Below, one piece after another: positions 1 to 64,000 of a stretch of DNA of 64,000 nt. The stretch lies in contig CAVUCU010000001.1 in the NCBI GenBank assembly GCA_963740085.1, forward strand, positions 1,280,001-1,344,000. The letters run 5' to 3'. The number at the start of each line of letters is the position of its first letter. Position 1 is the first letter of the stretch. Source of the stretch: Nitrospirota bacterium. Its GTDB lineage: Bacteria > Nitrospirota > UBA9217. Under the pieces are notes generated by a model that was not told the origin of the DNA, did no database searches, and was given only the letters and a program-made list of their open reading frames with translations. Made by a program: the position numbers and the translations under genes.

Positions 1-290
1 GAACGAAGCGAAGAGAGCCCTTCAAGCTGGTGGGAGACAAAGGGGAAGAGTCCCTTAAAGTAGTAGTCGTAGGCGAGGCGAATGTACTGAGCCGCCCGTT
101 CGCGCTCGCTCCTGCTGAGCTCAACGTTGTCCAGCGTATCGAACCCCCGGTTGGCCATCATCCTGGTCGCCTGCCTGAGGGAGGTTGCATAGTCCGAAGC
201 GGGCTGCAGCAGGAAGGGCGTCATCTCGGTCTGGTCGAGGATCGAGCCGAAGATCTCGTGGTGAAGTTCTTGATCGGTCTGGGTGTCCAT
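1..290 (-). CDS. Hypothetical protein, N-terminal part only (runs off the left edge)
   Basis: Open frame from ATG at 290 to the edge: MDTQTDQELHHEIFGSILDQTEMTPFLLQPASDYATSLRQATRMMANRGFDTLDNVELSRSERERAAQYIRLAYDYYFKGLFPF...; not in the ORF track because it has no stop in the window. Confidence 0.55.
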   Translation of the reverse strand, partial: MDTQTDQELHHEIFGSILDQTEMTPFLLQPASDYATSLRQATRMMANRGFDTLDNVELSRSERERAAQYIRLAYDYYFKGLFPFVSHQLEGLSSLR

Positions 291-713
291 GGGCGGTTCT
301 CACTATGGTCGACGGGTTCTTGTCCGCTTGATGACCTGTATTAAATTATACCGTATTGTGATGGCCGAATAATAGAAGAAAAAGTAATCGTTTCGGTCCG
401 TTCGGACTGGACGATTTTTTGTGAGCGGAGCAAAATACCGGATAATAGCTCGATAAAGGACCGGAATATAAAATATACGCTTGCCCTATTGGTTTCTCTT
501 TTTGTTTTTTCTTCTACGGCGGCCTATTGCCGCTTTTGCTCAAAAATGACTTCAACTGATCTCAACTTCAGGATAAGGGCCTTAATTTAATATGCGTCAA
601 TTCGGTTCCCGGTTCCCCTTCCTTTTTTCGGCCGTGGTATAATCAACCTATCATCTCTTACGGCATTGGAACACAAACTTGATCTTCATTACACTCTGGA
701 AAGGAGAATTACC

Positions 714-1262
714 ATGAAAAAGATATTCCTAACAGCTGGGGTAGCATTGTTTTTGTGTGCCACCGTCGCCGGCGCCGAGGTCTTTACCTTGAAAAGCGAC
801 CAGATCGGCGGGCAGCTGACCATCAACGAGGTCTACTCGGGATTCGGCTGTACAGGAAAGAACATCTCACCACAGCTCAAGTGGGTGAACGCGCCGAAGA
901 ACACAAAGAGCTTCGCGCTCACCGTTTATGATCCCGATGCGCCCACCGGAAGCGGCTGGTGGCACTGGGTGGTCTTCAATATCCCCGCAGACGCGATGGG
1001 ACTCGCGACCGACGCCGGGAACCCGCAGAAGAACCTGGCGCCCAAAGGCAGCGTGCAGAGCATGACGGACTACGGCAAGCCGGGCTTTGGCGGCGCCTGC
1101 CCTCCTCAGGGCGACAAGCCGCATCGCTATATCTTCACCGTATTCGCACTCGACGTGCCCAAGCTCGACCTGGATGAAAAAGCCAATGCCGCGCTTGTGG
1201 GGTTCATGCTGAACGCGCATGCCATCGAGAAAGCCTCGTTGATCTCGTATTACGGAAGATAA
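714..1262 (+). CDS. YbhB/YbcL family (PEBP, Raf kinase inhibitor-like) exported protein
   Basis: AAGGAG RBS then ATG 714; signal peptide; motifs DPDAP, GWWHW, GACPP, HRY. Confidence 0.9.
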   Translation: MKKIFLTAGVALFLCATVAGAEVFTLKSDQIGGQLTINEVYSGFGCTGKNISPQLKWVNAPKNTKSFALTVYDPDAPTGSGWWHWVVFNIPADAMGLATDAGNPQKNLAPKGSVQSMTDYGKPGFGGACPPQGDKPHRYIFTVFALDVPKLDLDEKANAALVGFMLNAHAIEKASLISYYGR

Positions 1263-1286
1263 AAAAATATATCGTCTTTATTCAAC

Positions 1287-1318
1287 GGGACCTCTGGAGG
1301 CGGAGGGCCCATTTTTTG
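1287..1318 (+). terminator. Probable intrinsic terminator
   Basis: Imperfect GC stem (GGGaCCTC...GAGGgCCC) followed by a T6 tract just after the stop. Confidence 0.5.
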
Positions 1319-1402
1319 ATGAACGGATCGGCTTTGCGCAAAATATATCCTTTAGTATTCGAACATGAGGTCTATCCTTTGCGTTTCAGTTTCGAGGCGT
1401 GA

Positions 1403-1873
1403 ATGAAACTGTCCTGGGTCTCCTTCTATAATATTATTCTTGCCCTCTGGGTCGGCGGGATCGCCCTGTTCACTTTCCTCATCACCCCGGTGATCTTCAG
1501 GACCTACCCGAGGGACCAGGCAGGCGAGATCGTCGGAAGACTTTTTCAGGTCTATTTTCAATACAACCTTGTACTCGCCGCAATGGCCCTCGTCGTGTTC
1601 TTTATCGTCGCGAATGACCGGTCAAAACCTGCGTACCTGCTCTCACTGGTGTGCGTCGTGACCGCACTGCTTATCAACCTGTTCATCGTATTCAAGCTGC
1701 ATCCCGACGCAGTAAGGATAAAACAACAGGTAACCTCTTTCGAGCGCGAATCGCCCGATTCGCCGGCACGGAAACAATTCAGGAGGCTGCACGGGATCAG
1801 CGCAGTCCTGAACCTGGTCCTGCTCGCAGAGGGGGTCGTGCTGCTGATCACGGGGCCGCTGATAAAAAAATGA
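1403..1873 (+). CDS. DUF4149/TMEM205-like membrane protein
   Basis: Four hydrophobic segments; LWVGG...TPVIF...AG...F N-terminus and FRRLHGISAVLNL C-terminal motif. Confidence 0.75.
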   Translation: MKLSWVSFYNIILALWVGGIALFTFLITPVIFRTYPRDQAGEIVGRLFQVYFQYNLVLAAMALVVFFIVANDRSKPAYLLSLVCVVTALLINLFIVFKLHPDAVRIKQQVTSFERESPDSPARKQFRRLHGISAVLNLVLLAEGVVLLITGPLIKK

Positions 1874-1948
1874 TGGCGCGGTGCGGTTGGCCGACACCAC
1901 GCTAAAGCACGATTTGTTTCGCAGTTTTATCAGGTTGTAAAAAATCCC

Positions 1949-1976
1949 TTGACAGAAGTTTTTTTCGTGGTAAGAT
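1949..1976 (+). promoter_or_regulatory. Sigma70-type promoter for the (ahpC')-rrf2-cydAB unit
   Basis: TTGACA (1949-1954), 16 nt spacer ending TGG, TAAGAT (1971-1976). Confidence 0.6.
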
Positions 1977-2002
1977 TAGGACCGATATAGTCCTATACTT
2001 TC
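1977..2002. promoter_or_regulatory. Palindromic operator, copy 1 (candidate Rrf2 site)
   Basis: TAGGAC-N7-GTCCTA followed by TACTTTC, directly after the -10 box. Confidence 0.6.
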
Positions 2003-2189
2003 CGTCGCGGAGATAAATCTCTACAACTTGGGACGCAATGTCGATGAACTGCTGCGCAAGCTCAAGGCAAACATTCATCTTGCGGCAAACCCAGTGGAAG
2101 TATGTCCTTCCCAGTGGAAAAAAGAGGGAGACAAGACCCTGAAACCATCAGCTAAGATTGTCGGAAAAATCTACGAGGCGCTGAAATAG
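2001..2189 (+). pseudogene. ahpC: C-terminal remnant of an AhpC-type 2-Cys peroxiredoxin
   Basis: Frame reads EINLYNLGRNVDELLRKLKANIHLAANPVEVCPSQWKKEGDKTLKPSAKIVGKIYEALK*, the GRNxDE...VCPxxW resolving-Cys tail; in-frame stop at 1977; no N-terminal or peroxidatic part. Confidence 0.8.
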
Positions 2190-2192
2190 TAC

Positions 2193-2594
2193 ATGCTGGT
2201 AACGAGAGAAACAGATTATGCAGTCAGGTGCATCCTCTATCTGGCCCAGGCTGATGACCAGATCGCAAACGTGACTGAAGTGTCCGGGAAGATGCATATC
2301 CCGAAGACCTTTCTTGCCAAGATATTTCAAAGGCTCGCCAAAGCGGGCCTGGTCGTATCGATCCGCGGTATGAACGGAGGGTTTCGGCTTTCGAGAAAAC
2401 CCTCTGAGATCTCCCTCCTCGACATCATGGAGGCGCTCCAGGGACCCTCCTGCATCAATGTCTGCGCAGTGAACAGTAAGAAATGCAAAAGGAGCGCGTT
2501 TTGTACTGTTCACCCGTTCTGGGTTGAGCTGAGAAAGGAAGTGAACAAGCGCATGCAGGAGCAGACAATCGATAAACTGGCTCGTCCGGGATAA
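2193..2594 (+). CDS. Rrf2 family transcriptional regulator (Cys-rich C-terminus, possible Fe-S)
   Basis: TDYAVR start, wHTH with SIRGMNGGF, Cys cluster C-x3-C-x6-C-x5-C. Confidence 0.9.
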   Translation: MLVTRETDYAVRCILYLAQADDQIANVTEVSGKMHIPKTFLAKIFQRLAKAGLVVSIRGMNGGFRLSRKPSEISLLDIMEALQGPSCINVCAVNSKKCKRSAFCTVHPFWVELRKEVNKRMQEQTIDKLARPG

Positions 2595-2618
2595 GACCTG
2601 GTTTTTTTTTCAACAGAT

Positions 2619-2644
2619 CAGGATATATTCAGTCCTATACTTTC
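2619..2644. promoter_or_regulatory. Operator copy 2, upstream of cydA
   Basis: CAGGAT-N7-GTCCTA-TACTTTC; shares the 14-mer AGTCCTATACTTTC with 1989-2002. Confidence 0.55.
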
Positions 2645-2679
2645 AGTCCGGTCGGATCTCTATCATAAGGAGGAATACC

Positions 2680-4029
2680 ATGGATGTTGTAGATTTAAGC
2701 AGGTTACAATTCGCGCTCACGAGCATGTTCCACTGGATCTTTGTGCCGCTCACGCTGGGACTTTCCCTCGTGACCGCATTCATGGAAACACGCTATGTGC
2801 AAAGCGGCGACGAGATGTACCTCAGGATGGCGAAGTTCTGGGGGAAGTTATTCCTGATAAACTTTGCGCTCGGCATCGTCACCGGCATCACCCTGGAATT
2901 CCAGTTCGGAATGAACTGGGCAGAGTATTCGAAATACGTGGGTGACATTTTCGGAGCCCCCCTCGCCATTGAAGCGACCCTGGCGTTCTTTCTCGAATCG
3001 GTCTTCATCGGAGTGTGGATCTTCGGCTGGAACAAGCTATCGAAGACGGCCCATGCCGTTGCCATCTGGCTGGTTGCGTTCGCGACCAATCTCTCCGCGC
3101 TCTGGATCCTCCTGGCGAATGGCTGGATGCAGCACCCTGTCGGCTATGTCCTTCGCAATAATCGCGCTGAGATGGTCGACTTCGGAGCGATGCTCACCAA
3201 TCCTTATGGCTGGCTCAAGTTCGGCCACACGCTTACCTCAGGATATGTGGTCGCCGCCTTTTTTGTCATGGGCGTGTCGGCCTATCATCTCCTGAAAAAA
3301 AACCAGCCCGAGTTCTTCCGGAGGTCCTTCAGGATCGCGGCGGTCTTCGGGCTGCTATCCACCCTCGCCGTCGCTGTGATCGGCGATTTTCACACGGCAG
3401 AAGTTGCGCAGACGCAGCCCACGAAGTTTGCGGCAATGGAGTCCCTCTGGGAAACGCAGAAAAATGTGGGATTCAATCTCTTCATCATCCCCGACACGGA
3501 GAAAGAATGCAATATCATCGAGGGCCCCTGCGTACCGAATTTGCTCAGTTATCTCGCTTTCCATGCCGCCGATGCCGAGATCAAGGGTCTGAAGGCCTTT
3601 CCCAGGGAAGAGCGTCCGCCCGTTTGGCCCACGTTTCTGAGCTTCCGGATCATGGTCGGTCTCGGTTTTGCCATGCTTCTCATAACGGTCGTGGCGGTCA
3701 TTTACGCGATACGGGGAACCTTGGAACTCCATCCGCTGTTCCTGAAGATCATGCTCTTCTCCATTCCCCTGCCCTACATCGCCGGTCAGCTCGGATGGAT
3801 CGTGGCGGAGGTGGGCAGACAGCCCTGGATCGTCTATGGGGTCCTCAAGACCACCCATGCGGTATCGCAGTCCATCAGCACGCTGCAGGTGTACGCTTCC
3901 CTCATCGGCTTTACCCTGCTCTACGGCGGGCTCGGGGTGGTCGACATCTACCTCTTGTCCAAGTTTTCAAAAAAGGGACCTGACAACGATACCTCAAGCT
4001 TGCTCAAACCGGTAAAGGAGGGGATATAA
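2680..4029 (+). CDS. cydA: Cytochrome bd ubiquinol oxidase subunit I
   Basis: LSRLQFA...FHWIFVP, EFQFGMNW, QPTKFAAME, EVGRQPW motifs; AAGGAGG RBS. Confidence 0.97.
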   Translation: MDVVDLSRLQFALTSMFHWIFVPLTLGLSLVTAFMETRYVQSGDEMYLRMAKFWGKLFLINFALGIVTGITLEFQFGMNWAEYSKYVGDIFGAPLAIEATLAFFLESVFIGVWIFGWNKLSKTAHAVAIWLVAFATNLSALWILLANGWMQHPVGYVLRNNRAEMVDFGAMLTNPYGWLKFGHTLTSGYVVAAFFVMGVSAYHLLKKNQPEFFRRSFRIAAVFGLLSTLAVAVIGDFHTAEVAQTQPTKFAAMESLWETQKNVGFNLFIIPDTEKECNIIEGPCVPNLLSYLAFHAADAEIKGLKAFPREERPPVWPTFLSFRIMVGLGFAMLLITVVAVIYAIRGTLELHPLFLKIMLFSIPLPYIAGQLGWIVAEVGRQPWIVYGVLKTTHAVSQSISTLQVYASLIGFTLLYGGLGVVDIYLLSKFSKKGPDNDTSSLLKPVKEGI

Positions 4030-4030
4030 C

Positions 4031-5056
4031 ATGGAATTCCAAGTCACGTGGTTCATACTCTGGGCCGTCCTGTGGGCCGTGTACTTCATGCTCGACGGTT
4101 TCGTGCTCGGTACCGGCATGCTGCATTACTTCCTTACACGGAACGATCAGGAAAAGAAGATCCTGATCAGGACCGTAGGCCCGGTCTGGGACGGAAACGA
4201 GGTCTGGCTCGTAACTGCAGGCGGAGCTACCTTTGCCGCGTTTCCCACGACCTATGCGCTCATGTTCAGTTATCTCTATTCCGCTCTGCTGCTGCTTCTG
4301 TTTTCGCTCATCATCCGCGGGGTGTCAATTGAGTTCCGTGGCAAGATCGAAAAAGCCGGTTGGAAAAAAGCCTGGGACATGGGCATTTTCATCGGCAGCG
4401 CCCTTCCCGCGCTTCTCCTGGGCGTCGCCTTCGGAAACATCTTCAGCGGTCTTCCCATGGATGCGGCAGGGTACCACGGCTCGCTCCTCTCGCTGCTGAA
4501 CCCCTACGGCCTATTAACCGGCGCGCTGTTCGTCCTGATGTTTCTTACCCACGGCAGCCTCTACGTCTCCGTCAAGACCGAGGGAGAGCTCAGCGACAGG
4601 TCGACGATACTGGCTGGAAAGATGTGGTTCGCCGAGCTTGCCGTCGCTGTCCTGTTCCTGATTGCCACGGCCTTTTTTTCGAAACTGTACGACAACTACC
4701 TGAGTATTCCGCTGCTGCTGGTCGTTCCCGTCCTGACGGTGGCGGCTCTGCTCGGTATCAAGGTCTTCCTGGCGAAAGGCCGTCCTCTGATGGCGTTCGC
4801 GTCCTCCTGCCTGACCATCGTCATGGTCGTATTCACCGGCGTGATCGGGCTCTTTCCGAACCTGATCCCATCCAGTATCGACACGGCATACAGCCTCACG
4901 ATCTACAATTCCTCTTCCAGCATATACACCTTGAAGATAATGACAATCGTGGCCCTTGTGTTCGTTCCCATTGTGATCGCCTACAAAATATGGGTGTATC
5001 GCATATTCCGATCGCGCGTAACCGACAACGTATTAAAAAACGAGCAGGCATATTAA
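4031..5056 (+). CDS. cydB: Cytochrome bd ubiquinol oxidase subunit II
   Basis: LDGFVLG, GPVWDGNEVWL, AFP motifs; adjacent to cydA. Confidence 0.97.
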   Translation: MEFQVTWFILWAVLWAVYFMLDGFVLGTGMLHYFLTRNDQEKKILIRTVGPVWDGNEVWLVTAGGATFAAFPTTYALMFSYLYSALLLLLFSLIIRGVSIEFRGKIEKAGWKKAWDMGIFIGSALPALLLGVAFGNIFSGLPMDAAGYHGSLLSLLNPYGLLTGALFVLMFLTHGSLYVSVKTEGELSDRSTILAGKMWFAELAVAVLFLIATAFFSKLYDNYLSIPLLLVVPVLTVAALLGIKVFLAKGRPLMAFASSCLTIVMVVFTGVIGLFPNLIPSSIDTAYSLTIYNSSSSIYTLKIMTIVALVFVPIVIAYKIWVYRIFRSRVTDNVLKNEQAY

Positions 5057-5080
5057 CACCACTGACATTTTTTTTCGACA

Positions 5081-5113
5081 GTCCGGTAAAGGCAAAGCCG
5101 GCCTTTACCGGAC
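5081..5113. terminator. Perfect 13-bp hairpin after cydB (terminator or mRNA-end stabiliser)
   Basis: GTCCGGTAAAGGC-N7-GCCTTTACCGGAC; no U-tract downstream. Confidence 0.5.
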
Positions 5114-5394
5114 GAACACCGGCTGACCATGGCCCCCTTCTGATGAAAACTGCAGGGAGATCTCCAAATCGGGAACGGAAAGATCATGAGCACCCCTCTC
5201 TCCGCCTCATCACATCCGGGTCCGCATCAAGCGTATTATGGAAATCTTCCTTTGGCTTCACTCGGGCCGCGACCGGTTCGCATGAATGTCTTCACATTCC
5301 TTCAAACGTTCAGTCCTCCTTCCTCCCTCTTAATTTTTTCTTGACTTTTATTGCCGAATCATAGATATTACCAATCTCCAAGTTGGTTGGAACC

Positions 5395-5470
5395 GGGCGG
5401 ATAGCTCAGCTGGGAGAGCACAGCCCTTACAAGGCTGGGGTCACAGGTTCGATCCCTGTTCCGCCCACCA
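5395..5470 (+). tRNA. tRNA-Val(TAC)
   Basis: Acceptor GGGCGGA/TCCGCCC, anticodon arm CAGCC-CTTACAA-GGCTG, TTCGATC loop, encoded CCA. Confidence 0.97.
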
Positions 5471-5543
5471 TGAAAAAAAGTTCGGGGTTATGAGTTAATG
5501 AATTTCCGCCTCAACTGCGAACTCAAAACTCAAAAATCAATCG

Positions 5544-5620
<77 letters not shown>

Positions 5621-5647
5621 TTTTTTTAGAAGACTATCGGAAGACAC

Positions 5648-5680
5648 AAAAAAGCCGGGGCAGGATGCCGCGGCTTTTTT
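5648..5680. terminator. Bidirectional intrinsic terminator between the tRNAs and pepF
   Basis: AAAAAAGCCG...CGGCTTTTTT between convergent units. Confidence 0.7.
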
Positions 5681-5709
5681 GTGTCTGAACCGTCACCATG
5701 TGTCTCAGC

Positions 5710-7539
5710 TTATTTTCTGATCTTCCCCAACCTCTTCGCCAGCCGCTCGGTCTCGTCAAGCAGGCGCTCTACTTCATCCAACCCCTTGTCCCAGAACCGC
5801 TTGTCCGAAATATCTATCCCGAGCCTGCTAAAGATGTTCTTCGGAGAATCGGACAGTCCCGCGGACAGAAATTCCTTGACCTTATGAATGAACGACGGGT
5901 CCTGCTTCACCGAATTCTGGAGAGACTTGGAAATAAGGAGGCCGCTCGCGTAGGAATAGACGTAGAAAAAATACCTGATGTGGTTCCAGTAAACCCACCA
6001 GTTCTCCGAACCCTCTGACTGCAAAACGGCATTTCCCATGTATGCTGCCATATGCTTCTGGAATAGTTTACCGATCTTCTCTTTCGACAGATATCCCTCT
6101 TCCCTGAAATCCTTGTGCAGTTCCTGTTCGAACTGGTAGCACGCCACCTGTCTGAAAATGGACGAGACATCGTCGTTCAGCTTCTGCATCATGATGGCAA
6201 GCCGCAACTCATCATCAGCCGAGTGCAGGACCTCCTCGAGCACAAAGTCCTCCATGAAAGTGCTCGCGACCTCGGCGGTCGAGGTCGGTGTGCCGAAATC
6301 AAGGGCATGCTGCTTCTTTTTGATAAGCTCATCGTTGATTCCGTGGCCCAGCTCGTGAGCGATGGTCAGGACATCGTGCAGCTTGCCGGTATGGTTCAGC
6401 AGAATGTAGGTCGGCTGGGTCATCAGGTGATAGACGCAGAACGCACCGCTGTCCTTGCCCTTTTTCGGGAAGACGTCGATCTGGCCGTTCTCCACGAACC
6501 CGGCGAAGATATCGGCGAATTCCCGGTCGAGCTTGCCCAGCACCGTATGGACGACGTCCGCGGATTTCCGGTAAGGGTAGTGCCCGGCAACCTTCCCGTA
6601 CTCCACGTTCCGTTCGTGGTAAGCGAGCTTCCTGACCTTCAGCAGCTTCGCCTTGAGCGCGTAATATCGCGCCGGGATCGCAAACCGCTTCGATACCGCT
6701 TCGACCAGGGCGTCCACCACCTCACTCTCGATATCGTCGGCAACATGCCGGAGCGTATCAGGTCTCGGGGCACCGCGAAGTTCATCATCGATCTTCTTGT
6801 TTGCGAACACCGAATTGATCTCGGACTCGGCGACCTCGACGTTCTTCAGGAGGATATCGTTGAACGCCTTTGCCGCACTGTCGCGCACCAGTTTTTTCCT
6901 GCTGTTCATCAACGCGGCGAGCTCCGAAAAGGGCATGATCTTCCTCTTGCCGTCCTCGGTGAACACGGCACGTTCTTCCTTCGAAAGGAATCCGGCGGTC
7001 ATCTTTGTCCAGTTTGACGAGGACGTTGCAAGCTTGAGGTTCAGGATCTTCTCCTCGGGCTCGCTCAGATGATAGCGGGACTCGGCAAAGACCCGCTCAA
7101 GAAAATGGCGGTATTTGGCAAGACCCTCGTGCTCAAGAAATCGTTTTTGCAATTCTGGCTTGATCCTGGCGATCCGGAGGTAAAAGAACTGACTTTCGTT
7201 CTCGAGCCTTTTACTGAACTCATCGATCCTGTTGAACCTGGCCTTCAGTTTCGGATCGTTCTGGTCCTGCTGGGTCCTGAGCCAGAAGTAATAACCTTCA
7301 TCGCCGTCGGTGCCGTATTGTCGCTTCCACGATTCATACTGGTCCAGCGCCTGTCGCAGGACTTCCGGGTCTTCAAGATAATCGGTGCGGTCCTTCCAGG
7401 TGTTGATGAACGTAGAGCTCTTTTTTTCGACAAGCTTCCGTTTTCCCTCGAACCGCGGATCGTTATCTCCCATAAAGAGCGGCTTCAGGTTCCACACGGC
7501 CTTGCCGATCTTGAACGTATTCTTTTTTACTCGAGGCAT
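5710..7539 (-). CDS. pepF: M3B oligoendopeptidase F
   Basis: KGKDSGAFC, AHELGH zinc motif, AEVASTFME, HIRYFFYVYSYA; ~600 aa. Confidence 0.9.
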   Translation of the reverse strand: MPRVKKNTFKIGKAVWNLKPLFMGDNDPRFEGKRKLVEKKSSTFINTWKDRTDYLEDPEVLRQALDQYESWKRQYGTDGDEGYYFWLRTQQDQNDPKLKARFNRIDEFSKRLENESQFFYLRIARIKPELQKRFLEHEGLAKYRHFLERVFAESRYHLSEPEEKILNLKLATSSSNWTKMTAGFLSKEERAVFTEDGKRKIMPFSELAALMNSRKKLVRDSAAKAFNDILLKNVEVAESEINSVFANKKIDDELRGAPRPDTLRHVADDIESEVVDALVEAVSKRFAIPARYYALKAKLLKVRKLAYHERNVEYGKVAGHYPYRKSADVVHTVLGKLDREFADIFAGFVENGQIDVFPKKGKDSGAFCVYHLMTQPTYILLNHTGKLHDVLTIAHELGHGINDELIKKKQHALDFGTPTSTAEVASTFMEDFVLEEVLHSADDELRLAIMMQKLNDDVSSIFRQVACYQFEQELHKDFREEGYLSKEKIGKLFQKHMAAYMGNAVLQSEGSENWWVYWNHIRYFFYVYSYASGLLISKSLQNSVKQDPSFIHKVKEFLSAGLSDSPKNIFSRLGIDISDKRFWDKGLDEVERLLDETERLAKRLGKIRK

Positions 7540-7849
7540 TCTTGCTCCATCGTGATTGGTTAAATAGGATTATCCATAACTCCTCAGGTATTCAGGCTGA
7601 AGGCTGAGGTTTATCAAAACCCTTCTGCCTTCAGTCTATCAACCTAATGGTTACGATTATACACAGTATACCCGCTCCTGCCCGGACTGTCCAGGGACCG
7701 CCGCGAGCGCGTGCGTGTCTTTTCCTCGATTCCCGCTTCGAGGTTCCGGGTCGAATTGTTCGCCAAAGGAATCCCGGAGCCTGACTTAAGGCCGGGTTGT
7801 GACGGTAACATCCTTACCATGATACAAGGATGGCGGAAACGTAAGGGCC

Positions 7850-8209
7850 TCACAGCACCTCTTCATCCTCTTTTCGCCATGCCGGGTCAACAAGACAGAT
7901 GAACGTGAGATCTGTTGTTCCGGAATTCGTGATGCTCTGCTTTGCGTGGGGCGGTATATATACGGTGGAGTTCGACCGCACCGGCGCAGAGTTGTCGTCG
8001 ATATGCATGGTACCCTCGCCCGCGATAATATAGTAGACTTCTGAGGTCTTCAACCGGTGTGGCCATGTGGTCTCTCCCGGTTTCACGACCGCATGCGCAA
8101 GGCTGTAGCGGAGTGCGATCTTATCCTTGTCAGGGTGCAGGATCTCGCGCAGCGCGCAGTTGTCGCCGGCAATAAATTCTTTGCAGTCCTTCAGTTCTCG
8201 TATGAACAT
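7850..8209 (-). CDS. Cupin domain protein
   Basis: AAGGAG RBS before ATG 8209; HRLKTSEVYYIIAGEG and YIPPHAKQSI cupin motifs. Confidence 0.85.
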   Translation of the reverse strand: MFIRELKDCKEFIAGDNCALREILHPDKDKIALRYSLAHAVVKPGETTWPHRLKTSEVYYIIAGEGTMHIDDNSAPVRSNSTVYIPPHAKQSITNSGTTDLTFICLVDPAWRKEDEEVL

Positions 8210-8251
8210 CGGTCTATCTCCTTTACATAACCTGGAAAAATCGTAAAAGCA

Positions 8252-8359
8252 TTTGCCACAGAAGGCACATAAAGCACAAAGAATCGCCAAATCGATGGTA
8301 AAGGATAATAATCCAAATTATTGTTGTTCTATGTGTCCTTTTGTGCTTTTTGTGGCAAA
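8252..8359. repeat. Intergenic imperfect inverted repeat built from ~9-nt units
   Basis: Left arm TTTGCCACAGAAGGCACATAAAGCACAAAGA; right arm TTCTATGTGTCCTTTTGTGCTTTTTGTGGCAAA. Confidence 0.7.
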
Positions 8360-8510
8360 GTATTCTTTCTATTCGAGAAGAATTAAATGTATGCTTTACT
8401 GTAACATACCTTCCTGGTGAAAATCAAAAAAGAAAACCCTGCTGTCAGGACCTCTTGACGAAAAGGTTGCCATTGCAGTACAATCACCAAACTCACGGAG
8501 CCGGTCATCG

Positions 8511-9302
8511 ATGGACCAGGAAGATCTTATCTTACTCAAGAGATGGTTTGCGGACTACTGCGCGTCATTTTCTCTGCCGAACGAAGTGGACCAGCGGAAC
8601 ATCGCCATAAAGCGGGAGCACACGCACCAGGTCTGCTTGAACGCCGTAAGGATCGCGGAAGACCTGGACCTGGATCAGCAGGAGACCCGGCTCGCGGAGA
8701 CGATCGCCCTTTTTCATGACGTAGGCAGGTTCTCGCAGTATCAGCAGCACAGGACCTTCGACGACAGTATCTCGGTAAATCATGCGGTCCTCGGGTCGAA
8801 GGTGCTCTTGGAAAACAACGTGCTGGGTGGACTACCGAAGCAGGAACAGGACATTATCGTCCGCTCGGTGACGCTGCACAATGTCTTCACCCTGCCCGAT
8901 GGGCTTGACAATAAATCCCTTCTGTTCGCAAAGCTCATCCGTGATGCGGACAAGCTTGACATCCTGCGGGTGGTGATCGAATACTTCGAGCAGGACGAAG
9001 GGAGCAGGGCGGAAGCCGTTGCGCTGGGCCTGCCTGACGTGCCGGAGGGATACTCACCCGAAGTCCTTGCCTGCCTTGTCCGGGGGGAGATGGCCAGGAA
9101 GGATGCGCTCACGACCCTGAACGATTTCAAACTGCTGCAGCTTGCCTGGCTCTATGACCTCAATTTCACGTGCTCCCTGCGGATGGTTATAGAGCGGGAC
9201 TACATCCGTAAGATCGCGGAAATGCTGCCGCGGAACGAGGAAATCGCGGGGGCGATCGAGATCGTACGTGGTCACGTCGAGAAGTGCTCACGCGATGGCT
9301 GA
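8511..9302 (+). CDS. HD-domain phosphohydrolase
   Basis: KREHT, ALFHDVGRF, NHA, HN, RDADKLD motifs. Confidence 0.88.
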   Translation: MDQEDLILLKRWFADYCASFSLPNEVDQRNIAIKREHTHQVCLNAVRIAEDLDLDQQETRLAETIALFHDVGRFSQYQQHRTFDDSISVNHAVLGSKVLLENNVLGGLPKQEQDIIVRSVTLHNVFTLPDGLDNKSLLFAKLIRDADKLDILRVVIEYFEQDEGSRAEAVALGLPDVPEGYSPEVLACLVRGEMARKDALTTLNDFKLLQLAWLYDLNFTCSLRMVIERDYIRKIAEMLPRNEEIAGAIEIVRGHVEKCSRDG

Positions 9303-9425
9303 CCCCTTTTCCTCTCCCCGGTATTACGTAAAATCAATAATTCGCTTTACTCTGCGTTAATTTTTTTGTAAGATGCCGAGGTGCGGGCGTGAAGAATTCA
9401 ACGTCTTGCCCTCCGGGGGAGTTTC

Positions 9426-10727
9426 ATGAGAAATAACATCGTTTCCATCGGCGCCGACGAATTGAAATACGAGATCCGCGAGATCGTTGCCGTGGCCAAG
9501 GAATTTAGCAAGCTGGGCGTCGATATCATCTGGGAGAACATCGGCGATCCGGTCCAGAAGGGGGAAAAGATCCCTGATTGGATAAAGGACATCGTGGTCG
9601 CGGCAACACGTGAGGACGCCACGTACGCTTATTCACCGACCAAGGGGCTGGAGACGACCCGCGAATTTCTGGCGCAGCTGGCTAACAAGAACAGCAACGT
9701 CAGGATCACGAAAGAGGACATCATCTTTTTCAACGGTCTCGGCGACGCGATCGGCAAGATCTACGGCCGGCTTAAAAAGGAATACCGGGTGATCGGGCCG
9801 AGCCCGGCCTACAGTACGCACTCCTCGGCAGAGGCGTCACATGCCGGTTCAGAATATCTTTCCTATAACCTGGACCCGAAAAACCTGTGGTATCCCGACG
9901 TCGACGACCTCAGGATGAAGGTGAGATACAATCCCGCGATCTCCGGAATCCTCATCATCAATCCCGATAATCCTACCGGTGCGGTCTATCCCAAGAAGAT
10001 CCTGCAGGAGATCGTGGCCATCGCGAAGGAGTTCGACCTCTTCATCGTCTGCGACGAGATCTATACGAACATGGCCTACAATGGGAAAAAGGCGGTTCCG
10101 CTCGCCGAGGTGATCGGCGATGTGTGCGGCATCTCCATGAAAGGCATCTCGAAGGAGCTTCCGTGGCCCGGTTCGCGCTGCGGCTGGATCGAGGTCTATA
10201 ACCAGAAGAACGATCCGGTGTTCTCGAAGTACGTGAAGAGCGTCCTGGACGACAAGATGCTCGAGGTCTGCTCCACCACGCTGCCGCAGACAGTAATACC
10301 GCGCATCCTCGGGGACAAGCGCTATCCCGCCAATGTTGCACAGCGGAACAAGCGGTACGAGAAGCGTTCGAACATCGCCTACGATCTGCTCAAGAACATC
10401 AAGGGGACCATTGTGAACAGAACGAACGGCGCATTTTATATGACGGTGATGTTCGAGGAAGGCGCTCTGAACGGTAAACAGTCCCTGCCGATAAAGAACA
10501 AGGCCGTCAAGGAACTGGTCAAGAGAATAACCAGCAACGTAGCGCTCGACAAACGGTTCGTTTACTATCTGCTCGCCGCGACCGGGATCTGCGTCGTACC
10601 GCTTACCGGATTCAATTGCGATCTCAAGGGGTTCAGGGTCACGCTCCTCGAATCGGACGAGGCCAGGTTCGAACAAATATTCAGGACCGTCCGCAACAAG
10701 ATCAAGGAATATCTCGCAAGCGCCTAG
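9426..10727 (+). CDS. PLP-dependent aminotransferase class I/II (AlaA-like)
   Basis: ENIGDP, INPDNPTG, CDEIY, GISK...PGSRCGW PLP-lysine motif. Confidence 0.9.
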   Translation: MRNNIVSIGADELKYEIREIVAVAKEFSKLGVDIIWENIGDPVQKGEKIPDWIKDIVVAATREDATYAYSPTKGLETTREFLAQLANKNSNVRITKEDIIFFNGLGDAIGKIYGRLKKEYRVIGPSPAYSTHSSAEASHAGSEYLSYNLDPKNLWYPDVDDLRMKVRYNPAISGILIINPDNPTGAVYPKKILQEIVAIAKEFDLFIVCDEIYTNMAYNGKKAVPLAEVIGDVCGISMKGISKELPWPGSRCGWIEVYNQKNDPVFSKYVKSVLDDKMLEVCSTTLPQTVIPRILGDKRYPANVAQRNKRYEKRSNIAYDLLKNIKGTIVNRTNGAFYMTVMFEEGALNGKQSLPIKNKAVKELVKRITSNVALDKRFVYYLLAATGICVVPLTGFNCDLKGFRVTLLESDEARFEQIFRTVRNKIKEYLASA

Positions 10728-10743
10728 CCGCTCCCCTGCATGA

Positions 10744-11310
10744 TCAACGCGGCGGCTGCTTCTCGAAGAGCGGTAGATACTTCCCGTACCCCTCTTTTAC
10801 CAGATCTTCCACAGGAACGAACCTGAGCGCAGCCGAATTCATACAGTAACGCAGACCCGTCGGTTTGGGGCCGTCATTGAAAACGTGACCCAGATGTGAG
10901 TCCGCGTTCTTGCTCCGGACCTCAGTCCTGACAGAAAACCAACCCCGATCCTCTTTCTCCACGATATTGCCCGGTTCAAGGGGCTTGGTGAAACTCGGCC
11001 AGCCGGTTCCTGAATCGTATTTATCGAGCGAGCTGTAAAGAGGTTCGCCTGATACGATATCGACGTAAATGCCGGGTCTGTTGTTGTGGTCATACTCGTT
11101 ATTGAACGGCGGCTCCGTCCCGTTCTCCTGCGTCACTTTGTATTGCATGGGTGTCAGCTTCTTCTTCAATTCTTCTTGAGATGGTTTCATAAATTTTATC
11201 TCCGTACCAATCGCTTTTCCCTCTGGCTTTGCGCTGCCGGAATAAGCAGACACACTCACCAGTATCATCACCATCAGGATTATATTCCCTAATACAATTT
11301 TCCTTAACAT
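10744..11310 (-). CDS. msrB: Peptide-methionine (R)-S-oxide reductase with N-terminal signal peptide
   Basis: [33 protein letters not shown] motifs; hydrophobic leader. Confidence 0.95.
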
Positions 11311-11482
11311 GGGTGTCTCCTCGCTTTCTTTATTATAGTATACACCCGCGGGAACGGTCCTGGTGACTTTTTATCGGATGAATGTTGTCCCGTATAGTAT
11401 TATCCAAAAATATTGCAAAATATTACCCGTATCTGGTAACATATCACTATCCTATCTGCTTAAGGAATAAGGAGGTTAATCC

Positions 11483-12076
11483 ATGAGCATCCGCATACAA
11501 GTCTATTCTGATTATATCTGACCCTTCTGCTTTATCGGCATGGGACTTGTCGATAAGCTGAAGCAGGAATTCGACCTCTCGGTGGAATGGCTGGGATTCG
11601 AGATCCATCCAGACACACCACAGGAAGGTGTGCCCCTGTCAACCATGTTCCCCCAGCTCGATGCACAAAACATGTTTCGCCATCTCCGGGACATGGCCGC
11701 CCCCTACGGCATTGCCTTCGCGGACATTTCCCGCATCTCCAACTCCCGCATGTCCCTTGAGGCCTCGGAATTCGCTAAAGAGCACGGCATGTTCGACCAG
11801 TTCCATCGGGCACTGTTCCAGGCGTATTTTTCACAGGGCATGGACATCGGCAATCTTGAGGTGTTGGCGCAGATAGGCCATGAGTCGGGCCTGGATCGGG
11901 ATGCCCTCTCGCAGGCCCTCCAAACCGGGAAGTATCTGCGAAGGATCGAGAATATGCGTAATGAGGCGGCCCGCCTGGGCGTGACAGCGGCGCCGACCTT
12001 CATCATCGAGGACCGGGACCGCATTGTCGGCGCCCAGCCGATTGAGGTGTTCAAAAAGAAGTTAAGGCATTATTGA
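11483..12076 (+). CDS. DsbA/FrnE-like thioredoxin-fold oxidoreductase, probable selenoprotein (UxxC)
   Basis: AAGGAGG RBS, ATG 11483, MSIRIQVYSDYI-TGA-PFCFIG in frame with the 11540 ORF; FEIHP, GVTAAPTF, GAQP motifs; hairpin immediately after the TGA. Confidence 0.88.
11524..11563 (+). promoter_or_regulatory. Candidate bacterial SECIS element
   Basis: CTTC-t-GCTTTATCGGCA / loop TGGGACT / TGTCGATAAGC-t-GAAG stem-loop starting 3 nt after the TGA at 11519-11521, with a G-containing apical loop. Confidence 0.7.
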
Positions 12077-12901
12077 CACCGGTGTTCGACTCGCTGAATC
12101 TATCTTGATCCGCACCGCCAACACCCTTGTATACATTGTCAACTTCTTGCGCGCTTCCTGTATCTCCTCTACACATTATTATATCTGGGTCTTCCGGGTT
12201 TTGTGTGGGTCGTTTTTATCTGTTCTTAACTCAGCACATGTCACGATCCTATTTTTTTCTGCACCCCAGTTCACAGCTCCGCGCAGGGCATGATTGCCGG
12301 TACTGATAACAAGTTTTTTCGAGCATCGCGGCGCTTCCCCTCGCCCGAAGAACAGGCTCGGCCGCGTCAGCCTGGCTTTGTGGCAGCATCGTTCTTTTCT
12401 ACGTTACCATGCTTGTGCACGAACCTGTTCATGGGATGCAGGGGCTTCTGGAACGGCAAAGATATGAGTATCTCCCCACCTCCCGTTGAGGTTAATTCTG
12501 CACTTAGTGGGGTAGCCTTTAAAATTCTGCCTCTCCCCTGCGCCGGGTGGCTCTGAGCGAAAGACGCGCAGAGCAATGCTGCACAGATCGTAGTTGCAAG
12601 AACAAGACAAGGCAGACACGGCCGAACCCTTTTTCAAAGGGTGAGGGTGGAGTGATGCGAGACCTGCTTATCAGGGCTGATGTACAGTATATATCTCTGC
12701 ATGCTGCGCTGCCGAGCGATGAGCTGCCCAAGAAAATCGATGCACAAGTGGGACAAGCGCCAACCGAGATAATCTTCAGAAAATAGACTGAGATTTCCGG
12801 AGGGATCACCGAGACAATCGCCAAAATTGAGCCGGCACCGATAGAAAAAGCCCCCCGGACAAGCCGGAGGGCCTTTAGGTTTACCTGCCGGAATACTTAT
12901 A

Positions 12902-13075
12902 CTACTTCATTCCGGGTGTTGCCGCAGGCGCTGTCGCGGTCGGCGCAGATGCCGGTGTCGTCGGGGTCATAGCCGACTGTTCTGCAGGCTTCGGAGCCTC
13001 CTGCTTCTGGCATCCGGTAAAAGCAAAAACCGTAGCCACTGCCAATACTGCTATAATTGCACTGATCTTCTTCAC
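12902..13075 (-). CDS. Small Ala/Pro/Thr-rich lipoprotein (57 aa)
   Basis: GGGGGTG RBS, GTG start, MKKISAIIAVLAVATVFAFTG-C lipobox, low-complexity tail; hairpin terminator at about 12845-12876. Confidence 0.8.
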   Translation of the reverse strand: MKKISAIIAVLAVATVFAFTGCQKQEAPKPAEQSAMTPTTPASAPTATAPAATPGMK

Positions 13076-13561
13076 GTTATTTCACCCCCTTTCTTCTCAT
13101 GAGAGTAACTGCAGCGCGCTTGTCGCAATAAGATAAATTAGATGAAAAACGCACCGCAGTAATGATGACCTTTTGATTATGGTGGGCCATAAAAGTCCGG
13201 CCCGTGCCACTGCCAGTCAGTTTCAGGCCAGCGACATTAACACAAAACGGCAGAAGTATATTCCTTTTCTTGAAGAAATCAATTGAATTTAGTCACCAGT
13301 AATGCGATTTCCGCCAGCGGCCAACGGGAAATGCCATGGCATCGACGACGATATGATCGAGAACCAATAAGCAAATGCAAGCGAAAATAACATCTCTCTC
13401 TTCCCCGGCGTTGCTTTACGTATTCGCCATCAAACCCCTTGACAGAAGCAGACTGTATGGGTATATACTGTTTCTTGAGACTTCTTCCGTCCCGGGAAGT
13501 TCGCACCGATGCATACCGTAACATCATTGATATATTCTGAATCACATTGTGAGGTGAACCT

Positions 13562-15467
13562 ATGACTGCTGAAAAAATGGAATTCAAGACCGAAGTTAAA
13601 GAGCTGCTGGACCTGATGATCCACTCCCTCTATTCTCACAAGGAGATCTTCCTGCGGGAGCTGATCTCGAATGCATCTGACGCGATAGACAAGGCCCGCT
13701 TCGAATCGCTCACGAACAAGGACATCCTGGCAAATACGGGCGAATGGAAGATCAAGATCATCGTCGACAAGGCTGCTGGCACGCTGACGGTCAGCGACAA
13801 CGGCATCGGCATGACCCATGACGAGGTCATCGCGGAGCTCGGGACCATCGCACACTCCGGCTCAAAGGATTTTCTGCGGGCCCTCCAGAACAAGGCCCTG
13901 AAGGACACGCCCGAGCTCATCGGGCAATTCGGCGTCGGTTTCTATTCATCCTTCATGGTCGCCGACAAGGTCACGGTACTGACCCGGAAGGCGACTGAGC
14001 AGACAAAAAAGGCGACCAAATGGGAATCCACTGCAGACGGTTCGTTCATCATCGACGAAGCGGAAAAGGAGCGCGGCGGCACCGATGTGATCCTTCATCT
14101 CAAGGTTGAAGACAAAAATTACCTTGACGAATGGGAGATCACGGCAGGTCGTCAGAAAATACTCCGATTATATCGCTCATCCCGTGGTCATGGACATTGA
14201 ACGGGAAAAGGAAGACCCGGCGGACAAGAATAAAAGGGTCAAGGTCACCGAAGAGGAGACCATGAACGCCGGAAAGGCCATCTGGCTCAAGGACCAGTCG
14301 GAAATAACGGCCGAGGAATACAACGATTTCTACAAGCACATCTCCCATGATTTCGGCGAACCGGCAAAGGTCATCCATTACCGCGCCGAGGGCACCTCGG
14401 AGTTCACTGCGCTTCTCTATATCCCTGCGAAGGCCCCCTACGGGATCCTGTACAAGGACTACAAGATCGGCCCGACCCTGTATGTCAAACGCGTGCAGAT
14501 CATGGACCATTGCGAACAGCTCATTCCCGAGTACCTGCGTTTTGTCAAGGGCGTCGTCGACTCGTCGGACCTTCCGCTGAACGTATCGCGCGAGATCCTG
14601 CAGTCCAACAAACATGTCGAGGTCATCAAGAAGAACATCACCAGGAAAGTGCTCGATACCCTGGGGGACATGAAGAAAAACGCTTATGACGCTTATCTGG
14701 AATTCCACAAGGAGTTCGGAAGGATCCTGAAAGAAGGCATTCATTTCGATTTTTCCAAAAAGGAGCAAGTCGCCGATCTCTTGCTGTTCTCTTCCACCAA
14801 GACCGAACCGGGCAAGTATACGACCTTCGATGATTATGTGAAGAACATGCCGATCGCACAGGGAGAGATCTACTACATCACCGGCAGGCCGGATGAGAAT
14901 GTCCTGCAGTCGCCCTATCTCGAGGCATTCCGCGAAAAGGGCTACGAAGTATTGATCATGACCGACGATATCGATGATTTCATCATGCTCGATCTTAAGG
15001 AATACAAGGGCAAGAAGATAAAATCGGTCATCAAAGGCGATATCAACCTTGACAAGTCCAGCGACGCGGAAAAGGAACGGTCGAAGGAGAAATTCGGAAA
15101 GCTCCTCGGCATGATAAAAGAGCAATTAAAGACCGACATAAAGGATGTGCGCCTGTCCGGCAGGCTCAAGGATTCGGCTTGCTGCCTTGTTGCCGATGAA
15201 GGCGGGCTCGACCCCCAGATGGAGAAACTGCTCAAATCCATGGGACAGGATGTGCCGTCAGACAAAAGGATACTGGAGATCAATCCATCGAACCAGGTCT
15301 TTGAGGTCATGAACGCCATGATCGAAAAAGGCGGCAATGAACAGCTCTTGAAAGAATATATCGACCTGCTGTATAATCAGGCACTCCTGCTCGAAGGTTC
15401 GAAACTCAAGGACCCCGCAGCTTTTACAAAGTCCGTAGCAAAGCTAATGTCGGAAAACGTGAAGTAG
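13562..15467 (+). CDS. htpG: Chaperone HtpG (Hsp90), one frameshift near 14141
   Basis: [28 protein letters not shown] in ORF 13562; [17 protein letters not shown] in ORF 14106; one extra base in ...GAG ATC [A] CGG CAG; TTGACA at 13439. Confidence 0.93.
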
Positions 15468-15521
15468 TAACCGCCGCAACGCCGAGCGCTCTCAGCAAGT
15501 CATCGAATTCCGGAGGAAATT

Positions 15522-16175
15522 ATGTCGGAACAGAGAACAGTGATCACGATCACGCGACAGATGGCAAGCGGCGGCGTCTATATCGGGCGCCGCGTGGCGA
15601 GGAGGCTCGGCTATAAATACGTTGACCGGGAGATCCTGGAGAAGGCGGCGGAGCAGCTCGACGCCGACCGGGCCTCGCTTGCCGCGGTTGAAGAGCGTTG
15701 TTCCGGCTTTCTCGATAACCTCGTGAAGGGTTTTACCTTCGGCACTCCAGAAGCCGCCTTTGTCGCGCCTTCGGGCAGGCCCGTATACGACCGGGAAGTC
15801 TTCGACACGGAGTCCTGCGTCATCAAGGGGCTCGCCGACAGGTACAATTGCGTTGTGGTCGGGCATGCCGCGTTCTTTGTGCTTCGCGGCAGACGCAATA
15901 TTCTGAACGTCCTTATCCATGCTCCTGAGGATTTCCGCATCAGGAGGCTTCAGGACTTTCGCAAGATCTCCGCTGACCGGGCGCGCACGGAGATCCGGAA
16001 GGCCGACAACCAGCAGGACAAGTTCATTCGCACCATGACGAAGCTGGGGTGGGAGGACGCCAGAAATTACCATCTCTCGGTCAATTCACAGGCGGCCGGG
16101 TTTGAGAACGTTGAAAATATGATCATCGGGTTTTTTGAAAGAATGAAGGCTGACGCCGAGTGTAACGGTTTGTAA
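15522..16175 (+). CDS. Cytidylate kinase-like family protein
   Basis: VITITRQMASGG P-loop-like start, LGYKYVDREIL, CVVVGH, YHLSVNS. Confidence 0.8.
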   Translation: MSEQRTVITITRQMASGGVYIGRRVARRLGYKYVDREILEKAAEQLDADRASLAAVEERCSGFLDNLVKGFTFGTPEAAFVAPSGRPVYDREVFDTESCVIKGLADRYNCVVVGHAAFFVLRGRRNILNVLIHAPEDFRIRRLQDFRKISADRARTEIRKADNQQDKFIRTMTKLGWEDARNYHLSVNSQAAGFENVENMIIGFFERMKADAECNGL

Positions 16176-16371
16176 GATCGGTCCGGATGCTTCGCTGCCG
16201 GACTGTCTTTGCTGATCCGGCGGCTTTTTTAGCGTTCATACCTCCTCCATGCTCCCTCTGTTTGACTCCTTTCCTCCCCCCTTTGAGCGGTATGCTTGAC
16301 TTCAGAGGCCGTGTCTGATATGTTCGGACTAACGAAAATGACGTCATGTCACGTAGACATGGAGGAGCATC

Positions 16372-16995
16372 ATGCTGCCCGATGATTCCGTTTTTTCCAG
16401 TAACGAGACCCTCAGAACGATCGGTGACCGTCACAGCGTCAGGACCTTCACCCGGGACGACGTGAGCGATGACGAGATCAATGTCCTGCTGCATGCGGCA
16501 AACGCGGCGCCGTCGGCCCACAACCAGCAAGCCTGGCGGTTCATCGTCCTCCGGGGCGGGAAGAAGCAGCAGCTGGCACAGCTCGTAACCGCGCAGTCAA
16601 CGGCCTTTCCCCGGCCGGCCGCGGCGCTCCTCCGGATGGGTGCGAAGAGCATTATCTCGGCGCCGGCGGTCATCGCGGTGGTCAACACGGGAGACCTCAT
16701 CAGACACGGGACGGCGCTCTTCAAGGTGGATAAAGACACGGCCCATGATTTTTTTCGGACGATGGAGATTCAGAGCTCCGCGGCGGCGGTCGAGAACATC
16801 CTGCTTGCCGCCACCTCACTCGGCCTTGGCGCGGTCTGGCTCGGTGTTCTCTATCTCATCAAGGACCAAGTGCTCCGCTTCCTCGGCGAGCCGGAGGGCG
16901 AATTCATGGCAGTGGTCCCCGTGGGCCGTCCCGCCAGGATAGGCGGAGGACCGCGGAAACAGCCGGTGGAAATGAAGGTGCGCTCATTGAGTTGA
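16372..16995 (+). CDS. Nitroreductase family protein
   Basis: RHSVRTF, APSAHNQQAWRF, NILLAATSLGLGAVW; TTGACT-17-TATGTT promoter at about 16296. Confidence 0.9.
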   Translation: MLPDDSVFSSNETLRTIGDRHSVRTFTRDDVSDDEINVLLHAANAAPSAHNQQAWRFIVLRGGKKQQLAQLVTAQSTAFPRPAAALLRMGAKSIISAPAVIAVVNTGDLIRHGTALFKVDKDTAHDFFRTMEIQSSAAAVENILLAATSLGLGAVWLGVLYLIKDQVLRFLGEPEGEFMAVVPVGRPARIGGGPRKQPVEMKVRSLS

Positions 16996-17085
16996 ATAGT
17001 GTGTTGCCTCCTCCACAAGGCAGGTTCACTGGCGAACCGGGCACCCGGCAGTGTTCATCCTCTGTAATCGAAAGGAGTCAGCAAT

Positions 17086-17766
17086 ATGAGAACCATCCGA
17101 TTCTTCTTCATGGTAACGATACTGTTGACGGCTGTACCCGTCATTACCGCCAACTCGATCAGTGAAGCCCAGGTTGTTCCGAAAGCCGTTCCGGAAAATA
17201 CCGCAGCCAATAACGATTATGCCGGCTCCAGCCTGCTCGACATTCCTCTCCTCTGGAAACCGACGGAAACGATCAGTGCCCTGGATGCGATCGATCTGAC
17301 GGTATTTCAAAATACAACATTCACCGTGAAACCGTTCAACGATCTGAGAAAAAAACCCTCGGAGATCGGTAAGAATGTTGAGAAAAGTTCTTTCAGCAAG
17401 ATACGCTACGTAACTACCAGGGACAATGTCGCCGCATGGTTAACAGACAGGTTCGAAAAGATTCTTGCAGAGTTTGACCTCTCTGTCGTCAAAGACGGCG
17501 GCACCCTCTTGCTTGAGGCCGATATCGTCAAATTTTACGTGACCGAAGAGTCGGTTTACAAGGCGGATATCGGCTTGAAGGTTCGGATGAGGTCAAAGAA
17601 CGGCGACGTGCTCTGGGAGGGAATGGTATCGGTCAGTTCCAATCGCTGGGGCAGTTCGTATAAGGCGGACAACTATAACGAGGCCCTGAGTAACGCCTGC
17701 ATCGATGTCGTCTACAATCTCCTGAAGAGCGATTCGTTCTTGCAGGCCGTGAAGAAGAACAAATGA
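17086..17766 (+). CDS. Exported hypothetical protein (possibly YajG-like)
   Basis: AAGGAG RBS, signal peptide, 226 aa open frame. Confidence 0.6.
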   Translation: MRTIRFFFMVTILLTAVPVITANSISEAQVVPKAVPENTAANNDYAGSSLLDIPLLWKPTETISALDAIDLTVFQNTTFTVKPFNDLRKKPSEIGKNVEKSSFSKIRYVTTRDNVAAWLTDRFEKILAEFDLSVVKDGGTLLLEADIVKFYVTEESVYKADIGLKVRMRSKNGDVLWEGMVSVSSNRWGSSYKADNYNEALSNACIDVVYNLLKSDSFLQAVKKNK

Positions 17767-17934
17767 GTGTTCTCTCCCTGAAAATGCCGTCTTCGCGGGG
17801 TTGAATAAATGTGCGGCCGGCAAAGGGTAAATGCTATAACGTGATTTTGATCGGATATGTTTTATCCTTTCTCAATTCATGGTGTCTTACCATGCAGCGT
17901 TGCACTTTTGTAAAAAACTTGGTAAGGAGGCATT

Positions 17935-18235
17935 ATGAGAAGGACATTGATCGCAGCGGTAGCATTGTCTCTGGTATTGGCAGTATCGGCATTCGCAGCG
18001 GATAGCGGACAGCCGGGTAATGTTCCAGGCCCGAATTTTGATCAGAGGAAGGCTGAGATTGAGAAGATGCTCGATGAGCGGATAGCAAGCCTTCAAGAGG
18101 CAAAGAATTGCATACAGGCGGCGCAGAGAATTCGACGACATCACAACTTGCAGGGAAAAGCACCGCGCAGAGATGAAGGGGATGCGAAGGGGGATGAAAC
18201 AACAGCGCGGTATGGGTGCCCCGATGGGCAGATAG
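17935..18235 (+). CDS. Small exported helical protein with Met/Gly-rich tail; frameshift near 18128
   Basis: AAGGAGG RBS, signal peptide ending SAFA; after a shift the frame continues ...FDDITTCREKHRAEMKGMRRGMKQQRGMGAPMGR*; terminator at 18260-18296. Confidence 0.65.
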
Positions 18236-18816
18236 TTCACTGAGTAATACTGATTTGTTAAATAGCGGGAAGGCCGTTCGGCCGACCCGCTATTTTAATT
18301 TAACTTGACCGGCATTAGGCATTTTCCCGTTTTTTAAAGGATAACTTAGCAGTGTAGTATAAAATATGACCGGCCTCGCCCCTGTCCTTTCTCTTCTTTG
18401 TCTTGCATTTATGAGGGGAAATGAGAGCTTATGAAAGGCAACATATTTATAGCAGGGGTAAGCGTAAGGGGTGGAACGGCGGCAAGAACCGGATAAAGTA
18501 TCAAGTTGTCGAATCGTAACCGGTTAGCACCCGTAATTTGTCGCATGAATCTGCTATTCTGCAAGCCCATCCTTTTTTAACAACAAAATCCCGAAACAAT
18601 GGGAGCGTCCTTTTCGCATAGTGTAGTATTCCCTGAAACTCACGATGGGGGATTTGACTCCGCGGGAATTAGCAGTATACTTTATTTATCCCGGAGTGAG
18701 TTTGGACGATAGCCCTTTAATGCAACCTTAGTATTCCCGCGGCTTCGCGAGAGCGTCGATATGAATGCTGTAAATCAGGGTGTTTTATCACACACTAACC
18801 CCAAAGAAAAAGGAGG

Positions 18817-19347
18817 ATGATCATGAAGAAAACAGGATTGGGTATTCTGGGTATTGCGGTTATTGCTTTTCTGAGCTCAGGGGTATGGGCGCAGGGCATG
18901 GGCGGAATGGGCATGATGGACGACAATGATATGCCGATGATGGGCGGCGGATGTGGGATGGGCATGGGAGGAATGCAAGGCATGGGCATGATGGGGCCTG
19001 GCGCTTTTGATCGCCTTGACCTCACCGCAGAGCAACGGACCAAGATAAACAAGATCCGGGATGACATGAGGAAGCAGCACTGGGCGCTGATGGGGAAGAT
19101 AATGGAAGAACAGGCCAAGCTCCGGGATCTCTATGATGAGGATCTGCTGGAAGCAAAAAAGATAACCGCGGTTTCCGACGCGATCCATGCATATCGCAAG
19201 CAAATGATCGAGTCGAGGATCGATGCGTTTAACCGCATGCGCGACGTTCTTACCAAGGAACAGCGGGAGCAGCTCACCAAGTTGCGGCATGGAGGTGGGG
19301 GTATGATGGGGCCGGGATACAGGCGTGGCAACATGATGGGACAGTAG
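18817..19347 (+). CDS. Spy/CpxP family periplasmic chaperone with Met/Gly-rich termini
   Basis: Signal peptide, two LTxxQ motifs (LTAEQ, LTKEQ); terminator at about 19410-19439. Confidence 0.85.
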   Translation: MIMKKTGLGILGIAVIAFLSSGVWAQGMGGMGMMDDNDMPMMGGGCGMGMGGMQGMGMMGPGAFDRLDLTAEQRTKINKIRDDMRKQHWALMGKIMEEQAKLRDLYDEDLLEAKKITAVSDAIHAYRKQMIESRIDAFNRMRDVLTKEQREQLTKLRHGGGGMMGPGYRRGNMMGQ

Positions 19348-19530
19348 TTCATACACCTGGCTGCCGGAGAGGGATGATGCACCGGCCGGCACAATTAATC
19401 ATATGCGAGGGGCGTGGAAAGGATCGCGCCTTTTTTTTTGAAGCCCGGGCACATATTCCAATGATTGAAAAAGTCGTACTCGCTTCAAATAATTCTCAGA
19501 TCAAACGAGAAGACCATTAAAGGAGAATTT

Positions 19531-19980
19531 ATGATCTCGAAGATTCTTGTTCCGACAGATGGTTCAAAGACAGCTCAAAAGGCAGCCAGATATGCGATTG
19601 ACCTTGCAAAACAATTAAAGGCCTCGGTAATTGTCCTGAGCGTTATTGATACACGCTTCCTTATAGGTCAGACAATTACCGCGGATACCCCAAGGCATAT
19701 GATTCAGCCTGTCGAGGAATATCTACACGAGGCCGCCAAAGAGTATGCGGGAAACATAAAGACGCTCTGTGAAAAAAGCGACCTCAAAGCAAAGACTGTT
19801 ATAACGACAGGGCACCCGGTAGAGGATATCGTGAAAGAGGCCAAAAAGTCAAAGGCAAATCTCATTGTCATGGGTTCCCACGGAAGAAGCGCCTTAGCAG
19901 CCGCGGTCCTTGGAAGTGTTACCTATGGGGTAATTCATAAGGAAATGAAGGTTCCTGTGCTCATCGTGCGGAAAGGCTGA
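19531..19980 (+). CDS. Universal stress protein (UspA family) 1
   Basis: KILVPTDGS; MGSHG-x9-GS ATP-binding motif; PVLIVR; AAGGAG RBS before 19531. Confidence 0.93.
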   Translation: MISKILVPTDGSKTAQKAARYAIDLAKQLKASVIVLSVIDTRFLIGQTITADTPRHMIQPVEEYLHEAAKEYAGNIKTLCEKSDLKAKTVITTGHPVEDIVKEAKKSKANLIVMGSHGRSALAAAVLGSVTYGVIHKEMKVPVLIVRKG

Positions 19981-20102
19981 CAGTGAGGTATCGACCAAGT
20001 TTAACAGGATTTTGAAAATATATTTATTCGCCGTTGTTTGTCTCAATAGCATTTGGCTTTGACGTGGATCAGGAAATATCATTAGGGAAAGGGATCGAAT
20101 CC

Positions 20103-21209
20103 ATGAAAGCGATCGCAGTGGCCCCCGGTACCGCAGCCCTTCGTTTGGTTGACCGGCCTCAGCCGTCCGTCTCGGCGCCCGATGATATCAAACTGAAAAT
20201 ACTTCGCGTGGGCATTTGCGGCACGGACCGGGAGCAGGCAGCAGGAGGCCGTGCGCGCGCTCCCGTGGGACAAGAGGACCTCATCATTGGCCATGAGATG
20301 TTCGGCAAGGTCGCCGAGGTCGGGAAAAGTGTTTCTCGTGTCAAGACCGGCGATTATGCGGTCTTCACGGTGCGTCGGGGCTGTGGAAAATGCCTGCCCT
20401 GCGCCATGAACCGCTCGGACATGTGCAGGACGGGCGAGTATGTTGAGCGGGGCATCTGGGGAGCTGACGGCTATCAGACGGAATACGTCGTGGACAAGGA
20501 GCAATATGTCGTCCGCATTCCCCCGGAACTGGAACAGGTCGGTGTCCTGACCGAACCGCTATCCGTGGCCGAAAAGGCGATCGACGAATCCGTTCGTCTG
20601 CAGTTCGCCCGGTTGCCTGATGCGCTTGCCACACCGGATTGGTTGCAGGGACGGCATTGCCTCGTGGCCGGATTGGGCCCGATCGGGCTTTTGGCTGCGC
20701 TGGCTTTGCAACTGCGCGGTGCGGAGGTGTTCGGCCTGGACATCGTGGACGCCGCCTCTGCCCGCGCGCAGTGGCTAAAAGGTATTGGCGGACATTATGT
20801 GGACGCCAGACAGGTGCCCGCGAAGTCGGTGAACGAGGTGTTGGGACCGATGGAACTGATCGTTGAAGCCACGGGGATCGCCGTGCTGGAGTTCAATCTT
20901 CTGGACGCCCTTGCCCTGAACGGGGTTTATGTGTTGACCGGCATTCCGGGAGGCCACCGGCCGATCGAGATCGCGGGTTCCGAGATCATCAGCAGACTGG
21001 TGCTCGGCAATCGGGTAATGATCGGGAGTGTCAATGCCGGCCGTGACCACTACCAGATGGCCGTTGACGACCTTATGACTGCCCGCCTGCAATGGGGTGG
21101 TCATCTGGACCGTCTGATCACGAACCGCTATTCCCACACCGAGTTCGCTGCGGCCTTTGAACACCATGATGAGAGCGAAATCAAGACAGTGCTGGAATGG
21201 GAAACGTAA
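20103..21209 (+). CDS. Zn-dependent (MDR family) glucose 1-dehydrogenase
   Basis: GICGTDRE, IGHE, TVRRGCGKCLPC...DMC, ERGI, EPLSVAEKA, GLGPIG, GSVNA. Confidence 0.85.
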   Translation: MKAIAVAPGTAALRLVDRPQPSVSAPDDIKLKILRVGICGTDREQAAGGRARAPVGQEDLIIGHEMFGKVAEVGKSVSRVKTGDYAVFTVRRGCGKCLPCAMNRSDMCRTGEYVERGIWGADGYQTEYVVDKEQYVVRIPPELEQVGVLTEPLSVAEKAIDESVRLQFARLPDALATPDWLQGRHCLVAGLGPIGLLAALALQLRGAEVFGLDIVDAASARAQWLKGIGGHYVDARQVPAKSVNEVLGPMELIVEATGIAVLEFNLLDALALNGVYVLTGIPGGHRPIEIAGSEIISRLVLGNRVMIGSVNAGRDHYQMAVDDLMTARLQWGGHLDRLITNRYSHTEFAAAFEHHDESEIKTVLEWET

Positions 21210-21273
21210 CCGTGATGGTCATGCTCAGCCTCAGTGTTAGTTCCCGTTTCATATTTCCCGGAGAACATAAAAG

Positions 21274-22662
21274 ATGCCGCGCGCACCCGCCGCTGATCAC
21301 AAAGCAGGAACGAACAGGTTCGTCTATATCGCCGCCGCGATCTCGGCACTCGGCGGCATGCTCTTCGGCTACGACACCGGCGTGATATCGGGCGCCATCC
21401 TCTTCATCCAGCAGGACTTCGCGCTCTCACCGACGCTTGAAGAGGTCATAGTCAGCACCGTCGTGTTCGGGGCAATGCTCGGCGCTGCTGCGGGCGGCAC
21501 CTTGACGGACCGCTTCGGACGGCGCATCGTACTCATCGTGACCGCAGCACTCTTTGCCCTGGGCGCCGTGGGTACTGCCCTGGCTCCCACGATCGCCTGG
21601 CTGATCGTTGGTCGGGTTATCGTCGGCATCGCCATCGGTGTGGCTTCCTTCACGACGCCGCTCTACATTTCCGAGATCTCTCCCGTCTCGCTGCGCGGTC
21701 GGTTCGTCTCGTTCAACCAGATTGCGCTGACAAGCGGCATCGTTATCGCATACCTCGTGGATTATGCGTTGTCCGGCACGCGGGGATGGCGCTGGATGTT
21801 CGGTCTGGCCGCGGTCCCGTCAGCCCTGCTGGGAATAGGAATGGTGTTCATGCCTGAAAGTCCGCGCTGGCTCGTGAGCCACGGACTGCTGGACAAGGGA
21901 CGTTCCGTGCTTCAGCGCATCCGCGGAACAGCCTCTGTTGATGATGAAGTTAAAGACATCCGCCAAAGCTCCGCAGAGCAGAGCGGCAGCTGGGCCGAGC
22001 TGACAAGCCACTCGCTCAGACCGGCGATGATTGTCGGCATCGGCCTGGCCCTGTTCCAGCAGGTGACGGGCATCAACACGGTCATCTATTACGCGCCGAC
22101 CATCTTTCAATCCGCAGGGTTCACGTCCACATCAGTCGCTATTCTTGCCACAACAGGCGTCGGCGTCGTCAATGTGTTGATGACCGTGGTTGCGCTGCTG
22201 CTTTTGGACCGCGTCGGACGGCGGCCGCTTTTGCTGACCGGCATGGCCGGCATGGTCATCAGCCTGGCAATGCTCGGCACTGCCTTCCTGTTTCCTCACC
22301 TGCGGGTCCTCAAGTGGTTTTCCGCGGGAAGCCTGATGCTCTACGTGGGTTCTTTCGCCGTGGGTCTCGGACCGGTTTTCTGGCTGCTGATCTCGGAAAT
22401 ATATCCAGTAAAGATCCGCGGCCTGGCCATGAGCATCGCCACGGTTGCCAACTGGGGGGCTAACCTGCTCGTTGCGCTGACCTTTCTCACTCTTATTCAG
22501 TTTTTGGGGCGGCCGGGAACGTTCTGGTTATACGCCCTGGTGGGCATCGGGGCCTGGATATTCGCCTTTGTCCTGGTGCCGGAAACGAAAGGACGGACCC
22601 TGGAAGAGATCGAGGCGCATTGGCGTGGTGGCAAACATCCCAGGGAAATGGGGAAGAGATAA
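21274..22662 (+). CDS. MFS sugar porter (GalP/XylE-like)
   Basis: LFGYDTGVISGA, DRFGRR, PESPRWL, QQVTGIN, PETKGRTLEEI. Confidence 0.95.
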   Translation: MPRAPAADHKAGTNRFVYIAAAISALGGMLFGYDTGVISGAILFIQQDFALSPTLEEVIVSTVVFGAMLGAAAGGTLTDRFGRRIVLIVTAALFALGAVGTALAPTIAWLIVGRVIVGIAIGVASFTTPLYISEISPVSLRGRFVSFNQIALTSGIVIAYLVDYALSGTRGWRWMFGLAAVPSALLGIGMVFMPESPRWLVSHGLLDKGRSVLQRIRGTASVDDEVKDIRQSSAEQSGSWAELTSHSLRPAMIVGIGLALFQQVTGINTVIYYAPTIFQSAGFTSTSVAILATTGVGVVNVLMTVVALLLLDRVGRRPLLLTGMAGMVISLAMLGTAFLFPHLRVLKWFSAGSLMLYVGSFAVGLGPVFWLLISEIYPVKIRGLAMSIATVANWGANLLVALTFLTLIQFLGRPGTFWLYALVGIGAWIFAFVLVPETKGRTLEEIEAHWRGGKHPREMGKR

Positions 22663-22826
22663 TCTTTGGCCGCGGGACGCGGGTGCGCGACGCACCGTGC
22701 TCTCTCTATGACCAGAGCAATTGAGGGTTGTCAGGAGATCCTTGAGATGGCCATTCTGAAGAACGTGAAAAGGCTTCTCAAGCGAATCCTTTCGTCAAAG
22801 AACAACAGCGATGGTGGAGGTTGAAA

Positions 22827-24233
22827 ATGGCAGCTCTCAATTCGGATGCGTTTGTTTTTTTCGGCGCGACCGGTGATCTGGCACATAAGCAGATATTCCC
22901 TGCGCTTCATGCGATGATCCGGCAAGGACATCTTGACGTTCCTATTATCGGTGTGGCAAAGTCGGGATGGGACTTCGAAAGATTCAAGGAACACGCCAGG
23001 GACGGCATCGAGAAGCACGGCGGGGTGAATGCAGAGGCCTTTAAAAAACTCTGCTCCCTGTTGCACTATATTGACGGCGACTATCATGACGACGCGACCT
23101 ATGAGTTGTTGCACAAGGCTCTCAGAGATGCCGGACGGCCACTGCACTACCTGGCGATCCCGCCGAGCATGTTCACCGCCGTGGTCGAAGGACTCGCCAA
23201 ATCGGGCTGCGCTCAAAATGCCCGCGTCGTTGTCGAGAAGCCGTTCGGGCGCGACCTCGCTTCGGCACAGGCGCTCAATCAAACCCTTCAGCGGATCTTC
23301 CCCGAATCGGCGATCTTTCGGATAGACCACTTCCTCGGCAAGGAACCGATACAGAACCTGCTCTATTTCCGTTTTGCCAACTCGTTTCTGGAACCGATCT
23401 GGAATCGAAACTATGTGGAGAGCGTGCAGATAACCATGAGCGAAAGTTTCGGTGTGGAAGGCCGCGGTCGTCTTTATGAGGAACTGGGCGCCATTCGTGA
23501 TGTGGTGCAGAACCACATGCTGCAGATCATGGTCCTGCTCTCCATGGACGCGCCGAACAGCAGCGATCCGGAAGCAACACGCGACGAAAAGATGCAGGTC
23601 CTCAGGGCGATACGGCAACTCACCCCTGAGGACGTCGTTCGGGGCCGATACCGCGGCTACCGGGACGAGAAGGACGTGGCGCCCGATTCCCCGGTTGAGA
23701 CGTACGCAGCGGTACGGCTTCATATCGATAGCTGGCGCTGGGCGGACGTACCATTTTATATCCGGGTTGGGAAGCGGCTGCCGTTCACGGCCAACGAGGT
23801 GCTGGTCCGACTTAAACGTCCGCCGCATGCGGTCTTTGATGAGATCAGGGAGGGCCAGTCGAACTTCTTACGTTTCCGCCTCAGTCCCGACGTTTTTATC
23901 CTGCTTGGGGCGCGGACCAAGGTTCCGGGAGAATCCATGGTCGGCGAAAAGGTAGAGTTGTTGGCGTGTCAACACTTCGTCAAGGAAATGTCGCCCTATG
24001 AGCGTCTGCTCGGCGATGCCATGCGGGGCGACGAATCCCTTTTCGCCCGCAAAGATGCTGTCGAAGCCGCCTGGCGCGTTGTCGATCCGATCCTTGAAAA
24101 CGTGACGCCGGTCCATGAGTACGAACCGAACACCTGGGGACCGGCTGAAGCGGAACAGCTCGTTGCGAACAACGGTGGTTGGCACGATCCGACACAGGCG
24201 AATGCGGTCGGCTTCTGTCGTGGTCTCCGATGA
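22827..24233 (+). CDS. zwf: Glucose-6-phosphate 1-dehydrogenase (copy 1)
   Basis: [27 protein letters not shown]. Confidence 0.95.
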
Positions 24234-24313
24234 TCTCGTCGTTCGGCTTGTTTGCCACGAATGGATTGCATTGTTCAGGCTTCGCCTGACAGCATATTCA
24301 CAAGAGTAAATTC

Positions 24314-24997
24314 ATGACATTGCAAAACGAAGTTGTGTTCCTGTTCGACGTTGACAATACGCTGCTTGACAATGATCGAGTGGTAAGCGACCTCCGACGC
24401 CATATTGACGACGAGTTCGGGGCTGAGACCAGTGCCCGCTATTTTTCCATCTTGGAAGAGCTGAATTCAGAACTCGGCTACGCCGATTACCTGGGTGCTT
24501 TGCAGCGCTACCGCCTCGAAGACGTATGCGATCCGCGGCTGCTGACGATGTCTTCGTTTCTCGTCGACTATCCGTTTGCCGACCGGTTGTATCCGGGCTC
24601 GCTCGATGCCCTTGAGCACGTTCGCGCCTGGGGGCCAACGGTCATCCTGTCCGATGGCGACGTTGTCTTCCAGCCGCGCAAAATTCAACGATCGGGACTG
24701 TGGGGAGCGGTCAACGGCCGTGTTCTCATCTACGTCCACAAAGAACGCATGCTGGCCGACATAGAGAAGCGCTATCCGGCGCGACATTATGTCATGGTAG
24801 ATGACAAGCTGCGAATTCTCGCAGCCATGAAGAGGAGCTGGGGCGGCCGGTTGACGACGGTCTTTCCCCGCCAGGGCCACTACGCGCTCGACCAGAGAAA
24901 TCTCGACACCTATCCGGCGGCGCAAATGAACATTGAACGGATCGGCGATCTCATCCAGTACGATCGGGCCGCGTTTCTGGGCAGCGGGAGATCGTGA
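24314..24997 (+). CDS. HAD-superfamily hydrolase
   Basis: LFDVDNTL motif I, LSDGD, MVDDK. Confidence 0.85.
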   Translation: MTLQNEVVFLFDVDNTLLDNDRVVSDLRRHIDDEFGAETSARYFSILEELNSELGYADYLGALQRYRLEDVCDPRLLTMSSFLVDYPFADRLYPGSLDALEHVRAWGPTVILSDGDVVFQPRKIQRSGLWGAVNGRVLIYVHKERMLADIEKRYPARHYVMVDDKLRILAAMKRSWGGRLTTVFPRQGHYALDQRNLDTYPAAQMNIERIGDLIQYDRAAFLGSGRS

Positions 24998-25024
24998 TCT
25001 GAATTCGACAAAGGAGGAATTGTC

Positions 25025-26047
25025 ATGAAGAACGAGAACGAACTGCAGTCGACCATCGATCAGATGGTCCAGCGAGGCAAGGGCATCCTTGCCGCTGACG
25101 AGAGCCATCCGACCATCGCCAAACGGTTCAAGGCAATCGGCGTAGAATCGACCGAGGCCAACCGGCGGTCCTATCGCACGCTCCTGTTCACGACGCCAGG
25201 CGCCGCGGAATTTATCAGCGGAGTCATTCTCTTCGAAGAGACCTTGGGCCAGGCCGCGGATGACAAGACGCTGCTGCCCGAGGTGCTGTCCCGCCAGGGC
25301 ATCGTGCCTGGCATCAAGGTGGACAAGGGGAAGGTCCCCCTGGCCAACGCGCCCGGAGATGAGGTCACCCAGGGCCTGGACGGTCTTGCTGAACGCCTCA
25401 GAACATACAAATCACAGGGCGCGCGCTTTGCAAAGTGGCGCGAGGTGTATTCCATCGGCCCGCAGAATCCCACCCGCCTCGGCATCAAGGCGAACGCCGA
25501 AATGCTGGCGCGTTACGCGGCCGTCTGCCAGGAGGAGGGTGTCGTTCCCATTGTCGAGCCGGAGGTGCTGATCGACGGCGACCACACCCTGGAGCGATGC
25601 TTCGAGGTCACCGAGGCGGTGCTGCACGCGGTGTTCCATGCACTGCACCGGCACCGGGTGGTCCTGGAATATACGGTCCTCAAACCGAGCATGGTATTGC
25701 CCGGCAAGGGGCATCCTCCCAAGGCAGGACCCGAGCAGGTGGCCGCGGCGACGGTCAAGGTGCTCCGCCGCACGGTCCCCGCCGCGGTGCCGAGCATCAA
25801 TTTCCTGTCCGGCGGCCAGGGGCCGGCGGAAGCAACAGCCAACCTGAACGCCATGAACGCCCTGTTCCCGGCTTCTCCCTGGGAGCTTTCGTTCTCCTAC
25901 GGGCGGGCCCTGCAGGAGACCGCGCTGCAAGCGTGGGCCGGAAAAGTGGAGAACGCGGCTGCCGCTCAGCAGGCCTTTTATCAGCGCGCCAGGCTGAACG
26001 GCCTGGCACGGCTCGGCAAATACTCCCCGGATATGGAGCAGACATGA
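25025..26047 (+). CDS. Class I fructose-bisphosphate aldolase
   Basis: KGILAADES, PGIKVDKG, FAKWR, PIVEPEV, LKPSMV Schiff-base lysine, FSYGRALQ. Confidence 0.93.
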   Translation: MKNENELQSTIDQMVQRGKGILAADESHPTIAKRFKAIGVESTEANRRSYRTLLFTTPGAAEFISGVILFEETLGQAADDKTLLPEVLSRQGIVPGIKVDKGKVPLANAPGDEVTQGLDGLAERLRTYKSQGARFAKWREVYSIGPQNPTRLGIKANAEMLARYAAVCQEEGVVPIVEPEVLIDGDHTLERCFEVTEAVLHAVFHALHRHRVVLEYTVLKPSMVLPGKGHPPKAGPEQVAAATVKVLRRTVPAAVPSINFLSGGQGPAEATANLNAMNALFPASPWELSFSYGRALQETALQAWAGKVENAAAAQQAFYQRARLNGLARLGKYSPDMEQT

Positions 26048-26176
26048 CAGGCCCTGATGCGCCATAAACAGAGGCGCCGCAGCTTGAAGACGGCGGCGTC
26101 AAGAAATTCGAATTGCCATTCGACAGGCTGATGGATACTTAACAAGAAAGTCATCAGGATAATTAAAGAGAGAACG

Positions 26177-27872
26177 ATGGAAGTAAGCCCTTATGCAGGA
26201 AAACTTGCCGAACCAGTGATGCTGGTCAACGTGCCCAAGCTTGTCACGGCCTACTATACGAATGTGCCCGATCCTGAGGTCGCTGAACAACGGGTTGCGT
26301 TCGGCACCTCAGGACACCGCGGTTCTTCGCTCGAAAAGGCCTTCAACGAGTGGCATATCCTTGCCATTACGCAGGCCATTTGTCTGCACCGCAAGATGCA
26401 GAAGATAGAGGGTCCCCTCTTTCTCGGAATAGACACCCACGCGCTCTCGGTCCCTGCCTTTGCCAGTGCACTGGAGGTCCTGGCGGCCAACAAGATGGAT
26501 GTCATGATCGCGGAAAGGGATGAATATACACCGACCCCCGTGGTCTCTCACGCGATTCTCACTTACAACCGCGGCCGCAGGACGGGACTTGCCGACGGCA
26601 TCGTGATCACCCCCTCGCACAACCCGCCTGACAGCGGCGGCTTCAAATACAACCCTCCGAACGGCGGGCCGGCTGACCCTCAGGTGACGAGCTGGATCGA
26701 GGCGAAGGCGAATGAGTTGATCAAAGACGGCCTCAGAGAGGTGAAAAGGATTCCCTTCGAGAAAGCGCTTCGCGCAGACACGACGCACCGGCATGACTAC
26801 CTCGATGCGTATGTAAACGATCTGGGCAACGTGATCGACATGGAGGCCATTCGCGGCTCGAAGATCAGCCTTGGCGTGGACCCGCTCGGCGGGGCCGGAG
26901 TACACTACTGGGGGCCCATTATCGAGCGGTACGGCTTGAATCTCACGGTCGTGAATGACGCCGTTGATCCGACATTTCGTTTCATGACACTTGATTGGGA
27001 CGGCAAGATCCGAATGGACCCCTCTTCACCCTATGCGATGCAGAAACTGATCGGTCTGAAGGACCGTTTCGATATCGCCTTCGCCTGCGACACCGATGCT
27101 GACCGGCACGGGATCGTCACCGAGAAGCACAGGCCTGCTTCCGCCCAATCACTATCTTTCTGTCGCCATCTTTTACCTGTTCCAGCACCGGCCGAAATGG
27201 CCCAGGGAGGCGGCAGTGGGAAAGACCGTGGTGAGCAGCCGGATGATCGATCTCGTTGCTGCGAAGCTTGGCCGGAAACTCTACGAAGTGCCTGTCGGTT
27301 TCAAGTGGTTTGTCGACGGCCTGCTCAACGGATCTCTCGGGTTTGTCGGCGAGGAGAGCGCGGGCGCATCTTTTCTCCGTCTCGACGGCACGGTATGGAC
27401 GACGGACAAAGATGGAATCGTCCCTGCCCTGCTTTCTGCCGAGATCACGGCACGGATGGGCCGTGACCCCGGCGAGATCTACCGTGAGCTTACGCGCGAT
27501 TTCGGCGAGCCGGTCTACGACCGGGTCGAGGCGCCTGCAACCCCGGAGCAGAAAGAGGCGCTGAAAAGACTTTCTCCAAACCGGATTAAATCCACCGATC
27601 TTGCCGGGGAGAAGATCCAGACCATCCTTGCCCAGGCACCGGGCAATAACGAGCCCATTGGTGGTCTAAAGGTCATTGCACAGAACGGATGGTTCGCGGC
27701 TCGGCCGTCAGGGACCGAAGATATCTACAAGATCTACGCGGAGAGCTTCCGTGGAAAGGAGCACCTGCGCCGCATCCTGGTGGAAGCGCAGACGATCGTC
27801 AACGAGGCACTGACATCGGCGCCACAGCGGTCTGGATTTGCAAACAAATTAAATTCGGAGGGAAAATCATGA
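26177..27872 (+). CDS. pgm: Phosphoglucomutase (alpha-D-glucose-1,6-bisphosphate dependent); frameshift near 27122
   Basis: [21 protein letters not shown], then VGFKWF, GEESAG, RPSGTE in the next frame. Confidence 0.92.
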
Positions 27873-28384
27873 GCGAGCAAAAAGGAACAGATACAAATTT
27901 AGAATCCTTGATGGAGAAGCTGGCAAGCAATGACGGCGTGATCCGGCAGAAAGCACGGGAAGCGTTGGTGGATCTGGGCAAACCCGCCGTATCTTCCCTC
28001 ATCCAGGCTTTACAGAATCCCAAGCTGGATCAAGTTCGATGGGAAGCGGCCAAAGCGCTCGGTAGTATCAACGATACCAGATCAATACCACCATTGGTGA
28101 AAGCGCTCGAAGACAACAACTCCGACGTGGCATGGACGGCTGCAGACGCATTGAAAGCGTTCAGAAAAGCCGCTTGGCCGCCATTATTACAGGCGTTGAT
28201 CAAAAGCAAGTCGGAATCCGTGTCGTTGCGCAAGGGGGCGCACCATGTTTTGGTGGACCAGAAAGAGGATGGATTCAACGAATTGCTCGCGACGCTCCTC
28301 AAGGCCCTGGAGTCCAGCAGTGCTCCGGAATCGTCAGCAGTAGCGGCCCATGACATCCTTAAAAAAATGAACGTTAAAGTATGA
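27869..28384 (+). CDS. HEAT/PBS-lyase repeat protein
   Basis: GGAGG RBS, ATGA overlap with the pgm stop; repeats [27 protein letters not shown]. Confidence 0.8.
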
Positions 28385-28623
28385 GCACGTATTCATGCAC
28401 AAGCAACAGCCGCGGATTCCGGTCGGGCCAAAACTGAAGGTTGTCGAGGAAAGAGAGACGATGCAATTGTTATGTCCCGCTGGAAACGACATCGCGCGAG
28501 TCTGAGGGTATGACATGTGCTTCAACACGGATCTCGTGCTACACTTTAATAAAAAGAGAAGTCATTTGTTAACAAGGTGCTCACAAAAGCGAACGCAGGC
28601 AGAGGGGCTTGGAAGGAAAAGCT

Positions 28624-31169
28624 ATGGGCAAGAAAATACCGGTCAGCAAACCGATCTACAGTCCTTTACCCGCGGACGTCGAGGGGTTCGATTCCCTGGC
28701 CGAGCTTGCCCTGGACCTGCGTTCATCGTGGAATCATGCCACCGACCAGGTGTGGCGGCAGCTGGATCCCGTACTGTGGGAGCTCACGCATAACCCCTGG
28801 GTCGTCCTGCAGACGGTCTCGCGCGACCGGATCGAGCGCGTGCTGGCCGATGCCGTTTTTCGCAAGAACGTCGATGGCCTGGTGCGGACCAGGCGGCAAG
28901 CAGTGGCGGCGCCCGCGTGGTTTCAGCGAGTGCATTCAAAATCTCCCCTCACCTGCGTTGCGTATTTCAGCATGGAGTTCATGTTGAGCGAGGCTCTGCC
29001 CATCTACTCCGGCGGGCTCGGCAATGTGGCCGGCGATCAGCTCAAGGCCGCCGGCGATCTGGGCGTGCCCGTGATCGGCGTGGGGCTGCTGTACCAGCAG
29101 GGCTATTTCCGACAGGTGCTCGACAAGGACGGCGCGCAACAGGCACTCTACCCGTACAATGACCCCGGGCAGTTGCCGATCACGCCATTGCGCCAGGCGA
29201 ACGGTGAGTGGCTGCGGCTGAAGCTCGACCTGCCCGGTTACCCGGTCTGGCTGCGTGTCTGGCAGGTCCAGGTCGGCAGGGTGAGGCTTTACCTGCTGGA
29301 CAGCAATGACGCGGCGAATTTTCCCGCGCATCGGGGGATCACCAGTGAATTGTACGGCGGCGGGCCGGAACTGCGGCTGAAACAGGAGATCATGCTGGGG
29401 ATCGGCGGGTGGCGATTGCTCCGCGCGCTCGGCCTCCAGCCGGAAGTCTGCCACCTGAATGAAGGGCATGCGGCCTTTGCCGTCCTGGAGCGCGCCCGCA
29501 GTTTCATGCGGGAGACCGCGCAGCCCTTCGAAGTCGCGCTGGCCGTCACGCGCGCGGGGAACCTTTTCACCACCCACACGGCGGTGGCTGCCGGCTTTGA
29601 CCGCTTTGCCCCGGCCCTCATCGAGCAATACCTCGGTGGTTATGCCGAGCAGAAGCTCGGCATCACGCTCCGCGATCTGCTGGGCCTCGGCCGCCGGAAC
29701 CCGGATGATCCGTCGGAAAGCTTCAACATGGCCTATCTGGCGATCCGCGGCAGCGGGGCGATCAACGGCGTGAGCCGTTTGCATGGAAAGGTGAGCCGGC
29801 ACCTCTTTGAGCCCCTTTTTCCGCACTGGCCGCATGACGAAGTGCCGGTCGGACACGTGACGAACGGAGTTCACATGCCGACCTGGGACTCGGCGCCGGC
29901 CGACGATCTTTGGACGGAGGCCTGCGGAAAGGAACGCTGGACGGGGACAACGGAAACCCTGGAGAAGGACATTCGCCGCGTCTCCGACGCCAGTCTCTGG
30001 AAATTCCGCATTGCCGCCTCCGCGTCTCTTGTTGAATACGCCCGCGAGCGATTGTCCCGGCAACTGGCCGCCTCAGGCGCGACGCCCGAGGCGGTTGAAG
30101 GGGCGAAACATCTCTTTGATCCGAACGCGCTGACGCTGGGCTTTGCGCGCCGCTTCGCAACCTACAAGAGACCGAACCTGCTCTTGCACGACCCGGAGCG
30201 GCTGCTTCGCCTGTTAACAAATCAAAAGCGTCCGGTGCAGCTCATCCTTGCCGGCAAGGCCCATCCCGCGGACCAGTCGGGGCAGGCCCTGATCCAGCAG
30301 TGGACCCATTTCATCCGGCGGCCCGAGGCGCGCCCCCATGTGATCTTCCTCAGCGACTACGACATGCTGTTGACCGAGCACCTGGTGCAGGGGGTGGACG
30401 TCTGGGTCAACACGCCGCGCCGGCCCTGGGAGGCGAGCGGAACGAGCGGCATGAAGGTTCTCGTCAACGGAGGCATCAATCTGTCGGAGTTGGACGGCTG
30501 GTGGGCTGAAGCCTACCGGCCTGAAGTGGGGTGGGCGTTGGGAGACGGCAAGGAACATGGCGACGATCCGGCCTGGGATGCTGTAGAAGCCGGGGCGCTT
30601 TACGACCTGCTCGAACGCCAGGTGATCCCCGAGTTCTATGCTCGCGACAAGAAGGGCATCCCCACTGCCTGGGTGGCGCGGATGCGGGAAAGCATGGCGA
30701 GTCTGACCCCCCTCTTCTCGGCCAACCGCGCGGTGCGAGAATACACCGAGCAACACTACCTCCCGGCTGCTGCAACCTATCGCAAGCGAACTGCACGCAA
30801 AGGGGCCGTGGGCAGACAGGTGGTTGATTGGCGGCATTTGCTGGATCAAAAATGGACCGCACTCCGCTTCGGCGAAGTGAAGATCGAGACCAAGGGGAAG
30901 CAGCATGTATTCGAGGTTCAGGTCTATCTTAACGATCTCGACCCGAAGGCAGTGCGGGTGGAGCTTTATGCAGAAGCTGTTAACGGCGGTGAACCGGTGC
31001 GGCAGGAGATGAAGCGCCTTCGTAGGCCGGCCGGCGCAGACGGCGTACTGTTTACAGCGCGGCAGTATCTGCGGCCCGTTCGGCGACGGACTATACGGCG
31101 CGCGTAATACCGTACTTCGCCGGTTTTGCAGTTCCGCTGGAAGAGGTGCGGATCCTGTGGCAGCGATGA
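28624..31169 (+). CDS. glgP: Alpha-glucan (glycogen/starch) phosphorylase; frameshift near 31050
   Basis: YFSMEF, YSGGLG, HLNEGH, ARRFATYKR, EASGTSGMK PLP site; probable true C-terminus YTARVIP...RILWQR* in the shifted frame. Confidence 0.93.
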
Positions 31170-31203
31170 TCTTAGGGGAGCCAGGGCCACGAACAATACG
31201 AAA

Positions 31204-31284
31204 CAGCGCGATTCTTTCGGAGCCCACACCGATGAGCGGATAGATGCCAGGGGCGCATTTCACGCGGGAAGGGAGAAGATATGA
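31204..31284 (+). pseudogene. gnd: 3' remnant of 6-phosphogluconate dehydrogenase
   Basis: QRDSFGAHTDERIDARGAFHAGREKI* versus QRDYFGAHTYERTDAKGTFHTEWEKK* at the end of the intact gnd. Confidence 0.8.
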
Positions 31285-32836
31285 CCACGAGGAAACCGGA
31301 TGACCAGCTCGAACCGACCGTGTTCGTTATTTTTGGCGGCGCCGGTGACCTGACCTGGCGGAAACTCGTGCCGGCCCTGTTTGACCTCTCCCAGGACCGC
31401 AGTATGCCCGCTGATTTTTCGGTCATCGCGGTGGATCGTGTTGACCTGAGCGACGAAAAGCTGCGCAGGCGTCTCCACGACGGCGTCAAAAAGTTCTCGC
31501 GCCAGGGAACAGTGAAAAACGGCGAATGGAGGGAGTTTGCCAGGCATATCCACTACCAGCAGGGCGATTTCAAGAAGCTGCGGACGTATACGGCCCTGGG
31601 CGAAAATGCGCGAAGCTGGAAAAGGAATGGGGCGCCAAGACCCACCGCGTCTTTTACATGGCCACACCGCCGGGCATGTTCGGCGAGATCCCGAAATACC
31701 TCGGCAAGGCCGGACTGGCGCGTGACCGGGAATGTGCGCGGATCGTGGTCGAAAAACCGATCGGCTATGACCTGGAATCCGCCCGCGCCCTGAATGCCGT
31801 CCTCTCTGCTCATTTCGAGGAATCCCAGATCTTTCGCATCGACCATTATCTGGGCAAGGAAACGGTGCAGAACATTCTGGCCTTCCGCTTTGCCAATCCG
31901 CTCTTCGAGCCGATCTGGAACCGGCGTTACGTGGACTATGTTACCATCACCGCGGCTGAAGAGGTGGGCGTAGGACATCGAGGCGGTTATTACGACCACG
32001 CCGGGGCCCTGCGTGACATGGTGCAGAATCATCTGATGCAGCTGCTCTGTCTCGTGGCAATGGAACCGATGGTCTCCTTCGAGGCCGATGAGATCCGCAA
32101 CAAGAAAGTGGACGTCCTGCACGCCGTTCGTCCGATCCACCGGGACGCCGTCCATCAGAGCGTCGTGCGCGGTCAATACGGCCAGGGTTGGGTCGGCGGC
32201 AAAAAAGTTTCCGGCTACCGCGAGGAAGACGAGGTGTTGCCTGAATCCCAAACCGAGACGTTTGTCGCGCTCAGGCTGTTCCTCGACAACTGGCGCTGGC
32301 AGGGAGTGCCTTTCTACCTCCGCACCGGGAAGCGGCTCACCCGGCAGGCCACGGAAATTACGATCCAGTTTCGCGGAGTGCCGCATCAGTCGTTTCCGGC
32401 TGAGGCCACTCTCGATTGGCAGTCGTCACGACTGGTGATGTCCATCCAGCCCGACGAGGGCATTGTGCTGCGTTTTCAGGCAAAACATCCCGGGCCAAAA
32501 ATGCACCTGCGCTCCGTGGAGATGCAGTTCAATTACCAGGATGCCTTCGCCGTCAGGTCACCTGATGCGTATGAAACGTTGCTCTGGGACGTGATGAAGA
32601 ATGACGCCACGCTGTTCATGCGCGCCGACCAGGTGGAAGCGGCCTGGCGGTTGTTGATGCCGGTGCTCGAGGTCTGGGCGGTGGCTCCGCCCAGTGATTT
32701 CCCCAATTACGCCGCCGGCACCTGGGGACCCGAGGATGCGCAGGACCTGCTGGCGCAAGGGCACAGTTGGCCGCTGCCCGCGGAATTAAGACGGTCCGGA
32801 CGGAAGCTGCGATGTGCGGGTCCTCAGGGCAGCTGA
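31281..32836 (+). CDS. zwf: Glucose-6-phosphate 1-dehydrogenase (copy 2); frameshift near 31603
   Basis: GGAGDLTWRK, then EKPIG, RIDHYLGKE, DMVQNH in the next frame; apparent missing A in an A-run. Confidence 0.92.
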
Positions 32837-32856
32837 CCCGGGCATCCTGACGCTCG

Positions 32857-34695
32857 ATGGAGGGGAAAATGGAAAAAAAAGCTGACACAATGGCAAAACA
32901 TTCAGGCATGGGAGCAATTCCCGGAGCAAAGGGTGTGACCTTTCGCGTATGGGCGCCTCATGCCGAAAAAGTTTACGTGACAGGAACCTTTAATAGCTGG
33001 AGCAAGACCTCAACGCCCTTGACCGGAGAGGAGAACGGATATTGGTCGACTGACGTACCAAAGGCAAAAGTTGGAGATGAGTACCGATATATGATCCACA
33101 CTCCTGTTGATTGGAAGCTCCCTCCTTTCTCCCGCATTGACCCTTATGCCAGAAAAGTGACGAACTCAGTTGGCAACGGAATTATCTACGACCCTAAAGC
33201 GTTTAATTGGGGTAAAGATAACTTTACCATGGCCTCGTGGAACGAGCTTGTCATTTACGAGATGCACATCGGCACCTTTAACGTCAAAAAAAAGGGGCAT
33301 CCAGGCACTTTTGCCGGTGCTATTGAAAAATTACCTTATCTTAAAAAACTGGGTATCAATGCCATCGAAGTGATGCCGGTCATGGAGTTTTCAGGCGATT
33401 TTTCATGGGGGTACAATCCGGATCATCCTTTTGCTGTCGAAGGCATTTACGGTGGTCCGGATGCCTTTAAGCTCTTTGTGAAAGCGGCCCACGAGCAAGG
33501 CATCGCAGTCATCGTGGATGTCGTATACAACCACTTTGGTCCGGACAATCTTGATCTGTGGCAATTTGATGGTTGGAGAGAAAATGAGAAGGGTGGGATT
33601 TACTTTTATAATGATCGTCGCTCGCAAACACCCTGGGGCGAGACGCGTCCCGATTACGGCCGGGGAGAAGTGCGCCAATACCTGCGTGATAACGCTTTGA
33701 TGTGGTTCGAGGAGTACCACGCCGACGGCATACGCTGGGACATGATCGTCTATATCAAAAGCATCGATGGTAATGGCGACAATCCGGCTAATGACATCCC
33801 CGACGGCTGGAGCTTGATGCAATGGATCAATGGGGAGATCCAACAACGGTTCCCCGGCAGGATCTGCATCGCAGAAGGGATGCATAAGAACGCCTGGGTC
33901 ACCAAGGATGCGGGAGCGGGCGGCGCCGGATTCAATGCGCAATGGGACGCCGAATTTGTTCATTCTGTCCGCCGGGCCGTTATCGCCCGTGATGATGCCT
34001 CCCGCGATCTGGGGGCAGTCAGCAGGGCTATAGAGCATCGCTACGATTCAGACGCCTTCAAGCGGGTCATTTATACGGAGTCTCATGACGAGGTTGCTAA
34101 TGGCCGGGAACGCGTGCCCGAGGCGATCTGGCCGGGCAAAGTGGACAGCTGGTTTTCCAAGAAACGCTCCACCCTGGGCGGTGCCATAGTTCTTACTTCG
34201 CCCGGTATCCCGATGATCTTTGAAGGGCAGGAGTTGCTGGAAGATCGGTGGTTCCAGGATAAGGTCCCGATCGACTGGTCCCGAGCCAAGGATGACAAGG
34301 GTATTCTCGGAATGTATCGGGACCTGATCGCCCTGCGGCGCAATCTGTCGGGTCTGACGCGGGGGTTGTGCGGCCAAAATATCCATCTTTATCATTACGA
34401 CGAGGGGGCCAAGATCATCGCGTTCCATCGATGGGACAAACAAGACCCGAAAGACAGCGTCGTTGTGGTGGTGAATCTGATGGATCAAAGCCGCGATAAT
34501 TACGCCATTGGTTTTCCTCGGGCCGGCTTGTGGAAAACGCGATTTAACAGCGACTCCAATAAGTATGGCCAGGATTTTGCGAATCATGCAACCTTTGATG
34601 TAGATGCACACGGGCAAGGAACAGCCGGGCTGCCCTGCTCCGGCAAAATAAGCATCGGGCCATACACGGTAGTGATTTTTTCGCAAGATGAATAA
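32857..34695 (+). CDS. GH13 alpha-amylase family enzyme with N-terminal CBM48 (branching enzyme/TreZ-like)
   Basis: FRVWAP, DPYA, YEMHIG, WGYNP, DVVYNH, DGIRWD, IAE, ESHDE; exact start uncertain (32857, 32869 or 32890). Confidence 0.85.
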   Translation: MEGKMEKKADTMAKHSGMGAIPGAKGVTFRVWAPHAEKVYVTGTFNSWSKTSTPLTGEENGYWSTDVPKAKVGDEYRYMIHTPVDWKLPPFSRIDPYARKVTNSVGNGIIYDPKAFNWGKDNFTMASWNELVIYEMHIGTFNVKKKGHPGTFAGAIEKLPYLKKLGINAIEVMPVMEFSGDFSWGYNPDHPFAVEGIYGGPDAFKLFVKAAHEQGIAVIVDVVYNHFGPDNLDLWQFDGWRENEKGGIYFYNDRRSQTPWGETRPDYGRGEVRQYLRDNALMWFEEYHADGIRWDMIVYIKSIDGNGDNPANDIPDGWSLMQWINGEIQQRFPGRICIAEGMHKNAWVTKDAGAGGAGFNAQWDAEFVHSVRRAVIARDDASRDLGAVSRAIEHRYDSDAFKRVIYTESHDEVANGRERVPEAIWPGKVDSWFSKKRSTLGGAIVLTSPGIPMIFEGQELLEDRWFQDKVPIDWSRAKDDKGILGMYRDLIALRRNLSGLTRGLCGQNIHLYHYDEGAKIIAFHRWDKQDPKDSVVVVVNLMDQSRDNYAIGFPRAGLWKTRFNSDSNKYGQDFANHATFDVDAHGQGTAGLPCSGKISIGPYTVVIFSQDE

Positions 34696-34706
34696 AAGGA
34701 GAACTT

Positions 34707-35156
34707 ATGATTAAAAAAATTCTTGTGCCAATAGACGGTTCAAAGGTCTCACAGAAGGCGGCAAAATACTCGGTCGAGCTCGCGGAACAGACAGGCGCAT
34801 CTTTGACGCTGCTGAGTGTCATCGACAATCGCTTCGTCATCGAGCAAGCGGTTTCCGCTGTCGCATCGCCGACCCATGTAAGAGAATCCATCCAGGATTT
34901 TCTGAAGCAGTCAGCGCAAGCCGCCACGGACGCGATAGCAAAGCTCTGCGAACGGCATCACATTCAATACAAAGCGGCAATAAGGACCGGGCATCCTGTG
35001 GAAGAAATTGTGCGCGAGGCGACAAAAGCAAAGACTGACCTGATCGTTATGGGCTCCCATGGCAAAAGCGCCCTTAAAGCGGCGGTGCTCGGAAGCGTTA
35101 CGTACGGCGTGATTCACAAGGATATGAAGATCCCCGTACTCATCGTGAGACGATGA
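34707..35156 (+). CDS. Universal stress protein (UspA family) 2
   Basis: KILVPIDGS, MGSHG-x9-GS; close paralogue of the 19531 USP. Confidence 0.93.
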   Translation: MIKKILVPIDGSKVSQKAAKYSVELAEQTGASLTLLSVIDNRFVIEQAVSAVASPTHVRESIQDFLKQSAQAATDAIAKLCERHHIQYKAAIRTGHPVEEIVREATKAKTDLIVMGSHGKSALKAAVLGSVTYGVIHKDMKIPVLIVRR

Positions 35157-35259
35157 GCGATCGGCAGAGGAAGGTGTTCTCGTTGATTTCGTCGGGAGTA
35201 TTAAGATATACGTGCAAGCTGCCGAAGCTACTGGGGCGGACGGCGTTGACGGAGGCCGA

Positions 35260-35906
35260 ATGAGAAGAGCGATCCCGGTCACGACGTTGTTCCTGGATGT
35301 CGGCGGCGTCCTGCTTACCAACGGGTGGGACCATCACGCCCGCAAGACGGGCGGCCAGGAACTTCAAGCTGGAGTTCGCCGGTATGGAGGATCGGCATCA
35401 CCTGAACTTCGCCACCTACGAAGAGGGGAAACTCACGCATGGAAGAATATCTGGACCGGGTGGTCTTCCATCAAAAGCGATCATTCACCCGGGCTCAGTT
35501 TCGGGACTTCATGTTCGCCCAGTCGAAGCCATTTCCTCAAATGATCGAGCTGATCCATCGGCTTAAGGCACGGTATGGATTAAAGATCGGCGTGGTCAGC
35601 AACGAAGCACGCGAACTGAATGCGTACCGGATCCGGAAGTTCAAGCTTGATGGCTTCGTGGATTTTTTCATTTCCTCCTGCTTCGTCCATTTGAGAAAGC
35701 CGGACGCGGACATCTTTCGGCTTGCGCTGGACATCTCCCAGGCGCAGGCCCGCCAGGTCGTTTATATTGAAAATACCCCGATGTTTGTCCGGATCGCGGA
35801 AGGTTTGGGGATTCAAAGCATCCTTCACACGGATTACAAGTCCACGTGCGAGAAACTGGCTTCGCTCGGATTGCAGTATGACGACGCAAGAGAAGACGAT
35901 GAATAA
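35260..35906 (+). CDS. HAD-IA phosphatase; two frameshifts (about 35344 and 35438)
   Basis: LFLDVGGVL, VSN, RKPD motifs spread across three frames; GGAGG RBS. Confidence 0.8.
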
Positions 35907-37192
35907 GGCAGGCGACGGCAAGATCGGGTTCTGGGCGGTGGTTGCCATCGGCGTCGGCGGGATGGTCGGGGGCGGGATCTTTGCGGTGCTGGGGTTGGCA
36001 GTGCAACTGGCTCGCGGCGGCACGCCCGTTGCCTTTGCGTTGGCGGGCGTGGTAGCGCTGCTTACGACGTATTCCTACGCCAAACTTTCCGTCGCCTATC
36101 CGAGTCGCGGCGGAACGGTCACCTTCCTCGACCGCGCGTTCGGTGCGGGCATGTTCACCGGCAGCCTGAACGTGCTGTTGTGGCTGAGTTACGTGGTGAT
36201 GCTGTCGCTGTATGCGTTTGCGTTCGGCAGTTACGGTGCGACTTTTATGCCGCAGGCATGGCAGATGATCGGCAAACATGTGCTGATCAGTCTCAGCATA
36301 ATCACGATTTCCGGACTGAACCTTCTCAGCGCCGAGTTTATCGGCAAAGCAGAGGACTGGATCGTGGGATTAAAAGTGGCGATCCTGCTGCTGTTTGTCG
36401 GAGTAGGATTTGCCGGCGTCAAGACCGGCCAGATCGCGCCCGCTTCATGGTCGCCGCCGCTGCAGTTGGCGGCGGGCGGGATGATTATCTTTCTGGCGTA
36501 TGAAGGGTTTGAGTTGATCGCCAACACCGCGCGCGATGTGCGGAATGTGGCCCGGACGCTGCCGCGGGCCTACTACACGGCGGTGTGGTTTGTGATCGCG
36601 TTGTATGTGCTGGTATCGCTCGTCACCGTGGGCAATCTGGCGGTGGACAAAATTGTAGCGGCGAAGGATTACGCGCTGGCGGAAGCGGCCCGCCCCTTTC
36701 TCGGACAGACCGGCTTCACGCTGATCGCGATCGCGGCGATGTTGTCAACCGCTTCGGCGATCAACGCCACGCTCTACGGCGCAGCGCGGTTGAGTTACTG
36801 CATCGCGCGCGACGGCGAATTGCCCGCATTGCTGGAGCGAAAGGTGTGGGGTGAACCGTTAGAGGGACTGTTGATCACCGCGGGGTTGACGCTGTTCGTG
36901 GCCAACTCATTCGACCTGACGAGCATCGCGACGCTCGGCAGCGCCGGGTTTCTGTTGATCTTCGCGGCAGTGAACAGCCGCCAACGCGCGGCACGCTCCC
37001 CATACGAACAGCCGGGGCTGGATTTCGGCGGCTGGGGCAGTTGCGTGCCTGGCTGCGTTGAGCGCGTTGGTTTGGCAGACGTTGCGGACCGGGCCCGGCA
37101 AGTTGTGGGTGCTGGCAGCGATGCTCGCGCTGGCGGTGATCATCGAGGGCGGTTACCGCGTGACGAAACGGGAGATCCGATTGCATGAATGA
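35899..37192 (+). CDS. APC family amino acid permease; frameshift near 36980
   Basis: GGMVGGGIF TM1, YEGFE TM6, ARDGELP; last two TM segments in the shifted frame. Confidence 0.85.
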
Positions 37193-37300
37193 TCGACCCA
37201 ACGGCCCAAGGGCAGGGTGGCTGGTCAACGACCTCATGAAACCGGGCATGGATCGGACGCTGGATAACAGGTACTCAGTGTTGTCTATGAGGAGAACCGG

Positions 37301-38828
37301 ATGAGCGACCGCACGGAACACAAGCTGGCCACACCATTCCTGTCGCTGCTCCGCAACTGGGTCAGCCTCGCCGGAATCATCCTGGCGGCGGCGAGCTTGT
37401 TTACCGTCGCCTTCCTGATCGCCCTCGACTTCTTCCGCGGCTTCAAAAATCCCTACATGGGGATTCTCACCTACATCGTGGCGCCGGCGTTTCTGATAGC
37501 GGGATTGTTGATGATCGCGCTCGGGGCGCTTTGGGAACGGCATCGGCGGCGAAAACGAAAACCTGAAGACATCCCGGAATACCCGCGTATCGATCTGAAT
37601 GTGCCGCGGCAGCGACACACCTTCATCGTGGTGGTGATGGTGACAATGCTGTTCCTTTTTTTGACCGCGCGTGGGCAGCTATCGGACGTATCAGTTCACC
37701 GAATCAGTGACCTTCTGCGGCAGGACATGTCACTCGATCATGACGCCTGAGTACACGGCCTATCAGGAATCGCCTCACGCCCGGGTCGAGTGCGTCCAAT
37801 GCCACATCGGTCCGGGCGCGAGCTGGTACGTGAAGTCCAAACTCTCCGGTGCCTATCAGGTCTATGCGACACTGGTGGAAAAGTATCCGCGCCCGATTCC
37901 CACTCCCATTGAGAATCTACGCCCGGCCCGCGAGACCTGCGAGCAGTGCCATTGGCCCCGGAAGTTCTTCGGCGAGGTCGCGCGGGATTTCCCTCACTAC
38001 CTGCCGGACGAACAGAATTCTCCCTGGACAATCCGTATGCTTGTGAAGATCGGCGGGGGTGACCCAAGCTTTGGACAAACCGGCGGCATCCACTGGCACA
38101 TGGCCATTGCCAACAAGATCGAGTACATCGCCAGCGACAGTGACCGTCAGGTCATTCCCTGGGTGCGTCTGACCGACCGGAGCGGGAAAGTCACCGTGTA
38201 TCAATCCACCGACGATCCGCTCAACCCCGCGCAAATCGACGCCGCCCGTCCGCGGGTGATGGACTGCATTGATTGCCACAACCGGCCGACGCATATTTAT
38301 CATGCGCCGGTCGATTCCGTCAACACAGCCCTCCGCTCCGGCCGAATCGACCACACCCTCCCCTTCATCAAGAAGCAGGCCGTACAGGCACTGGCAAAAA
38401 CCTATCCGGACACGGAACAAGCACTCTCCGGCATCTCCAAAACGTTGACGGAGTTTTATGAGACCAACTACCCCGGCCTCGCCAAAACCAATTCGCAGTC
38501 GATGGTTGCGGCCGTTACGGAAGTGCGGGACATTTACCGGCACAATTTCTTTCCCGACATGAAAGTGAATTGGAGCGTTTATCCGGATAATATCGGGCAC
38601 ATGAACTTCCCGGGCTGTAACCGTTGCCACGACGGCAGCCATTCGAACGCCGACGGCAAAATGATCGTCCACAACTGCAATGCCTGCCACACTATCATCG
38701 TGCAGGGTCCGGCAGCGAAACCGGAAACCAGCCTGGCGGGCCTGGAATTCAAACATCCCGTGGACATCTCCGGGCAATGGAAGCAAACGAAGTGTTCCGA
38801 TTGCCACGCCGGCTCCTTGGTGGAGTGA
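37301..38828 (+). CDS. Membrane-anchored multiheme cytochrome c (NapC/NirT-like N-terminus, 7 heme motifs); frameshift near 37670
   Basis: Three N-terminal TM helices; CGRTCH plus CVQCH, CEQCH, CIDCH, CNRCH, CNACH, CSDCH. Confidence 0.85.
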
Positions 38829-38835
38829 ACCGAAC

Positions 38836-40047
38836 ATGAAGACATCCGACGTCACGGCAACGAAAGCCCGTTTGATCCTGACCATCAACGGTGGCTCGTC
38901 GAGCATCAAGTTCGCGCTGTTCGAGGCCGGTGACCCGCTCCGACGGGTCCTGGAGGGAGCGATTGACCGGATCGGATTACCGGAGGCATCCTTGCGGGTG
39001 AAAGGCCTGGACCCGGCGGACAACTTTTCGCGGCCGATGGCAGCGCCGGACCACACGGTGGCGGTCGGGGCTCTGATGGATTGGGTCGAGGAACGGCTCG
39101 GGTTTGATGCATTGACCGCGGTGGGTCACCGCGTGGTGCACGGCGGGCCGAGGTACAGCAAGCCCCAGCTGATCACGGCGGAGATGGTTGAGGAGCTGCA
39201 CCGGCTCAGTCCATTCGATCCCGAGCATCTGCCGGAGGAGATCCTGCTGACCGAGGCGTTTCACCGCCGTTTTCCCGACCTGCCCCAGGTGGCATGTTTC
39301 GACACGGCTTTTCACCATGACCTTCCGCGCGTGGCACAACTGCTGCCGATCCCGCGCCGCTACGAAGCGCAGGGAGTGCGTCGGTACGGGTTTCACGGGT
39401 TGTCGTATGCCTTTCTCCTTGGAGAACTTGCCCGTCTGGCCGGATCGGAAGCTGCACAAGGCCGGGTCATCCTCGCCCACCTCGGCAACGGCGCGAGTCT
39501 CGCTGCGGTGCGTGGCGGCAAGAGCATCGACACCAGCATGAGTTTCACCCCGACAGCCGGGGTGCCCATGAGCACCCGCTCAGGCGATCTCGATCCCGGA
39601 CTGGTTTGGTATCTGGGCCGCACTGAGAAAATGAGCGCAAAGCAATTCAACGAGATGGTCAATTCCCGGTCCGGGCTGCTCGGGATATCCGAAACCAGTT
39701 CCGACATGAGCGACTTGCTGGAACGCGAAACGCAGGACGTGCGAGCAGCTGAAGCGATCGCGATGTTCTGCTACCAGGTCAAGAAATGGATCGGCTCATT
39801 CGCGGCGGCGTTGGGCGGACTGGACACGCTGGTATTCTCTGGCGGCATCGGAGAGAAGGCGGCCACAGTCCGCACCCGGATCTGCGACGGGCTGGGATTC
39901 CTGGGAGTCGAACTCGATGAAAAGCGGAACGCGGCGAATGAGGGCGTTATTTCCGCGGACACGGGCCGGGTCGCGGTCCGCGTCATTCATACGGACGAAG
40001 AACTGATGATAGCCAGGACGGTTTGCCGCGTTCTCGGCTTCGATTGA
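38836..40047 (+). CDS. ackA: Acetate/propionate kinase
   Basis: INGGSSSIKF, GHRVVHGG, FDTAFH, RRYGFHGLSY, HLGNGAS, TDEE. Confidence 0.95.
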   Translation: MKTSDVTATKARLILTINGGSSSIKFALFEAGDPLRRVLEGAIDRIGLPEASLRVKGLDPADNFSRPMAAPDHTVAVGALMDWVEERLGFDALTAVGHRVVHGGPRYSKPQLITAEMVEELHRLSPFDPEHLPEEILLTEAFHRRFPDLPQVACFDTAFHHDLPRVAQLLPIPRRYEAQGVRRYGFHGLSYAFLLGELARLAGSEAAQGRVILAHLGNGASLAAVRGGKSIDTSMSFTPTAGVPMSTRSGDLDPGLVWYLGRTEKMSAKQFNEMVNSRSGLLGISETSSDMSDLLERETQDVRAAEAIAMFCYQVKKWIGSFAAALGGLDTLVFSGGIGEKAATVRTRICDGLGFLGVELDEKRNAANEGVISADTGRVAVRVIHTDEELMIARTVCRVLGFD

Positions 40048-40065
40048 CTAAAGGAGACTTTGACC

Positions 40066-42427
40066 ATGAAGACAAAAACGCTTTCCCCGGAACTGCTCCA
40101 CCAGATGGACGCCTACTGGCGGGCGGCCAACTATCTGTCGGTCGGCCAGATCTTTCTTTACGACAATCCCCTGCTGAAGCGGCCGCTGACGCTCGCGGAT
40201 GTGAAGCACATGCTGCTGGGACACTGGGGCACGACCCCCGGGCAGAACTTCATTTACGTTCACTTGAACCGGGTCATCAAGAAATACGACCTCGACATGA
40301 TCTACGTCTCCGGCCCCGGGCATGGCGGACCGGCCATCGTGGGCAACACGTATCTCGAAGGCACATACAGCGAGATCTATCCCAATATCAGCCAGGATGA
40401 GTCCGGGCTTCGGAAGCTCTTTCTTCAGTTTTCCTTTCCCGGTGGAATTCCCAGCCACGTATCGCCGGAGTGTCCTGGGTCGATCCACGAGGGCGGTGAG
40501 CTGGGCTATTCGCTCAGCCATTCCTTCGGGGCGGTGTTCGACAATCCCGACCTCGTCGTCGCCTGCGTCGTCGGCGACGGTGAGGCGGAGACGGGTCCGT
40601 TGGCCACCGCGTGGCATTCGAACAAGTTCCTTGATCCGGCAACCGACGGCGCTGTCCTGCCGATCCTGCATCTCAACGGCTACAAGATTTCCAACCCCAC
40701 CGTCCCGGCCCGCATCACCCGCGAGGAATTGGAACAGTTGCTCCGGGGCTACGGGTGGACGCCCTACTTCGTCGAGGGTCACGAGCCGGAGATGATGCAT
40801 GAGGCCATGGCTGCGACGCTCGACACGGCGGTGGACGCAGATCAAAAAAATCCAGCAGGACGCCCGCGTCCACGGCATCTTGGCGCGTCCGCGCTGGCCG
40901 ATGATCGTCCTCAATTCACCAAAGGGCTGGACGGGACCGAAGGTGGTCGATGGCCTGCAGGTTGAAGGCACGTTCAGTGCGCACCAGGTGCCGCTCCATC
41001 CCGATACTCATCCCGAACACCTTAAGCTGCTGGAAGACTGGCTCAGGAGCTACCGGCCGCAGGAACTCTTCGATGAGCAGGGCCGCCTGAAACCGGAACT
41101 GGCCGAACTGGCTCCGAAGGGCGAACGGCGCATGGGCGCGAACCCTCACGCCAACGGCGGCATGCTGCTGCGCGACCTGCGCATGCCGGATTTCCGCGAC
41201 TACGCGGTCGCCGTGCCCTCGCCGGGGGCGCCCGGCATCGGCGACACGCATGTGCTCGGGCCTTTTCTGCGCGATGTGGCGAAGCTCAACGCCGAGCAGC
41301 GGAATTTCCGGGTCTTTGGGCCTGACGAGACGTTGTCCAACGGCCTGGAGGCGCTTTTTGAAGTGACCAAGCGACAATGGGACGCCGCGACCGTGCGCGA
41401 TGACGAATTCCTCGCGCCCTCCGGGCGCGTGATGGAAATGCTCAGCGAACACCAGTGCGAGGGCTGGCTCGAGGGCTACCTGCTTACCGGGCGGCACGGG
41501 CTATTCAACTGCTACGAGGCGTTCATACACATCATCGATTCGATGTTCAATCAGCACGCCAAGTGGCTGAAGGTCACCGCGCACCTGCCGTGGCGGCGCA
41601 AGATCGCCTCGTTAAACTATCTGCTGGCTTCCCACGTCTGGCGACAGGACCACAACGGATTCACGCATCAGGACCCCGGTTTCATCGACCACGTCGTGAA
41701 CAAGAAGGCCGAGGTCGTGCGAGTTTACTTTCCGCCGGATGCAAACTGTCTGCTGTCGGTGATGGACCACTGCCTGCGCAGTCGCCATTACGTCAATGTC
41801 GTGGTCGCGGGCAAACACCCGGCGCCGCAGTGGCTGTCGATGGACGCCGCCGTCAAGCATTGTACCGAGGGCATCGGTATCTGGCGGTGGGCCAGCAACG
41901 ACCAGGCCGTTGCGCCCGACGTGGTCATGGCCTGCTGCGGCGACGTGCCCACGCTGGAGACGCTCGCCGCCGTCTCCATTATGCGCGAGCACCTGCCCGA
42001 CCTGAAGATCAGGGTGGTGAACGTCGTCGACCTCATGAAGCTGCAACCGACTAGCGAACACCCGCACGGCTTGAGCGACATGGATTTCGACGAACTGTTC
42101 ACCAGGGACAAACCCGTGATCTTCGCCTACCATGCCTACCCGTGGCTGATCCACCGGCTGACCTACCGCCGCACCAACCACGACAATATCCATGTCCGCG
42201 GCTACAAGGAAGAGGGTACCATTACCACGCCCTTCGACATGACGGTACTGAACGATCTGGACCGCTTCCACCTCGTGATGGACACCATCGACCGCCTGCC
42301 GCAGACCGGCGACAAGGGCATCTACCTGAAGCAGCAGCTCAAGGACAAGCTCATCGAGCACAAGCAGTACATCGACAAGCACGGCGAGGACCTGCCGGAG
42401 ATCCGCAACTGGAAATGGAAAGGATAA
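40066..42427 (+). CDS. xfp: Xylulose-5-P/fructose-6-P phosphoketolase; frameshift near 40838
   Basis: [34 protein letters not shown], then [26 protein letters not shown]. Confidence 0.95.
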
Positions 42428-42434
42428 GACTCTC

Positions 42435-43439
42435 ATGATCCTTCGTTTGATCGAGATGGTGATACCGGAACCTGGGGTCGAGGACCTTCGTCAGATTCTC
42501 GTCGAGCAGCCGGTGCTGGAAGTGCGGCAGGTTGGATTGCGTGAGGGCGAGGTCCTCGTGAGGATTCTGCTGGAAGGTGAAAAGAGCGAGGCGGTGCTGG
42601 ATCTCTTGGAGAAAAAGTACGCCGGCCAGGATGGCTACCGGGTTGTTATTCTCCCGGTAGAAGCCACATTGCCACGGTTCGAGCCGGAGAAAAATACCTC
42701 GCCCGCCGACGCGCAGTCCGCAGAAAAAACGCCGGAACGGATCAGCAGGCATGAATTATACGAGGACATCGGTGACGCGGCTCGTTTTTCGCGGGTATAC
42801 TTTGCGATGGTGGTACTGTCGGCGATCGTGGCGACCATCGGCCTGGATCACAACAGCGTCGCCGTCGTGATCGGTGCGATGGTCATTGCGCCCCTGCTTG
42901 GGCCGAATATGGCGCTGGCTCTGGCGACGACATTGGGCGATCTACCGCTGGCCAAGCGGGCGGCGCTGACGAGTCTGGGCGGCGTTGCCACGGTAGCCGT
43001 GATGACGGCGATCATCGGCGCGCTGCTCCACGTTGATCCAACAATGTCCGAATTGGCATCGCGCACGCACGTAAGGCTCAGTGATGTCGCGCTGGCGCTG
43101 GCGGCAGGTTGCGCGGGGGCTCTCTCGTTCACGACGGGTGTGTCGGCGACGATGGTCGGGGTAATGGTAGCGGCGGCGTTGTTGCCGCCAATGGTGACCT
43201 TCGGACTGCTGCTGGGCGGCGGGCAGACGTCGTTGGCAATGGGCGCGTTGTCGCTGCTTCTGGCAAACCTGATCTGCCTGAACCTTGCCGGAGTGACTAC
43301 GTTCCTGGTGCAAGGCATTCGCCCGGCAACCTGGTGGGAGAAAGAACGCGCCGCAAAAGCCACGCGCATCGCCATCAGCCTCTGGGCGACGTTGTTGGCG
43401 CTCCTGGTCGGCTTGATCCTGCTGTTGAGAAAAGGTTGA
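42435..43439 (+). CDS. TIGR00341/DUF389 family membrane protein
   Basis: SVAVVIGAMVIAPLLGP, VGVMVAAALLPP, multiple TM segments. Confidence 0.85.
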   Translation: MILRLIEMVIPEPGVEDLRQILVEQPVLEVRQVGLREGEVLVRILLEGEKSEAVLDLLEKKYAGQDGYRVVILPVEATLPRFEPEKNTSPADAQSAEKTPERISRHELYEDIGDAARFSRVYFAMVVLSAIVATIGLDHNSVAVVIGAMVIAPLLGPNMALALATTLGDLPLAKRAALTSLGGVATVAVMTAIIGALLHVDPTMSELASRTHVRLSDVALALAAGCAGALSFTTGVSATMVGVMVAAALLPPMVTFGLLLGGGQTSLAMGALSLLLANLICLNLAGVTTFLVQGIRPATWWEKERAAKATRIAISLWATLLALLVGLILLLRKG

Positions 43440-43506
43440 ACATGCTCGGACAAAAAAATGTGAACATCCCCTTCTTCGGCTTCGAAGCGGTGAGCGGTGA
43501 GGAGAA

Positions 43507-43968
43507 ATGATGCGCATTGGCATAGCTGCAGACCATGGCGGGTTTGAGCTGAAAGCGCAACTGGCCGCAACCCTCAGGGCCGCCGGTCATGAGGTGGTTG
43601 ACTTCGGCGCCCATGAGCTGGTTCCAGGGGATGACTACCCGGATTTCGTGGTGCCCCTGGCCAGGGCAGTGGCAAGTGGCGAGGTCGCCCGGGGCCTGGC
43701 CATCTGCGGCAGCGGAGTAGGAGCTTGTGTTGCGGCCAACAAGGTGCCCGGCGTGCGTGCGGCGTTGATCACCGATCCCTTCTCCGCCCATCAGGGGGTC
43801 GAGGACGACGACATGAACGTCATGTGCCTGGGCGGCCGGGTCACCGGATATGCCCTATCCTGGGATCTGGTCCAGACGTTCCTGAACGCCCATTTCAAGG
43901 GGGCCGAACGGTTCAGGCGCCGCCTCGCGAAAATAGCGGAGCTGGAACGAAAGGAGACCGGATCATGA
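43507..43968 (+). CDS. rpiB: Ribose-5-phosphate isomerase B
   Basis: [30 protein letters not shown]. Confidence 0.93.
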
Positions 43969-44168
43969 AAGACAACCCTTTGAGGAAATTGGGAACGCTC
44001 GGCCAGTCGATCTGGCTCGACTACATCCGACGCGACCTGATCGCAAGCAACGAGCTCCGGCGTCTGTTCGAGGAGGACGGACTGCGGGGATTGCCTGGAC
44101 CCGTCCATCTTCGAGAAGGCGATCGCCGGCAGCCATGATTACGATGAGGATATTCGGGCCATGGCGCC
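43965..44168 (+). pseudogene. tal: Transaldolase N-terminal fragment, copy 1
   Basis: [26 protein letters not shown]...DGLRG, then frame broken; about 68 codons only. Confidence 0.85.
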
Positions 44169-44227
44169 AGTGAAGGGCCGAAAGAGTGAACCCAAAGAGC
44201 GCCATAAACATCGATGAAGGGTGAAGC

Positions 44228-44557
44228 ATGGATATTACAGCGGTCATAAGAATTGCGAAACATAAAATTAAAAGACATATTTACATATACCTGTTTAGCG
44301 GACGGATACAAAAACAACTTGAACTGCGGGAAGGTAAATGTTTGCAGTGTGGACGATGCTGTAAACTCGTATTCAGGTGCCCGATGCTTGTCGGGAAAGC
44401 TCCTCACACGAGATGTAGGATATATAACCACCGGTCCAAAGTCTGTATGCAATTTCCTATCAGCGAAGAAGACCTCATGGATGTAAATTTCCAGTGTGGA
44501 CACAGCTTCAGAACTGCCGATACTGTTATTGGCGATGCAGGTCAGGCAAAGATGTAA
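44228..44557 (+). CDS. YkgJ-like Cys-cluster (CxxCxxCC) protein
   Basis: CLQCGRCC...CPML...CRIYNHRSKVCMQFP; visibly more AT-rich than its neighbours. Confidence 0.7.
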   Translation: MDITAVIRIAKHKIKRHIYIYLFSGRIQKQLELREGKCLQCGRCCKLVFRCPMLVGKAPHTRCRIYNHRSKVCMQFPISEEDLMDVNFQCGHSFRTADTVIGDAGQAKM

Positions 44558-44626
44558 TTTAGTGAGATATAATTGAGTGTGCTATCAATACGAATTTTGA
44601 CATTATTAAAAAATGGCGACAAGATC

Positions 44627-44869
44627 ATGAAAAACAATCCTTTGAAACAATTGGGAACGCTCGGCCAGTCGATCTGGCTCGACTACATCCGACGCGATCT
44701 GATCGCAAGCGGCGAGCTCCGGCGTCTGATCGAGGAGGACGGACTGCGGGGAATGACCTCGAATCCATCCATCTTTGAGAAGACGATCGCGGGCAGCCAT
44801 GATTACGATGAGGATATTCGGGTCATGGCGCTTGAGGGGCAGCCGGGCCGCGCGCCGCGGCTAATATAA
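44627..44869 (+). pseudogene. tal: Transaldolase N-terminal fragment, copy 2
   Basis: GQSIWLD and GMTSNPSIF signature, then homology ends at about 44835. Confidence 0.85.
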
Positions 44870-44897
44870 TGCTTAAATTGAAAGGACATGAACATGG

Positions 44898-46108
44898 AAT
44901 CATTACACGTACGCGCTCGTCAGCGACGGCGATCTGATGGAAGGCGTTTCGTCCGAGGCTGCATCGCTCGCTGGTCATTTGAAGCTCGGCAAACTGATCT
45001 GCCTCTATGACGACAACCATATCACGCTTTCCGCTTCGACCCACATCACCTTCACGGAAGATCGTGCCAGGCGATTCGAAGCGTATGGCTGGCATGTGCG
45101 TACGGTTGAGAATGGAAACGATCTTGAAGCCATTGACCGCGCGCTGCGTGCGGCGCAGGCCGAGAAGGAACGTCCCTCGCTGATTCTCGTACGCACGCAT
45201 ATCGGCTATGGCTCGCCGCACAAGCAGGACACTTTTGAAGCGCACGGTTCGCCGCTCGGCAAGGAAGAAGTGAAATTGACGAAACAGGCGTTGGGCTGGC
45301 CGCTCGAGCCGCCGTTCTGGGTTCCGGACAAAGCGCTCGCGCATTTCCGTCTCGCACTTGAAAACGGCAAACAGGCCGAAGCGGAATGGGAGGGGAGATT
45401 CTCGGAGTACTCGAAAGCCTTCCCCGACCTCGCAAGGGAATTTCAGAGGGGAATGGCCGGCGAATTGCCTCAAGGCTGGGACACCGATATCCCGATCTTT
45501 CCGGCCGACCCGAAAGGCATGGCGACCCGCGCCCCTCGGGCAAAGTATTGAACGCGATCGGTCAGAAACTTCCCTCGCTGATCGGCGGCTCCGCGGATTT
45601 AGATCCTTCCACCCGGACTGGACTTACCGCGATGGGCGATTTCGAAAACCCGCGCGACGAGGCCGGCAACCTGCAGGGATCTATGGGCGGCGGCTGGAGC
45701 TATGCGGGGCGCAACCTGCACTTTGGCGTCCGCGAGCATGCGATGGGATCAATCGCGAACGGGTTGGCGGTGCATGGCGGCGTCATTCCGTTCACGGCGA
45801 CGTTCCTCATTTTCTCGGACTACATGCGGCCGCCGATTCGACTGGCTGCGCTGATGGAACAGGGGGTGATCTTCGTTTTCACCCACGACAGCATCGCTCT
45901 TGGTGAAGATGGCCCGACGCATCAGCCGATCGAGCAATTGGCCTCGCTGCGCGCGATCCCAAACTTGCTCGTCATCCGCCCCTGCGATGCGAACGAGACG
46001 GCCGTGGCGTGGCGCGTCGCTCTTCAGACCCGGGATAGACCGGTCGCGCTTGTCTTGACACGGCAGGAGGTGCCCGTATCGCAATTACAGCGGATCAGAC
46101 AGGGGTGA
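44898..46108 (+). pseudogene. tkt: Internal transketolase fragment (N-terminus and C-terminal domain absent; frameshift near 45535)
   Basis: Starts at [15 protein letters not shown]; has [36 protein letters not shown]; ends after LTRQ. Confidence 0.88.
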
Positions 46109-46214
46109 GCCTGATGGAAAGGACCTGAGCATGCCAGGAAGTATCCCGCAACTCACATGACCTGCGGCATGGCAAGAAGTCGAGTCAAATCAAACTTTGT
46201 AAAGGAGGAAGACG

Positions 46215-46415
46215 ATGAAAAGATTATTGATTGTTTTAACGATTTTGTTTGTTTTTAGTACCGCAGCATTTGCCCAGATGGGCGCGGGTCAAGGTCAGGG
46301 TGGCGGCATGATGGGTGGTGTGGGGGGATGGGGAATGGGCTATGGATGGGGTTTCGGGATGATTATCGTGATTATCGTTATTTTTGCTGTCTTGTTTTTG
46401 ATGAAACGAAAGTAA
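46215..46415 (+). CDS. Small Gly/Met-rich membrane protein
   Basis: AAGGAGG RBS, signal peptide ending AFA, GGGMMGG...WGMGYGWG, C-terminal TM plus KRK. Confidence 0.7.
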
Positions 46416-46458
46416 AAATATGACTGGGCAAACATATCGCGTTGGAAAGGACATCCGC

Positions 46459-49617
<3,159 letters not shown>

Positions 49618-49643
<26 letters not shown>

Positions 49644-50022
49644 GATTCTCCTGCCGTTCCGAATCTTCGCCGAGAAAACCGGCGTTTCGCGCATCGTTGC
49701 GGAGACCCGCGAGGGCTCGTTCGGACTCTTGCCGCACCGACTCGACTGCGTCGCGGCGCTCGCGCCCGGGATTCTGATCTACGAAAACGAAGCGGAGGGC
49801 GAGGTTTACGTGGCCGTCGATGAAGGGGTGCTGGTCAAGACCGGCCTGGACGTGCTCGTCTCCGTGCGCAACGCAATTGGCGGAACGGACCTCGGCCAAC
49901 TGCGTGAGGCGGTGGAGCGGGAGTTTCTGAACCTGAACGAACGGGAGCAGAGCGTCCGCTCGGTGATGGCGAAAATGGAGAGCGGTTTCATCCGCCGCTT
50001 AGCGGAGTTTCAGCATGAGTGA
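49618..50022 (+). CDS. atpC: N-type ATPase epsilon subunit
   Basis: GSFGLLPHRLD, LAPGIL, AVDEGVLVK; GGAGG RBS; operon position. Confidence 0.9.
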
Positions 50023-50354
50023 CAAATCCGGAAATCAAGAGCGCGAAAGACCGGACTGCGTTCAGCCGGGAGGTCGGCGCGAAGGCGGCGCGCAAGCTCA
50101 AGGCGCGGCGCAACTCCACGCAGGGCGTCTGGTTTGGCTTGGGCATGATGGGGCTTATCGGCTGGTCGGTGGTGGTTCCGACGCTGCTCGGCGCGGCGCT
50201 CGGTATCTGGCTGGACAATCGCCATCCGGGAAGCCATTCCTGGACGCTGATGCTGCTGGTCATCGGCCTGGTCATCGGCTGTTTGAATGCCTGGCATTGG
50301 GTGGCCAAGGAAGACAAGGAAATGCGAGAGGAACAGGAGGATAATGATGAATGA
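50019..50354 (+). CDS. atpQ: N-ATPase AtpQ (AtpZ/AtpI-like); the true start may be ATG 50015 with a frameshift
   Basis: GMMGLIGWSVVVPTLLG...GIWLD...GCLNAWHWV; third gene of the operon. Confidence 0.85.
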   Translation: MTNPEIKSAKDRTAFSREVGAKAARKLKARRNSTQGVWFGLGMMGLIGWSVVVPTLLGAALGIWLDNRHPGSHSWTLMLLVIGLVIGCLNAWHWVAKEDKEMREEQEDNDE

Positions 50355-50658
50355 AACTTTGAGTCTGGCGCTGGCTTTGGTGACGGGCGTTTTGCTCGGT
50401 GCGATATTCTTCGGCGGCCTCTGGTGGACGGTTCAGAAAGGGGTTTCGTCCAAACGGCCGGCGCTTTGGTTCTTCGGCAGCCTGTTGCTGCGAACGAGCA
50501 TTGCCCTGGCTGGTTTTTATTTTATCGCGCGCGGTCATTGGGAGAGGCTGCTGGTGTGCCTCCTTGGATTTGTCATGGCGCGCCTGATCGTGACGCGGCT
50601 CACCCGAGCGGCGGAAAAGCCAACTTACTCGGCACAGGAGGCCAGCCATGCACCTTAG
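50347..50658 (+). CDS. atpR: N-ATPase AtpR subunit
   Basis: FFGGLWWTV, SLLLR, GFVMAR with intramembrane Arg residues. Confidence 0.88.
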   Translation: MNETLSLALALVTGVLLGAIFFGGLWWTVQKGVSSKRPALWFFGSLLLRTSIALAGFYFIARGHWERLLVCLLGFVMARLIVTRLTRAAEKPTYSAQEASHAP

Positions 50659-51343
50659 TCCCGATGAGATGATCTTCTGGCAACACGGGTTTCTCAAACT
50701 CAACGCCACCATTGTGTTCACATGGGGACTGATGCTCGTGCTGGCCGTCGGTTCAAAACTCATCACGCGCAAACTTTCCACGGGTCTGAAACGTTCCCGC
50801 TGGCAGAACCTTCTGGAAATCGTCGTCACCGGCATCGAGAAACAAATTGAAGAGGTGGGCCTGAGTCAGCCGCAGAAATATCTCGGCTTTCTGGGCACGC
50901 TCTTCCTGTTTGTCGCCGCAGCCAGCCTCTGCACCGTCATTCCCGGCTACGAGCCGCCGACCGGCTCGCTCTCGACCACGGCTGCACTCGCGCTGTGCGT
51001 GTTTGTGGCCGTGCCGTTCTTCGGCATCGAGGAGCAAGGGGTGGGCAACTACCTCAAGTCCTATATGAAGCCGACGTTCATCATGCTGCCGTTTAACATC
51101 ATCAGCGAACTTTCGCGCACGCTGGCCCTGGCCGTCCGTCTGTTCGGCAACATGATGAGCGGGGCGATGATTATCGCCATCCTGCTCACGATTACGCCCT
51201 TCATCTTCCCGATCGTCATGACGGTGCTCGGCCTGCTCACCGGCATGGTGCAGGCCTACATCTTCAGCATCCTGGCCGCGGTTTACATCGCGGCTGCCAC
51301 GCGAGTCCGTAAGCCCAAGCCTGAACCCGAGGCAAAACATTGA
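50648..51343 (+). CDS. atpB: Fo subunit a
   Basis: SRTLALAVRLFGN with the essential Arg; VQAYIF. Confidence 0.95.
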   Translation: MHLSPDEMIFWQHGFLKLNATIVFTWGLMLVLAVGSKLITRKLSTGLKRSRWQNLLEIVVTGIEKQIEEVGLSQPQKYLGFLGTLFLFVAAASLCTVIPGYEPPTGSLSTTAALALCVFVAVPFFGIEEQGVGNYLKSYMKPTFIMLPFNIISELSRTLALAVRLFGNMMSGAMIIAILLTITPFIFPIVMTVLGLLTGMVQAYIFSILAAVYIAAATRVRKPKPEPEAKH

Positions 51344-51374
51344 AGCATGAACTACGACAACAAAAGGAGATACT

Positions 51375-51656
51375 ATGGATAGCATGACTATTATCGCGGT
51401 GGCATCAATTGTCATCGCCGGCATCACCACCGGTTTCGGCACTATGGGGCCTGCGCTGGCGGAAGGGAGGGCGGTCGCGACGGCGCTGAGTTCGCTGGCC
51501 CAGCAGCCCGATGCCTCCGCTACCATCACCCGGACCTTGTTCGTGGGCCTGGCGATGATCGAGTCCACGGCCATCTACTGCTTCGTGGTCTCGATGATTC
51601 TCATCTTCGCCAACCCGTTCTGGAACCACGTCATCGCCCAGGCCGCAGGAAAGTAA
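51375..51656 (+). CDS. atpE: Fo subunit c with Na+-type ligand set
   Basis: GPALAEG (E30), QQP loop, MIESTAIY (E63, S64, T65, Y68). Confidence 0.95.
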   Translation: MDSMTIIAVASIVIAGITTGFGTMGPALAEGRAVATALSSLAQQPDASATITRTLFVGLAMIESTAIYCFVVSMILIFANPFWNHVIAQAAGK

Positions 51657-51660
51657 ACCT

Positions 51661-52593
51661 ATGCTAATCGATTGGTTCACGGTCGGAGCACAGGCGCTCA
51701 ACTTTCTCATCCTGGTGTGGTTGATGAAGCGCTTCCTTTACAAGCCCATCCTCCACGCCATCGATGAGCGGGAGAAGCGGATCGCCACAGAACTCGCGAA
51801 CGCCGACAAGAAAAAGGCCGAAGCCCAAAAGGAGCGCGACGAGTTCCAGCACAAGAACGAGGAGTTCGACCAGCAGCGCGCCGCGCTTTTGAGCAAAGCG
51901 ACGGACGAGGCGAAGGCCGAACGTCAGCGGCTCCTCGACGAAGCGCGGAAGGCCGCCGACGCTTTGAGTGCCAAGCGGCAGGAAACGCTGAGAAACGAAG
52001 AACATAACCTGAATCAAGCCATCAGCCGCCGGACACAGCAGGAAGTATTTGCCATCGCACGAAAGGCGCTGACGGATCTCGCCACGACGAGTCTGGAAGA
52101 ACGCCTGGGCGAGGTGTTCACGCGCCGCTTGCGAGAGATGGACGGCCAGGCGAAAGCAGGCCTCGCCGAGGCCCTTAAGACAGCGTCTGACCCCGCGCTC
52201 GTGCGCAGCGCGTTTGACCTGCCTGCGGAGCAACGCGCGGCGATACAAAATGCGCTCAACGAAACCTTCTCGGCTGAAATCCACGTCCGGTTCGAGACCG
52301 CGCCAGACCTGATCAGCGGCATTGAACTCACCACGAATGGACAAAAGGTGGCGTGGAGCATCGCGGATTATCTGGCGTCGCTGGAAAAGGGCGTCGACGA
52401 ACTTCTGAAAGAGAAGGACAAACCTAAAGCCAAGACCAAGACATCGACCGATTTGAAGCCGCAGATCGCCGAGCGCGCCTATGAACTGTACAAGAAGCGA
52501 GGCCGCACGAGCGATTCGACAATTCAGGACTGGAGTCAGGCGGAACAGGAGATCCGGAAAGACGAAGCCAAAGGAGATGCTGAACCTGAATGA
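51661..52593 (+). CDS. atpF: Fo subunit b (b-delta-like fusion) with C-terminal DUF2934-like domain
   Basis: IDWFTVGAQALNFLIL...LYKPI, coiled coil, PDLISGIEL...WSIADYL, then IAERAYELYKKRG...DWSQAEQEI. Confidence 0.9.
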   Translation: MLIDWFTVGAQALNFLILVWLMKRFLYKPILHAIDEREKRIATELANADKKKAEAQKERDEFQHKNEEFDQQRAALLSKATDEAKAERQRLLDEARKAADALSAKRQETLRNEEHNLNQAISRRTQQEVFAIARKALTDLATTSLEERLGEVFTRRLREMDGQAKAGLAEALKTASDPALVRSAFDLPAEQRAAIQNALNETFSAEIHVRFETAPDLISGIELTTNGQKVAWSIADYLASLEKGVDELLKEKDKPKAKTKTSTDLKPQIAERAYELYKKRGRTSDSTIQDWSQAEQEIRKDEAKGDAEPE

Positions 52594-52629
52594 TCGAAGA
52601 CGGACCAAGCCGGAACCAAAACCTTTTGA

Positions 52630-52728
52630 ACCGCGAAGGCGCAAAGGTCGCGAAGGAAAGATTGTAGATCTTGTAGTAAGACAAATTACTTTTTTTGATG
52701 TCCTTCGCGTTCTTCGCGTCTTCGCGGT
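52630..52728. repeat. Intergenic 28-bp imperfect inverted repeat of CGCGAAG units inside the ATPase operon
   Basis: ACCGCGAAGGCGCAAAGGTCGCGAAGGA ... TCCTTCGCGTTCTTCGCGTCTTCGCGGT (24/28 Watson-Crick, 2 further G-U pairs); AT-rich 43-nt loop. Confidence 0.85.
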
Positions 52729-52783
52729 AAATCATTCTTGCCCTTTTGAGTAGAAGCTCATTCATAACGGAAACAAAGAGCCA

Positions 52784-54539
52784 ATGAACATGGAACCTGA
52801 GAGCCTCCAGAACGTTTTCGACAGCGCATTTGCCGGAATAAGCCAGGTGCGGGAAGCATTCACACCGCAACTGACGCCACGGGAGGTGGGCACGATCACC
52901 AGTGTCGCCACCGGCATCGCCAAAGTGTCGGGTCTTCCCGGCGTGGGCTTTGATGAATTGGTGACGTTTCCCGGCGATGTGCTCGGCATTGCGTTCAACG
53001 TGGACGCGGACGAAATTGGCGTCGTTCTGCTCGGCGAATACTGGCATCTCCACGCGGGCGATGAAGTCCAGCGCACGGGCCGGGTCATGGACGTGGCCGT
53101 GGGCGATGGATTGCTGGGGCGCGTCATCGACCCGCTCGGCCGGCCACTCGATGGCAACGGGCCGGTGGCCTCCAGCAAGCGCCTGCCCATCGAACGCCCC
53201 GCCCCGCCCATCATGGACCGCGCGCCCGTCACGGTGCCTCTCCAGACCGGCCTCAAAGTCATCGATGCGCTCATTCCCGTTGGGCGCGGCCAGCGCGAGT
53301 TGATTCTCGGCGACCGCCAGACGGGCAAGACCGCCATTGCGATCGACACCATCCTCAACCAGCGCGGCCAGAATGTCCTGTGCGTTTATTGTGCCATCGG
53401 TCAGCGCGCGTCCGCCGTCGCGAAGGCCGTGGCAACCTTGCGGGAAAAGGGCGCGATGGATTACACCGTCGTCGTCGTGACCGAGGGCAACGACCCGCCG
53501 GGTCTCGCTTACATCGCTCCTTACGCCGCGACCAGCATCGCGGAGTCTTTCATGGAAGCGGGCCGCGATGTGCTGATCGTTTACGACGACCTCACCCATC
53601 ACGCGCGCGCCTACCGCGAACTCTCTCTCTTGCTGCGCCGTCCGCCCGGTCGCGAAGCGTTTCCCGGCGACATCTTTTATATCCACTCGCGGCTGCTCGA
53701 ACGTGCGACGCACTTGCGCAAGGAACTCGGCGGCGGCTCCCTCACCGCGCTGCCCATCATCGAAACCGAAGCGCAGGACATTTCCGCCTATATTCCGACC
53801 AACTTGATTTCCATCACGGATGGGCAGATCTACCTCTCGCCGTCGCTGTTCGAATTGGGCGTGCTGCCCGCGGTCGATGTCGGAAAATCCGTTTCGCGCG
53901 TCGGCGGCAAGGCGCAGCGCGCGGCCTACCGCGCGGTGGCGGGCGACCTCAAGCTCGCCTACGCGCAGTTTGAGGAACTCGAAACCTTTTCCCGGTTCGG
54001 GGCCCGCCTGGATGAAGACACCCGCAAGATCATCGAGCACGGACGGCGAATTCGCGCCTGCCTCAAACAGCCGGAATTCGCCCCGGTGTCCGTGCCCGCG
54101 CAAATCGCCGTGCTGCTGGCGTTGACCGCAGAACTCTTCGACCGCGTGCCGCTTGACCAGATGACGGACGCCGAGCACGCCCTGCGCGAGGCGGCGGCGG
54201 ATATCCCGGCGGAGGTGCGCGAGCGATTGGATACCGCCGACAAATTGAGCGACGAGGATCGTGAAACGATTATCCAAATCGCCCGCAAAGCGCTCGCTCG
54301 CTTCCAACCAAAACTTGAGCAGAAACAAGAGACCAAAGAGGACACAAAATCCGAAGCTAAATCCAAGCTGAAGTCCAAAACCGAAGCTAAACCAGATAAG
54401 CCTGACTCCGAAACCGAAGAAGAGACACAACCGAAACCCAGCCGAGCCAAAGTCGAAGCCCGAGGCAAGGCTGGATGAGCCCAAGCCGGAAGTCCAGGAA
54501 GAGGTCAAGCCCAAGCCTGAACCCGGGGAGAAGTCATGA
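52784..54539 (+). CDS. atpA: N-type ATPase alpha subunit (tail frameshifted; track stop 54478)
   Basis: [29 protein letters not shown]; the K/P/E-rich tail continues to an ATGA overlap with atpG. Confidence 0.95.
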
Positions 54540-55429
54540 GCGATACCACGGCGAGTCTGCGCCGAAAGATCGCCGGAGCCGGGGATCTCCAATCCGTCGT
54601 CCGCACGATGAAGGCCGTGGCCGCTTCGAGCATCGGGCAATACGAGAACTCGGTGCTCGCGTTGGCCGACTACTATCGCACTGTGGAGTTGGGGTTGGGC
54701 GCGTGCTTCCGGGAAAGCGGGTCGGCGCCCTTGATTGCAGAACGGAAAGGACAAACAGTTGCGGGTGCGATCGGCGCGGTCGTGTTCGGTTCAGACCAGG
54801 GACTGGTGGGCCAATTTAATGATGTGGTGGCCGATTATGCGGTCAAGACGCTGGCGGCTCTGCCGGCCAAACCCGAGGTCTGGGCCGTCGGTGAGCGCGT
54901 TCATGCGCGCCTGGCGGATGCGGGGCTGCCGCTGATGGGACTCTTCACCGTGCCGAACTCCGTCAAGGCCATCACCCCGCTCGTCGGGCAGATTCTTGTG
55001 GAGAGCGAGACGCGACACAGCCAGGGAGAGGTCACCGAACTCCACCTCTTCTACAACCGCCCCACGTCCGGGGCGGTCTATGCGCCCGTCAGTCAGCGAC
55101 TGCTGCCGCTGGACGAAAACTGGCGACGCAAGCTGGCCGAGCTTCCCTGGCCGACAAAAAACTTGCCCGAGGTCATGGGTGGCGGCACCGCGACCTTGCG
55201 GGCGCTTATCCGCGAATATCTTTTCGTCTCGCTCTTCCGGGCGTGCGCCGAATCCCTCGCGAGCGAGAACGCGAGCCGCCTGGCGGCGATGCAACGCGCC
55301 GACAAAAATATCGACGAATTGCTGGAGGACCTCAACGGGAAATTCCATCGTTTGCGCCAGAGTGGCATCGACGAGGAACTGTTCGATGTCATCTCCGGCT
55401 TCGAAGCGCTGAGCGCGGAGGAAAAATAA
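54536..55429 (+). CDS. atpG: N-type ATPase gamma subunit
   Basis: VVRTMKAVAA, GSDQGLVGQFN, SENASRLAAMQRA, RQSGIDEEL. Confidence 0.95.
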   Translation: MSDTTASLRRKIAGAGDLQSVVRTMKAVAASSIGQYENSVLALADYYRTVELGLGACFRESGSAPLIAERKGQTVAGAIGAVVFGSDQGLVGQFNDVVADYAVKTLAALPAKPEVWAVGERVHARLADAGLPLMGLFTVPNSVKAITPLVGQILVESETRHSQGEVTELHLFYNRPTSGAVYAPVSQRLLPLDENWRRKLAELPWPTKNLPEVMGGGTATLRALIREYLFVSLFRACAESLASENASRLAAMQRADKNIDELLEDLNGKFHRLRQSGIDEELFDVISGFEALSAEEK

Positions 55430-55882
55430 ATGACTGATTTTAATGATTTTCAAAAGCCATTGGCTGAAGGAGCGGCGGCTCAGTTTAATTTTCTCGACCC
55501 CTTGGAAAAAGACGTGGAAATGAACAAGATTGAAGAAGAGGCAGCACGAGCTGATCACTTGAAGACTGATCCGGCCATCCAGGCCTACCAGGCCATACAG
55601 AAATATGTCGAGAAATTTGAGGCGCAACTGGACAACGAGCATGAGGTAGGGGTGGCACTTGCCTTTTTCGGCGGCAATGTATTTTTCCATGCCGAAAAAA
55701 TGGAATCTTCTGCGTCCAGCATAATTACGTTCTACGGAACTACCGAAGAGGGAGAAAAAATTCAGTTGATTCAACATGTGTCTCAACTGAATCTTCTGCT
55801 GAAACGAGCGAAGAAAATGGATGACAAAGCGCGACGTATTGTGTTCATAAGGGAAGAAACAGCACAGAGTCGAGAAGGGTGA
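55430..55882 (+). CDS. Hypothetical protein (DUF6173-like)
   Basis: FEAQLDNEHEVG...IITFYG...G...LIQHVSQLNLLL; family recalled from memory; more AT-rich than atpG. Confidence 0.6.
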   Translation: MTDFNDFQKPLAEGAAAQFNFLDPLEKDVEMNKIEEEAARADHLKTDPAIQAYQAIQKYVEKFEAQLDNEHEVGVALAFFGGNVFFHAEKMESSASSIITFYGTTEEGEKIQLIQHVSQLNLLLKRAKKMDDKARRIVFIREETAQSREG

Positions 55883-55889
55883 CAACCCG

Positions 55890-56066
55890 GCAATTGTCAA
55901 GAAGAGATTGAAACTTCCCGGCAGTCTCCCCACGATTCTACAGATTTTGGAGGTCAACCTTTTTGAGAAAATACCCATTTCTCGGCGGGTTAAGCAAGCA
56001 ATCACGAAAACGAACACCATTACGATAAACAATTGAGTCTATTGACGTAACAACCGGACGGGACTG
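55890..56066 (+). mobile_element. 3' remnant of an IS4-family transposase gene with a degenerate right end
   Basis: AIVKKRLKLPGSLPTILQILEVNLFEKIPI... then, shifted, ...DKQLSLLT* followed by AACCGGACGGGACTG. Confidence 0.65.
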
Positions 56067-56118
56067 AAGATGAATATCAATTTTACCAATTTCCACAAAC
56101 TTTTCTGGAGAAAAAACT

Positions 56119-57546
56119 ATGACTAATAAACAAACGCAAAGACTGGATGAAATCGGCATGGTCGGCTTGGGCGTCATGGGACGCAATCTCGTGCTGAACA
56201 TGGCCGACCAAGGCTTTTCGGTGGCGGGTTACGATAAGGACCAGACCAAGGTTGCGGCGCTGCGGAATGAAGCCAAGCAGCGCGATGTTCGCGGCGCAGC
56301 AGACGTCAAAGAGTTCATCGCCTTGCTCCGTCGCCCGCGCGCAATCATGATGCTGGTGCCTGCCGGCGCTCCGGTGGATTCGGTCATCAAGGACCTGTTG
56401 CCGCACCTCGACGAAGACGATCTCATCATCGATGCCGGGAACTCCTACTTCAAAGATACCGATGTGCGCGGACGCAACCTGGCAGCGAAAGGCATCCAAT
56501 TCCTCGGCGTGGGCGTGTCGGGTGGTGAAGAAGGCGCGCGTCACGGACCAAGCATCATGCCCGGCGGGCCGAAAGTGGCCTACGAACGGGTCCGTCCCGT
56601 CTTTGAAGCTGCTGCCGCCAAGGTCAGCGGCGAGCCATGCGTGACCTGGCTGGGGCCCGGATCGGCAGGTCATTTCGTGAAGATGGTCCACAATGGCATC
56701 GAATACGGTATCATGCAATTGGTCGCCGAGACATACGACCTGATGAAACGCGACCTTGGCTTGAACGACGACGAATTGCATGGCGCGTTCAGCGCATGGA
56801 ATAAGGCTGAACTGAACGGCTACCTGATGGAGATCACCAGCCATATTTTCTCCAAAAAGGACGAGAAGACCGGCATGCGGCTGATCGACGAAATTCTCGA
56901 CGTGGCCAGACAGAAAGGCACCGGCATGTGGACCTCGCAGAGCGCAATGGAACTGCAAGTGCCGATCCCGACGATCGACCTGGCGGTTGCGATGCGGGAC
57001 ATGTCCCTGTTCGTAAAGGAACGGGAGCAGGCCGGCGCGATGTATCATCGGCCCCTGCCGCGCTTCACCGGCGACCGCGACGTCTCCCTCAAGCGATTGC
57101 GCCGCGCGCTTTATACCGCGATGATCGGCATCTACGCACAAGGCATGGCTCTCCTGGTGGTTGCTTCGGACAAATACGCGTATCACCTCGATCTCGAAGC
57201 CGTGGCGCGGATCTGGCGCGGAGGCTGCATCATTCGCGCCGCGTTGTTGGAAGACATCGGCGAGGCATTTCACGCGAGACGCGATCTGCCCAATTTGCTG
57301 CTCGATCCGAACCTGTCGCACAAGGTTATGGATCATCAGGAAGATTTGCGCAAGGCGGTATGCCGGGCGGCCGAGGCGGGAATTCCGGCCCCGGGGCTGA
57401 TGGTTTCGTTGGGTTATCTCGACGCCTATCGCAGCGCATGGCTGCCGGCGAATCTCATCCAGGCCCAGCGCGACTATTTCGGTGCTCATACCTATGAGCG
57501 GACCGATGCCAAGGGCACGTTTCACACGGAATGGGAGAAAAAATGA
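56119..57546 (+). CDS. gnd: NADP-dependent 6-phosphogluconate dehydrogenase (decarboxylating)
   Basis: GLGVMG, SGGEEGA, VKMVHNGIEYG, QKGTG, QRDYFGAHTY. Confidence 0.97.
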   Translation: MTNKQTQRLDEIGMVGLGVMGRNLVLNMADQGFSVAGYDKDQTKVAALRNEAKQRDVRGAADVKEFIALLRRPRAIMMLVPAGAPVDSVIKDLLPHLDEDDLIIDAGNSYFKDTDVRGRNLAAKGIQFLGVGVSGGEEGARHGPSIMPGGPKVAYERVRPVFEAAAAKVSGEPCVTWLGPGSAGHFVKMVHNGIEYGIMQLVAETYDLMKRDLGLNDDELHGAFSAWNKAELNGYLMEITSHIFSKKDEKTGMRLIDEILDVARQKGTGMWTSQSAMELQVPIPTIDLAVAMRDMSLFVKEREQAGAMYHRPLPRFTGDRDVSLKRLRRALYTAMIGIYAQGMALLVVASDKYAYHLDLEAVARIWRGGCIIRAALLEDIGEAFHARRDLPNLLLDPNLSHKVMDHQEDLRKAVCRAAEAGIPAPGLMVSLGYLDAYRSAWLPANLIQAQRDYFGAHTYERTDAKGTFHTEWEKK

Positions 57547-57653
57547 AGATCATGAAAACGAATGACAAACTCGAACCGGCGGTGTTCGCCATTTTTGCCG
57601 GAGCCGGCGACTGGACTTGGCGGAGAATCGAACAAGAAATGATCATCATGTAG
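57543..57653 (+). pseudogene. zwf: 5' remnant of zwf
   Basis: MKIMKTNDKLEPAVFAIFAGAGDWTWRRI versus MTTRKPDDQLEPTVFVIFGGAGDLTWRKL (zwf copy 2). Confidence 0.8.
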
Positions 57654-57668
57654 CATTGGAGGAGAGTT

Positions 57669-60074
57669 ATGACCGATTCGATACATGCTCCCGGCTGGCC
57701 GGGCAGCCAGGCCCGCTGGACATCGAGCGCCAAGAGCGGCGTGGGCACGTCGCTCTCCCCTGCAAGCCGCGTCTGGTTCACCCTGAGCCACGGCATCCTG
57801 AACGAGATATACTATCCTCGTGTGGATCAGGCGTGCACACGCGACCTTGGCCTCATCATCACCGATGGCCGGGAATTTTTCTCCGAGGAAAAACGCCATG
57901 CCTCATCGCTCCTTACCTACATAGCCGAGGGAGTTCCCGCATATCATCTGGAAAACACTTGCATGGAAGGCCGCTACCGGATCGAGAAAGATATCATCGC
58001 TGATCCCCGAAGGGACGTTGTGCTCCAGCGGGCCCGGTTCGTTGCTCTTCAGGGGAAAATACCGGACTACCATCTCTATGCCCTTCTGGCGCCTCATCTC
58101 GGGAATCACGGCGCCGGAAACACTGCGTGGGTCGGCGACTACAAGGGCGTGCCCATGCTTTTTGCGGAGCGAGACGGTAATGCCCTGGCACTGGCTTGTT
58201 CAGCTGACTGGCTCAGGCGTTCCGTCGGTTTTGTCGGCGCTTCCGATACGTGGCTGGACCTGATGCACAATAGGATCATAACCCGGGAATACGCACGCGC
58301 CGAAAACGGCAACGTGGCGCTCTGCGGCGAAATTGATCTCGCATCATCGAACGGCGCGTTCCTTCTTGCACTGGGGTTCGGCAGCAATTTTTCCGAGGCC
58401 GGAAATCGCGCACTGGCAGGTCTCTACGATGGATTCGAGTCGGCGCAGGCCTTGTACATTCGCGAGTGGCAGGTGTGGCAGCGGACGCTGCCCGTCATGG
58501 ACAGCGCGAAGAGCGACGCCCATAACCTGTTCCGGGTGAGTACCGCGGTCCTCAGGACCCACGAGTCAAAACGCTTTCCCGGCGGCCTGATCGCCAGCCT
58601 TGCCATTCCCTGGGGTTTTTCCAAGGGCGATAACGATCTCGGCGGATATCATCTTGCGTGGCCTCGGGACCTGGTTGAGTCTGCGGGCGGACTTCTGGCC
58701 GCGGGTGCGCGCGAGGATGTTCATCGGGTGCTCCACTATCTTCAGGTCACGCAGGAAGCTGATGGATACTGGCCGCAGAACATGTGGCTCGACGGCACGC
58801 CGTACTGGGGCGGCATCCAGATGGACGAGACCGCTTTTCCCATTCTTCTGGTTGATATGGCGCGGAGGGAAAAGGCGCTGGAAAAGCGTGATCTCGTCGG
58901 GCTCTGGCCCATGGTGCGAAGGGCGGCAAGCTTTATCGTGCGGAATGGTCCGGTAACGCAGCAGGACCGCTGGGAGGAAGATGCGGGCTATTCGCCTTTC
59001 ACGCTTGCAGTGGAGATCGCGGCGCTTCTGGTCGCCGCGGACCTCGCAGAGCTGAACAGCGAGCCCAAGGCCGCCGTGTATCTCCGCGAAACCGCCGACG
59101 CCTGGAACGCGAACATCGAACGCTGGGTCTACGTGACGGGAACGGAGCTGGCAAAGAGCGCGGGAGTTGACGGCTATTACGTACGCATCGCGCCGCCGGA
59201 CACCGCCGATGCAGCCTCACCGGAAGAAGGGTTCGTACCGATCAAGAACAGGCCTGTCGGCCAAAGCGCCGAGCCCGCTGTGCATATCGTAAGCCCTGAT
59301 GCCCTGGGCCTGGTCCGTTTCGGCCTTCGCGCAGCCGATGATCCGCGTATTGTCAATACGGTCAAGGTCATAGACGCGTTTTTGAAGGTGGAGACGCCCC
59401 ACGGCCCGGCCTGGCACCGGTACAATGACGACGGCTATGGAGAGCACGCGGACGGCTCGCCGTTCGATGGCACGGGCATCGGGAGGGCCTGGCCTTTGCT
59501 TACCGGCGAGCGCGCCCATTACGAACTCGCGGCCGGCCGCAGCGATAAAGCGGAGAACCTGCTCCGTGCCCTCGAAGCCTTCGCAAACGAAGGAGGAATG
59601 ATATCCGAGCAGGTCTGGGACGCCCCGGACATCCCGGAGAAAGAACTCTTTTTCGGCAGGCCCTCGGGTTCGGCCATGCCGCTGGTCTGGGCCCATTCCG
59701 AGTACGTGAAGCTGAGGCGGTCTTTGCATGATGGACGCGTGTTCGATACGCCGCCGCAGACCATCGAGCGTTATCAGGGGAAAAAGACCGGGTCCCCCTA
59801 CTCCATCTGGCGGTTCAACCACAAGTGTCGGTCCATGATGGCGGGCAGGACGCTTCGTCTGGAGGTACTGTCGCCTGCGATGGTGCGATGGAGTGCGGAC
59901 GGATGGCGCACGGTTCAAGAAACGTCCACGCAGGATACCGGACTCGGTGTCCATTGCGCCGACCTTTTGACAAAGCATGTCCCCGTCGGAGGAACGATGG
60001 AATTCACCTTCTATTGGACTCAAGCCCGACGATGGGAAAACACGAACTTTTTGGTTGCCGTAACGCAGGAATGA
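57669..60074 (+). CDS. GH15 glucan 1,4-alpha-glucosidase (glucoamylase/glucodextranase type)
   Basis: APGWPG...WT...KSGVG N-domain, GGYHLAWPRD, QMDET, QDRWEE, GERAHYE, SEQVWD, SAMPLVWAH. Confidence 0.9.
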   Translation: MTDSIHAPGWPGSQARWTSSAKSGVGTSLSPASRVWFTLSHGILNEIYYPRVDQACTRDLGLIITDGREFFSEEKRHASSLLTYIAEGVPAYHLENTCMEGRYRIEKDIIADPRRDVVLQRARFVALQGKIPDYHLYALLAPHLGNHGAGNTAWVGDYKGVPMLFAERDGNALALACSADWLRRSVGFVGASDTWLDLMHNRIITREYARAENGNVALCGEIDLASSNGAFLLALGFGSNFSEAGNRALAGLYDGFESAQALYIREWQVWQRTLPVMDSAKSDAHNLFRVSTAVLRTHESKRFPGGLIASLAIPWGFSKGDNDLGGYHLAWPRDLVESAGGLLAAGAREDVHRVLHYLQVTQEADGYWPQNMWLDGTPYWGGIQMDETAFPILLVDMARREKALEKRDLVGLWPMVRRAASFIVRNGPVTQQDRWEEDAGYSPFTLAVEIAALLVAADLAELNSEPKAAVYLRETADAWNANIERWVYVTGTELAKSAGVDGYYVRIAPPDTADAASPEEGFVPIKNRPVGQSAEPAVHIVSPDALGLVRFGLRAADDPRIVNTVKVIDAFLKVETPHGPAWHRYNDDGYGEHADGSPFDGTGIGRAWPLLTGERAHYELAAGRSDKAENLLRALEAFANEGGMISEQVWDAPDIPEKELFFGRPSGSAMPLVWAHSEYVKLRRSLHDGRVFDTPPQTIERYQGKKTGSPYSIWRFNHKCRSMMAGRTLRLEVLSPAMVRWSADGWRTVQETSTQDTGLGVHCADLLTKHVPVGGTMEFTFYWTQARRWENTNFLVAVTQE

Positions 60075-60263
60075 TGGCAAAATCCGGCCGGGAGCTGAAA
60101 CAAGAACATCGTACGCCGATAGAGCCTGCGCAGGAGAGACGATTGCAGGCGTGTGCGTCGGACTTTCTCAGCGCACAATGAAAGAACGCAGTGAGACGTA
60201 TGAGATCCGTGTAACCGAGATAAAAAAGCAATCGCGCATAAATGGCTTGGAAGGAGATCGAAC

Positions 60264-63200
60264 TTGACAACATACAGCAAAACGGGATGTCTTTTACTTT
60301 TCGCCCTTGCTCTCACTGCATTTCAGACAGACGCGTATGGTGCGGGGGAAAAACCCGTGCAGCCCCTTCCGGTATACCGTCTCGTCGTTTCGTTCGACTT
60401 GAAAAGTCATCTCCTGAAAGGCACTGCATCCATTACGCTGCCGGAGGCCGGCGATACGATGGTTTCTGCCGGCAATCTCAGGATCACCTCGGTCACCTTG
60501 AACGGATCGCCTGCGGATTACAAGGTCAAAGAAGGCCTGTTCAAGATAGCCGGGAACGGAATACTCGAAATAAGGTACGAAGGGACCTTCGCGGGAGAGC
60601 CCGGCGACATGGTGAACCTTGAGAATGCAGGCGTGGTCTCAACCGGGGTGGTAAGCGCCGGCGGCATCTCGCTCACCGCTGACTGGTATCCTGCGATCAG
60701 CGGCCTTGCATTTTATAAGCTCATCGCTCTTGTTCCGGATAATTTCGTCGCCATATCGGAGGCGGATGAAATTACCGCAAGCAGGACCCCGTCGGGGAAA
60801 GAGTACTCCTTTGATTTTTCGCACCCCTTATCCGGGGTAGATCTTGTTGCAGGCGAATACCGGGAGGCCAGGGACACGGTTGACGGCATAGATCTTTATA
60901 CCTATTTCATTCCCGAGGATGTTTCCCTTGCTGCGGATTATATCGAACACATGAAAAAATATTTCAAAATGTACAATAAATTGCTCGTTCCGTACCCGTA
61001 CAAAAGGTTCTCCGTCGTGGAGAACATCCTGCCGACGGGCCTTTCCATGCCTACCTTCACCCTTCTGGGAAGGGACATCATCCGCCTCCCGTTCATTCCC
61101 GAGACCTCCCTGGGTCATGAAATTACCCATCAATGGTTCGGGAATTATGTGTTTGCCGACTTTAAAAAAGGCAACTGGCTGGAAGCGATCACCACTTATC
61201 TCTCCGATCATCTTTACGAGGAACAGAAGGGCAAAGGGTGGGAGTATCGAAAGAATATCCTCATTAATTTCCAGAGCTATGTCTCCCCTGAAAAGGACTT
61301 CCCCCTCCGGGATTTCGTGGAGAGGACCGATTTCTCCTCCATGGCGATCGGATACGGAAAAGGCGCCATGCTTTTCCACATGCTGGAGAATCTGCTCGGA
61401 AGGGACAAATTTTATAAATCCCTGCGGACGCTGATCGACGACAATAAATTTCGAAAGGCGTCGTGGGCCGAGGTGGAGAATTCTTTTGAGCGGGAATCGG
61501 GCCAGGACCTCGGATGGTTTTTCAGCCAGTGGCTCGACCGCAAAGGAGTTCCTTCATTCGAAGTGCGATACCCCGGAGCGCTGGTCCTAAACGGCAACCC
61601 GACCGCGTCATGCGAGCTTAAGCAGAAGGGAGCACTTTATCGAGTGGCGTTGCCTGCAAAAGTCGTTACGGAAAGAAGTGAAGTGAGGCAGACGCTGTTG
61701 CTGGAAAAAGAAAAACACTATTTCGACATCGCGGTAAAAGAAGAGCCTCGGGAGCTGATCTTTGATGATGGTTACGACATTATGAGGACGCTTGCACGCG
61801 ACGAATTTCCTCCCGTCATTGCGCGGCTGCTGGGAGATGAACAAAAGCTGATCGTTTACCCTGAAAAAGAAAAAGAGCGGTACGCCGGCTTGATGTCCAT
61901 TTTCAAAAGAGCGGGGTTTGTGGCCAAAGAACAGGGAGAGGTGAACGACAAGGACATCAAAGCCTCTTCGCTCCTCGTTTTGGGCTCTGAAAGCCCTGTC
62001 CTTAAACGGCTCTTTGGAGAAGCCGGGGTAAGGAAGCCGGGATTTCTCCTTATCGTAAGAAATAACCCCCTGAATACCGCAAAGGTCGTGGCCTATGCCC
62101 ACGGGGATTCGAAAGAAGAAGTCGATCTCGCCGCAGGAAAGATATTCCACTATGGAAAGTATTCGGTCCTGCGCTTTGAAAAAGGGAAGAACGTCGTAAA
62201 GGAAATTACCGAAAAAGACCGGGGCATGGTGTTCAATCTCCGTGATTCCGTAGAAGGGGTGGAACCCGCACGATCATTAAAGCTCGATAAAATAATAGAT
62301 GCTGTCAGCGACAAGCCCCTTATCCTCATCGGAGAACGTCACACCAACTATGAAGACCATAAGGTGGAGCTTGCGGTAATCATGGGTCTCTTTAAAAAGG
62401 GGAGAAAATTCGCGATCGGGATGGAAATGTTCCAGACGCCTTTCCAGACGGCGATCGACGGGTATCTCTCCGGAGCCCTGGATGAAAGGGAATTTCTAAA
62501 AAAGACGGAATATTTCAAGAGGTGGAAATTTGACTACATGTATTACCGCGAGATCATAGAGTTCGCCAAGGCGAAGGGTATTCCCCTTATCGCGCTCAAC
62601 CAGCGGACGGAAATTGTGGACAAAGTGGCCAGGGGAGGACTCGATGCCCTTTCCGCGGAGGAAAGGAAAGAGATACCCCAGGACATGGACATGTCCGATG
62701 AATCACATAAACAGCGCATGAAGGATGTATTCGAAGACCATCCTCCAGGAATTGCATTTGACAACTTTTACCAGTCACAGATACTCTGGGATGAGACCAT
62801 GGCGCACTCAGCAGCCCGATTCCTGGAGGAACATCCGGAAGTGCAGATGGTCGTGCTCGCCGGAGATGAACACATCATGTACGGTTCGGGGGTCCCCGAC
62901 CGGATTCACCGGCTTACCGGCAAAGACCCTGTTACGCTTATAAACGGCGTCTTCGACAAGGACGTCGGCACTTATGTGCTTTTTCCGGAACCCCTCAACC
63001 CTCCTTATACCGCAAAACTGGGGGTCATCGTCAAGGAAGCAGATGGTGTGGTTCACGTTGACGATTTTTCGACTGATAGCCCGGCATCACAGGCAGGGAT
63101 CAGAGAAGGCGACATTATCTCTTCCATAGACGGCGGGAAGATAGAAGCCTTAAGCGATATGAAGATAGCCCTGTTTGACAAGAAACCGGGCCAGACGATA

Positions 63201-63269
63201 AGCGTAAAAGTAGTAAGAAAAAACTTTTTTCTTGGCAAAAGAATACTTGAATTTTATCTAACCCTATAA
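60264..63269 (+). CDS. Exported M1-like metallopeptidase fused to a ChaN/DUF399-like domain and a PDZ domain
   Basis: Signal peptide; HEITH zinc motif with downstream NWLE, YGKGAM; GERH...GMEMF...WDETMA...LAGDEH; SPASQAGIREGDII PDZ. Confidence 0.8.
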   Translation: MTTYSKTGCLLLFALALTAFQTDAYGAGEKPVQPLPVYRLVVSFDLKSHLLKGTASITLPEAGDTMVSAGNLRITSVTLNGSPADYKVKEGLFKIAGNGILEIRYEGTFAGEPGDMVNLENAGVVSTGVVSAGGISLTADWYPAISGLAFYKLIALVPDNFVAISEADEITASRTPSGKEYSFDFSHPLSGVDLVAGEYREARDTVDGIDLYTYFIPEDVSLAADYIEHMKKYFKMYNKLLVPYPYKRFSVVENILPTGLSMPTFTLLGRDIIRLPFIPETSLGHEITHQWFGNYVFADFKKGNWLEAITTYLSDHLYEEQKGKGWEYRKNILINFQSYVSPEKDFPLRDFVERTDFSSMAIGYGKGAMLFHMLENLLGRDKFYKSLRTLIDDNKFRKASWAEVENSFERESGQDLGWFFSQWLDRKGVPSFEVRYPGALVLNGNPTASCELKQKGALYRVALPAKVVTERSEVRQTLLLEKEKHYFDIAVKEEPRELIFDDGYDIMRTLARDEFPPVIARLLGDEQKLIVYPEKEKERYAGLMSIFKRAGFVAKEQGEVNDKDIKASSLLVLGSESPVLKRLFGEAGVRKPGFLLIVRNNPLNTAKVVAYAHGDSKEEVDLAAGKIFHYGKYSVLRFEKGKNVVKEITEKDRGMVFNLRDSVEGVEPARSLKLDKIIDAVSDKPLILIGERHTNYEDHKVELAVIMGLFKKGRKFAIGMEMFQTPFQTAIDGYLSGALDEREFLKKTEYFKRWKFDYMYYREIIEFAKAKGIPLIALNQRTEIVDKVARGGLDALSAEERKEIPQDMDMSDESHKQRMKDVFEDHPPGIAFDNFYQSQILWDETMAHSAARFLEEHPEVQMVVLAGDEHIMYGSGVPDRIHRLTGKDPVTLINGVFDKDVGTYVLFPEPLNPPYTAKLGVIVKEADGVVHVDDFSTDSPASQAGIREGDIISSIDGGKIEALSDMKIALFDKKPGQTISVKVVRKNFFLGKRILEFYLTL

Positions 63270-63534
63270 ATAAGGTTTAGTTTGCGGATCGGGACCCTCC
63301 TCTTACCGGAGGTCGGGATGGTAAATGAGGACGACCGCAGTCTGATCCGTTTTGCCTAAATGAGATATACTATATCGTGTATGGATCTGGCGAGCAGCCG
63401 GGGCCTTTGTTTCATCAATGACTGCCGACCGGAGTTTTTTCTCAGCGAGAAATGGCCTGTATCGGCATAAACAGGAATTATGTCGCCGCCGTAATCCCGC
63501 GAGTGACGATCTTAACACAAAGAGGAGAAAACAA

Positions 63535-63996
63535 ATGGAAGACATCGATCAGATTCTGGTTGTAAGCAGGATGACCAAGTATTGTCAAAAGGCCGTTCAT
63601 TATGGAATTTCACTGGCGAAAAAGTATGGGGCCGCGCTGACTGTCGTTCATGTGATCCATGATCCCTTCGGGATCCAGGGATGGAATCTCCCTTTGCCTA
63701 ACCTGGAAAAGGACTTCCAGAACCTGATGAAGAAATCGCGACAGCAGCTGGATGAGATCATCGCGGTCGAAAACAAAGGCGGCATGCATATCGAGGTTCT
63801 CCTCCGGGAAGGAGAGCCGATAGAGGAAATATTGAATGTAATCAAGAAAAAGAAGATCAATCTCCTTATCATGCTCGCCCACGAGGAAGGCCGGCTGGAG
63901 CACTTCCTGTTCGGCCGCAGCAACGAGGAGCTGGTTCGCAGAATGCCCTGCTCTATTCTCCTCGTAAAGAAGGAGCCGGGGCCGGCCATATCTTGA
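63535..63996 (+). CDS. Universal stress protein (UspA family) 3
   Basis: GAGGAG RBS before 63535; LTVVHVI, REGEPIEEIL, FGRSNEELVRRMPCSILLV. Confidence 0.88.
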   Translation: MEDIDQILVVSRMTKYCQKAVHYGISLAKKYGAALTVVHVIHDPFGIQGWNLPLPNLEKDFQNLMKKSRQQLDEIIAVENKGGMHIEVLLREGEPIEEILNVIKKKKINLLIMLAHEEGRLEHFLFGRSNEELVRRMPCSILLVKKEPGPAIS

Positions 63997-64000
63997 TGGG

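Follow-up and report, generated by a model that had tools for sequence, protein, structure and literature searches.

Gene content of the block

The window, a 64,000-nucleotide stretch of a Nitrospirota contig, contains at 19531..60074 a block of 34 co-oriented genes plus transaldolase (tal) and transketolase (tkt) remnants. Profile searches of the window bore out a sequence-only reading of this DNA in that all the genes it had named are on the + strand, at the coordinates below.

19531..19980, +, universal stress protein (USP) 1 (PF00582, E 1.8e-32; GC 0.45, host-like)
20103..21209, +, Zn-dependent glucose dehydrogenase-like protein (PF16912 Glu_dehyd_C, ADH_N)
21274..22662, +, sugar porter MFS transporter (TIGR00879, above cutoff)
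22827..24233, +, glucose-6-phosphate dehydrogenase, zwf1 (TIGR00871, 490 bits, above cutoff)
24314..24997, +, HAD phosphatase 1
25025..26047, +, class I fructose-bisphosphate aldolase, fba (NF033379, above cutoff)
26177..27872, +, phosphoglucomutase, pgm (one-base insertion near 27122)
27869..28384, +, HEAT-repeat protein (PF13646)
28624..31170, +, alpha-glucan phosphorylase GlgP (TIGR02094, 795 bits; tail frameshift near 31040)
31281..32836, +, zwf2 (split near 31610)
32857..34695, +, GH13 enzyme with CBM48 (under the cutoffs for GlgB and TreZ)
34707..35156, +, USP 2 (PF00582)
35239..35906, +, HAD phosphatase 2 (single-base insertions at two sites)
35899..37192, +, APC-family permease (insertion near 36976)
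37301..38828, +, multiheme cytochrome with a membrane anchor and 7 heme motifs, NapC/NrfH-like (split near 37680)
38836..40047, +, acetate kinase, ackA (TIGR00016, above cutoff)
40066..42427, +, phosphoketolase Xfp with complete ATP-inhibition motif (single-base insertion at 40836)
42435..43439, +, DUF389/TIGR00341 membrane protein
43507..43968, +, ribose-5-phosphate isomerase B, rpiB (TIGR00689, above cutoff)
43965..44869, +, two transaldolase 5' stubs, deletion remnants (90% identical to each other)
44895..46108, +, frameshifted transketolase remnant (residues ~162-551 of 698)
46215..46415, +, small 66-aa membrane ORF without family match
46459..48108, +, glucose-6-phosphate isomerase, pgi (overlaps atpD)
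48098..55429, +, N-ATPase operon atpDCQRBEFAG (TIGR03305, 03166, 03165, 03306, 03322, 03321, 03324 and 03323, above cutoff)
55430..55882, +, DUF6173 protein (GC 0.45)
56119..57546, +, NADP-dependent 6-phosphogluconate dehydrogenase, gnd (TIGR00873, above cutoff)
57669..60074, +, GH15 glucan 1,4-alpha-glucosidase (TIGR01535, 793 bits, above cutoff)

The tight coupling described earlier was also found: pgi and atpD overlap by 11 nt, and 15 of the 36 junctions are no longer than 20 nt. Ten junctions of the 36 have gaps of more than 100 nt, and thus several transcripts are possible. The largest junction in the block is 239 nt, so a minus-strand gene would not fit. Co-orientation does not mark the block border, since the run of + strand genes starts with htpG (13562) and continues to the end of the window.

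The block is foreign in composition and phylogeny, as a genomic island is. Its GC is 0.589, higher than in the flanks (0.527 and 0.505), and the window AtpD is 97% to an Acidobacteriota locus, while the window HtpG is nearest to Nitrospirota. In GC3, however, the block genes overlap with the host genes, and searches of the 64-kb window found neither an integrase or transposase nor an att/flanking repeat. A border tRNA is absent, the nearest window tRNAs being 14 kb off. The block is a mosaic with low-GC inserts and decayed tal/tkt, and a low-GC CxxC ORF (44228-44557) lies between the two tal stubs.

The window contains no glycogen synthesis gene, and tblastn gave zero matches in it to rpe, tpi, pta, glucokinase or gluconokinase. 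It has two HAD phosphatases and no Gpm2-like phosphatase gene. Family searches found no treY, treS or otsAB in the block and no PHA synthase in the window.

The N-ATPase operon

The operon has the N-ATPase gene order, atpDCQRBEFAG. AtpR (TIGR03165, 117 bits, cutoff 55.5; PF12966) is present, and AtpQ (TIGR02230, 148 bits, cutoff 46.7) was found in a shifted frame, with a one-base insertion near 50028, close to the gene start. All nine genes are there, but for the N-ATPase to be full, as had been claimed, the atpQ shift must be spurious. AtpF is extended by a delta-like domain (PF00213, residues 176-243), and there is no separate atpH/delta gene. The c subunit has the helix-1 glutamate E30 and ESTAIY, the full sodium ligand set, and these residues predict a sodium-type enzyme; ESI replaces EST in 10 of 82 c-subunit alignments. 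For a c ring of 15-20 subunits (a c17 ring has been measured in Burkholderia) the computed reversal lies at about 70-105 mV, which is compatible with either direction of the ATPase.

Dibrova et al. argue for ATP-driven pumping from non-replaceability (PMC2881411), and a 2026 preprint argues that N-ATPases are standby synthases at low potential (bioRxiv 10.64898/2026.10.01.756066). Sodium-coupled synthesis and hydrolysis in vesicles are cited in that preprint. Published work on the expression of other N-ATPases gives a mixed picture. Three reports count against a coupled module: deletion of the M. acetivorans operon had no visible effect (as cited in PMC2881411), oxygen limitation in B. thailandensis raised the F-type operon and not the N-type one while USPs went down (PMC3966863), and the operon on the Acaryochloris plasmid showed only a slight rise and was described as possibly cryptic (PMC5295598). 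Counting for it, the Pelobacter N-type operon was upregulated during 2,3-butanediol fermentation, according to unpublished arrays of the authors (PMC3543383).

Phosphoketolase and the carbon route

The window Xfp exactly matches PWX2HX3YRX7HXRX31R, with all eight ATP-inhibition residues, and its best solved-structure match is 8io8. Among the 27 Xfps from GTDB loci with the C-terminus scored, the motif is strict in 17, and the remaining 10 deviate in a spacer residue or through a substitution. The motif, the ATP inhibition and a role of XPK-ACK in dark anaerobic and osmotic survival were described by Lu et al. (PMC10365998).

Of the enzymes of non-oxidative glycolysis (NOG) or the SBP cycle, the block encodes Xfp (frameshifted), Fba, Rpi, Pgi and AckA. 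Since Rpe and Tpi are missing and Tal and Tkt are only remnants, it is not self-sufficient, and by computation its enzymes alone give no steady state and no closed pathway. Thus the glucan-to-acetate genes of the sequence-only reading are present, but not as a closed unit; each half also occurs alone. Its proposal of NADPH production once respiration stops does not fit, because the zwf/gnd branch needs an electron sink. Related natural cassettes have the arrangement xfp-fba-phosphatase, in which the best PDB matches of the phosphatase are Gpm2 and yeast YKR043C. Homologues of HAD phosphatase 1 lie within xfp/tal/tkt/pgm clusters of two plasmids examined, and those of HAD phosphatase 2 sit ahead of ackA-xfp in related loci.

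Recurrence in related and distant N-ATPase loci

We surveyed 80 related loci with the closest AtpC relatives (79-96%), and a subset of 49 for which 7 kb or more of sequence upstream was available, two near-duplicates having been dropped. A near-full same-strand xfp was found in 20 of the 49, from six named phyla plus one unassigned, although loci that are all closest relatives are not independent and shared descent may explain much of this count. The rough chance level is 0.4-0.7% per locus. The linkage is therefore not unique to this genome, as the original proposal required. Five of the 49 have xfp, ackA and glgP together. The 80 loci contain 25 near-full copies of xfp; every one has the same orientation as the N-ATPase operon, and nine end no more than 400 nt from atpD.

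Counting any match, xfp is the commonest neighbour (33/80); glgP was counted in 15 loci, and P-type ATPases (15), DUF2254 (12) and PPK2 (12) have similar counts. Na/H exchangers adjoin five of the 80 loci, and the DUF389/TIGR00341 gene adjoins xfp or atpD in five. The pgi-atpD junction recurs in locus L001 and, as a stub, in L032. The multiheme cytochrome has no counterpart in the 80 loci. Gene types of a possible stress-gene hot-spot are USPs, PRC-barrel, BON, hibernation factors, P-type ATPases and PPK2. Seven of the 80 have a gene resembling the ribosome hibernation factor HPF inside the operon, with a score below the family cutoff. Together with the Xfp motif, these genes strengthen the low-energy role first suggested for the block.

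A near-full xfp is missing within the 13 kb inspected from 29 of the 49 loci, and just a stub is left at atpD in L055 and L060. On an AtpD+AtpA FastTree tree, xfp presence switches at least nine times. The linked Xfps form one close group (74-93% identity). Xfp and AtpD have partially co-diverged, with a distance correlation of 0.43 (n=25, p=0.002) versus 0.76 for AtpD and AtpA.

We examined 15 of 50 plasmid N-ATPase records. Acetate or carbamate kinase was in view in 5 of the 15 regions, and the modules nearby were xfp-ackA, pta-ackA and the arginine deiminase pathway. Only one of the 15 has xfp adjacent. The Polymorphobacter xfp cassette lies divergent to the N-ATPase and not upstream in tandem. 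The unrelated ATP modules at distant clades and this divergent cassette point to repeated association. The xfp cassette also occurs on plasmids without an N-ATPase in view, and N-ATPases were also seen without such metabolic neighbours.

Interpretation

We give an even chance to the reading that two loosely tied cassettes make up a low-energy module that has spread horizontally, and that the block is one large copy of it. From the gene content, recurrence and motifs we infer the following co-expression, flux and direction of pumping. The first cassette (glgP, pgm, pgi, xfp, ackA, fba, pentose-phosphate genes and phosphatases) would break down alpha-glucan by phosphorolysis. Falling ATP would free Xfp from ATP inhibition to make acetyl phosphate, which AckA would convert to ATP and acetate; the survival role of an ATP-gated Xfp-Ack pair is taken from a cyanobacterium (PMC10365998). 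Leftover C3/C4 sugar phosphates would be recycled with host Rpe, Tpi, bisphosphatase and Tal/Tkt, and no electron acceptor would be needed; the zwf/gnd branch would be active only given an electron sink. The second cassette, the putative sodium-type N-ATPase, would spend part of that ATP on a modest ion gradient, since phosphoketolase fermentation moves no ions itself.

The N-ATPase might instead run in the opposite direction, as a standby synthase with a large c ring at low potential, parallel to Xfp-AckA, both adding ATP. The preprint argues for this, the reversal potentials suit either direction, and all the gene-context evidence fits equally well. We nevertheless find it rather unlikely: if respiration and light are both lacking, the block has no ion pump to drive a synthase, the recurrent neighbours produce ATP and not gradients, and the non-replaceability argument favours pumping. 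We give a similarly low probability to accretion without coupling, in which the locus is a general stress-gene hot-spot, and a single ancestral xfp-atpD junction has been spread by transfer and is slowly dissolving. The single close Xfp group, the repeated changes of xfp presence, the stubs at atpD, neighbours (P-type ATPase, DUF2254, PPK2) about as frequent as glgP and the mosaic block all agree with it, but the unrelated substrate-level ATP modules at distant clades, the divergent Polymorphobacter cassette and the rank of xfp as most frequent neighbour do not. A salt or osmotic module, with sodium export by the N-ATPase, GlgP/GH13/GH15 shuttling between glucan and compatible solutes and Xfp-AckA paying the ATP, is improbable. 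It would account for the sodium ligands, the Na/H exchangers, the sub-cutoff TreZ match of GH13, the salt tolerance conferred by a cyanobacterial N-type operon (as cited in PMC8949462) and the action of XPK-ACK under osmotic stress (PMC10365998). Against it are the missing treY, treS and otsAB and the ESI variants, and the hibernation-like genes and arc modules speak more for energy limitation than for salt.

The original proposal would also fall if the frameshifts were real. Nine of the 34 genes are shifted (pgm, glgP tail, zwf2, HAD phosphatase 2, APC tail, cytochrome, xfp, atpD tail and atpQ), HAD phosphatase 2 twice, and from their sequences these look like long-read assembly errors. The tal and tkt remnants are true deletions: tal is two stubs of ~70 codons, and tkt lacks both ends. 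It is very unlikely that this copy is dead, with real shifts in pgm, zwf2, xfp and atpQ and the block decaying like tal/tkt, even though the number of shifts and the true deletions suit that view and the insertions checked fall outside long homopolymers. The pieces tested have no in-frame stops, and window-specific amino-acid/synonymous changes are 13/54 in xfp and 0/3 in atpQ, versus 3/15 in atpD and 3/14 in atpG (the comparison genes). Moreover, the host gene htpG is split too, though full length in 118 of 119 relatives; its fragment lies on a contig of 2.57 Mb, which agrees with long-read assembly. Shifted genes are not significantly enriched in the block (9/34 vs 2/19 in the flanks, p=0.29).

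A wider reading is tentative and, taken as a whole, doubtful. The first cassette may be a natural mobile redox-neutral glucan fermentation (NOG or its sedoheptulose-bisphosphate variant), in which each glucosyl unit would yield 3 acetate and 3 ATP without an electron sink; it may switch on when ATP falls, as the fuel supply of the N-ATPase; and N-ATPases generally may be dedicated pumps for phosphoketolase, arginine deiminase or Pta-AckA modules in dormant cells across phyla. If the carbon-recycling reading is true, survival without an electron acceptor is transferable among soil and sediment bacteria of several phyla. The role of N-ATPases has been debated since 2010, with sodium export, acid defence and standby synthesis proposed. 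The recurrent tie to a putatively ATP-gated phosphoketolase and other substrate-level ATP modules is a testable clue that suggests conditions and culturable strains.

Comparison with known systems

The N-ATPase operons of PMC2881411 share with this one the order atpDCQRBEFAG, AtpR and AtpQ, a long AtpF without atpH, a two-Glu c subunit with ESTxxY and lateral spread. They differ in that the accessible main text describes an operon that inserts by itself and mentions no conserved neighbours from metabolism. A similar idea is already published for the Acaryochloris marina plasmid pREB4 (PMC8949462), where a sodium N-ATPase travels with glycogen phosphorylase in a module proposed as fermentative and perhaps tied to dormancy. 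USPs, pfk and ppsA are near that N-ATPase, and xfp and ackA are absent within 20 kb of it. Unlike the present block, it has PFOR and Hox hydrogenase as its redox sink and is limited to one genus. Our literature search found no description of the xfp-ackA version of the linkage.

The Burkholderia cenocepacia lxa locus (PMC3721108) is a large anoxic-persistence stress locus that includes USPs, acetate kinase, cytochromes and the turnover of a storage polymer. Its polymer is PHA, with Pta-AckA, and the accessible text never says phosphoketolase and assigns no ATPase to the locus. The window has USPs and acetate kinase together, but neither PHA synthase nor phosphate acetyltransferase. Synechococcus elongatus XPK-ACK shares the eight motif residues and the closest structure (8io8), but it is chiefly a Calvin-cycle brake, and the accessible text of PMC10365998 reports no N-ATPase link. 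The synthetic NOG/SBP cycle SCTPK (PMC10468489) shares Xfp, Fba, bisphosphatase, Rpi, Rpe and Tpi, with or without Tal/Tkt. It is described as engineered, and the window is without its rpe, tpi and Gpm2-like phosphatase, while the natural cassettes are known from their genes. If these do recycle carbon as proposed, a pathway built by engineers occurs in nature.

Gene content and borders of the block

The block occupies window 19531-60074 and contains 34 genes and remnants of a transaldolase (tal) and a transketolase (tkt), all on the + strand. Family scans of the window recovered the genes that the sequence-only reading had named in it. The largest intergenic gap within the block is 239 nt, 15 of its 36 junctions are 20 nt or shorter, and pgi overlaps the start of atpD by 11 nt. 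Co-orientation was rejected as proof of one unit because the run of + strand genes passes both block ends. Thus, orientation fails to delimit the block, which is defined by function and by GC content (0.589, versus 0.527 and 0.505 in the flanks). Family scans of the window found no integrase or transposase, and a repeat search of the window found no att-like flanking repeats, the sole notable repeat being a duplicated tal stub. Rfam and tRNA scans of the window returned just two tRNAs, both 14 kb off the block, and no usable operon map emerged when 18500-38000 and 42000-61500 were scanned for sigma-70 promoters and terminators.

In the operon atpDCQRBEFAG, eight N-ATPase subunits are above the NCBIfam 'alternate F1F0' cutoffs, and AtpQ is above the TIGR02230 cutoff in a shifted frame. 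The gene order, AtpR, the long AtpF, and a c subunit with E30 and ESTAIY agree with the N-ATPase and sodium features given by Dibrova et al. (PMC2881411). Lys/Pro/Glu-rich tails were found on AtpD, AtpF, and AtpA (window 49460-49610, 52410-52590, and 54310-54530). The three tail regions have a 22-nt repeat in common, and that of AtpF matches DUF2934.

The HtpG of the window has named relatives, at up to 94-95% identity, that are labelled Nitrospirota, and from these we tentatively regard the host as probably Nitrospirota; an Atlas search with a host aminotransferase gave no settled lineage. The AtpD of the block shares 97% identity with one from an Acidobacteriota genome while the HtpG relatives are Nitrospirota, so the block looks acquired.

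Features outside the block (window coordinates)
1960-2006 and 2602-2648: imperfect 47-nt repeat, upstream of an Rrf2 regulator and of cydAB
11482-12076, + strand: DsbA/thioredoxin-like ORF, in-frame TGA within a U-P-F-C motif
18817-19347: Spy/CpxP-like protein immediately upstream of the block
63418-63996: third universal stress protein (USP), downstream of the block

The repeat is a possible operator common to the Rrf2 regulator and cydAB. The ORF has a weak match to a (seleno)protein family and is likely to be a selenoprotein whose start was overlooked by ORF callers. Given the Spy/CpxP-like protein and the third USP, the stress region may extend beyond the block originally described.

Frameshifts and gene decay

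Nine of the 34 genes in the block are frameshifted, which could reflect decay or assembly error. The frameshifts in pgm, xfp (phosphoketolase), atpQ, HAD2 (one of two HAD phosphatases), and APC are single-base insertions when checked against close DNA relatives, and the gene pieces tested have no in-frame stops. The window-specific amino-acid/synonymous counts of xfp (13/54) are like those of the intact atpD (3/15) and atpG (3/14). A small ORF at 46215 proved intact. The frameshift rate does not differ significantly between the block (9/34) and the flanks (2/19; p=0.29). Two frameshifted flanking genes suggest that indel errors are contig-wide:

13562-15467: host htpG, split; full length in 118 of 119 relatives
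17935-18243: small secreted protein

Assembly error is thus the likelier cause. The N-ATPase had been called full, which holds for the presence of all nine subunit genes and needs qualifying for atpQ, whose shifted frame is more likely an error. Unlike these genes, tal remains as two stubs of ~70 codons each and tkt is without both ends, which reads as real decay. No match to rpe, tpi, pta, glucokinase, or gluconokinase was found anywhere in the 64-kb window. The GH13 enzyme could be assigned to neither GlgB nor TreZ, and the two HAD proteins matched uncharacterised structures only.

Linkage of xfp to related N-ATPases

A GTDB scan with AtpC gave 457 confirmed relatives, of which the best 80 were taken as related loci, with flanks of up to 10 kb. 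These 80 are 79-96% identical to the query and come from 14 named phyla, and the phylum switches no fewer than 16 times across a 53-row AtpD+AtpA tree built with FastTree. The commonest neighbour among the best 80 was xfp, with any match in 33 loci and a near-full copy in 25 after four contig-cut and four short matches were dropped. All 25 are co-oriented with the operon. Of the 80, 49 have 7 kb or more of upstream sequence (leaving out L007 and L056 as near-duplicates), and 20 of these had a near-full xfp: eight from Acidobacteriota, seven from Pseudomonadota, one each from Omnitrophota, Planctomycetota, Binatota, and Verrucomicrobiota, and one unassigned. Thus, the linkage noticed here is not confined to this genome. 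By chance, roughly 0.4-0.7% would be expected per locus (for 1-2 copies in a genome of 4.5 Mb), but the loci are not independent. Within the 10 kb flanks of these 49, xfp occurs with glgP (glucan phosphorylase) in eight and with both glgP and ackA (acetate kinase) in five. Judged from these neighbourhoods, the linkage is widespread within one N-ATPase subclade.

Among the best 80, the Xfps linked to the operon belong to a single close group, at 74-93% to the window Xfp. Their distances track those of AtpD only partly (rho 0.43, versus 0.76 for AtpA), and this suggests co-transfer with reshuffling. In two of the 80, xfp is reduced to a stub at atpD, which counts against coupling. The following 3' stubs of xfp or pgi lie at the atpD start, indicating that the upstream gene was lost and the junction kept:

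L055:8358-8492
L060:8324-8489
L032:8331-8489

Other recurrent neighbours among the best 80 were P-type ATPase (15), PPK2, DUF2254, and GH130 (12 each), GH94 (7), and pyruvate kinase (6). An HPF-like ribosome hibernation gene, below the family cutoff, lies inside the operon in seven (L001, L003, L009, L040, L048, L064, L072). A baeRF-type hibernation-factor homologue, also below cutoff, is within the operon in two of these (L001 and L040); in L003 it lies upstream. One Desulfobacterales contig carries two near-identical N-ATPase operons ~44 kb apart (L012 and L013).

Cassettes together and apart on plasmids

N-type AtpB was found on 50 plasmid records, and 15 regions were examined. A whole xfp cassette adjoins the N-ATPase in one, from the culturable Polymorphobacter sp. 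PAMC 29334 (tkt, zwf, rpe, ackA, gnd, tal, pgi, rpiA, xfp, fba, and phosphatase, divergent from atpD). In a Hymenobacter plasmid, tpi, pgm, and glgP adjoin the N-ATPase and HAD-ackA-xfp-fba is ~43 kb off. Pta-AckA with an alpha/beta hydrolase was near the N-ATPase in two of the 15, hydrogenases in one, and a thymidine-phosphorylase-family/PRPP synthetase pair in four; three had no relevant neighbours in view. The Acaryochloris region contains pfk, ppsA, USPs, and Hox. Arginine deiminase pathways, both complete, directly adjoin the operon in two of the 15, which are unrelated plasmids (L099:4227-8873, L103:2011-6697).

The thymidine-phosphorylase-family gene and PRPP synthetase, usually with an MBL hydrolase, recur beside N-ATPase or xfp-ackA cassettes and are possibly a nucleotide-to-pentose feed:

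L081:2159-6002
L098:78-2497
L102:19589-23465
L104:5294-9287
L092:13588-17356

Window-type Xfp occurs on 220 plasmid records, and several of those examined carry a glucan-xfp-ackA cluster but show no N-ATPase in the sequence inspected. Because each cassette occurs on plasmids without the other in view, they are two mobile cassettes that often meet, not one fixed system.

Phosphoketolase fermentation and a proposed ion pump

All eight residues of the ATP-inhibition motif described in PMC10365998 are present in the window Xfp, and among solved structures this Xfp best matches the cyanobacterial enzyme. The paper also cites a role of XPK-ACK in survival under dark anaerobic and osmotic conditions. 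In our stoichiometric model, the enzymes of the block alone reach no steady state. If E4P is dumped, the yield is 1 ATP per glucosyl, and the oxidative route gives 1-2 ATP and requires an NADPH sink. With Rpe, Tpi, and a bisphosphatase added, 3 ATP are made without any redox load, either through Tal/Tkt or through Xfp cleaving S7P; the latter variant is the engineered SBP cycle (PMC10468489). The sequence-only reading had included NADPH among the products of a unit for stopped respiration. Because that branch needs a sink, we rejected 'NADPH for dormancy' as the core function.

A histidine phosphatase directly follows xfp or xfp-fba in related plasmid cassettes:

L082:2241-2879
L089:21690-22169
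L090:21617-22222
L094:17690-18304

The nearest solved structures to the L082 protein are Gpm2 and yeast YKR043C, the latter of which we take to be the SBPase Shb17. Gpm2 is an FBPase (PMC4535450). No Gpm2-like gene was found in the window, which has the two HAD phosphatases.

No ions are moved by phosphoketolase fermentation, and the pairing would be explained most simply if the N-ATPase acts as a pump fed by ATP from this fermentation. A ring of 15-20 c subunits would reverse near 70-105 mV in our model, and a c17 ring is reported in PMC5376962. A 2026 preprint argues instead that a ring of this size is suited to a standby synthase. Expression evidence across other N-ATPases is mixed and was counted against coupling. 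The B. thailandensis N-ATPase was not induced by oxygen limitation and USPs fell (PMC3966863), that of Acaryochloris was slightly up and low (PMC5295598), that of Pelobacter was up in one fermentation and not in another (unpublished arrays cited in PMC3543383), and deletion in M. acetivorans gave no phenotype (cited in PMC2881411). A phosphoketolase is also listed in a microoxia table for Bradyrhizobium (PMC6515984). The two cassettes may plausibly be coupled.

Relation to known systems

Among the top results of full-text searches, no paper described the xfp-ackA-N-ATPase linkage, which subscription journals or the supplementary neighbourhood figures of N-ATPase papers may show. The xfp cassette and the N-ATPase are not linked in the accessible parts of PMC9925335 and PMC8527097, and in PMC3156569 the alternative synthase and the duplicated xfp, ackA, fba, and glgP come up in separate passages. 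For Acaryochloris, PMC8949462 already puts forward a plasmid-borne module in which a sodium ATPase is combined with glycogen phosphorylase, PFOR, and hydrogenase for use under fermentative conditions, and it raises dormancy. The lxa locus (PMC3721108) is a USP-AckA-storage polymer locus, serving anoxic persistence. The original observation of the block was right, and we regard the block as a variant of known low-energy stress loci.
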